A stretch of DNA of 38,729 bases from a virus. Lineage: Duplodnaviria > Caudoviricetes. Shown here piece by piece: positions 1 to 38,729 of the stretch. The notes beneath the pieces were generated by a model. That model was not told where the DNA came from. It made no database searches and was given only the letters and a program-made list of their open reading frames with translations. The stretch covers positions 1 through 38,729 of IMG/VR virus record IMGVR_UViG_3300005837_000042; one strand, written 5' to 3'. The translations under genes were made by a program, and so were the position numbers. The stretch's first letter is position 1. Every line of letters starts with the position of its first letter.

Positions 1-1
1 C

Positions 2-18
2 ACTTAACTCAGTTAACT
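2..18. promoter_or_regulatory. Motif A copy 1 (ACTTAACTCAGTTAACT), putative repressor site
   Basis: One of 7 near-identical copies; immediately upstream of the AAAGGA RBS of the HTH gene. Confidence 0.7.
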
Positions 19-35
19 ATAAAGGAACTAACAGC

Positions 36-326
36 ATGAACTATTCTGTAGCATTTAAAATGCCTGAAGAAACAGGTCGCTTTCAATCACCTATGTTGCC
101 GACAGTACGCCCACAAAGAGGTACTGGTCGCGGCTCTCAATACTCAAAGGCTGAACAGAAGCGCATCGTTGAACACCTACTTGTCCACGCTATCCGCGCT
201 GAAGAGTTAGCCGAACACTTCAAGATGTCACTCGCTTCTGTCTACAACTGGAAGCGTGACTACCTGATGGGTATGTACGCTGACGAAGTGATTTACAATC
301 ACACTATCGCTTTCCGCCGCTCTTAA
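36..326 (+). CDS. Helix-turn-helix DNA-binding protein (homeodomain-like/HTH_Tnp_1-like)
   Basis: YSKAEQKRIV...RAEELAEHFKMSLASVYNWKRDY is a typical HTH pattern; RBS AAAGGA upstream. Confidence 0.75.
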   Translation: MNYSVAFKMPEETGRFQSPMLPTVRPQRGTGRGSQYSKAEQKRIVEHLLVHAIRAEELAEHFKMSLASVYNWKRDYLMGMYADEVIYNHTIAFRRS

Positions 327-352
327 TGGGTTGGGGATATTTTCTAGCAGGG

Positions 353-380
353 GTGTGGGGCTACGGCCTCATACTTTTTT
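353..380 (+). terminator. Intrinsic terminator after HTH gene
   Basis: Stem GTGTGGGGC/GCCTCATAC, cUACGg tetraloop, T6 tract. Confidence 0.8.
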
Positions 381-423
381 GTATCTGGGTTTGGATACAC
401 CTATTCACCGTTTTAGAGGTAAT

Positions 424-669
424 ATGATGACTACGAATGAAATCAAAAAAGGTATGCGCTTCAAGCTGGCAAATGGCTGGTGGGCTACCATGATGGATAA
501 CAAGCGGGGTAATATCCGCATGGCAGAGGTTGAGGGTCTGTACACAGAGATTGGAAGTGTATATGCTCACGACATCATTTCTTGTGAACAGGACGGTGTA
601 CTACACACCATTGCCCTGACAGACCAACAAAAATCACACGCTCAAACGGTGCAACAGCTTGGTTTGTAA
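424..669 (+). CDS. Hypothetical early protein (81 aa)
   Basis: ATG 424/427 after AGAGGT RBS; shorter than the tracked ORF 331..669. Confidence 0.75.
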   Translation: MMTTNEIKKGMRFKLANGWWATMMDNKRGNIRMAEVEGLYTEIGSVYAHDIISCEQDGVLHTIALTDQQKSHAQTVQQLGL

Positions 670-694
670 CAATAAAGTCACGAATATACTAAAC

Positions 695-718
695 GGGGCG
701 TTCACTTTTGGACGCCCC
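695..718. other. 10-bp GC-rich intergenic hairpin without U tract
   Basis: GGGGCGTTCA-cttt-TGGACGCCCC; possibly a processing, pause or stability hairpin. Confidence 0.5.
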
Positions 719-748
719 AAAACCCCCAAAACTAAGGAGAAAAACTCC

Positions 749-910
749 ATGTGGGATTATTGGTACTTTACCTTTGGTAACAAAGAAGTATATATAGATG
801 TTAAGACGGGTAGACCTTTGTCTATTGCGTTACATCGTGACAACTCAACCAGAAGTGTAACCATTTGGCTTGGATGGGTATACATCTTAATATCAACTGA
901 TACAGGCTAG
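749..910 (+). CDS. Hypothetical early protein (53 aa, aromatic-rich)
   Basis: ATG 749 after AAGGAG (734-739). Confidence 0.6.
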   Translation: MWDYWYFTFGNKEVYIDVKTGRPLSIALHRDNSTRSVTIWLGWVYILISTDTG

Positions 911-932
911 TCATGGATACCTGACTATAAAC

Positions 933-947
933 CTACCATTTTGGAGA
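933..947. promoter_or_regulatory. Motif B degenerate copy (CTACCA-TTT-TGGAGA) over the MarR RBS
   Basis: Same CCA-N3-TGG core as copies at 2424, 5012 and 8439; overlaps GGAG. Confidence 0.4.
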
Positions 948-954
948 CTTGTAA

Positions 955-1296
955 ATGTCGAAGGAAATTAACCGACTACTTATTGCCTTGGAACAGTTCA
1001 GGGCTATAAATCCAAATATGCCTGTTCAACAGGTTCAGACTTTTCTTTATGTCTGCAAACACGAACAAGACGAGGGCGGCTGTAATGTCAGAGATTTGGC
1101 AACCGCCCTTGACTATTCTTTAGCATCCGCATCAAGGAACATTGCCGCGTTTAGTGAAGTAACTCGCCATAAGAAGCAGGGGCCAAACCTTCTAGAGGCT
1201 AGAGAGGACTTCTATAACCGCGCTTATAAACGGATATCCCTTACAGAAGGGGGCCGCCGATTACGAAATACATTACAGGAGTTAGTAGCAACATGA
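955..1296 (+). CDS. MarR-like winged-helix transcriptional regulator (candidate repressor)
   Basis: QQVQTFLYV...VRDLATALDYSLASASRNI...EDFYNRAYKRISLTEGGR is a wHTH with MarR wing signature; ATGA-coupled to integrase. Confidence 0.85.
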   Translation: MSKEINRLLIALEQFRAINPNMPVQQVQTFLYVCKHEQDEGGCNVRDLATALDYSLASASRNIAAFSEVTRHKKQGPNLLEAREDFYNRAYKRISLTEGGRRLRNTLQELVAT

Positions 1297-2285
1297 CGGT
1301 ATCTCAAAGAGGTAAAGGCTGGCAAGCATATGTCCAGCACGAAGGTAAGCGTTACAGACGCACGTTTTCTACACACGCAGAGGCTTCACAATGGGAAGTG
1401 TTGGCTAGGAATAGCCTTATACTTGGTAAGCCACTTCCTGAGTTAACTGAGTTAACCTCTGGCGTGGGTAGTGGGTGGACGTTAGGCCAAGCGGCAGAAC
1501 GTACTTTTCGGATGCGGTGGAAGGAAAGCCGCTCCGAGAAGACCCACCTGATTAACATGAGGAAGAACCTCGATTACTTTGGGGACAAATGTCCCCTGAG
1601 TAACATCACCACTGAAGCCATTGATGACTTCATACTGCACCTGAAGGACAAGCGTCTTTCAGGTTCTACGATTAACCGTGTCCTGATGAACTTATCTCGC
1701 ATACTGCGTACTGCCAGAGAGTACAACAAGATGGACACGCATCCTGTTATTCACAGACAGCCAGAGGGGGAACACCGTCTGCGCTGGTTGAATGATAGCG
1801 AGGTTGATAGGATGATAGTTGCGGCCCAAGAGTTTGGGTACTTGACGTTGCGGGATGCCATCATAGTTGCTGTAGACACTGGGGTAAGACGCGGTGAACT
1901 ACAGCGTATTAAGAAAGATGACATAACGAGACAAGGACTAGGCGTTTGGGAATCCAAAAACATGACGGGTAGGATTATTCCGCTGACCAAACGTGCCAGA
2001 GGTGTACTGGATATGCGTGATGGAGACTTCCTGTTTCCACAAAACGAGTTCATTCGTTCCGCGTTTGACCGCATCAAACATCACTGTGACTTGGGTGCTG
2101 ACGTTGTTTGGCATACCCTGCGTCATACTTTCGCTTCCAGACTTGTGCAGAAGAACGTACCTATACAGGTTGTGCAAAAGTTAATGGGGCATAAAACTAT
2201 ACAGATAACTATGCGCTATGCTAAGATACATGACGATAACTTGATATCAGCAATCAGTGCGATAGATAATGTATCGACTGCGTAA
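1293..2285 (+). CDS. int: Tyrosine recombinase/phage integrase
   Basis: Catalytic R (TGVRRGEL), K (ESKN), HxxR (HTLRH), H (LMGH), Y (TMRYA); N-terminal arm-binding-like domain. Confidence 0.96.
   Translation: MTVSQRGKGWQAYVQHEGKRYRRTFSTHAEASQWEVLARNSLILGKPLPELTELTSGVGSGWTLGQAAERTFRMRWKESRSEKTHLINMRKNLDYFGDKCPLSNITTEAIDDFILHLKDKRLSGSTINRVLMNLSRILRTAREYNKMDTHPVIHRQPEGEHRLRWLNDSEVDRMIVAAQEFGYLTLRDAIIVAVDTGVRRGELQRIKKDDITRQGLGVWESKNMTGRIIPLTKRARGVLDMRDGDFLFPQNEFIRSAFDRIKHHCDLGADVVWHTLRHTFASRLVQKNVPIQVVQKLMGHKTIQITMRYAKIHDDNLISAISAIDNVSTA
1440..1457. promoter_or_regulatory. Motif A copy 2 (GAGTTAACTGAGTTAACC) inside integrase
   Basis: Encodes ELTELT in the interdomain linker. Confidence 0.7.
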
Positions 2286-2314
2286 TTTTGTGGCGTGGTT
2301 GGTGGCGTAACGTG

Positions 2315-2402
2315 GCGCGGGTGGCGGAATTGGTAGACGCAACGGGCTTAAAACCCGTTATCTTTCAAAGGTGTAGGGGTTCGAGTCCCCTCCCGCGCAC
2401 CA
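2315..2402 (+). tRNA. tRNA-Leu(TAA)
   Basis: Acceptor GCGCGGG/CCCGCGC, discriminator A, encoded CCA; anticodon arm ACGGG-CTTAAAA-CCCGT; long variable arm; T arm AGGGG-TTCGAGT-CCCCT. Confidence 0.95.
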
Positions 2403-2419
2403 CTTAAAATCCACCGCCC

Positions 2420-2448
2420 TTGAAATCCACTCTGGTAAGTGTTAAAGA
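2420..2448 (+). promoter_or_regulatory. Candidate host sigma70 promoter for RNAP with motif B in its spacer
   Basis: TTGAAA-N17-TAAAGA; AATCCA-CTC-TGGTAA (2424-2438) covers the spacer. Confidence 0.45.
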
Positions 2449-2536
2449 ACAAACACTTAGCCACCCCACATTACACAGTTACACTTACGGAAGACTTGTT
2501 CCGCCGCGCCACAATCCCTCGTGGCGTGGTGGTGCA

Positions 2537-2553
2537 ATTAATGGACATTATAG
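2537..2553 (+). promoter_or_regulatory. Phage RNAP promoter P1 (ATTAATGGACATTATAG)
   Basis: Repeated at 5034, 13857 and 38508, all at gene boundaries; resembles SP6 ATTTAGGTGACACTATAG. Confidence 0.8.
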
Positions 2554-2584
2554 CCCTCGCTGGGTCAAACCTTTAGGAGTACCT

Positions 2585-5008
2585 ATGACATCTCTCTTAG
2601 AAACACAGAGAAAACTAGAAGCTGATATGCAGACCAAGGGCATTGAGTATTACCGCTCTGAGGTTCGCAAGGCACAAGAACAGAATAATGAATCTACTAC
2701 CATGTATGGTATTCTCGCTATGAAGCGTAGTGTGGATTCCGTGACGAATACCATTGAGACTTTTCTTGATGAGGCATTCACAGGCAGGGCTGGTAGGCTA
2801 TCTTCTGCTGGACACTTATTGTCCCTTATTGAACCAGAGGTAGCCGCATACCTTTCCCTAAAGTCAGCCATTGATGGCGTAAGCAAAAACCAGACACTTA
2901 CGAAGTGTGCTATGGCTATTGCTGGTATGCTGGAAGACCAGTTCAAGTTCAGTATGTTTGAAGAGAAAGAACCTCATTGGTTTCGCCGCATCAAAGAGGA
3001 TGTCAATAAGCGTACCAGCAATAGGTATTTCCGCCGCTATGCTATTATCCACACCATGAACAAGAAAGCACTCATTGACCATGAGCCGTGGAGTAAGCAA
3101 GAGAAGATGCACCTTGGTTGTAAGCTTATCGACTTAATCATAAAGGCTACTGGTTTGTTTGAGTTGACCACACATACCTTTGGTCGCACCAAACGTGTTC
3201 TATATCTCGCACCGACTGAGAAGACCCTGAACTGGATTGAGTCCATCAACGAGCAAGGTGAGGTCATTACGCCTCGCTATATGCCCTGCGTGATACCACC
3301 GCGTGATTGGCATAGTCCATTTGGTGGTGGCTACCATACTCGCCACATACGCCCACTTCCGCTGGTCAAGACGGTTAACCGTAGGTATCTGGAAGAGATT
3401 GAGCATCACGATATGCCAGAAGAGTACAAGGCGATTAATGCCCTACAGAAAACTAAGTGGGTTGTTAACAAGCCTGTTCTGGATGTGATGAAGAATTGTT
3501 GGGACTCTGGCGATAGCTGGGCTGGGCTACCACAGAGAGACAGGCTGTCTTTACCACCTTCCCCCTTCCCGAATATGAAGAAGGAAGATATGTCGGAGAG
3601 CCAGCAACTGCGCTTCCGTGAGTGGAAACACGCGGCATCTCGCGTTCATCAGGCTAATGCACGTTTGAATAGTAAGCGGCTACAGCTAGTACGCACAGTG
3701 GCTATGGCTCAAAAGTTCTCAGAGTTCGATGAGTTCTACTTTGTCTGGCAGAATGATTTCCGTGGACGCAAGTATGTAGTGAGTAGTTTCCTGACCCCGC
3801 AAGGGCCAGACTATTCCAAAGCGTTACTGACGTTTGCCAACGGCGTAACCCTGACTGAAGAAGGGGAATACTGGCTGGCTGTACACGGTGCTAACTGCTT
3901 CGGTGAGGATAAGGTATCCTTTGATGACCGCCGCGCATGGGTACAAGAGAACCAGAACAACATTATTGATGTTGCTACTGACCCTTATGAGAACAAGTGG
4001 TGGACACAAGCGGATGACCCGTGGATGTTCCTCGCGTTCTGCTTTGAGTGGGCTTCGACAGAGATTGGTGACCTGACGCACCTTCCCGTTAGTCTGGATG
4101 GGTCTAACAACGGCCTACAGCATCTGAGTGCTATCCAGCGTGACTACCGTGGTGGTGAGAGTACTAACCTAGTTCCGCATGAGACACCTCGTGATATCTA
4201 CCAAGATGTTGCTGATGCTGTTATTGAGGTACTGGAGAGCCGTAAGGCGCACGATACAATGGCACAGCAATGGCTGGAGTTTGGTGTCTCTCGCAAGACA
4301 ACCAAGCGGCCTGTGATGGTAGTGCCATACGGGGGGCGTATCTATTCCACCCGTCAGTATATTGAGAACTACATTGTAGACATGATTGAGGGCGGTCATT
4401 CCAGCCCTTGGGGGCATGACCTGTTTGAGCCGTCACACTACCTAGCTGATATTGTCTGGGAGTGTATCTCAAGAGTGATTACCTCTGCCCGTACTGTGAT
4501 GGATTGGTTACAGGATATCTCAAGCAAAGTATCTGCTGAGAACCTTCCAGTGATTTGGGAAACACCTACGAACTTCCTAGTTCACCAGATGTATCCCGAA
4601 ACTCGGTCACGCCGTATCACTACGCATATCGACAATAGTCTGATAAAGCCACAGGTTCGTGAACAGAACTTTGGTAAGTCTGACCGCCGCCGTGCAGTGA
4701 ATGGTGCATCACCTAACTTTATCCACTCTCTGGATTCAGCGGCTATGACCTTGACTATTAATAGGTGTGCTGATGAGGGTATTAGTGACTTCGCAATGGT
4801 GCATGACTCGTATGGTGTTCATGCTTCCAACGTGCCTAGTCTGTACCGATTGACGAGGAGTGCTTTCGTGGATATGTACATGGGCAATGATGTTCTAAAA
4901 GACTTCGCAAATTTCGCATTAGAAGTTCTGGATACAGTACCTGTACCACCAGAAAAAGGTGACTTGGATTTATCTAAGGTTACCGATAGTAAGTACTTCT
5001 TTGCTTAA
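2585..5008 (+). CDS. T7-like single-subunit DNA-directed RNA polymerase (gp1)
   Basis: Motifs DFRGR, DGSNNGLQH, RKTTKRPVMVVPYG, PNFIHSLD, HDS, C-terminal YFFA; start placed at ATG 2585 after AGGAG. Confidence 0.98.
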   Translation: MTSLLETQRKLEADMQTKGIEYYRSEVRKAQEQNNESTTMYGILAMKRSVDSVTNTIETFLDEAFTGRAGRLSSAGHLLSLIEPEVAAYLSLKSAIDGVSKNQTLTKCAMAIAGMLEDQFKFSMFEEKEPHWFRRIKEDVNKRTSNRYFRRYAIIHTMNKKALIDHEPWSKQEKMHLGCKLIDLIIKATGLFELTTHTFGRTKRVLYLAPTEKTLNWIESINEQGEVITPRYMPCVIPPRDWHSPFGGGYHTRHIRPLPLVKTVNRRYLEEIEHHDMPEEYKAINALQKTKWVVNKPVLDVMKNCWDSGDSWAGLPQRDRLSLPPSPFPNMKKEDMSESQQLRFREWKHAASRVHQANARLNSKRLQLVRTVAMAQKFSEFDEFYFVWQNDFRGRKYVVSSFLTPQGPDYSKALLTFANGVTLTEEGEYWLAVHGANCFGEDKVSFDDRRAWVQENQNNIIDVATDPYENKWWTQADDPWMFLAFCFEWASTEIGDLTHLPVSLDGSNNGLQHLSAIQRDYRGGESTNLVPHETPRDIYQDVADAVIEVLESRKAHDTMAQQWLEFGVSRKTTKRPVMVVPYGGRIYSTRQYIENYIVDMIEGGHSSPWGHDLFEPSHYLADIVWECISRVITSARTVMDWLQDISSKVSAENLPVIWETPTNFLVHQMYPETRSRRITTHIDNSLIKPQVREQNFGKSDRRRAVNGASPNFIHSLDSAAMTLTINRCADEGISDFAMVHDSYGVHASNVPSLYRLTRSAFVDMYMGNDVLKDFANFALEVLDTVPVPPEKGDLDLSKVTDSKYFFA

Positions 5009-5011
5009 TCT

Positions 5012-5033
5012 ATTCCACTTTGGTAACAGGTAC
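5012..5033. promoter_or_regulatory. Motif B copy (ATTCCACTTTGGTAACAGGTAC) abutting promoter P2
   Basis: 18/19 identical to 8442-8460. Confidence 0.65.
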
Positions 5034-5050
5034 ATTTATGGACACTATAG
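5034..5050 (+). promoter_or_regulatory. Phage RNAP promoter P2 (ATTTATGGACACTATAG)
   Basis: Consensus copy just after the RNAP stop, heading the replication module. Confidence 0.85.
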
Positions 5051-5051
5051 C

Positions 5052-5186
5052 ATGACTATTTCAAACACCGAAACGCTCATTGCGTTTTACAAGATTCTGG
5101 TTCTTCGGGATATCGCTATCCCAACGGACTTGATTGCCAAGCTTCTTGAAGCTGGCGTTGATGTCTCCGCCTTGGCGCGGAGTTAA
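5052..5186 (+). CDS. Small hypothetical protein (44 aa), near-leaderless
   Basis: MTISNTETL...IPTDLIAKLLEAGVDV; fills the gap between P2 and SSB. Confidence 0.65.
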   Translation: MTISNTETLIAFYKILVLRDIAIPTDLIAKLLEAGVDVSALARS

Positions 5187-5197
5187 CTAAGTTAACC
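5180..5197. promoter_or_regulatory. Motif A copy 3 (GAGTTAACTAAGTTAACC)
   Basis: Directly upstream of the SSB RBS (AGGAG 5202-5206). Confidence 0.7.
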
Positions 5198-5212
5198 TAT
5201 TAGGAGACAAGT

Positions 5213-5836
5213 ATGGGTTTTCCAACCACTGCTAAAGGTAAAGCCTTTTGGACTTATGCCTTTACCCCCGATACCAAATTTGATGCTGATGGTAAGTATC
5301 ACATTAAGCTTCGTATTGGCGGTCAGGAAGCTATCGACTTCTCAAAGTATGTCGATGACTTGATTGACCAATCTCTTGCGGAAGCAACAGAGAATAATCC
5401 TCAGAAGAAGATTAAGAAGAACAATACCGTCTACACTGAGGTTCTTGATGACAACGGTACACCTACTGGTGAACTTGAATTTCAGTTCAAGCAGAAGGCT
5501 ACAATCACCAAGAAAGATAAGTCCGTTATGAATATGCGAGTGGCTGTGTTCGATGCCAAAGGCAAGCCAATTACTGAGCCTGTCGAGGTTGGTAACGGCT
5601 CTACAGTCAAAGTTGCATATGACCCATTCAAGTGGGTAACCCCTACTCTGGGGGCTGGCGCGACACTACGGTTCAAGGGACTACAGATTATTGACCTTGT
5701 AGAACGTGGCGGGTCTAACGCTGATGGCTTCGGCTTCGGAGAAGAAGACGGGTATTCGCACAATAACAATAATAATAATAGCGATGATAATAATGAGTTC
5801 TTCCAAGAAGCGTCTGACCAAGACGAAGACTTTTAG
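5213..5836 (+). CDS. ssb: Single-stranded DNA-binding protein (T7 gp2.5-like)
   Basis: PDTKF, VGNGSTVKV, GLQIIDLVE, acidic tail ending in DF; position in module. Confidence 0.93.
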   Translation: MGFPTTAKGKAFWTYAFTPDTKFDADGKYHIKLRIGGQEAIDFSKYVDDLIDQSLAEATENNPQKKIKKNNTVYTEVLDDNGTPTGELEFQFKQKATITKKDKSVMNMRVAVFDAKGKPITEPVEVGNGSTVKVAYDPFKWVTPTLGAGATLRFKGLQIIDLVERGGSNADGFGFGEEDGYSHNNNNNNSDDNNEFFQEASDQDEDF

Positions 5837-6170
5837 GTCTAAGTTTGAGCAAACAGTTGCCCAAGATTTAGATAAGCAAAAGGTAGACTACGAGTACGAG
5901 GCACACCGCCTACCGTATGTAGTAGAACGAAACTACCTTCCAGATTTCAGGTTACCATCTGGGGTGTTTGTAGAAGCTAAAGGCTACTTCAAATCTGCTG
6001 ACCAACGAAAGCATAAGCTTCTGAAGGAACAGAGTCCTCACCTTGAGGTTCGCTTTGTCTTTCAGAACGCTAGTGGTCGTGTTCAAGGAAGCAAGCTGAG
6101 TTGCGCTGAATGGTGTGACAAGCACGGCTTTCTGTATGCAGAGAGCGTTGTACCAAAGGAGTGGCTATGA
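5793..6170 (+). CDS. Endonuclease I / Holliday junction resolvase (T7 gp3-like); start uncertain
   Basis: FRSKFE, YLPDF, VEAKG, RFVF, WCDKHGF. Confidence 0.92.
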   Translation: MSSSKKRLTKTKTFRSKFEQTVAQDLDKQKVDYEYEAHRLPYVVERNYLPDFRLPSGVFVEAKGYFKSADQRKHKLLKEQSPHLEVRFVFQNASGRVQGSKLSCAEWCDKHGFLYAESVVPKEWL

Positions 6171-6601
6171 GCAAACGCACAGAGACTGACTTTATTGTCA
6201 TACATTGTTCAGCAACCAAGGCTTCCATGAATACGGATGCCAAGGAGATTGACCGATGGCACAGACAAAAGGGTTGGCGAAAAATCGGATACCATTGGGT
6301 CATCAGACGCGATGGGGTCGTTGAAGAAGGTCGTGAACTAGATGAAGTAGGCGCACACGCGAGGGGTTATAACTCCAAGAGCATTGGCATCTGCATGGTT
6401 GGCGGCATTGATGACAACGGCGAACCTGAAAATAACTACACTGATGAGCAATGGAAATCATTGGAAGAACTGGTGAACCAGATGAAGCTACCGTATCCCG
6501 ATGCGGAAGTTCTGGGTCACTGTGACCTTCCTGATGTTGCCAAAGCTTGTCCGTGTTTTGATGTGAGGGAATGGTGGACAGCAACGAAAGCAATTTCGTA
6601 A
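6167..6601 (+). CDS. N-acetylmuramoyl-L-alanine amidase (T7 gp3.5-like lysozyme)
   Basis: IVIHCSAT, IGYHWVI, GAHARGYN, GHCD, KACPCFDV. Confidence 0.96.
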   Translation: MSKRTETDFIVIHCSATKASMNTDAKEIDRWHRQKGWRKIGYHWVIRRDGVVEEGRELDEVGAHARGYNSKSIGICMVGGIDDNGEPENNYTDEQWKSLEELVNQMKLPYPDAEVLGHCDLPDVAKACPCFDVREWWTATKAIS

Positions 6602-8202
6602 CCCACACACCTTGTCCAGCGTGTCCATCGTCTGACGGTTTTGCACTGTACGATGATGGGCATGGCTGGTGCTTTGTTTGTGGTCATTACGAAGGAACAT
6701 CTGATGATGAGATAAGGAGTAAGCCCAAAGTGAACCATGATTTAATTCAAGATGGTGAATGCAAGACCCTTGGTAAGCGAAAGATTACTCTGGAGACAAC
6801 CAAGAAATGGGGATACCAAGTTGGCAAGTTCAAAGGTAAGCCCGTACAAATAGCAAACTATAAGGACAGCGATGGAAACACCGTTGCCCAGAAGATACGT
6901 TTTCCTAACAAAGACTTCCTATTCATTGGGGATACCAAGTCTGCTGGCCTGTATGGTCAGTGGTTATGGGGGGATGGCGGCAAGAGAGTGGTAGTGACCG
7001 AAGGTGAGGTCGATGCCCTTTCTGTATCACAAGTTATTGGCAAGACATGGCCTGTAGTATCCGTTGGCACGGGTAGTAAGGGTGCAAAGAAAGCCATACA
7101 GAAAGAACTTGAGTGGCTCTGCAAATTTGAAAACGTAATACTAATGTTTGACAATGATGAGGCTGGTAGGACTGCGGCAAAAGAATGTGCGGCTGTTCTC
7201 CCTGCTGGTAAGGCTAAGATAGCCTCACTGCCTCTGAAGGATGCCAACGAGATGTTGGTAGCTGGTCAAACAAAAGAACTCAGTACCGCCATGTTTGAGG
7301 CTAAGTCGTATCGGCCTGACGGTATTGTGAACGGTAGTGAACTCTGGGATGTCGTTACTAAAGAAGATGACACCCAATCATTTGAATACCCCTACGCTGG
7401 TCTTAATTCCAAGACTTTAGGTATCCGCAAGGGGGAGATTGTAACTGTGACCGCTGGTAGCGGCATAGGGAAAAGCCAACTCTGTAGGGAGTTTGCTCAC
7501 TTCCTGTTACAGCAAGGCGAAAGCGTGGGTTACATAGCCCTAGAGGAGTCCGTAAAGCGTACCTCTCTGGGTTTGATGTCTCTTGCTATTAACAAGCCAC
7601 TGCACCTCGGCAATACAGAGGTAAGTAGTGAGGAGTTAAAAGAAGCCTTTGATGCAACTCTGGGTACTGGTCGTGTCTATATGTATGACCATTGGGGTAG
7701 CACCGACAGCGACAATCTCATGGATAAAATTCGTTACCTAGCTAATGGCTGTGGCTGTGGCTGGGTTGTACTTGACCATATCTCAATCGTGGTATCAGGC
7801 ATGGATAACGGTGATGAACGCCGCATGATTGACAATACGATGACCAAGCTAAGAACCTTGGTTGAAGAGGTAAAGGTTGGGTTGATACTGGTATCTCACC
7901 TCAAGCGTCCAGAAGGTAAAGGACATGAGGAAGGTGCTAGAACTACCCTTGCCCAACTCAGAGGCTCGGCTGGTATTGCTCAACTCTCAGATGTTGTTCT
8001 GGGCTGTGAGCGTGACCAACAGGACAAAGAGATGGGTAATGTCACCGTTGTGAGGGTTCTGAAGAACCGTTGGACAGGTGAGACAGGTGTAGCCTCTATG
8101 CTGGAATACGATAAGTACACAGGCCGCATGAACGAACTAGCCGTAACCGACATTGACGATGAGGTTACATTTAAGGACAGCACAAAAAATGAGGAGTTCT
8201 AA
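6571..8202 (+). CDS. DNA primase/helicase (T7 gp4-like)
   Basis: CPAC...CFVC zinc finger, TOPRIM EGEVD and FDNDEAG, Walker A GSGIGKS, LDHIS, LRGS, KNR. Confidence 0.97.
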   Translation: MVDSNESNFVTHTPCPACPSSDGFALYDDGHGWCFVCGHYEGTSDDEIRSKPKVNHDLIQDGECKTLGKRKITLETTKKWGYQVGKFKGKPVQIANYKDSDGNTVAQKIRFPNKDFLFIGDTKSAGLYGQWLWGDGGKRVVVTEGEVDALSVSQVIGKTWPVVSVGTGSKGAKKAIQKELEWLCKFENVILMFDNDEAGRTAAKECAAVLPAGKAKIASLPLKDANEMLVAGQTKELSTAMFEAKSYRPDGIVNGSELWDVVTKEDDTQSFEYPYAGLNSKTLGIRKGEIVTVTAGSGIGKSQLCREFAHFLLQQGESVGYIALEESVKRTSLGLMSLAINKPLHLGNTEVSSEELKEAFDATLGTGRVYMYDHWGSTDSDNLMDKIRYLANGCGCGWVVLDHISIVVSGMDNGDERRMIDNTMTKLRTLVEEVKVGLILVSHLKRPEGKGHEEGARTTLAQLRGSAGIAQLSDVVLGCERDQQDKEMGNVTVVRVLKNRWTGETGVASMLEYDKYTGRMNELAVTDIDDEVTFKDSTKNEEF

Positions 8203-8441
8203 TGCAAGAGCCGCAGAAAAGCCTAATCAACGTCCAAGTCGATGTTGATGTACTTCTACTGAAAGAAGGTATTCAGGTCACAATGTATACCAGTGAGGAT
8301 GATGAGGAAGGTACTGAAGTACTTATTTCGCTAGATGACCTAGTGAAGGAAGTAATTGAGAATGCCAGCCCAGATGAGAACGAAGCTATTGCCCACAATC
8401 TTATCGAAGCATCAAAGGATATTTTGTGTAACCTAACGTAA
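8202..8441 (+). CDS. Hypothetical acidic protein (79 aa)
   Basis: GAGGAG RBS; TAATG coupling to gp4. Confidence 0.75.
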   Translation: MQEPQKSLINVQVDVDVLLLKEGIQVTMYTSEDDEEGTEVLISLDDLVKEVIENASPDENEAIAHNLIEASKDILCNLT

Positions 8442-8460
8442 CCACTTTGGTAACAGTTAC
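8439..8460. promoter_or_regulatory. Motif B copy (TAACCACTTTGGTAACAGTTAC) upstream of DNA polymerase
   Basis: Near-identical to 5015-5033. Confidence 0.65.
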
Positions 8461-8478
8461 TCCAGTGAGAGGACGAAT

Positions 8479-10251
8479 ATGAGACTACTGTTTGACATTG
8501 AAACAGACGGTTTATTGGATACCGTAACAAAAATCCACTGCGTTGTAGCCCGTGATATCGACACTGATGAAGAGTATGTTTGGGTAGGTAACAAGGTTAA
8601 AGACTGTTGGAACTTTCTCAATAAAGCAGACGTATTAATTGGTCACAATATTATGGGCTTTGATATCCCTGTTCTCGAAAAGATATTTCGTAGGCGGTTA
8701 ACTCAGTTAACTCTCAGAGATACCTTGGTTATGACCAGAACTATCTGGCCTGACCGTAGAGACAAGGACTTCAAACTATTCCGTAGCGGTAAGCTACCAC
8801 CAAAGATGATTGGCTCACATAGCTTGAAAGCTTGGGGTCATCGTATTGGTGAATATAAGGGTGAGTTTGGTGAAACTACTGATTGGGCGGAGTTTAGCGA
8901 TGAGATGCTTCAGTACTGCCGTCAGGATGTCAAAGTAAACGTCAAGCTATTCAAGAGGATTGAGGCACTGAACTACAGTGAGGATGCCATTCAGCTTGAG
9001 CATGACATACACCGAATACTACTCACACAGGAATGGGACGGTTTCCCGTTTGATGAGCAAAAGGCACAGGAACTATTCATCGTTCTTAATGAGCGTAGAC
9101 TAGCGATTGAGAGCCAACTGACAGAGCAACAGCCCCCTTGGATACAGGAGACTGAGTTTATACCAAAGGTCAATAACAAGACCCGTGGTTATGTCAAAGG
9201 TGTGCCGTTTATCAAAAAGAAAGAGATACCTTTTAATCCAAACAGCCGTGAGCATATTGCAAGAATGCTTCAAGAAAATCACGGTTGGATACCAGAGGTA
9301 TACACCGAAACGGGATTACCAAAAGTGGACGATAAAGTCCTTAGTGGCTTGGATTACCCCGAAGCTGTTTTGCTATCTGAGTACCTTATGGTGCAGAAGC
9401 GGATATCACAGCTTGCAGAGGGTGAACAGGCTTGGATGAAACTAAGTAAGGATGGAGTAATACATGGTCGTGTCAACCATATGGGAGCGGTTACAAGCCG
9501 CTGTACACACCAAAATCCCAACTGCGCTCAAATCCCTTCGGTCACCGCTCCTTATGGTGAAGAATGTCGTAGTCTATTCTACGCTCCTGACGGCTGGGCT
9601 GTTATGGGTTGCGATGTGTCTGGTCTTGAACTTCGTATGCTTGGGCATTTTGTTGCTAAGTTCGATGATGGCGAATACGCTGACATCGTTATCAATGGAG
9701 ATATCCATACAGCCAATCAACAAGCCGCTGGGCTTCCCTCGCGTAATATGGCTAAGACCTTTATCTATGGCTGGCTTTATGGAGCGGGTTCAGACAAAAT
9801 CGGTAAGATTGTTGGAAAAGGCCGTAAAGAAGGTGAGGCTCTCAAGCGAGAGTTTCTGAAGAACTTCCCAGCTATTAATAACCTGAGAACTGCTGTCACC
9901 AAGGCGGCTAAACGTGGATACCTGATTGCTCTAGACAAGAGACAGATTCCTGTACGCCACGAACACGCATCACTTAACAGTCTACTGCAAGGAAGCGGAG
10001 CGATTATCTGCAAACGCTGGGTTGTTGAGTTCAACAAGTTACTAAAAGAAAAAGGCTACGTCAGAAACGAGGACTACCGTCAGGTGGCCTTTGTCCATGA
10101 CGAAGTACAGATTCTTGTAAAACAAGAACTAGGAGATACTATTGGACAGCTATGTGTCGAAGCAATCAGACGAGCGGGAGAGTATTACAAACTCAGAGTC
10201 CCCCTCACAGGCGAGTACAAACTCGGAAGAAACTGGGCTGAAACCCACTAA
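8479..10251 (+). CDS. DNA polymerase family A (T7 gp5-like) with 3'-5' exonuclease
   Basis: FDIETDG, GHNIMGFD, YCRQDV, DVSGLELR, AKTFIYG, HDE, WAETH. Confidence 0.98.
   Translation: MRLLFDIETDGLLDTVTKIHCVVARDIDTDEEYVWVGNKVKDCWNFLNKADVLIGHNIMGFDIPVLEKIFRRRLTQLTLRDTLVMTRTIWPDRRDKDFKLFRSGKLPPKMIGSHSLKAWGHRIGEYKGEFGETTDWAEFSDEMLQYCRQDVKVNVKLFKRIEALNYSEDAIQLEHDIHRILLTQEWDGFPFDEQKAQELFIVLNERRLAIESQLTEQQPPWIQETEFIPKVNNKTRGYVKGVPFIKKKEIPFNPNSREHIARMLQENHGWIPEVYTETGLPKVDDKVLSGLDYPEAVLLSEYLMVQKRISQLAEGEQAWMKLSKDGVIHGRVNHMGAVTSRCTHQNPNCAQIPSVTAPYGEECRSLFYAPDGWAVMGCDVSGLELRMLGHFVAKFDDGEYADIVINGDIHTANQQAAGLPSRNMAKTFIYGWLYGAGSDKIGKIVGKGRKEGEALKREFLKNFPAINNLRTAVTKAAKRGYLIALDKRQIPVRHEHASLNSLLQGSGAIICKRWVVEFNKLLKEKGYVRNEDYRQVAFVHDEVQILVKQELGDTIGQLCVEAIRRAGEYYKLRVPLTGEYKLGRNWAETH
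8696..8713. promoter_or_regulatory. Motif A copy 4 (GGTTAACTCAGTTAACTC) inside DNA polymerase
   Basis: Reverse orientation; encodes RLTQLT. Confidence 0.7.
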
Positions 10252-10648
10252 GGCAAACCGTAAGAAGTTTGACCTCGACTTGGCTTACGGGCAACTACAC
10301 GAGGATGAGTTTCTGAACATCCTTAAAAACAAAAAAGTAGAGGTAAAGACAGAACGAGATATGTGGTCAAAGACAGGCAACATAGCGATTGAGTTTCAAT
10401 CCTATGGTAAGCCTAGTGGCATCAACGCTACTGAGTCAGACTATTGGGTTCAGAACCTAGCCATAGGTGATGATGTTTATTGCCGACTTCTCTTCTCTGT
10501 TGAGAACCTCAAGAAAATTGTGAACAACCTAGACTTTCATAAGGTGGTTAACGGTGGTGATAACTACGCTTCCCGTATGTACCTACTGAACCTGTCTAAG
10601 CTGTTCTCCACCGATACACTAAAGCTGTATCGTAACTTATCCACTTAG
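10142..10648 (+). CDS. Putative PD-(D/E)XK-fold nuclease; start uncertain, overlaps polymerase 3' end
   Basis: FDLDLAYG...VEVKTE...TGNIAIE...DYW; TTG 10142 follows AGGAG. Confidence 0.65.
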   Translation: MDSYVSKQSDERESITNSESPSQASTNSEETGLKPTKANRKKFDLDLAYGQLHEDEFLNILKNKKVEVKTERDMWSKTGNIAIEFQSYGKPSGINATESDYWVQNLAIGDDVYCRLLFSVENLKKIVNNLDFHKVVNGGDNYASRMYLLNLSKLFSTDTLKLYRNLST

Positions 10649-10662
10649 GCACGAGGTACAGC

Positions 10663-11379
10663 ATGACAACACTTTTAGTCGATGGTGATATTGTGGCTTA
10701 TCAGGCCGCAACCGCCAAAGAACACTCAGTAGATTGGGGTAACGGTCTATGGACGCTCCACTCTTTTGCTGATGAAGTATACGACTATGCGGCTTCCATG
10801 ATTGACCGCTTAGTAACTGAGGCTGGATGCTCAAAGGCTCTCGTTCTTCTTACTGATGGAACTGTGTTCCGTAAGGAGATTGACCCAGAGTACAAGGCAA
10901 ACCGCATTGGTAAGCGGAAGCCTGTCTGCCTACCCCAAGTTCGCAAGATGATGGTCGATAGTATGAAGACCAAGACTACTGATGGTCTGGAAGCTGATGA
11001 CCTTATAGGTATCTTTGCAACCAAATCACCAGATGAATACATCGTCTGGTCACCAGATAAAGACTTGAGACAGATAGCTGGCTCTCACCTCATAGATGGC
11101 GAAGTTATAACCATCACACAGGAACAGGCAGAGCGTAGTTTCTGGATGCAAGTACTCACTGGTGATACCGCTGACAACTACAAAGGCTGTATCGGCATTG
11201 GCCCTGTCAAAGCAGAGAAGATTCTAGATGCTGATGATGGGCTGACTACTTGGCAGAAGGTTGTGAAAGCCTACGAAAAGGCTGGTCAGACAGAAGAGGA
11301 TGCCATCGTGACAGCGCGGCTGGCTCATATCCTGACTTATCAAACCAAAGACATTGTATGGAGTCCACCGAATGACTGA
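10663..11379 (+). CDS. 5'-3' exonuclease (T7 gp6-like)
   Basis: LVDGD, YKANR, LEADD, DKDLRQI, GDTADNYKG, GIGPVKA. Confidence 0.95.
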   Translation: MTTLLVDGDIVAYQAATAKEHSVDWGNGLWTLHSFADEVYDYAASMIDRLVTEAGCSKALVLLTDGTVFRKEIDPEYKANRIGKRKPVCLPQVRKMMVDSMKTKTTDGLEADDLIGIFATKSPDEYIVWSPDKDLRQIAGSHLIDGEVITITQEQAERSFWMQVLTGDTADNYKGCIGIGPVKAEKILDADDGLTTWQKVVKAYEKAGQTEEDAIVTARLAHILTYQTKDIVWSPPND

Positions 11380-11629
11380 TTACGGACGGATAATGCGCGA
11401 GATAGAAGCGGAGAAGATGGAAGATGTGGTCAACAACCCGAAACACTACAACCAAACAGGTGTGGAGTGCATTGACGCAATCAAGGCGCAGACAGGCGAT
11501 GGGTACGAATACTACCTACAAGGAAATATCGCAAAGTACCTCTGGAGATACAGATACAAAAACGGTGTCGAAGACCTCAAAAAAGCACAGTGGTACTTAA
11601 ACAAACTCATAGAGGTGAAGAATGGTTGA
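11372..11629 (+). CDS. DUF3310 / T7 gp1.7-like nucleotide kinase domain protein
   Basis: VNNPKHY...ECIDAI...GNIAKYLWRY..KNGVEDLKKAQWYL. Confidence 0.85.
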   Translation: MTDYGRIMREIEAEKMEDVVNNPKHYNQTGVECIDAIKAQTGDGYEYYLQGNIAKYLWRYRYKNGVEDLKKAQWYLNKLIEVKNG

Positions 11630-11939
11630 CTTCAATACATACCAAAAACAGGCACACCAAACAGCGGTCTATCCCCCAGACATGGGGATGGCCTACTGCA
11701 TCACTGGCCTCTGCGCTGAGACAGGAGAGGTCGCTGACAAGGTGGCTAAGTTCTACCGTGGTGACGGTGAGTTAAACGAGGAAGGACTAAAGAAAGAACT
11801 AGGTGATGTTCTGTGGTTCATAGCTGAACTGTCTACGCACCTTGGTTTTACCCTTCAAGATGTAGCGGAATTAAACCTACAGAAATTAGCAGATAGACAA
11901 CAACGTAATGCCCTAAAGGGCGAAGGGGATAACCGATAG
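11622..11939 (+). CDS. mazG: MazG-like nucleotide pyrophosphohydrolase
   Basis: GLCAETGEV...KELGDVLWF...NLQKL. Confidence 0.88.
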   Translation: MVDFNTYQKQAHQTAVYPPDMGMAYCITGLCAETGEVADKVAKFYRGDGELNEEGLKKELGDVLWFIAELSTHLGFTLQDVAELNLQKLADRQQRNALKGEGDNR

Positions 11940-13808
11940 ATGGATTCATATCAACAGTATATAGCAATATCAAAATACGCCAGATTCATAGAAGAAGAAG
12001 GCCGCAGAGAAACGTGGGATGAAAGCGTAGACCGCTACATTAACTACTTCTCTGAGAAGTTTCCTGTGGCGGCTGGGGAACTAAATAAAGCCGCTAAGAT
12101 GATTAAAGACCTTGGTGTAGTACCCTCAATGAGGGCTATTATGACTGCTGGCCCTGCTTTGGATAGAGACAATATTGCAGGATACAATTGCTCGTATCTT
12201 GCTATTGATGACCCCAAAGCTTTTGATGAAGCCCTTTATGTACTCATGTGTGGTACGGGGGTTGGCTACTCTGTTGAGAGAAAGTTTGTCGAGAAGTTAC
12301 CAGATGTTCCAGAACTGCACGACACTGATGAGGTATTCAAAGTAGAAGACAGCAAGATTGGTTGGGCAAAGGGTATGAGAAAGCTTGTATCCCGTCTGTA
12401 TGCTGGCGAGATTCCTCAGTGGGACTTGTCAGGCATCCGCCCTGCTGGTGCAAGGCTCAAAGTGTTTGGTGGTAGGGCATCTGGCCCTGACCCGCTGGAG
12501 AACCTATTCAGGTTTACAGTAGGTGTATTCAAGAAAGCCGCAGGGCGTAAGCTAACAAGCCTTGAAGCCCACGATATTATGTGTGCGGTAGCGGCGGCAG
12601 TGGTAGTTGGTGGTGTACGCCGCTCTGCCATGATTAGTCTGTCGGACTTGGCAGATGATAGGATGCGGCACTGTAAGTCTGGTCAGTGGTGGGATGAGAA
12701 TGTAAATCGCTCTTATGCTAACAACAGCGTTTCCTACACCCGCAAGCCAGACATGGGTGCTTTCCTACGAGAGTGGACATCACTGTATGAGTCCAAGTCA
12801 GGAGAGCGCGGCATCTTTAACCGTGATGCGGCTAGAGAGCAAGCCAAGAAGAGTGGTAGGCGTGACCCAGAGCATGACTTCGGAACTAACCCGTGTGGTG
12901 AGATTTTGTTGCGTAGTATGCAATGCTGTAATCTCTCAGAGATAATTGTACGGCCTGAAGACGCTGTAGAACAACTCAAGGAGAAAGCAAGGGTAGCCGC
13001 CCTACTCGGTACGTTACAGTCTGCCCTAACAGACATCAGATACCTTCGCCCATCGTGGAAGAAGAACATGGAAGAAGAGCGGTTACTTGGTGTGTCGTTT
13101 ACAGGCATACTAGACAACTGGTTGCTTACTTCAGAGAACGAAGACCTACCAGATATGCTGGAAGACCTGAAGAAGACTGTGGTTGATACAAATAAGAAGT
13201 GGGCAGAGAAGCTGGGCATCCCTCAGTCAACTGCTACAACCTGTGTAAAGCCTAGCGGTACAGTGAGCCAGTTGGCATCTGTGGCCTCTGGTATTCATCC
13301 AAGATACGCCAAGCATTACATCCGCCGTGTTCGTGCAGACGTTAAAGACCCTCTGGCTACATGGATGATGGAGAGACAGATACCTAGTGAGGTGGATACA
13401 TACAATCCTCTTAACCATGTATTTTCGTTCCCTATTAAGTCACCAGATGACGCTATAACAAGAAACGATATGTCTGCGCTTGAACAGTTACACTTATGGA
13501 TGACTTACCGTAATCACTGGTGCGAACACAATCCAAGCATAACAGTCTACGTTTCAGAAGAGGAGTGGTTTGATGTCGGGGCTTATGTTTACGAAAACTT
13601 TGGAATGGTCGGCGGAGTGTCATTCCTACCAAGGGAAGACGGGTCACATTCCTATGTGCAAGCCCCGTATGAAGAGATTACGGCCTTGCAGTATGAAGAA
13701 ATGGCTAGTAGAATGCCAAATGTTACTTTCTCAGATTACCGTGAGACTGATGACATGACAGTTGCTTCACAGGAACTGGCGTGTACTTCTGGTGCTTGCG
13801 AACTCTGA
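11940..13808 (+). CDS. nrdJ: Class II (adenosylcobalamin-dependent) monomeric ribonucleotide reductase
   Basis: YNC, GGVRRSA, TNPCGEI, CNLSE, KPSGTVSQL, C-terminal CTSGAC; no beta subunit nearby. Confidence 0.93.
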   Translation: MDSYQQYIAISKYARFIEEEGRRETWDESVDRYINYFSEKFPVAAGELNKAAKMIKDLGVVPSMRAIMTAGPALDRDNIAGYNCSYLAIDDPKAFDEALYVLMCGTGVGYSVERKFVEKLPDVPELHDTDEVFKVEDSKIGWAKGMRKLVSRLYAGEIPQWDLSGIRPAGARLKVFGGRASGPDPLENLFRFTVGVFKKAAGRKLTSLEAHDIMCAVAAAVVVGGVRRSAMISLSDLADDRMRHCKSGQWWDENVNRSYANNSVSYTRKPDMGAFLREWTSLYESKSGERGIFNRDAAREQAKKSGRRDPEHDFGTNPCGEILLRSMQCCNLSEIIVRPEDAVEQLKEKARVAALLGTLQSALTDIRYLRPSWKKNMEEERLLGVSFTGILDNWLLTSENEDLPDMLEDLKKTVVDTNKKWAEKLGIPQSTATTCVKPSGTVSQLASVASGIHPRYAKHYIRRVRADVKDPLATWMMERQIPSEVDTYNPLNHVFSFPIKSPDDAITRNDMSALEQLHLWMTYRNHWCEHNPSITVYVSEEEWFDVGAYVYENFGMVGGVSFLPREDGSHSYVQAPYEEITALQYEEMASRMPNVTFSDYRETDDMTVASQELACTSGACEL

Positions 13809-13810
13809 GC

Positions 13811-13828
13811 GAGTTAACTGAGTTAACT
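13811..13828. promoter_or_regulatory. Motif A copy 5 (GAGTTAACTGAGTTAACT, perfect)
   Basis: Intergenic, between the RNR stop and the terminator/late promoter. Confidence 0.75.
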
Positions 13829-13829
13829 G

Positions 13830-13856
13830 GGGCTACCTTCGGGTAGCCCTTTTTTT
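13830..13856 (+). terminator. Intrinsic terminator ending the replication module
   Basis: GGGCTACC-TTCG-GGTAGCCC followed by T7 tract. Confidence 0.92.
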
Positions 13857-13873
13857 ATTTCTGGACATTATCG
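13857..13873 (+). promoter_or_regulatory. Phage RNAP promoter P3, late (ATTTCTGGACATTATCG)
   Basis: Consensus variant right after the terminator, heading the structural module. Confidence 0.75.
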
Positions 13874-13884
13874 GGTTTATATCA

Positions 13885-14070
13885 ATGAAATTATTATCAG
13901 ATACACCACTGGTTACCAACGAAGTCCTTGAGTACCTAATACGTCAGTTTCCCGACAGCTTACCAAAAGGGCAAGCGTGTACGGTTGAGCAGTTACGTTA
14001 TCTTCAAGGACAGCAGAGCGTTATCGAAAAGATGCGCCAACTTAATAAAAATGAAGAGGACGATTACTAA
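13885..14070 (+). CDS. Small conserved protein (T7 gp6.5 position)
   Basis: LEYLIRQFPD...YLQGQQSVIE pattern typical of the pre-portal gene. Confidence 0.7.
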   Translation: MKLLSDTPLVTNEVLEYLIRQFPDSLPKGQACTVEQLRYLQGQQSVIEKMRQLNKNEEDDY

Positions 14071-14312
14071 TGTGTATAGGCGGAAGTACCCCCAAAGCAC
14101 CACCACCCCCAGCCCCACCGCCAGCAATGGCCCCCGCAAAGCCTAGCGTGGTTGACTTCAATGCTGTTGATACAGACGCGGCGAAGATGAAGAAGAAAGC
14201 GGCTGGTAAAAAGAAATTTAGGAATAAGCCAAACCAAAACACCCTTGGAACTTTTACAGGTGCAAGTGGGACAGGTTTGTCAATCCCATCTAAATCTGGG
14301 GGTAAAGTATAA
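14070..14312 (+). CDS. Small basic virion protein (gp6.7/7.3-like) 1
   Basis: MCIGG start, Pro-rich, basic patch, GLSIP C-terminal motif. Confidence 0.7.
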   Translation: MCIGGSTPKAPPPPAPPPAMAPAKPSVVDFNAVDTDAAKMKKKAAGKKKFRNKPNQNTLGTFTGASGTGLSIPSKSGGKV

Positions 14313-14557
14313 TGTGTGGCGGCGGAAGAAAAAAGTCAGCCCCAGCTAAAAAGGCGGCGGCTGTAGCATCCGCATCAACCCCTGTAGCGGCTTCGGCAAA
14401 AGAAGCCCCTGAACAAGAGGGCGGCGCGGCTGTAAACTCAACTCAGCGTAGACGGCAACGTATGGGCAAACGCGGATTCCGTGTGGGCTTAGATGTAAAT
14501 GTCGCAAACGTAGGCGGTGACGGCAAGACAGGCTTAAACATCCCAGAAAGTTCATAG
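14312..14557 (+). CDS. Small basic virion protein (gp6.7/7.3-like) 2
   Basis: MCGGG start, RRRQRMGKRGFRV, GLNIP motif; TAATG coupling. Confidence 0.7.
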   Translation: MCGGGRKKSAPAKKAAAVASASTPVAASAKEAPEQEGGAAVNSTQRRRQRMGKRGFRVGLDVNVANVGGDGKTGLNIPESS

Positions 14558-14565
14558 GTGATGTT

Positions 14566-14925
14566 ATGGAAAGCAATAGAAACTTTGCCGATGCGCTAAA
14601 GGCGGCATTCGGTAGTCGCTTTAGTTTTGGCGTTAGTACTAATGACTTTAAGTCTGTACAGGCTGGCGCAGGGCAAAATGCCATGCCTATGTCTGAGATG
14701 GAAAAGAAACAAAAAGAAAAGCAAAAACTAGAGGGCAAAAAGAAGCGTAAGAAAGCCCTTGGTCAGGCCGATGCAAAAGACCCTGTGATGCCAAAGCTAG
14801 ATAATAAGACGCCCAGCGCAAATCTTGGCACACTAAAGATTGGCATAAATCTAAATAACAACTCCAAACCAAAGTCAGATAGTAAGCAATCGTCTACTGC
14901 TGGCGGTTTGAATGTATATCGTTAA
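14566..14925 (+). CDS. Small basic virion protein (gp6.7/7.3-like) 3
   Basis: Basic patch, GTLKIGI, GGLNV C-terminal motif; RBS AGGTGA. Confidence 0.6.
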   Translation: MESNRNFADALKAAFGSRFSFGVSTNDFKSVQAGAGQNAMPMSEMEKKQKEKQKLEGKKKRKKALGQADAKDPVMPKLDNKTPSANLGTLKIGINLNNNSKPKSDSKQSSTAGGLNVYR

Positions 14926-14937
14926 CGAGGATATCCG

Positions 14938-16539
14938 ATGCAAAACCTTCAAATAAAGTCAGTTGCTGGACGGTATTCTACCTTAGAATCTCATCGACAT
15001 TCTTTTCTGCAAAGGGCAAGGGACGCATCAGAACTCACTATTCCAACCTTAGTACCACCAGAGGGACACTCATCCTCTACACTGTATAAGAACCCTTATC
15101 AGTCAGTTGGTGCGCGGGGTGTAAACAACCTAGCAAGTAAATTGCTTATGACGTTGCTACCACCGAATAGTCCATTCTTTCGTTTAACCATAGATGACTT
15201 CGATATCGAAGCTATCGCTGGTAAGGACGCAAGAGGTGCAGTCGAAGAGGCACTAGCTAGAATAGAACGTGCATCTCAGAATGAGATTGAGACATCAGCA
15301 GTTCGTGTGCCAGTACATGAGGCACTAAAGCAACTAATCGTTGCTGGTAACGCTCTGGTGTACCTACCTAAAAAGGGTGGAATGAAAGTATTTCGTCTTG
15401 ACCGTTATGTGGTCAAGCGGGACACAATGGGTAATGTCCTTGAGATAATTACCAAAGAGTCCGTATCTCCCATGATGTTGCCCTTAGAGGCACAGGAGAT
15501 GTTAGCTACGGCTCAAGATTACAACCAGAACGACACACATAATAAGTCGTTAGATTTGTACACCTACATCTGCCGCAAGGATAAGAATTGGGAAGTTTAC
15601 CAAGAAGTCAAAGGTATGACTATTCCAAAAAGTGGGGGTACATACCCATTAGACAAAAATCCATTTATACCATTGCGCTTCACTCGTATTGACGGTGAGG
15701 ACTATGGGCGTGGTTATGTAGAAGAGTACATTGGTGACCTACGCAGTCTAGAGGCTCTTACAAGGGCTATCGTAGAGGGCGCGGCGGCATCATCTAAGGT
15801 ACTATTCTTGGTACGTCCAAATGGTACTACTAAACAAAGTACGTTGGCTCGTGCGCCAAACGGTGCAATCGTCCAAGGCGATGCGGCTGACGTAACTACC
15901 CTACAAGTACAAAAGTATAACGACTTCAGGGTAGCCCAAGAGACAGGCGCAAGAATTACTGAACGCTTGTCATACGCCTTTCTGCTTAACAGTGCGGTAC
16001 AGCGGAACGCAGAGAGGGTCACAGCGGAAGAAGTGCGCTACATGGCGCAAGAGTTAGAGACAGCCTTGGGTGGTGTCTACTCAATCTTATCGCAAGAGTT
16101 CCAAGTACCGTTGGTTAAATTGTTGTTAGCCAAACTGGAAGCAAACGGCAAAATGCCGAAGATGCCGAAGGACTCCATTAAACCTCAGATTGTCACAGGT
16201 CTAGAGGCTTTGGGTCGAGGGCAAGACCTCAATAAACTCAGCCAGTTCCTTACTTATCTCCAACCGCTTGGGCCTCAGATTATTGCTGAGAACCTGAATG
16301 TTGAGGACTACATAGACCGACTAGGTGCATCCCTTGGGATTGACACTGGTGGACTTGTGAAGACCGCAGAAGATAAGGCGGCACAGGTACAGGCCATGAA
16401 GCAAGCGCAAGAGCAACAGATGCAACAGCAAACTATGTCAAAGATGGCAGAACGTGCCGCGCCACAGCTTGTGGAGTCTATGCAAGACATGGACATGGGC
16501 GAGTTACAACAAGCAATGCAATCACAACAACCACAATAA
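14938..16539 (+). CDS. Portal / head-tail connector (T7 gp8-like)
   Basis: YQSVGARGVNNLASKL, GEDYGRG, ERVTAEEVR, LGGVYS, EALGRGQD. Confidence 0.97.
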   Translation: MQNLQIKSVAGRYSTLESHRHSFLQRARDASELTIPTLVPPEGHSSSTLYKNPYQSVGARGVNNLASKLLMTLLPPNSPFFRLTIDDFDIEAIAGKDARGAVEEALARIERASQNEIETSAVRVPVHEALKQLIVAGNALVYLPKKGGMKVFRLDRYVVKRDTMGNVLEIITKESVSPMMLPLEAQEMLATAQDYNQNDTHNKSLDLYTYICRKDKNWEVYQEVKGMTIPKSGGTYPLDKNPFIPLRFTRIDGEDYGRGYVEEYIGDLRSLEALTRAIVEGAAASSKVLFLVRPNGTTKQSTLARAPNGAIVQGDAADVTTLQVQKYNDFRVAQETGARITERLSYAFLLNSAVQRNAERVTAEEVRYMAQELETALGGVYSILSQEFQVPLVKLLLAKLEANGKMPKMPKDSIKPQIVTGLEALGRGQDLNKLSQFLTYLQPLGPQIIAENLNVEDYIDRLGASLGIDTGGLVKTAEDKAAQVQAMKQAQEQQMQQQTMSKMAERAAPQLVESMQDMDMGELQQAMQSQQPQ

Positions 16540-16556
16540 AATAATGAGACAGCACT

Positions 16557-17315
16557 ATGGTTGATACACTAAATACACACCAAGAGGCCAAGCCAGAAGA
16601 CCCGCAATACGTTGAGGAGATGGTGGCAAAGGCTGAAGGGTTAAATAATGTTCAGGAAGAGCGTCCTAGTTGGCTACCTGACAAATTTCAATCTGCCGAA
16701 CAAATGGCAGAAGCATACACACAACTAGAAAACAGATTTCATTCAGGTGAAGAGTATGAATACGAAGACTCTGAAGTGGATGATATGGAAACAGGAGAGG
16801 TTTCCGAATACCTAGCTGAAAACGGGATTGACTTTGATGATATGTCTGAGTCCTTCTGGGAAGAAGGTGGTCTAGATGATGAGCATTATGATGCTCTTGA
16901 AGCAATAGGCATACCAGCAGAAATCGTTGACCAATTCATAGATGGTCAGTTGGCAATGGTAGACCAGACCCGCGCTACGGCTTTTGATGCTGTAGGCGGT
17001 GAGGATTATTACAATGAAATGACACAGTGGGCGGCGGCTAACTTGGATGAATCTGAGATATCCGCGTTCAATGGTCAAATAGACAGCGGCAACATGGATA
17101 CTGCCATGTTTGCTATTCAGGGTTTAGCGGCTCGTTATCGTTCTGAGACAGGAGTTGAGCCTAACCTTGTAGGTGGTGAAGCTTCGGACGTTTCTGTAGG
17201 GGCTTTCCAGAGTCTAGCTGAAATTACTTCGGCTATGTCTGACCCAAGATACGAGAAAGACCCTGCATACCGTGACCAAGTGGCTCGTAAGCTATCTCGG
17301 TCTTCGGTATTTTAA
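16557..17315 (+). CDS. Capsid assembly scaffolding protein (T7 gp9-like)
   Basis: Acidic; VGGEDYY..MTQWA, AMSDPRYEKDPAYR. Confidence 0.93.
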   Translation: MVDTLNTHQEAKPEDPQYVEEMVAKAEGLNNVQEERPSWLPDKFQSAEQMAEAYTQLENRFHSGEEYEYEDSEVDDMETGEVSEYLAENGIDFDDMSESFWEEGGLDDEHYDALEAIGIPAEIVDQFIDGQLAMVDQTRATAFDAVGGEDYYNEMTQWAAANLDESEISAFNGQIDSGNMDTAMFAIQGLAARYRSETGVEPNLVGGEASDVSVGAFQSLAEITSAMSDPRYEKDPAYRDQVARKLSRSSVF

Positions 17316-17335
17316 TGCTGTCTCCTATGAAACTA

Positions 17336-17366
17336 GGGCGGGGGGCTTCGGCCTCCCGTTCCTTTT
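17336..17366 (+). terminator. Strong cUUCGg hairpin with short U tract after scaffold (weak terminator or processing/stability hairpin)
   Basis: GGGCGGGGGGC-TTCG-GCCTCCCGTTC then CTTTT. Confidence 0.55.
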
Positions 17367-17535
17367 AAGCACATCTTACGGGTGTGTTTTAAAGGGACTC
17401 GTCCCTGCCATAAGGCACTTCGTAACAATCGAATAACCCTGACCCCTTGCGAGGGACAATCTGTGGTGAAAGGGCGTGAAAAAGTCCGAGTGGAAACATC
17501 TAAATATAACATCAACCAACTTGAGGAGATTAAAG

Positions 17536-18648
17536 ATGGCTATGCAAGGCGCATCTAATCCAGCCTATGACGTATCCCGTCTAGGCCAGACTAACCTCAC
17601 TGGTGATGTGCGTGATTTGTTTTTAAAGCTGTACGCTGGTGAAGTTCTCACCTCGTTTGAAGCTAAGAACATTATGATGCCACTGGTTCGCTCTCGCACA
17701 ATCACTAAGGGTAAGTCTGCATCTTTCCCGATGCTCGGTCGCACAACCGCTGAGTATCACACCCCTGGAAATGAAATCACTGGCGGCAAAATTCGTGCGT
17801 CAGAACGTATCGTTACAATTGACGATTTGCTGATTTCTAGCCAGTTTGTTGCCAACATTGATGAGGCAATTAACCACTACGATGTTCGTTCAACCTACTC
17901 TAAGGAAGCTGGTATTGCTCTGGCTACTGAGGCTGACAAGAACATCCTTCGCACCGCACTGAAAGCGGCTCTGTCAACTAACGCCACCCGTGCGGCGGCA
18001 TTGATTCAGCAGTACAAAGACTTCACTGAAGAAGACTTTACTGACAACGTGACTATCGGTTCAGCCGCTGGTGATGTTACTGACCCATCTAAGTTGGCTA
18101 AAGCTATCTTCGATGCGAAGAAAGAGTTCGATAAGAAGAACGTAAGCTACGACAGCGGTGCTGTTGTTATCCTTCCACCTGACCAATACTATGCGTTACT
18201 TGATGTAACTGATGGTAACAAGCTGGTGTACATGAACCGCGACTTCGGTGGCAATGGTTCTATTGCATCTGGTACTGTGCCGTCTATTGCTGGTATGCCG
18301 ATTATGATGTCTAACCACCTCGTAGCGTCAGACCTTCTTGAGACTGCTGGTGCTAATAAGGGTCAGTCAAAGGGCAACCGTCCTCTGGCTAACACTGCTG
18401 GTTCAGGCCGCACAACTGCATACGATATCACTAACACAACAACTGATGGTGTAAACCTCGTTGACCTTGCCGCGAAAGTTCGTGGTCTGGTTCTGTGTCA
18501 GGATGCCGTAGCTACAGTTAAGCTTATGGACTTGGGTGTAGAATCCGAATACCAAATTAACCGCCAAGGCACATTGATGGTTGCCAAGTACGCGATGGGG
18601 CATAACGTCCTTCGCCCTGCTTGCGCTATCGCTCTGTCTTCTGCGTAA
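17536..18648 (+). CDS. Major capsid protein (T7 gp10-like)
   Basis: LFLKLYAGEVLTSF, GKSASFP, IDDLL, YDVRSTYS, YAMGHNVLRP; ATG 17536 after GAGGAG. Confidence 0.97.
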   Translation: MAMQGASNPAYDVSRLGQTNLTGDVRDLFLKLYAGEVLTSFEAKNIMMPLVRSRTITKGKSASFPMLGRTTAEYHTPGNEITGGKIRASERIVTIDDLLISSQFVANIDEAINHYDVRSTYSKEAGIALATEADKNILRTALKAALSTNATRAAALIQQYKDFTEEDFTDNVTIGSAAGDVTDPSKLAKAIFDAKKEFDKKNVSYDSGAVVILPPDQYYALLDVTDGNKLVYMNRDFGGNGSIASGTVPSIAGMPIMMSNHLVASDLLETAGANKGQSKGNRPLANTAGSGRTTAYDITNTTTDGVNLVDLAAKVRGLVLCQDAVATVKLMDLGVESEYQINRQGTLMVAKYAMGHNVLRPACAIALSSA

Positions 18649-18660
18649 GTTAGTTAATCT

Positions 18661-18692
18661 AAGGGGTAGTCACAACGGCTACCCCTTTTTTT
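18661..18692 (+). terminator. T-phi-like terminator after capsid gene
   Basis: AAGGGGTAGTC-acaac-GGCTACCCCTT plus T tract. Confidence 0.9.
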
Positions 18693-18707
18693 CGTTATGA
18701 GGACGTT

Positions 18708-18887
18708 ATGAGTTACAAAGAAATGGCTAAAGGCTTTGAAAGTAAGTTCAAGCCAAAAAAGAAGAAGAAGAAAAAAGGTAAGAGCGTTGCCAGTAAGCTT
18801 AAAAAGATGGGCATGGATATCTTCAAAATCAAACCCAAGAAGCCAAAGAGTTACTTCCCTAGTATGCAACCCATGATTAAACGGTAG
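18708..18887 (+). CDS. Lys-rich 59-aa protein (not in ORF track)
   Basis: MSYKEMAKGFESKFKPKKKKKKKGK...PMIKR*, 22/59 K+R; GAGG RBS. Confidence 0.7.
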   Translation: MSYKEMAKGFESKFKPKKKKKKKGKSVASKLKKMGMDIFKIKPKKPKSYFPSMQPMIKR

Positions 18888-18897
18888 GGGGTTTTCG

Positions 18898-19269
18898 ATG
18901 AGTACTGCAACGAAACGTGACCCCAAGAAATGGGCGGCGGCTAAAGCGAGAGCCAAAGCAAAGATGGGTGGTAAGCACTCTGCCCGTGCCATGCAGTTGG
19001 CTGTTCAATATTACAAGAAAGCTGGCGGTACTTATTCTGGCCCAAAGAAGTCAACCAACAAACTTCGTAAGTGGACAAAACAGGATTGGCAATATGCGGG
19101 TAAAAAAGGTGAGTCCCGTTATCTTCCCAAGAAAGCGGTTGCATCACTCACACCGTCCGAAAGGGCGGCAACGAATAGAAAGAAGCGAGAAGACACTGCC
19201 AAGGGAAAACAATTCTCCAAGCAACCAAAATCTGTCGCTACAAAAACACGAAGATATCGGAGAGCGTGA
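18898..19269 (+). CDS. Highly basic protein (resembles DUF5872-type phage proteins)
   Basis: HSARAMQLA...YKKAGGTY...KWTKQDW...RYLPKKA. Confidence 0.75.
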   Translation: MSTATKRDPKKWAAAKARAKAKMGGKHSARAMQLAVQYYKKAGGTYSGPKKSTNKLRKWTKQDWQYAGKKGESRYLPKKAVASLTPSERAATNRKKREDTAKGKQFSKQPKSVATKTRRYRRA

Positions 19270-19745
19270 TGGCTGAACGTAGATATAGAACAACAAGCCA
19301 CAAACAAAAGAAGAAAGCGGCGGCGGCCTATTTAGGGGCTATGGCGGCAACAGGGGCAACGGTTGCTGGTGCTAATGAAGTTTCAAAGTATACAAGTAAG
19401 ACAAGTAGGCTAAAGCGAAAATCAGCAAAGCGTAAGCAACAGAAGCGTGAGGCCCAACAGCGTGATATTAAGCAGACCAGAACTGCAACTGCCAAGATGG
19501 AAAAAGAACGCTTAGAGCGAATACCTGACCGTGACTTGGATAAGAAACTGCGAAAAGAAAAGAAGTCACAGATTAAAGCCCAGAAAAAGATTATCTCTAA
19601 AAACTCAACATCCAAGGTCAGGAAGTACCTAAAGAAAGTGGTTAAGGCTGGAAAAGCCTTCAGCCCTCTTGGTGTTGTGGCAACAGTTATGTCCCCTAAA
19701 AAGATGGGTGACGGAACTTTAAGAAAAAAGAAGGAAGGTAAATAA
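19269..19745 (+). CDS. Highly basic hypothetical protein
   Basis: K/R-rich with an Ala/Gly hydrophobic stretch near the N-terminus; TGATG coupling. Confidence 0.7.
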   Translation: MAERRYRTTSHKQKKKAAAAYLGAMAATGATVAGANEVSKYTSKTSRLKRKSAKRKQQKREAQQRDIKQTRTATAKMEKERLERIPDRDLDKKLRKEKKSQIKAQKKIISKNSTSKVRKYLKKVVKAGKAFSPLGVVATVMSPKKMGDGTLRKKKEGK

Positions 19746-20044
19746 TGCCTATCGTTGTAAGAAAGAAAAAAACTCCTACGCCTAAGTCTAAAAAACAGGC
19801 TTTCAAGGAGTACAAGGAAAAAGAAGGTCATCACCACAAGGCTGACCCTAACCATCCAATGAACGCAGAAGGCCCACCAAAAGTAAAACGCGCCCCACAA
19901 CCGCCTTCAGCAGTAAGGGGAAAGCATAGAAAGCCAAACCCTGAAAAAGGCAAAAAGAAACCCGAAAAGAAAAGACCTGAAAAGGGAAAGAAGACACCTT
20001 CTACCCGTAGGTATCTTAAAAAGCGTCCTACTAAAAAATACTAA
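19745..20044 (+). CDS. Lys/Pro-rich basic protein
   Basis: AAGGAAGG RBS; PEKGKK repeats. Confidence 0.7.
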   Translation: MPIVVRKKKTPTPKSKKQAFKEYKEKEGHHHKADPNHPMNAEGPPKVKRAPQPPSAVRGKHRKPNPEKGKKKPEKKRPEKGKKTPSTRRYLKKRPTKKY

Positions 20045-20053
20045 GAGGCTACC

Positions 20054-20398
20054 ATGAAATCGCCAGCTTGGACTCGCAAGGCGGGTCAGAATAAGAAGGG
20101 CGGTCTAAATGCGAAAGGTCGTGCGTCATACAAGGCGCAGACAGGTGGCACACTAAAAGCACCCGTAAAGAAGTCAGCAGATACGCCAGAAAAGAAAAGG
20201 CGTAAAGGCTCGTTTCTTACTCGCATGGGTTCAGCTAAAGGCCCACTGCGTGATGAAAAGGGCAACAAGACTCGCCTCAAGTTATCACTAGAAGCTTGGG
20301 GTCATCACGGTGATAAAGCCTCGGCGGTAGCCAAAGGCAGACGCATATTAGCCGCATATCAAAACATGAAAATTAAGAAGAAAAAGAGGAAAGCATAA
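20054..20398 (+). CDS. Highly basic protein (resembles DUF6321-type phage proteins)
   Basis: AWTRKAG..KKGGLNAKGRASY...LKAPV...RRKGSFLTRM...LSLEAWG. Confidence 0.75.
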   Translation: MKSPAWTRKAGQNKKGGLNAKGRASYKAQTGGTLKAPVKKSADTPEKKRRKGSFLTRMGSAKGPLRDEKGNKTRLKLSLEAWGHHGDKASAVAKGRRILAAYQNMKIKKKKRKA

Positions 20399-21000
20399 TG
20401 GCACTCCTAGCAACCACAAAACTGGAAGCAGTTAACACCTTGCTTGGCGCAATCGGTGAAGCACCAGTTAACTCAGTTAACTCTGGGTTGGTGGATGCGG
20501 AAACCGCTGAGAAAATTATTGATGAGACAAGTCGAGAAGTGCAGTCCCAAGGTTGGTCTTTTAATACTGACTTTGAGAGAAGCTTCACTCCTGACGGTAC
20601 TAACCAGTTCCCTCTCCCTACGAACATACTGCGTATTGAGATGGCTGAACAACGCACAAGAACATTTGATGTTGTTGCCCGTGGTCACAAGATTTACGAC
20701 AGAGTAAATAGTACTTTCTACTTCGCTCCATCAGTGACTTCTATAAAAATGAATGTAGTTGTATACCTCGACTTTGAGGACTTACCAGAAGCCGCCCGTA
20801 GGTACATCACCATACGGTCTGCACGAATCTTCCAAGACCGTGTTGTTGGCTCTAACGAACTACACGCCTTCCAACAACGAGATGAGTTAGTCGCTCTCGT
20901 AGAACTCAAAGATGCTGACAGTAATGTCAACGATAATAACATCTTTGATAACTACGGGGTGTCATCAATTCTCGACAGATTAGGTGGGAGAGTTTTATAA
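20398..21000 (+). CDS. Tail tubular protein A (T7 gp11-like)
   Basis: LEAVNTLLGAIGEAPVNS, VQSQGWSFN, FEDLPEAARRYI. Confidence 0.95.
   Translation: MALLATTKLEAVNTLLGAIGEAPVNSVNSGLVDAETAEKIIDETSREVQSQGWSFNTDFERSFTPDGTNQFPLPTNILRIEMAEQRTRTFDVVARGHKIYDRVNSTFYFAPSVTSIKMNVVVYLDFEDLPEAARRYITIRSARIFQDRVVGSNELHAFQQRDELVALVELKDADSNVNDNNIFDNYGVSSILDRLGGRVL
20466..20483. promoter_or_regulatory. Motif A copy 6 (AGTTAACTCAGTTAACTC) inside tail tube A
   Basis: Perfect reverse-orientation copy; encodes VNSVNS. Confidence 0.7.
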
Positions 21001-23310
21001 ATGTCTCTAGTTTCCGCTTCTATACCAAACTTAATCAACGGGGTATCTCAACAACCCGCATCACTACGTTTGAAAACACAAGCAGAGTTACAGCAAAACG
21101 GGCTGTCTACTGTTGTTGAGGGATTGAAGAAGCGTCCTTGTACTGAACACATTGCTGTACTGCAAAACATACCAGCAAGTATTGATTCTGCTTTTATTCA
21201 TACAATCCGAAGAAGTGACGATGAGTTTTATACTTTAGTCATCACCGCTGGTTCGTTGAAGGTATATGATAAAACAGGAACTGAGATACAAGTAAACGCA
21301 ACCCCATCGACAGCGGTGAATTACCTGAGTGGCCTTACAGACCCCTCTACCCAAATATCAGCTACTACTATTGCTGACTACACATTCATCGTTAACAAAA
21401 CAACAACCGTCCTAAAGGACGCAAGCAACAAGTCACCAGTTAGGCCCAAAGAGGGTATGTTTTATGTGAAACAGGGTGACTACAAAACTGACTTCACAAT
21501 CAACGTCACTTATAATGGTACTACCTACAGCGCGACAAAGCAGACGCTGGATAGTGCCAATGCCGCTAACCAAGGCGATGTAAGAACAAATAAGATTGCT
21601 GAAGATTTACATACAAGTATCTCAGCATCCCTACCTGCTGGTTTTACCACTGAGTTGATGGGTAGTGTTATCTACATCAAAAGAGATGATGGCGTAGACT
21701 TTTCTATATCCGCAAACGACTCTAGAGGTGACACCTTTATGTTTGCGTTTAAGGACACCACTGATGATTTCAAGAAACTACCTGACAGGGGAAAGCTTGG
21801 ATTTCTTATTGAGATTACTGGTGACAATCAGAAAGGTCAGGATGACTACTATGTACAGATGACTGACCCGTCAGGGAGTGGCGGTAGTTATGTTTGGAAG
21901 GAAGTCACAGGGCCAGACCTTGAGAGAAACTTTGACGTAACCACAATGCCTCACCAGTTAATACGGGAGTCAAACGGTCAGTTTACTTTTAAGCCAGCAG
22001 AGTGGAAAGACCGCGCCGCTGGTGATGAGGATACCAACCCGTTCCCCTCGTTTGTTGACTACAAGATAAACGACTTGTTCTTTCATAGGAACAGGCTGGG
22101 CTTCTTGTCGGACGAGAACGTGGTCATGTCTGAGAGTGGTTCGTTCTTTAATTTCTTTCAGAACACAGTGATAACATTTGTTGACTCCGCGCCTATTGAT
22201 GTAGCCGTGTCTAACAATACAGTGTCTATTCTCAAACACGCTGTGCCGTTCTCTGAACAGCTTCTGTTGTTCTCAGACCTCACACAGTTCAAACTTACTT
22301 CTACTGACATCCTTGCTCCTGATACAGTCTCTATTGATGTGACTACACAGTTTGAGGCAAGCCTACGAGCCAAGCCTGTAGGTGCGGGAAAGTACATCTA
22401 CTTCCCTACCAAGCGTGGCTCGGTGTCTGGTATGCGTGAGTACTTTGTTGAGACAGATACAGACACAAACGATGCGGCGGATATTACCGCTCACGTTCCT
22501 TCATACATCAAGGGGGAAGTCACAAAACTCTCAGCGTCTTCTAACGAGGACTCTCTACTACTACTGACAGATGATGATAAAACCAGAATGTATGTGTACC
22601 GATACTATTGGAACAATACAGAGAAGTTACAGTCCTCGTGGTCAGAATGGATATTTAGTGGTGAGGTGCTAAACGCAGACTTCAACAAGTCTGAGATTTA
22701 CCTAATCATTAAGAGAGGTACTGAGGTATGTCTGGAAAAGATTAACCTGTCTACTGACACGGCTATCGCAGACATGGATGCCAATCACCCTGTCCTATTA
22801 GACAGGCGGGTTCGTATGGTAACAGGTGGGACTACCACCCTGCCCTATACAGAAACTGCGCCTGTATACGTCAGTCAGAAAGGCGAACAAATAACAGCCG
22901 CCCAAGCAACCACAAGGATTACAAATGGAGAAGTTGTCTATGCTGGCATCAGCTACAAATTTCTCTACGAGTTCTCTGAGCAAGTTATCAAACAAGAGAA
23001 TGCTCCTGTGACTATTGGTAGGCTACAAATCAAGAACTGGAATCTAGTGTACAACGACAGCGGCTTCTTTAAGACCTCTGTTACGCCAGCTAAACGTAGT
23101 ACCTCAACTAAGGTATTTACAGGCCGTAACCTTGGTAGTCAGAACAACGTGATAGGTACAGTGTCCATCGACAGCGGGACATTCCAATTTCCAGTACTAG
23201 CAAAATCAACAGATATAAGTGTGCAACTAGAGAGTGAGAGTTTCTTACCCTGCGTATTCCAATCAGCAGAGTGGGAAGGTTTCTACGTCCTACGTTCTCG
23301 GAGAATGTAA
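21001..23310 (+). CDS. Tail tubular protein B (T7 gp12-like)
   Basis: IPNLINGVSQQP, GLKKRP, TMPH.L, R.AGD..TNP.PSF, NRLGFLS, ITAHVPSYI. Confidence 0.95.
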   Translation: MSLVSASIPNLINGVSQQPASLRLKTQAELQQNGLSTVVEGLKKRPCTEHIAVLQNIPASIDSAFIHTIRRSDDEFYTLVITAGSLKVYDKTGTEIQVNATPSTAVNYLSGLTDPSTQISATTIADYTFIVNKTTTVLKDASNKSPVRPKEGMFYVKQGDYKTDFTINVTYNGTTYSATKQTLDSANAANQGDVRTNKIAEDLHTSISASLPAGFTTELMGSVIYIKRDDGVDFSISANDSRGDTFMFAFKDTTDDFKKLPDRGKLGFLIEITGDNQKGQDDYYVQMTDPSGSGGSYVWKEVTGPDLERNFDVTTMPHQLIRESNGQFTFKPAEWKDRAAGDEDTNPFPSFVDYKINDLFFHRNRLGFLSDENVVMSESGSFFNFFQNTVITFVDSAPIDVAVSNNTVSILKHAVPFSEQLLLFSDLTQFKLTSTDILAPDTVSIDVTTQFEASLRAKPVGAGKYIYFPTKRGSVSGMREYFVETDTDTNDAADITAHVPSYIKGEVTKLSASSNEDSLLLLTDDDKTRMYVYRYYWNNTEKLQSSWSEWIFSGEVLNADFNKSEIYLIIKRGTEVCLEKINLSTDTAIADMDANHPVLLDRRVRMVTGGTTTLPYTETAPVYVSQKGEQITAAQATTRITNGEVVYAGISYKFLYEFSEQVIKQENAPVTIGRLQIKNWNLVYNDSGFFKTSVTPAKRSTSTKVFTGRNLGSQNNVIGTVSIDSGTFQFPVLAKSTDISVQLESESFLPCVFQSAEWEGFYVLRSRRM

Positions 23311-23313
23311 TAA

Positions 23314-23778
23314 ATGGCATACCATCGTCCATCTAAGTATGGCGATTGTAAATATCTAGCACCAAATTTACGAGAAGAAGATAAAGCCGAAGTGTGGGCA
23401 TCCCACGGGTTTGACCCGCTATCCGCACTTCGGTTCTCTTTTTTAGCGTCTGAAGAGTGCAATACCATCATAGGAGACAAACAGGACATTATAGGAATGT
23501 TTGGTGTAACCAAGCATACAGAGACTATAGGTGTACCTTGGTTGTTGATGAGTGACGAAATATACAATCGTTCAGTTGCCCGTCAGTTTGTTCCAGAGAG
23601 CAAACGGTGGGTCAAAGAAATAAATAACCGATATCCAATCCTAGTCAATTTCATAGACGTTGATAACACCAGAGCCATCAAGTGGTTGAGGCTAATTGGG
23701 TTTACGTTTATCCGACTTGACCCTGAGTATGGGGTAAACCCAAAACCTTTCTACGAATTTGTAAGAATAAAGGAGTGA
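23314..23778 (+). CDS. gp13-like protein (DUF2833 / acetyltransferase-like fold)
   Basis: LREEDKAEV, GVPWLL, N..AIKWLRLIGF; position after gp12. Confidence 0.8.
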   Translation: MAYHRPSKYGDCKYLAPNLREEDKAEVWASHGFDPLSALRFSFLASEECNTIIGDKQDIIGMFGVTKHTETIGVPWLLMSDEIYNRSVARQFVPESKRWVKEINNRYPILVNFIDVDNTRAIKWLRLIGFTFIRLDPEYGVNPKPFYEFVRIKE

Positions 23779-23781
23779 CAT

Positions 23782-24402
23782 ATGTGTCCACCCGTAGTGG
23801 CTGGTGCGGCAATGTCTGGCGGCGCAATATCATCGTTAACTATCGCCAAGACAGCTTTTAGTGCGTTGAGTGCTTACGCAAGTTATAAAAGCCAGAAGGA
23901 TGCCGCTAAAGCGCAACAAGCACAGTTTAACCAAAACAAGTTATTAGCCCAACGGTCAATGTTGGAGCAAGCCCGTCAGTTGTCTGTAAGAGATGAACAG
24001 GAACGTGCGGCGGCTAGTGATAAAATTATGACAAGCAACATCGAAGCCGCGAAAGCAAAAGGCCGCATGGTCGCATCTGCTGGAGAGGCGGGTGTAGCTG
24101 GTGGGTCTATCGCCCAGATGCTTAATGATGTTGAGAGAAGCCGTTTGAACAACGAGGGTACAATCAACAGAAACCTAGAAGCTGTAAGTCAGCAGAGCAA
24201 GGTAGAACGCGAAGGTCTACTCAGTCAGGCTGAAGGACGCATCAACTCTGTTTCCCAAGGTCAGAAGCCTAGCTTACTGGCTACTGGTCTACAGATTGGC
24301 GGAACAGTCCTAGAGAATTATGGGTCGTACCGTAAAGATATGGCGGGGCTTCAGCCTCTCCACACAGGAACAAAACCTACATCTAATCCACATACAAAAT
24401 AA
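23782..24402 (+). CDS. Internal virion (ejection) protein, gp14-like
   Basis: MCPP start, ASAGEAGVAGGSI, Ala/Gln-rich. Confidence 0.8.
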   Translation: MCPPVVAGAAMSGGAISSLTIAKTAFSALSAYASYKSQKDAAKAQQAQFNQNKLLAQRSMLEQARQLSVRDEQERAAASDKIMTSNIEAAKAKGRMVASAGEAGVAGGSIAQMLNDVERSRLNNEGTINRNLEAVSQQSKVEREGLLSQAEGRINSVSQGQKPSLLATGLQIGGTVLENYGSYRKDMAGLQPLHTGTKPTSNPHTK

Positions 24403-24411
24403 GAGAAAGTA

Positions 24412-26319
24412 ATGGCAAAGAAAAGAGTTAAGGTTGATACCAGCAGACTGCGGTCTATGGCGGAAACACAGCGGGTAGTTGCCCGTCCTGTGGATTCGTA
24501 CATTCGTCCAGCTTTGGATACACGAGCGGCTAATCAATCAAAACAGTTATTCAGTGCGCTGAGTGCAATCGAACCAAAACTTGGAAGATATATTGAAGAT
24601 GCGAAGGATGAGTATAAGTCATCCGAAGAAGAAAAAGGTGAGAAGTTCTACACCAACGCATCACCAGAAGAACGCAAAGCATTTGAAGATGCTATTAAAA
24701 AAGGTGAAATCCCTGAAACCTACTCGCCCTTCTGGGCAGAGGGTTTTTCTCGCTCCTTGCTTCGTAACCACGCTAAAGAGTTTGGTGACCAGCTTTATAT
24801 GGAGTGGGACAAGCAGAAAGATATAGCTGGCTTTGACTTCCCATCATGGGCGGCTGGACAGCGCAAGAAATACTCTGAGGATAACAGTCTGGACGGCTTC
24901 CGCCCTGATATGTTCAATGAAGAGTTTGGCGGGGTAACTGAGGCATTTGAGTCTCAAGTGCGACAGCAAAACTTTCAGCATCAACTCCAACGGGCTAAAG
25001 AAGCGCGGATGGAGTCTCACAGAGGCGAACTTGAAACAGCCCACAAGGGCTTCTCAGAACAGATTGATGCTGGCACGTTTGACCCACTAAAAGGCGCAGA
25101 AGTCCTTAATCAAAAAATCCAAAAGGCTAAAGATGACGGTGTAAACATTACACAGCTTCTTGAGGATACCACACAGTACATTCAAGGTGTGGCACAAGCG
25201 GCGGCAAACAAAGGCGAAGACTTTGAGCCTTATCTGCAAGTTCTAGAGAACATTCAACTGAAGGGTTCTACTTACGGCGTAGCCAACAAGTATAAAGTAG
25301 AGACACTCAGAGAAGCTTTGGTTAACGACAGAGAAAACGCCATTAACCGTGAGCATGACCAAGCTGTTAAGGCTGATACGGCTCGTGTACGGGTAATCAC
25401 TCAGAGCATCAGAGAGCAACTTATTAAGGGAAAGTTTGCTAATGAAATCTACGACAGCGAAGAAAACAAAAAGCTACGCAATGAGTTAGCTGTTATTGAC
25501 CCTGTAGCCGCACAGAACCTCGATACGTTCTTTCAGAAAAAGGGTAGACTTACACCACAAAGTGACCCTGACTATTTTGACGAAGTTGTTGAAACCATGA
25601 CGGCTGGTACAGATGCCGAAGACCTTATTGATAAAGGTGTGGAAGATGGAAAACTCACTGGTCAGGATGCCCTTCAGTTACAAAACCTGAACAACGGTGT
25701 TCTTAACAGCTTTGTTAAAGACTTTGGTCTTGAGGATTTGAAGTCTGGTTTAATGAAAGCCGTTAAACAAAAAGACACTCTTTCCAACTTATTAAGTGAT
25801 GAAGACAATGCAGACCTTGCATCTCAGGCTAATAGCGAGATTGCACAGGCTATGTTGGAGAAGCTACGGAGAGTTGGCACAGACGGTTATACACAAGAGA
25901 AAGCCGCAAAGGAACTTTTAGAGTTACAAACCAAGCTAATAAAGAAATATAAAGCCTTGGCACAATCCAGAGTAGAGGAAGCATTTGCTACTACCTCAAT
26001 AACTGATGATGCCTATACCAAGTGGCAGAACAAAGAGTGGCCTTGGAGAGATGCTGAAGGTGGCTGGGTAAAAGACCCAGAGGAATTACACTCACTAATC
26101 AAAAATCTACAAAATGAGATTAGGCAAAACTCAGATGGCGTTGGTGCGTTCATTCAAAGCACAAACCTTGGGCAATTTATTGCTCCTTATATCGCACACC
26201 CAGACATATCCATTGAGGATGTTATTGACGCTATCGTTGATGACATTGTAGCGCACAACGCACAAGTCCCAGCAGAGGACTCTGCGGAGTCGCGGCGCGG
26301 GTCTAGAAGAGGAAGATAA
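24412..26319 (+). CDS. Internal virion protein, gp15-like
   Basis: Position, size, helical composition; ARPVDSY..P N-terminus. Confidence 0.7.
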   Translation: MAKKRVKVDTSRLRSMAETQRVVARPVDSYIRPALDTRAANQSKQLFSALSAIEPKLGRYIEDAKDEYKSSEEEKGEKFYTNASPEERKAFEDAIKKGEIPETYSPFWAEGFSRSLLRNHAKEFGDQLYMEWDKQKDIAGFDFPSWAAGQRKKYSEDNSLDGFRPDMFNEEFGGVTEAFESQVRQQNFQHQLQRAKEARMESHRGELETAHKGFSEQIDAGTFDPLKGAEVLNQKIQKAKDDGVNITQLLEDTTQYIQGVAQAAANKGEDFEPYLQVLENIQLKGSTYGVANKYKVETLREALVNDRENAINREHDQAVKADTARVRVITQSIREQLIKGKFANEIYDSEENKKLRNELAVIDPVAAQNLDTFFQKKGRLTPQSDPDYFDEVVETMTAGTDAEDLIDKGVEDGKLTGQDALQLQNLNNGVLNSFVKDFGLEDLKSGLMKAVKQKDTLSNLLSDEDNADLASQANSEIAQAMLEKLRRVGTDGYTQEKAAKELLELQTKLIKKYKALAQSRVEEAFATTSITDDAYTKWQNKEWPWRDAEGGWVKDPEELHSLIKNLQNEIRQNSDGVGAFIQSTNLGQFIAPYIAHPDISIEDVIDAIVDDIVAHNAQVPAEDSAESRRGSRRGR

Positions 26320-26321
26320 CT

Positions 26322-29300
26322 ATGGCACAGTATGATTTGAATAGAATAGAAAAGTCTCTCAGTAAATTAGAGGACAACCTTACTGGTGACTATGGTGTCG
26401 GTGACTACGCTGTGGATATCGGTAAAGGTATGTTTGCTGGTGCTACTGACGCTCTTGAAGAAACAATACAGTTTGGCGGTCATGTTCTTGATAACGTCAT
26501 GGAAGTTGGTGGTCTATGGGAAGGTGCTACTGGTATTGACGGTAGAACCTACGAAGAAGGTTACGAGACAGCCAGACTTTTGTGGGAACCGCCTAGACCC
26601 AAGACAGGGGCTGGTCAGGTCGTAGAGGACATCACTCAGTTTGGTGTCGGACTTGTAGGGGCTGGTAAGTTAAAACTTGGACAAAAGCTTTTCGCCGCAC
26701 CTATTAAGGGTACTTGGAAAGCTGGTGCAAAAAAGTTCGGCAAGGACTCAGAAATCAAAGATGGTGGCAAGTTAGATAAGGTTATGGCTTCGGCTGGTAA
26801 CTCGATGGCATCCTCAATGGTTGCTCACAACCCTTATGATGAACGCCTGTCAGATATCATTGAGGAGTATCCTAGCTTATCAAATCCAGTTAGCCGATTC
26901 TTACAAGCTGAAGACGGTGACAGTGAGGGTCTACTTCGGTTGAAGATGGCACTAGAAGACTTAGCTTTAACTGGCCCTATGGAAGCCGCTATCTTTGCGT
27001 TTGCTAAAGGTGCAAAGAAACTGCGTAAGGCAAAGACCCCTGATGAGGTAGTTAAGGTTACTGAGGAAACAAACTCAGAGATTGCCGCCGCATCAGCAAA
27101 GAATAAGAAGGAACGCCAAGCCAAGACTGCCGCCGATAAAAAGGCACGAAAGGCCGCAGATAAAGAAGCCAAGGTAATTGCTGACAAGCAAAAGAAGGGT
27201 GAAGACACTTCTTCTATGCCTCGCCCAAAGACAACTGCATACCTAGCGGATGACATTGATAACGGCGCGGCGGCTAAAGGTCTAGCACGAGAAGACCATC
27301 TTACAAAGAACTTCAAACACTCTGAGTTGGTTGCCAAGGCTACCGCTGTGGGTGCGAAGGTATCCAAGAAAGATACGAAGCGTGTTCTTGCAAACCGAAT
27401 ACTAGAGAAGACGCACCCTAACGGTAAGAAGTTTACTGCTGAAGAGCCTGTAGAGGTTGTAGTTAAAAATGCTGACTCTGGTACTACCAAAGCGGCGCTT
27501 CCTAAGAAGGGTTTTAATGCGGCACAGGTAAAAGCACTTACGAAAGGTGTACAATCACCAAGGGACATCCAAGAAGTTTTCGATGAGTCCAAAGGTGGTG
27601 TACGTCTGTTCAATCGGAACAAATATGGTGACGTTCCCATTGTTAACTATAACGATGATGTTACCTCTATTATCCAAGACACCATAAACGCTATGCGTCC
27701 AACCCTTGATAAAATCAAAGGGCATAAGGACACAGAACAAACAGCAAAAGAAATTTCTGAGTTGTTGTCTGCTACTACTGGCCTAAAGGCTGACCAGTGG
27801 CTGGACTCTGCGTTTGTGTACGGTAAGACCATTGAGGAAGCTACAGTTGTCCTTGGGGCTATCGACAGTCTTCTTATGGAGTCTGGTGCAAGGTTGCATA
27901 AGATATTCTCAGACAAACGCTTTGATACTGACCTAAATATTAAGCAGAAGGGTCTAGATGAACTTTCTCATTTCAACAAGCTTCTTGCCGCTGTTAAGCA
28001 AGTAGAAACGCCTATTGGTCGTGGTCTACAGTCACGCAAGAACAAGATTGTTGATGCTGATGCAATGAACTCGCAAGCCGCCGAATTGGGTGGCGAGGCC
28101 GCACTCAGAAAGTTTCGCACCACAGTACTTTCTTCTGGTGGGGACATCCGCAATGTAACCAAAGCCGCATCTATGGGTATGACCAAATGGCACAAAGGTT
28201 TTGCTATGGGTGGTGAGTTCTTCAGGTCTATGATTCTGTTTAACATTAAGACCCACGTTACTAATACAATGTCTGGTTTTACTGAGACTGTTCTCATACC
28301 GTCAGAGCGTTTCGTTGGTTCTTACCTTGATTGGCGTGTAAACCCTTTTGGACAAGAAGCAAAAGCCGTTCGTCAGGATGTTCGTTACCACATGATAGGT
28401 CTGTTCTCCACGTTTAAAGACTCCATCAGGATGGCTAATAAGTCTTTGCAAGCTGAGAGGAACTTCCTTGACCCTGCAAACACCAAGCTTGATGGCATGG
28501 ATGTCGAGAACAAGCTGACCTCTGGTTTTGTTGGTTTGCGTAAGGAAAGCCTCCTTGGGCGAAATGTGGACACTATCGGTAAGATTTCTCGTGGTTCTCT
28601 CCGCGCACTTGGAGCAGAAGACGAGTTCTTTAAACAGATAAACTACAGAGCGCGAATATTTGCTAATGCCATGCGTGAAGCAGATGCGCTTTTTATGGCT
28701 GGTAAGTTAGATAAGGATGGCATGAAAGCCTACGCCATGAAGAAGGTGGATGAGTCTTTCGATGATGCTGGTCGTGGTATTGATAAAGACAGTACCCAAT
28801 ATGCCCGTGAGGTGACGTTTACTGAAGACCTAGATAAAGGCTCTTTTGCTCTGAAGCTACAGCAAGCAACGCAACAGCATCCATCATTTCAGCTTTTCCT
28901 ACCCTTTGTTCGTACCCCAACAAACCTTATTGTTCGTGGCGTACAGAGAACGCCGTTAGCATTTGGCCTTTCTAAGAGATTTCAAGAAACGCTGAAAAAC
29001 GGTACACAAGCAGAGCGGTCACAAATGTTAGGCCGTGTGGCTCTGGGTACTACCCTGCTTGGCGGAATGACGGCACTGTCTTTTGAAGGTAAACTTACGG
29101 GTGCTGGCCCTGTTGACCCTGCACAGAACAAACTGTGGAGAGCGGCGGGTAACCAACCTTATAGCATACTTGTTAATGACCAGTGGTATTCATACAACCG
29201 CTTTGACCCTGTGATGATGCCTGTCGGTCTTATAGCTAACTACTTTGATATGTCAAAACACTTAGACGAACCAACCACGATGGATGTTATTTCTACTTCG

Positions 29301-30047
29301 GCGTTTGCGTTGTCTCAGACCATTCAGGATAAAGCATACCTTCAGGGTATCGCCAATCTCCTTGATGCCATTTCAGTAGGCTCTGAGCAAGACATGAATA
29401 GGGCTGGTACATGGATGGAAAACACTGTTACTTCGTTTATCCCTGCCGCACCCCTGCAAGTTGTAGAAGGTGTCCAGAGGCTAACTAACGAAGAAGGTAA
29501 CTTCCCAGAACTTCGTGAAGCCGTAGGTCTTGTTGATAAGATACGCAGACGTATACCCGCGCTTAACGAACAGCTACCACCAAAGTACAACTGGCTCACT
29601 GGTGAGGCCATCGTAAACCCAGACCCCTTCTCTACAGGCTTTCCTGTAGTCCCAGCTAACACAAAGGTTACTGAGGTGGGTACTGAGTTGATGCGCCTGA
29701 ACTACCCGTTTAGGGGTGTGCCAAGAACACTTGAAGGTATCAAGTTAACAAGTGAACAACTAGCGTTCTGGTCAAAGCAAATGGGGTCAACCACACTCAG
29801 TGGTAAAACCATGCTTGATACCATTGCGGCAGTTATGCGTAAGGCTGGATACGATAAGACAGACATGAGTGTCTACGATGGTATCAACCTCACTGCTGAA
29901 ATCAAAGTAATCACAGAAGTCATGTCAGCATATCGTTCAAAGGCGAGAGCCGAGTTGCTTGCACAGTTCCCTGAATTAAGCAGGGAGTACACTGCGCGAA
30001 GAGCAAACGATAGAGCGGGTAGACAACTACTAGAAACAAATAGGTAA
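26322..30047 (+). CDS. Internal virion protein, gp16-like (1241 aa)
   Basis: DEFFKQINYR, AREVTFT, PFVRTPTN, G.LTGAGP, QPYSI, SYNRFDP; position. Confidence 0.85.
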   Translation: MAQYDLNRIEKSLSKLEDNLTGDYGVGDYAVDIGKGMFAGATDALEETIQFGGHVLDNVMEVGGLWEGATGIDGRTYEEGYETARLLWEPPRPKTGAGQVVEDITQFGVGLVGAGKLKLGQKLFAAPIKGTWKAGAKKFGKDSEIKDGGKLDKVMASAGNSMASSMVAHNPYDERLSDIIEEYPSLSNPVSRFLQAEDGDSEGLLRLKMALEDLALTGPMEAAIFAFAKGAKKLRKAKTPDEVVKVTEETNSEIAAASAKNKKERQAKTAADKKARKAADKEAKVIADKQKKGEDTSSMPRPKTTAYLADDIDNGAAAKGLAREDHLTKNFKHSELVAKATAVGAKVSKKDTKRVLANRILEKTHPNGKKFTAEEPVEVVVKNADSGTTKAALPKKGFNAAQVKALTKGVQSPRDIQEVFDESKGGVRLFNRNKYGDVPIVNYNDDVTSIIQDTINAMRPTLDKIKGHKDTEQTAKEISELLSATTGLKADQWLDSAFVYGKTIEEATVVLGAIDSLLMESGARLHKIFSDKRFDTDLNIKQKGLDELSHFNKLLAAVKQVETPIGRGLQSRKNKIVDADAMNSQAAELGGEAALRKFRTTVLSSGGDIRNVTKAASMGMTKWHKGFAMGGEFFRSMILFNIKTHVTNTMSGFTETVLIPSERFVGSYLDWRVNPFGQEAKAVRQDVRYHMIGLFSTFKDSIRMANKSLQAERNFLDPANTKLDGMDVENKLTSGFVGLRKESLLGRNVDTIGKISRGSLRALGAEDEFFKQINYRARIFANAMREADALFMAGKLDKDGMKAYAMKKVDESFDDAGRGIDKDSTQYAREVTFTEDLDKGSFALKLQQATQQHPSFQLFLPFVRTPTNLIVRGVQRTPLAFGLSKRFQETLKNGTQAERSQMLGRVALGTTLLGGMTALSFEGKLTGAGPVDPAQNKLWRAAGNQPYSILVNDQWYSYNRFDPVMMPVGLIANYFDMSKHLDEPTTMDVISTSAFALSQTIQDKAYLQGIANLLDAISVGSEQDMNRAGTWMENTVTSFIPAAPLQVVEGVQRLTNEEGNFPELREAVGLVDKIRRRIPALNEQLPPKYNWLTGEAIVNPDPFSTGFPVVPANTKVTEVGTELMRLNYPFRGVPRTLEGIKLTSEQLAFWSKQMGSTTLSGKTMLDTIAAVMRKAGYDKTDMSVYDGINLTAEIKVITEVMSAYRSKARAELLAQFPELSREYTARRANDRAGRQLLETNR

Positions 30048-30052
30048 AAGAA

Positions 30053-30976
30053 ATGCCATTATCATACAAAGAAATCACCTCCAATGGGTCAGCTTCACAA
30101 GACTTGTCTTTTAGCTTTGACTACATCGAGGTGACACACCTTTCTGTGTATGTAGATGGTACACTCAAAACATATCAGACCCACTGGAATCTACCTGACA
30201 CTAACCGCGTTGAATTTGCGTCAGGACAGCATCCTTCTAGTGGGTCTGTGATACGAATAGAGCGTACCACACCCTCTACTACACGGGTCGTAGACTTTCA
30301 GGATGGCTCAGTGCTGTCTGAAAAAGACTTGGATGACTCCGCAAGGCAGTTATTCTTCATATCACAAGAAGCGGCAGACACCGCTGGCGAAGGTATTACC
30401 AGAAACAGTACTGGTGACTTTGACGCAAACATAAGTGGTGTCAATCGTAGGATTCAAAACGTAGCAGACCCTGTAGATTTACAGGATGTAGCTACAAAGA
30501 ACTTTATCCAAACACAAACAGCGGCTGACTTGGCCTTGGTTACTACTGCGCGACAAACCGCAGAGCAACATAAAGACGATGCCGAGACAGCCAGAGATGA
30601 TGCTGTATCCGCTAAAAATCAGGCGGTATCTGCAAAGACTGACGCAGAGACAGCAAAAACCCTAGCACAAACAGCGGAACAAAACGCACAGACCAACGCG
30701 AATACCGCTCAAGGCTACTTATCTGCGGCTTCGTTGCCACAGGGACTTACTGGACAAGCTGATAAGTTTCTTCAGGTTCGTGACGATGAAACTGGTTATG
30801 AGTTGGTGTCCTCTGTGGCCTCTCCGCAGTTCTTCGGTTTTAAGCTGTTAGCTGATGGTACTGTTCAACATGACCACGGTAAGCTGAATGTAAACGTAGC
30901 GGATTACGATACCTACTACATGGGTGAAAACATCTCATTTGATATAACAAACAATAATCTTGTTATGACATACTAA
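30053..30976 (+). CDS. Tail fibre/adaptor with T7 gp17 N-terminal domain
   Basis: FSFDYI, IRIERTT, VDFQDGSVLSEKDLD, QLFFISQE, followed by coiled coil. Confidence 0.9.
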   Translation: MPLSYKEITSNGSASQDLSFSFDYIEVTHLSVYVDGTLKTYQTHWNLPDTNRVEFASGQHPSSGSVIRIERTTPSTTRVVDFQDGSVLSEKDLDDSARQLFFISQEAADTAGEGITRNSTGDFDANISGVNRRIQNVADPVDLQDVATKNFIQTQTAADLALVTTARQTAEQHKDDAETARDDAVSAKNQAVSAKTDAETAKTLAQTAEQNAQTNANTAQGYLSAASLPQGLTGQADKFLQVRDDETGYELVSSVASPQFFGFKLLADGTVQHDHGKLNVNVADYDTYYMGENISFDITNNNLVMTY

Positions 30977-30987
30977 AGGACGATGCA

Positions 30988-32637
30988 ATGCAAATAGACG
31001 TAAAGAAAATTGGGCATCGTTGGAAGGGTGTATATAACTCTAACGCAACCTATGAAAAGGGTGATGTGGTAAGAGTTGGTGATGACGTAAAGGTAGTCAA
31101 TGCCGATGGTACTCTTTCTGAATTTGCCCAAGGACAACAAAGCCTGACTGATAAGGGTCAGGTACTTACTGACCGTGCTACACCTGTTCAGGGTAAGAAT
31201 GGTCAGATACTACACAGCGCGGCAAGCGGTAGTGATTATACTCCGCAGTTTCGTTTTACTGATGAGCGTAATGGTACAAAAGCTGTTAGCTTGTTACAAA
31301 GCAATAACAAAGGCCACATGAAGTATACCTGTAATGGTGAACAGGCTGGCGCGGTAATGACCGATGGTACGCTCAGAGTTATTGGTAGATTTACGAGCGG
31401 TCAGGCTGGAATGGGAAACAGAGACATTAGCAGAGGACTTGCTAGTGTAATTCCTTTTCCAAAAGGTACTTATATTGTCAAAGCTTGGAAAGCTGTAGAC
31501 CATATATTTGCTGTGGATTCTACAGGTAAACTGTGGGGTACTGGTAATGGTTATAGTGGAAACGGTACAAGTTCTGTTTGCCCAATAATGACGGATATCT
31601 CAACAAACAGTGACATTGGCGATGACAAGATTGTAGACTTTGACAGCCAGTACGATTGGTACGGTCATAAGCAAAACTTTGCAATTGGTGAGTCTGGTAA
31701 GTTGTACGCTTGGGGCAGTAACCGACACGGTTCACTTGGACTAGGTGATACTACTGCAAGATACAGCCCGACTCTTGTACCTCTCCCATATGACGAAGGG
31801 GTAAAGATTAAGAAAGCCTACAACAACGGGCAGTACCATAATGGCTCTATGATTATTGATACCGATGATAATCTATGGGGATGTGGACACGCTACCCAAT
31901 ACTTTGGTGGCGATGACACCATTTATTCTTTCCGTAAGAACACTCTGTTTACTGATGTTGCTCATGTCACCTCACACGAGTCTGATGGACATTGGGCGGC
32001 TGGTAACCAGTACTATAGGTCTAACCTACTTACACGAAACAATGGTGACTTATATGTAGCCGCCGTTAGCGTAGGTGGGCAAGTAGGGTTCAGTCATCCA
32101 AACCAAGAGGCGGCTTATCCTGACCTTGGTGACGTATGGTTAACAGGTGTTAAATATGCGGCTGTTAAGAATGGTGGTTATGACCAAGTAGTAGCCCTGA
32201 TGAAAAATGGTACTGTTATGGGTCGTGGATACTCACCTCTTAGTGGTACAGGCGGAAACACTTCTGTTTGGACAGCGTGGCCTCAGATTACTGACGCTGT
32301 AGAGATGTGGGGCGTTGGGGCTAGACACGGACAGGCTGTAGACATCTTAACCCAGCGCGGAACTATCTGGTCTGTTGGGTACAACAACGGCACTGGCGCG
32401 GGTGATGCTAGTCAAAACGGTACTGCAATATCTACTAGCACATTGAAAGAAGTTCTACACCCTTACGCATTCGTGGACGTAGCAAAATCTGGTTATCAGT
32501 ACGATGGTACTAATAATCACTCAACTTATGCTCTTGATGAGCATGGTGACGTTTACATCTGGGGTAGCGGTAGATACGAGCGTGGTGCTGGTAACGATTC
32601 CGAAGAAATGTACGTTCCGACACAGATTAAATTTTAA
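30988..32637 (+). CDS. Tail-associated protein with RCC1/BLIP-II-like beta-propeller repeats
   Basis: N-terminal WKGVY...Y...DVV module; repeats such as GKLYAWGSNRHGSLGLGDT..RYSP. Confidence 0.8.
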   Translation: MQIDVKKIGHRWKGVYNSNATYEKGDVVRVGDDVKVVNADGTLSEFAQGQQSLTDKGQVLTDRATPVQGKNGQILHSAASGSDYTPQFRFTDERNGTKAVSLLQSNNKGHMKYTCNGEQAGAVMTDGTLRVIGRFTSGQAGMGNRDISRGLASVIPFPKGTYIVKAWKAVDHIFAVDSTGKLWGTGNGYSGNGTSSVCPIMTDISTNSDIGDDKIVDFDSQYDWYGHKQNFAIGESGKLYAWGSNRHGSLGLGDTTARYSPTLVPLPYDEGVKIKKAYNNGQYHNGSMIIDTDDNLWGCGHATQYFGGDDTIYSFRKNTLFTDVAHVTSHESDGHWAAGNQYYRSNLLTRNNGDLYVAAVSVGGQVGFSHPNQEAAYPDLGDVWLTGVKYAAVKNGGYDQVVALMKNGTVMGRGYSPLSGTGGNTSVWTAWPQITDAVEMWGVGARHGQAVDILTQRGTIWSVGYNNGTGAGDASQNGTAISTSTLKEVLHPYAFVDVAKSGYQYDGTNNHSTYALDEHGDVYIWGSGRYERGAGNDSEEMYVPTQIKF

Positions 32638-32651
32638 GATAGAGAGAAGTT

Positions 32652-34736
32652 ATGACAACAGTTAATCTTGGTAAAGTAGCCTTCTCGTGGAAAGGCGCAT
32701 GGTCAAGTGCTACAACATACTATGAACAAGATGTAGTTAGTCGAGATGGCTCTACTTATGTATGTGTGGCAACGACAAATTCTACTGCGGTAGACCCCAC
32801 GACAACAAACACTGATTGGGAAGTTTTCACTCAAGGCTTCTCAGCATCATCTGCTGGAAACGGTGGTGTTATTTATTCTGATGGTACTAGCTTACAAACC
32901 CTTGCGGCTGGTAATGCTAATCAAGTACTCAAGATAAATAACTCTGGTGTACCCGAATGGTCAGACACAACGTATCGTTCTGGTATGCGTGTTAAACAGT
33001 TATGGGATAACACTCGTTCTGCATACCGTAAGATGATGGTTCTTATGGAAGATGACCTTCTTAAAGTATGGGGTTATAACGGTACTCACTACCAGCTTGG
33101 TCTTGGAAACAACGGTAATAACAAAAGTTACCCTACACGAGTAGCGTTTCCATATGGCTTTGCTGGCGTAAGGGCTATCCCTAATAAGCATGGGACATCC
33201 CCCCACCCTACTGGCTTGATTGTCGATAAGGTGGTAACAGTAGCGGCTGTGAGTGGTTCTGATAAGTTTCATATTGATGGTACAGCTAACCCTACACAGT
33301 TACTTACAAAAGGTACTACCTATAAGTTTGATGTATCAGACTCAAGTGTAGCTGGACATCCTCTTGTATTTAAGGATGGCACAGGGGCCGCATATACAAC
33401 TGGGGTCACAACTTCAGGAACTGCTGGACAAGCAAACGCATACGTTCAGATTGCTGTACCTTTAAATGCTCCTGACAACCTAAGATACTCCTGTAGCGCA
33501 CATGGCGATGGAATGGGTAACACTATTACCACTGTCGAAGCCGCTGGTTGGTATAAGAAGAATTGGGGCATGGACTACGCCTACGTTTCATGGTGTGTCG
33601 ATAAGAGTGGCAACCTGTGGACATGGGGTGCAAATCAACATGGTGAGACAGGTACTGGGAACACAAGTAATGTTTATATCCCTTACAACGCATCAGCAGA
33701 TTCTAATAACTCCATTTATGGTAAGACTGTAGATTATGTTGCCGCACCTTCAGGTACTGCCAATTCTCACATTGGACTATGGATAGTATGTACAGACGGT
33801 ACACTTCACTACTCTGGTTACAACGGTCACGGACAATCTGGTCAAGGTAATACTAATAGCACCAATAACTTTGTACATATTAGTACTCTGTTTTATGACC
33901 AAGTACAGGTCGTTGCTGGTTCTGTAAATTACCCCTTTGTTATCATGTTAGATGAGCAAGGCGTACTCCGCTTTGTTGGTCACTCAGGGTATACAACAAA
34001 CGGCGCGAATACCACTAACGCTTCTATTCCTACAGTTATAGCTTTAGGTAACAATCGACTTGGCAACCCTATGAAGGTTGCTCAAATTATGTGCGTTTCT
34101 TCTCGCGGGGTCTGGATTAAAGACAGCCTTGGTGACATTTACAACTGGGGTAACGATAGTTCTAGCGGCTGGCTTGGTCGCGCCCAGAATGGCCCAAGTA
34201 CATTAGGCAGAGTGATGGACGTAACAACAGCTAATATCATTCAGATTGTACAATCAGGAAATTCCAACGGATATGGTGATTCTTCCTATATGTTAGCAGA
34301 TGATGGCACTGTCTACTCTGCTGGTTACAACGGTCATGGAGCATTAGGTACTGGTAGTACTACTAGCCGAAATACATATGCCGCAATGAACAACCTACCA
34401 ACAACCGCAGGGCAACGTGTAAAGTACATGGTAGCTGGCGGTAGTGATGGTTATCCAAAGTGGCATGGCCTTACAGAAGACGGTAAAGTATTTACTTGTG
34501 GCTATAACGGTAATGGCGGATTAGGTGTCGGTGATACCACCAATAGAACAAGTCCTATAGAAGTACCTATGCCAATGGTATGCACAGATATATGCCATGT
34601 TGGTTATTCGTCAGAACAGGGAACAGCATTCCTCTATGAGGATGGTTCTATGGCTCAGTGTGGCTATGCTGGTTCTAACCAGTTGGCTGACGATGATGCT
34701 GAACGTAGTGACGTTCCTATGACAATCCTATTCTAA
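32652..34736 (+). CDS. Tail-associated RCC1-like propeller protein with inserted cupredoxin-like domain
   Basis: N-terminal WKGAW..ATTY...DVV; repeats GNLWTWGANQHGETGTG, GTVYSAGYNGHGALGTG, GKVFTCGYNGNGGLGVG. Confidence 0.8.
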   Translation: MTTVNLGKVAFSWKGAWSSATTYYEQDVVSRDGSTYVCVATTNSTAVDPTTTNTDWEVFTQGFSASSAGNGGVIYSDGTSLQTLAAGNANQVLKINNSGVPEWSDTTYRSGMRVKQLWDNTRSAYRKMMVLMEDDLLKVWGYNGTHYQLGLGNNGNNKSYPTRVAFPYGFAGVRAIPNKHGTSPHPTGLIVDKVVTVAAVSGSDKFHIDGTANPTQLLTKGTTYKFDVSDSSVAGHPLVFKDGTGAAYTTGVTTSGTAGQANAYVQIAVPLNAPDNLRYSCSAHGDGMGNTITTVEAAGWYKKNWGMDYAYVSWCVDKSGNLWTWGANQHGETGTGNTSNVYIPYNASADSNNSIYGKTVDYVAAPSGTANSHIGLWIVCTDGTLHYSGYNGHGQSGQGNTNSTNNFVHISTLFYDQVQVVAGSVNYPFVIMLDEQGVLRFVGHSGYTTNGANTTNASIPTVIALGNNRLGNPMKVAQIMCVSSRGVWIKDSLGDIYNWGNDSSSGWLGRAQNGPSTLGRVMDVTTANIIQIVQSGNSNGYGDSSYMLADDGTVYSAGYNGHGALGTGSTTSRNTYAAMNNLPTTAGQRVKYMVAGGSDGYPKWHGLTEDGKVFTCGYNGNGGLGVGDTTNRTSPIEVPMPMVCTDICHVGYSSEQGTAFLYEDGSMAQCGYAGSNQLADDDAERSDVPMTILF

Positions 34737-34744
34737 GGGGCAAC

Positions 34745-34927
34745 ATGGTGGAAGAAACTAAAGCGCAGTTAGACGCACATGAGAGAGAATGTGCCATCCG
34801 ATATCAAAATGTCCACGACAAATTGGAAACTCTTGATAAACGGATGTGGCGTTTAGAAGCTATGATTATGGGGTCAACGGTAATTATCGTTGGCCTCTCG
34901 GCTTCTTTAATTATGAAAATCTTATAA
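34745..34927 (+). CDS. Small coiled-coil protein with C-terminal TM helix (XhlA/holin-like)
   Basis: HERECAIRY...LDKRMWRLE followed by hydrophobic tail. Confidence 0.65.
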   Translation: MVEETKAQLDAHERECAIRYQNVHDKLETLDKRMWRLEAMIMGSTVIIVGLSASLIMKIL

Positions 34928-34939
34928 GGGAGCAAGCAT

Positions 34940-35398
34940 ATGTTGGCGGAACTAGCCGCCGCAAATGCCGCCTTTGCGATTATCAAAAAAACGGTCACTA
35001 ATTCTGGTGACCTACTTCGTGCGGGGAAAGCAATCACCAAGTTTGTGGATGCTGAAGAAACCCTAAAGGCACGAGGTAATAAAAAGAAAAACTCCTTCTG
35101 GCGGAAGGTTGGGGGCAATCAAGGCTCTGACCTAGAAGAGTTCATGGCTCTTGAATCCATAAACCAGCAAAAGAAAGAACTTGAACAGGCCATGATTTAT
35201 TGTGGTCGGGCTGGTTTGTATGGCGATTGGGTGAAGTTCCAAAAAGATGCCCGTGTAAGGAGACAGCAAGAAGCCAAAGAACGTAAGCGTAAACAACAAG
35301 AGTTAACTGAGTTAATTCTGGTGACAGTCCTAATAATACTTGGGGGTGGGATTGCCGCTTGGCTTGCGTGGTTATGGCTCACATTTTCACGAGGATAA
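34940..35398 (+). CDS. Hypothetical protein with C-terminal TM helix
   Basis: LILVTVLIILGGGIAAWLAWLW; RBS GGGGAG. Confidence 0.75.
   Translation: MLAELAAANAAFAIIKKTVTNSGDLLRAGKAITKFVDAEETLKARGNKKKNSFWRKVGGNQGSDLEEFMALESINQQKKELEQAMIYCGRAGLYGDWVKFQKDARVRRQQEAKERKRKQQELTELILVTVLIILGGGIAAWLAWLWLTFSRG
35300..35317. promoter_or_regulatory. Motif A copy 7 (GAGTTAACTGAGTTAATT)
   Basis: Inside ORF 34940; encodes ELTELI. Confidence 0.65.
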
Positions 35399-35399
35399 A

Positions 35400-35621
35400 A
35401 TGTTCACAGCAATATTATTTGTATGTTCCATGCTAGACACCAACGAATGTTACAAGCTGGTTGATGACCGTGGCCCATACAAGACAGAGCAAAGATGTGT
35501 GACACGCATCGAAGAAATGATGTCAGATTTTAGTGACATACTTCCAGCAGAATACAAAGCCGTCAGATTTACTTGCATCAGTAAAGATGGGAGAGAAATA
35601 GCAGGGGGTGTAGCCACATGA
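35400..35621 (+). CDS. Hypothetical 73-aa four-Cys protein
   Basis: MFTAILFVC...EC...GPY.TE..C...FTC; ATG 35400 after GAGG. Confidence 0.7.
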   Translation: MFTAILFVCSMLDTNECYKLVDDRGPYKTEQRCVTRIEEMMSDFSDILPAEYKAVRFTCISKDGREIAGGVAT

Positions 35622-36004
35622 TAAATCTTTTAGTTCAAGGCTTAATGGGGGTAGCTGGCGATGCAGTCAGCGGCTTCATTGAGACTAAGAAAGCCAAAGC
35701 AAAGCAAAAGCTAATGCAGATAGAGGCTGAGACAACCCTGATGGAAAAGCAGATAGCTGGGGAAATCGAATGGGATGTAGCGGCTCAAAAAAATTCAAGC
35801 GGAAGTTGGAAAGATGAGTACCTCACAATTTTGTTCAGTATCCCACTTTTACTCTGCTTCTTGCCGTTCACTGTCGAGTACGTTGAACGTGGCTTTGAAG
35901 CGTTGGCACTCACACCTGACTGGTACAAATATACCCTTGGTGTAATCGTATCAGCTTCATTCGGTATTAAGGGTGCTACCAAAATGTTTGGGGGTAAGAA
36001 TTAA
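35618..36004 (+). CDS. Holin (3TM, GTA-holin-like)
   Basis: WD...SWKDEYLTILFSIP...PDWY..LGVIVSASFGI. Confidence 0.8.
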   Translation: MINLLVQGLMGVAGDAVSGFIETKKAKAKQKLMQIEAETTLMEKQIAGEIEWDVAAQKNSSGSWKDEYLTILFSIPLLLCFLPFTVEYVERGFEALALTPDWYKYTLGVIVSASFGIKGATKMFGGKN

Positions 36005-36309
36005 TGCCCAGACAGGTAACAAGACTAAATGAGGGAAGCGAGATAACCATCCCGCTGAGAAACCTAGTTTCCATGATTGCTTTTACAGCCGTATCCGTTT
36101 GGGTCTACTTCGGGCTGACAGAGCGGTTATCTTTCCTTGAGCATGAGCAAGAGATGATGCTCATAGAAATCGAAGAGAATGACGATTGGATTGACGATTT
36201 TGAACCGCCAAAGGAAGTACAGGATACTGTGCGGCGAGTTCAGGAACTAGAGATAGAAGTAGAGAAGATGAAGATAGTTTTAGGAAATGCAATCGGTAGA
36301 TGGAAATAG
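36004..36309 (+). CDS. Membrane-anchored coiled-coil protein
   Basis: IPLRNLVSMIAFTAVSVWVYFGLTERL then coiled coil. Confidence 0.7.
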   Translation: MPRQVTRLNEGSEITIPLRNLVSMIAFTAVSVWVYFGLTERLSFLEHEQEMMLIEIEENDDWIDDFEPPKEVQDTVRRVQELEIEVEKMKIVLGNAIGRWK

Positions 36310-36401
36310 CGCATATAGAAATGATTATCCATGTGTTGGTTCTTATTGGCGTGTGGATTAACACCGCCATAAATATTGTACACAGGATTAATGCAAAATG
36401 A
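36300..36401 (+). CDS. 33-aa single-TM peptide (not in ORF track)
   Basis: MEIAHIEMIIHVLVLIGVWINTAINIVHRINAK*; fills the gap, ATGA overlap with the HNH gene. Confidence 0.55.
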   Translation: MEIAHIEMIIHVLVLIGVWINTAINIVHRINAK

Positions 36402-36628
36402 GACAGAGAGATTACAAGCGTGAATACGCTCAGTATCACGCAAAACCAGAACAGAAAAAACGGAGGGCTGGACGCAATGCGGCTAGACGTTATGCAGTTA
36501 GTAAAGGGCTTGTGCAAAAAGGTGATGGACGCGAAGTTGACCATCGTAACTTTGATGCTACTGATAACAGCCCTAACAATCTACGAGTTATGGCAAAGTC
36601 TCTAAATAGGAGCAAGCAACCCAAATGA
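36398..36628 (+). CDS. Small HNH endonuclease
   Basis: GDGREVDH...N...NLRV....NRS; ATGA-coupled to terS. Confidence 0.85.
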   Translation: MRQRDYKREYAQYHAKPEQKKRRAGRNAARRYAVSKGLVQKGDGREVDHRNFDATDNSPNNLRVMAKSLNRSKQPK

Positions 36629-36855
36629 CAAAAGCATCAGAAACACTTAACCTGTTACACGAGGCGGTGACCAACGAGTTACTCGCCCGTATTCAGTCTG
36701 GTGAAGCAAAACCAGCAGACTTGTCAGTAGCAGTGAAGTTCCTGAAAGACAACGGCATTGAGGCCATCCCGACAGACGGCTCAATCCTTCAGGCACTAAT
36801 CAATGAACTGCCGTTTGATGAAGATGAAGAAATCGAACTCATCAAAACTCACTGA
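36625..36855 (+). CDS. terS: Terminase small subunit (T7 gp18-like)
   Basis: LLHEAV..ELL.RI.SGEA.PADLSVAVKFLKDNGI. Confidence 0.9.
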   Translation: MTKASETLNLLHEAVTNELLARIQSGEAKPADLSVAVKFLKDNGIEAIPTDGSILQALINELPFDEDEEIELIKTH

Positions 36856-38512
36856 CTTTAGAAACTTTCTGTACCTAGTATGGAAACATCTTAACCTACC
36901 TGAACCCACGCCAATCCAATATGATATCGCTGAATACTTACAGCATGGGCCACGGCGTGAGGTCATTGAGGCATTTCGTGGTGTGGGCAAGTCCTACATT
37001 ACGAGTGCCTTTGTAGTTCATCAGCTACTCCTTGACCCAGAGTGTAAGGTTCTGGTTGTGTCGGCATCCAAGAACAGGTCTGATGACTTCTCTACATTCA
37101 CCCAAAGGCTAATCAACGATATGCCCGTGCTTCATCACTTGAAGCCACGCGAGGAACAAAGAGCAAGTAAGATATCCTTTGACGTTGGCCCTGCTGGGCC
37201 TTCTCACTCTCCCAGCGTAAAGTCTGTTGGTATTACTGGACAATTGTCTGGTAGCCGCGCAGACATCATCGTAGCGGATGACATTGAGATACCCAACAAC
37301 TCTGCCACGCAAATGATGCGAGAAAAACTAGCAGAAGCTGTTAAGGAATTTGACGCGGTACTCAAGCCTGACGGACGCATTATCTACCTCGGTACACCTC
37401 AGACAGAGATGTCGTTATACGAGGAATTACCCAACCGTGGATATGATGCCCGAATATGGCCCGCAAGATACCCCTCAGAGGCCGTCAGAAGCCGCTACAG
37501 TGGCCGTCTTGCCCCTTTGGTCAGTGACCTACTAGACAGGGACGAAGAGGCTCTCACAGGGCTTCCTACAGACCCGAAGAGATTTACAGATGAAGACCTC
37601 ACAGAACGTGAGTTGTCCTATGGACGCTCTGGTTTCAGTCTTCAGTTCATGCTCGACACGAGCCTCTCTGATGCAGACAGATATCCACTGAAGCTGAGTG
37701 ACCTTATAGTCATGCCTCTGGATAACGACAAAGCACCTGAGAAGGTTATGTGGGGGCGTGTACCACAGAACGAGATAAAGGAACTACCTAACCTTGGTCT
37801 TGCAGGGGACAAGTACTTTACCCCACAGGACACAGTAGGTAGTTACCTAGACTACACTGGCTCTGTCATGGCTATTGACCCTTCAGGTCGAGGCGCAGAC
37901 GAAACAGCATACGCTGTAGTCAAGATGCTCAATGGTCAATTGTTTATTACTGACGCAGGGGGTGTCAAAGGCGGTTACGCCAAGGAGACACTACAAGCCC
38001 TTGCAGTCATAGCTAAGAACAACAAGGTCAATGAGATTATCGTGGAGAGCAACTTTGGTGACGGTATGTTCACAGAGTTGTTCAAGCCCGTGATACATAA
38101 AGTGTACGAAGTGACCATCAACGAGGTACGACATAGCAAGCAGAAAGAACTGAGAATCATTGATACCCTAGAACCCGTAATGAACCAGCATCGACTTGTT
38201 ATAGACCCGAAGGTCATAGAACGTGATTGGCAGTCTGTACAGAACTACAGTACTGAGAAAGCACCTAAGTACACCCTAGCGTACCAAATGACCCGCATCA
38301 CAAAGGAACGTGGTGCATTGGCTCACGATGACCGTTTGGATGCTCTATCTATGGCTGTTGCCTATTGGGTAGAACAGATGGCATCTGATGTCGATAAGGC
38401 CATTGTAGACCGTAAGGAAGAACTCCTGATGGAAACCCTTGAGAGATTCTCTACTAATACCCTGCTGAAACCACAGCGTAGTGAAGTAGGAAACCAGTGG
38501 TTTACGCTTTAA
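36803..38512 (+). CDS. terL: Terminase large subunit (T7 gp19-like); start may be 36818/36824
   Basis: AFRGVGKS, GSRAD.IVADDIE, LGTPQ, IDPSGRG.DE, ESNFGDGMF, HDDRLDAL. Confidence 0.97.
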   Translation: MNCRLMKMKKSNSSKLTDFRNFLYLVWKHLNLPEPTPIQYDIAEYLQHGPRREVIEAFRGVGKSYITSAFVVHQLLLDPECKVLVVSASKNRSDDFSTFTQRLINDMPVLHHLKPREEQRASKISFDVGPAGPSHSPSVKSVGITGQLSGSRADIIVADDIEIPNNSATQMMREKLAEAVKEFDAVLKPDGRIIYLGTPQTEMSLYEELPNRGYDARIWPARYPSEAVRSRYSGRLAPLVSDLLDRDEEALTGLPTDPKRFTDEDLTERELSYGRSGFSLQFMLDTSLSDADRYPLKLSDLIVMPLDNDKAPEKVMWGRVPQNEIKELPNLGLAGDKYFTPQDTVGSYLDYTGSVMAIDPSGRGADETAYAVVKMLNGQLFITDAGGVKGGYAKETLQALAVIAKNNKVNEIIVESNFGDGMFTELFKPVIHKVYEVTINEVRHSKQKELRIIDTLEPVMNQHRLVIDPKVIERDWQSVQNYSTEKAPKYTLAYQMTRITKERGALAHDDRLDALSMAVAYWVEQMASDVDKAIVDRKEELLMETLERFSTNTLLKPQRSEVGNQWFTL

Positions 38513-38524
38513 TGGACATTATAG
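38508..38524 (+). promoter_or_regulatory. Phage RNAP promoter P4, right end (TTTAATGGACATTATAG), phi-OR-like
   Basis: Consensus copy over the terL stop, no downstream ORF. Confidence 0.85.
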
Positions 38525-38568
38525 GAGGGGGATATATACAGTACACCTATAGGTACTCTACCCTCTCC
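38524..38568 (+). ncRNA. Candidate structured transcript from P4
   Basis: Predicted +1 GGAGGGGG pairs with CCCTCTCC; inner AGTAC/GTACT stem. Confidence 0.4.
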
Positions 38569-38729
38569 TATGCTTTAGGGTAAGAAAACAGCAGAGATAT
38601 GTCTTACAGTCATGGATGACCCCTTGGATATTTGGCGAAAAAATCTGAAACCGTACCGCATAGGTATGGTAGGACGAAGCACCCCGTAGGGGGTACGCCG
38701 TGGGCCGCAAGAATTACAAGGGGGGCGCG

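Follow-up and report, generated by a model that had tools for sequence, protein, structure and literature searches.

A dispersed 17-bp dyad in a temperate-type T7-like phage, its candidate early-gene binder and its likely separation from MarR control

Seven copies of a 17-bp dyad

The left part of the window (the whole 38,729-nt stretch analysed, from a virus of the Caudoviricetes) holds an HTH-like ORF (36..326, plus strand; weak Pfam matches below the cut-off), a MarR-like regulator (955..1296, plus strand; phrog_9665), a tyrosine integrase (1293..2285, plus strand) and a tRNA-Leu(TAA) gene (2315..2402, plus strand) that marks a probable attP region. Beyond these lies a probable phage RNAP promoter, TTAATGGACATTATAG (2538..2553, plus strand), with other copies at 5035, 13858 and 38509, which we take to be such from its position and its likeness to SP6 and T7 promoters. 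A second candidate for this role, TCCACTTTGGTA, was rejected because it is reversed at the orthologous positions of one related clade (N4, below) and adjoins the directional TTAATGGACATTATAG.

Dispersed over this genome is a 17-bp dyad, AGTTAACT-N-AGTTAACT, here called site A, of which the window has seven copies, each with at most one mismatch and none assigned a strand. Three lie at gene boundaries: A1 (2..18), at which the window starts, just upstream of the ribosome-binding site (RBS) of the HTH-like ORF, A3 (5181..5197) just upstream of the SSB RBS, and A5 (13812..13828) past the RNR stop codon and directly upstream of a terminator-like hairpin. The other four are within genes, namely A2 (1441..1457) in a linker of the integrase (amino acids 49-54, ELTELT), A4 (8696..8712) in DNA polymerase (about amino acids 73-78, RLTQLT), A6 (20466..20482) in tail tube A (VNSVNS) and A7 (35301..35317) in ORF 34940..35398 (ELTELI). 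All seven are where a preliminary description of this DNA had put them; it had listed three of these peptides (ELTELT, RLTQLT and VNSVNS) and had read the element as both a 9-bp tandem repeat and a palindrome. The palindrome stands, but a single 17-bp dyad fits better than a tandem, since the inner TTAAC-Y-N-R-GTTAA hardly varies and the outer bases do. Given this dyad structure, the two orientations that had been assigned to the copies reduce to the central base, which is C, G or A on the coding strand.

The seven copies are confirmed as real. An 18-mer search allowing up to 3 mismatches returned 14 matches in the window (7 sites on 2 strands), while 100 dinucleotide shuffles searched in the same way gave a mean of 0.07 and a maximum of 1. 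When synonymous codons were resampled with the proteins fixed (2000 runs), 1933 runs had no site, 66 had one and a single run had two, against the four real in-gene copies, and 500 codon-order shuffles yielded no site in 491 cases and one site in 9. The seven sites score 25-30 bits with a weight matrix; the best of the remaining window positions reaches 0.9, which leaves no graded series of weaker sites behind them.

Early region and clade variants of the dyad

The window does not cover the full genome, as about 3.7 kb of early genes is missing. Contigs from the sequencing runs that contain the window's DNA, which are marine metagenomes, extend through this early region, and the close relative L132 carries six further A copies there. 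Complete relatives have 12-13 copies each, and the sites are densest in the early region, which is transcribed by the host polymerase.

Conservation in related phages was found at matching places and in three clade variants, the motif sequence shifting in concert within each genome. The form in the window (N3) occurs in 11/11 loci with MarR at >=56% identity, and a form with a spacer one base longer (N4, GTTAACC-NN-GGTTAAC) in 4/4 loci with MarR at 48-49%, many of the compared loci being near-identical strains from at most three independent clades. The third variant, CGTTACA-N-TGTAACG, is present in G408, G436, G438 and G439. Sites A3 and A5 have counterparts in all three motif clades and A4 in the N3 and N4 clades, whereas the A6 position lacks a site in relatives G006 and G407, which read VNSLT where the window has VNSVN. 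At the integrase site the peptides of three sub-clades are ELTELT, EVNRVN and LTAVNS; such use of different reading frames at an orthologous site points to selection on the DNA, as had been proposed, and the matching positions and the synonymous resampling support the same reading. Of 56 sites, 19 and 21 have lost pairing at the outer positions and nothing compensates for these breaks, a pattern in keeping with recognition of DNA and not with an RNA hairpin. The sequence evidence supports A as the dispersed target of a DNA-binding protein that acts as a dimer. It is neither an integrase arm site, the tRNA being flanked by different repeats, nor a CtrA box, the spacing being N5 or N6 rather than N7 with 0 matches to TTAA-N7-TTAA in the window.

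The positions of A sites in late genes turn over among relatives. Spacing is even in G407 (largest gap, P=0.010) and in G416, a phage with 42 sites that is unrelated to the T7-like clade (P=0.0004), and irregular in G006 (P=0.63); a 14.8-kb gap separates two A sites in the window. The late turnover and the even spacing in G407 and G416 fit coverage better than gene control.

MarR, the HTH-like ORF and a second motif

A separate motif, B (TCCAC-TT-TGGTA), is found in the spacers of sigma-70 promoters both here and in LUZ100. In the window it occurs, without an assigned strand, at 2426..2437 (as TCCAC-TC-TGGTA), within the spacer of the sigma-70-like promoter TTGAAA-17-TAAAGA upstream of the RNAP gene, at 5014..5025 past the RNAP stop codon, at 8441..8452 upstream of DNA polymerase and, in a weaker form, at 10640..10651 upstream of the exonuclease; the second and third of these are at the same places as LUZ100 palindromes. 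A -35/-10 arrangement surrounds 7/13 B sites as against 0/13 A sites, and the B site past the RNAP gene is reversed in the N4 clade and broken in G408, which has no marR. From these patterns MarR likely works through motif B in promoter spacers, and 2426..2437 is its likely operator. MarR-based lysogeny control has been proposed for temperate T7-like phages in the LUZ100 study (PMC10134795), our phage and LUZ100 have the marR-int-tRNA-RNAP layout in common, and motif B fits the operator proposed there, matching palindromes inside the mapped LUZ100 promoters P1 and P2. Motif B would give concrete sites for the proposed LUZ100/Pasto lysogeny model. Site A differs from such an operator in that it is not at the RNAP promoter and persists without marR.

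These observations bear on the model of the preliminary description, in which MarR or the HTH-like protein binds A as stoperators that silence the RNAP cascade of a prophage. The phage does carry marR, int and tRNA-Leu, but we regard this model as improbable. The HTH-like ORF is dispensable for A, since the complete relative G407 lacks the gene and has 13 sites. G408, unlike G436 (83-92% nucleotide identity), has no marR or tRNA-Leu and keeps 8 sites of its clade variant, although its contig is 75% complete and only one B site could be compared there; the loss of marR may be recent. MarR pairwise identity does fall with the change from N3 to N4 (56-62% versus 48%) when that of integrase and RNAP does not. 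However, in trees the N3 and N4 groups form an unresolved three-way split for MarR and integrase alike, so this trend does not amount to co-evolution, and with the marR-less G408 it led us to drop the case for MarR from pairwise identities. Nor does A co-vary with the MarR recognition helix, as its motif ASRN[IV]xA stays constant, like motif B, between clades in which A differs. Multi-copy A was absent from 35/35 loci with MarR at 27-47% identity, which had three single matches and many of which are short.

The window, G407 and G006 have no A site in the interval from the tRNA/attP region to the RNAP gene, so that A is not obviously guarding the RNAP cascade; G436 has one and the marR-less G408 does not, as a MarR link would predict. 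A cyanophage homologue binds DNA as a dimer and can do so past a start site, on its downstream side (PMC9692554), which would also suit MarR as the binder. Form and orientation set A apart from known stoperators as well. In mycobacteriophage L5, gp71 is the immunity repressor that binds the stoperators of Cluster A. These are described as asymmetric and oriented with transcription (PMC4351075), whereas A is a symmetric dyad whose occurrence is not tied to the presumed repressor; both comprise many high-fidelity sites across the genome and away from promoters, and by this analogy a roadblock role for A is plausible.

Candidate binders and comparison with other networks

The window also lacks the first early gene (L132:1217-1891), whose product is another candidate. 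A pair of A-type sites lies upstream of this gene in 11/11 loci that hold it, and in 8/11 one is directly before its RBS, with no site at the RBS in L153/G407 and G438. The WPKGxLSTYR segment of its product is common to the two TTAAC clades and altered in the GTTAC clade. No homologue was found in 8/8 A-less relatives spanning terminase to integrase; because both the gene and the motif are restricted to a single clade, this co-occurrence counts as one event, not many. The product has a Lys/Ala-rich tail, and searches found no Pfam or PHROG family and no solved structure related by sequence. Its structural model (pLDDT 73.6, pTM 0.49) gave nothing clear in a wide fold search (best Z 5.1, to a coiled coil), a single-sequence domain model (pLDDT 52) was too poor for searching, and Atlas returned DUF3102 and plasmid-partition clusters (0.78-0.80), which the tool itself grades as leads only, and at rank 17 a translation-repressor cluster (0.78).

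Our tentative proposal, for which the chances fall somewhat short of even, is that this product binds A as a dimer and damps transcription by the host RNA polymerase, independently of MarR and the HTH-like protein. Through the site before its own RBS it would repress itself, and as it accumulated, sites in the early leaders and inside int would slow the host polymerase, so that damping would cover the early genes and read-through elsewhere. Its role would be Cro-like, after entry, rather than one of prophage silencing. T7 RNAP passes bound proteins, and sites in middle and late genes might accordingly cost little if the phage polymerase does likewise. Beside the proposed lysogeny switch, the A network would then add another genome-wide layer of control, one that acts while the host polymerase transcribes, and two networks, A and B, would be separated in one temperate-type T7-like phage.

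A host-encoded dimeric protein might instead bind A, with the motif variants following host species. We consider this unlikely but credible, given that at least five unrelated phages (G002, G003, G004, G412 and G416; counts of site-bearing phages are minima, from scans that covered 7, 60, 58 and 27 of the 64 parts of a collection) carry similar TTAAC...GTTAA networks of up to 42-79 sites, that blastp found no protein common to them and the T7-like clade, and that tRNA-Leu differs between T7-like clades, which is compatible with different hosts. No first-gene homologue was detectable in these five phages, including by a first-gene profile run over 17,671 six-frame segments, and L166 has an early-region palindrome of its own without such a homologue; these cases fit a host factor or convergence. 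On the other side, none of 401 genomes sampled from the same phylum as a Piscinibacter MAG has more than two exact sites and 19/401 have any, though the true host may be outside this sample. Partition genes were absent from the seven of eight single-site loci that were scanned. No MarR relative was found in the genome contigs searched for a host, and three betaproteobacterial MAGs matching the tRNA 3' end, two of them labelled goat rumen/omasum, were not accepted as hosts. It is very improbable that the element works as RNA, in the form of a small hairpin recognised by a translational repressor or a nuclease, or that it is a seam at which cassettes of early genes recombine: many copies adjoin RBSs or terminators, some being within terminator hairpins, the rank-17 Atlas cluster would suit a repressor, and recombination between such repeats is described for Cluster O (PMC4351075), but with energies of -3.7 to -5.4 kcal/mol the hairpins are weak, the often broken outer pairs go uncompensated, the variants are strand-symmetric and in-gene copies cannot be cassette ends.

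The first-gene product could also use A in another way, as position-independent, centromere-like landing pads, spreading from these to coat, compact or shield a genome that enters left end first. We think this, too, unlikely but credible. The complete absence of weak sites, the gain and loss of late sites at new places at an amino-acid cost, the even spacing in G407 and the unrelated G416, the 79 degenerate sites of G412, the Lys/Ala-rich tail and the Atlas partition leads all speak for it, and the irregular spacing in G006, the 14.8-kb gap and the 23/52 sites right at RBSs (a loose-pattern count that takes in some false calls) speak against it. Like repABC parS, A consists of all-or-none dispersed palindromes, and N4 sites whose centre is GC have a 16-bp core that fits the parS consensus GTTNNCNGCNGNNAAC (PMC9040568), whereas N3 sites, with their odd centre and including those of the window, cannot fit this even-length sequence. 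No ParB family was found among 46 window ORFs (PHROGs), 30 (Pfam) or the relatives' early genes, and no ParA or ParB gene was detected in these phages. Vibrio parS2 is a further parS comparison. More broadly, and slightly more doubtfully, diverse phages may mark their genomes with evenly spread all-or-none palindromes to load a protein made at the very start of infection that coats the incoming DNA and shields or organises it, the T7-like clade, the unrelated marine phages (42-79 sites) and Cluster O being separate instances; the first-gene protein would then be the first identified reader of such palindromes, in a strategy so far unrecognised.

The closest likeness is to Cluster O mycobacteriophages, whose 17-bp dyads (TGTTCGG-N3-CCGAACA, over 30 copies) are left without a binder or function in the sections consulted of their description (PMC4351075). 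Both are 7-3-7 dyads with near-invariant arms, spread genome-wide, about a third in genes, mostly off promoters and denser at one end; A differs in arm sequence, phage family and copy number (about 13 versus >30), and its T7-like phages add an integrase and MarR, three traceable variants and a co-occurring candidate binder. Since Cluster O, dispersed dyad repeats in phages have lacked an explanation, in part for want of a nameable binder; the three variants, the clade-matched candidate and the natural losses of marR and of the HTH gene now open the question to testing. No description of A was found in the literature searched; Boeckman et al. (2022), outside that search and reportedly, by way of the LUZ100 paper, concerned with MarR-based lysogeny control of temperate T7-like phages, may bear on it.

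Site A itself was not found in LUZ100, Pasto, two pelagiphages, CRP-804 or Lo5R7ANS. Motifs that a looser, uncalibrated setting of our palindrome finder returned for LUZ100, Pasto and L168 rest on their positions, since this setting gave codon-driven false families in some genomes. Under the strict setting (7-bp arms, 1 mismatch) no network appeared in LUZ100, Pasto, HTVC019P, CRP-804, Lo5R7ANS or L168, and HTVC121P gave a weak 4-copy match, against nothing in 48/48 simulations.

A conserved dyad in the window and its relatives

The preliminary description had reported seven copies of an 18-bp motif in the window, here read as a 17-bp dyad (element A), and all seven were recovered at the same positions, none differing from AGTTAACT-N-AGTTAACT at more than one base, where 0.07 matches would be expected. 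These sites score 25-30 bits by weight matrix, while the next-best window position scores 0.9 bits. Synonymous resampling reached at most 2 of the 4 in-gene copies, in 1 of 2000 runs, indicating that the encoded proteins do not account for them. Of the 64 six-base palindromes, 44 do not occur in the window; GATC- and CCGG-containing ones are among these, GTTAAC is not, and the pattern would suggest that the host has many restriction systems.

The phage is T7-like, its DNA is found in marine metagenomes, and its gene order (marR, integrase, tRNA-Leu, RNAP) is that of LUZ100. Two independent scans, one for the DNA pattern and one for the MarR protein, recovered the same two contigs, one of which, the relative L132, carries about 3.7 kb between the terminase and HTH genes that is absent from the window. 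This extra region holds six A sites, namely a left-end pair and four sites where early genes meet, of which three lie directly upstream of ribosome binding sites (RBSs). Contigs from runs containing window DNA span the early region at even depth; the window is an incomplete genome whose early region is missing. Complete relatives have 12 (G006) and 13 (G407) sites, and A is a real, well-conserved element.

Grouping 49 metagenome loci plus L133 by MarR identity, we found the window (N3) form in all 11 loci with at least 56% identity, and an N4 form one base longer (GTTAACC-NN-GGTTAAC), at matching positions, in all 4 loci at 48-49%. The remaining 35 loci had no multi-copy A form, with a single N3 match in 3 of them. 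A third clade (RNAP 63%) carries CGTTACA-N-TGTAACG in equivalent settings: a left-end pair, early RBSs, before SSB, the DNA pol start and after RNR. Since many loci are near-identical strains, this survey represents three clades rather than dozens of tests. The reading frame of the integrase site differs among sub-clades. G006 and G407 lack the tube A site, and their protein differs there by two amino acids. The earlier claim of selection at the DNA level is thus upheld by synonymous resampling, the integrase frame differences and the conserved sites in relatives. Together with the concerted change between clades and the differences in reading frame, variation of the outer bases without maintenance of RNA pairing supports A as a duplex-DNA site, putatively for a two-fold symmetric protein; an action of A as RNA or in recombination is very improbable. 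In two compared sequences (L149, 8022; L151, 2831), an A-type site lies within a terminator-like hairpin loop, lengthening the stem.

The closest precedent is the 7-3-7 dyad of Cluster O mycobacteriophages (PMC4351075), itself unexplained, which the authors separate from stoperators by symmetry. The N4 sites resemble repABC parS (PMC9040568), whereas the window's N3 form does not; PHROG and Pfam searches of window ORFs and of relatives' early genes gave no ParB. A is a new form of an already known but unexplained kind of repeat.

Candidate binders and possible roles

Neither regulator proposed at the outset fares well as the binder of A. The HTH gene is absent from the complete G407, which keeps its A sites. 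MarR is probably not the binder, as the T7-like relative G408, which has lost marR and tRNA-Leu relative to G436, keeps eight sites, while its one comparable site of motif B (described below) is broken. In G436 the MarR helix is conserved, the B site is identical to the window's and A is altered. A trend of N3/N4 form with MarR identity did not hold after tree building. Against excluding MarR, the loss in G408 may be recent, and an A-type site before RNAP in G436 is absent from G408. With its integrase gene still intact, G408 is apparently in transition from a temperate to a lytic phage.

The strongest candidate binder is the product of the first early gene, a 224-aa protein in L132; this putative link is one clade deep. 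The left-end A pair lies upstream of this gene in 11/11 loci and a site lies at its RBS in 8/11, while no homologue was found in any of 8 A-less relatives spanning terminase to integrase. A conserved segment is common to the two TTAAC clades and altered in the GTTAC clade. The family is small, and the predicted structure has a compact core surrounded by long helices, plus a Lys/Ala tail; Pfam, PHROG, solved relatives and a fold search gave no family or fold assignment, and Atlas protein clusters only weak leads. A relative without this gene carries a different, paired early-region palindrome, TGAGAAT-N-ATTCTCA (L166, 3188-5313; L162, 97-408). A small early ORF in L153 (8936-9169) appears ribbon-helix-helix-like by eye and has no Pfam or PHROG match.

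We tentatively favor a model in which this product would bind A and impede host polymerase as a roadblock or repressor, since A reaches its highest density in the early region transcribed by the host enzyme, and its sites lie downstream of promoters and at RBSs, among them one in the first gene's own leader and one inside int. T7 RNAP reads through bound proteins, and the T7 genome enters the cell left end first. A is mostly missing at the RNAP promoter, where a silencer of lysogeny would be expected to act, which also favors a roadblock. MarR stoperators are improbable. Sites from which a protein coats the genome would account for their all-or-none occurrence, their positional turnover and the even spacing in G407 and the unrelated phage G416, but not for the spacing in G006 or the 14.8-kb gap in the window, and this alternative is unlikely. 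Binding by a host factor has a similarly low probability: no more than 2 A sites occurred in any of 401 sampled genomes (the phylum of a Piscinibacter MAG), making a common proteobacterial factor unlikely, although this sample may not include the phage's host.

Similar networks in unrelated phages

A-like networks occur in at least five phages without T7-like genes, and may be convergent phage repressor sites or reflect host factors. The provirus G002 (IMGVR_UViG_2831482573_000002) has 11 exact sites, several directly before terminators or RBSs; at 4816-17771 almost all junctions between the genes of a leftward operon carry a site, and this operon encodes antirestriction (Lar, Antirestrict), glutamine amidotransferase and amidoligase functions, among others. 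G003 and G004 have 9 and 4 sites. Across its whole 40.9 kb, G416 (IMGVR_UViG_3300024187_000014) has 42 near-perfect TTAMCT-S-AGKTAA sites, one a terminal duplicate, about every 1 kb and more evenly spaced than chance; it encodes HK97-type capsid and portal proteins and two adenine methylases, with no ParB match. G412 (IMGVR_UViG_3300043403_000031) has 79 degenerate TGTTAAC-N3-GTTAACA sites over its whole 43 kb, about every 550 bp and mostly within ORFs, and each end of its contig carries tandem repeats of 20 bp. No protein common to these phages and the T7-like clade was detected by blastp or by a candidate profile over six-frame segments.

Motif B as a candidate MarR operator

A second dispersed pseudo-palindrome, TCCAC-TT-TGGTA (motif B), lies in sigma-70 spacers and at matching positions in LUZ100. 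It occurs at 2426, 5014, 8441 and 10640 in the window, at 2090 and 4462 in L132, and at 377, 578, 6690, 11570, 13196, 14660, 22151, 34512 and 35001 in LUZ100. A -35/-10 arrangement was found at 7 of 13 B sites tested and 0 of 13 A sites. B-like palindromes are also present in more remote relatives that carry MarR (TACAC-NN-GTGTA) and in LUZ100; two of the LUZ100 copies occupy the interval from -35 to -10 in its mapped promoters P1 and P2. The marine proteins share ASRN[IV]xA as their MarR helix motif, with the close variant CSRNVSA in LUZ100. B is thus likely the MarR operator on sequence grounds, and its promoter-spacer location, the shared helix motif and P1/P2 fit the MarR model of PMC10134795, whose consulted passages do not name the motif. 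In a cyanophage, a MarR homologue forms a dimer that binds DNA and acts on a host promoter (PMC9692554); the consulted sections of that paper give no phage-genome sites for it.

B was rejected as a phage promoter, since its orientation is flipped at orthologous N4-clade places and the adjoining directional TTAATGGACATTATAG fits better; the latter is a probable phage promoter by its position and its likeness to SP6 and T7 promoters. The phage Pasto has AGTCACT-N4-AGTGACT-like sites at 392, 551, 697, 3532, 8767, 8867, 11855, 12369 and 30077, two upstream of the RNAP region and the rest dispersed, and its regulator helix is divergent. A long tandem array with a 15-bp period lies upstream of the marR region in L172 (292-847). 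At 2285-2530 in the window, TGTGGCG-type repeats lie on both sides of the tRNA and CTTAAAA appears again directly after it, as candidates for the arm sites of the integrase and for the attP core; the corresponding tRNA-flanking repeats of the N4 clade differ (TGTGACAA).
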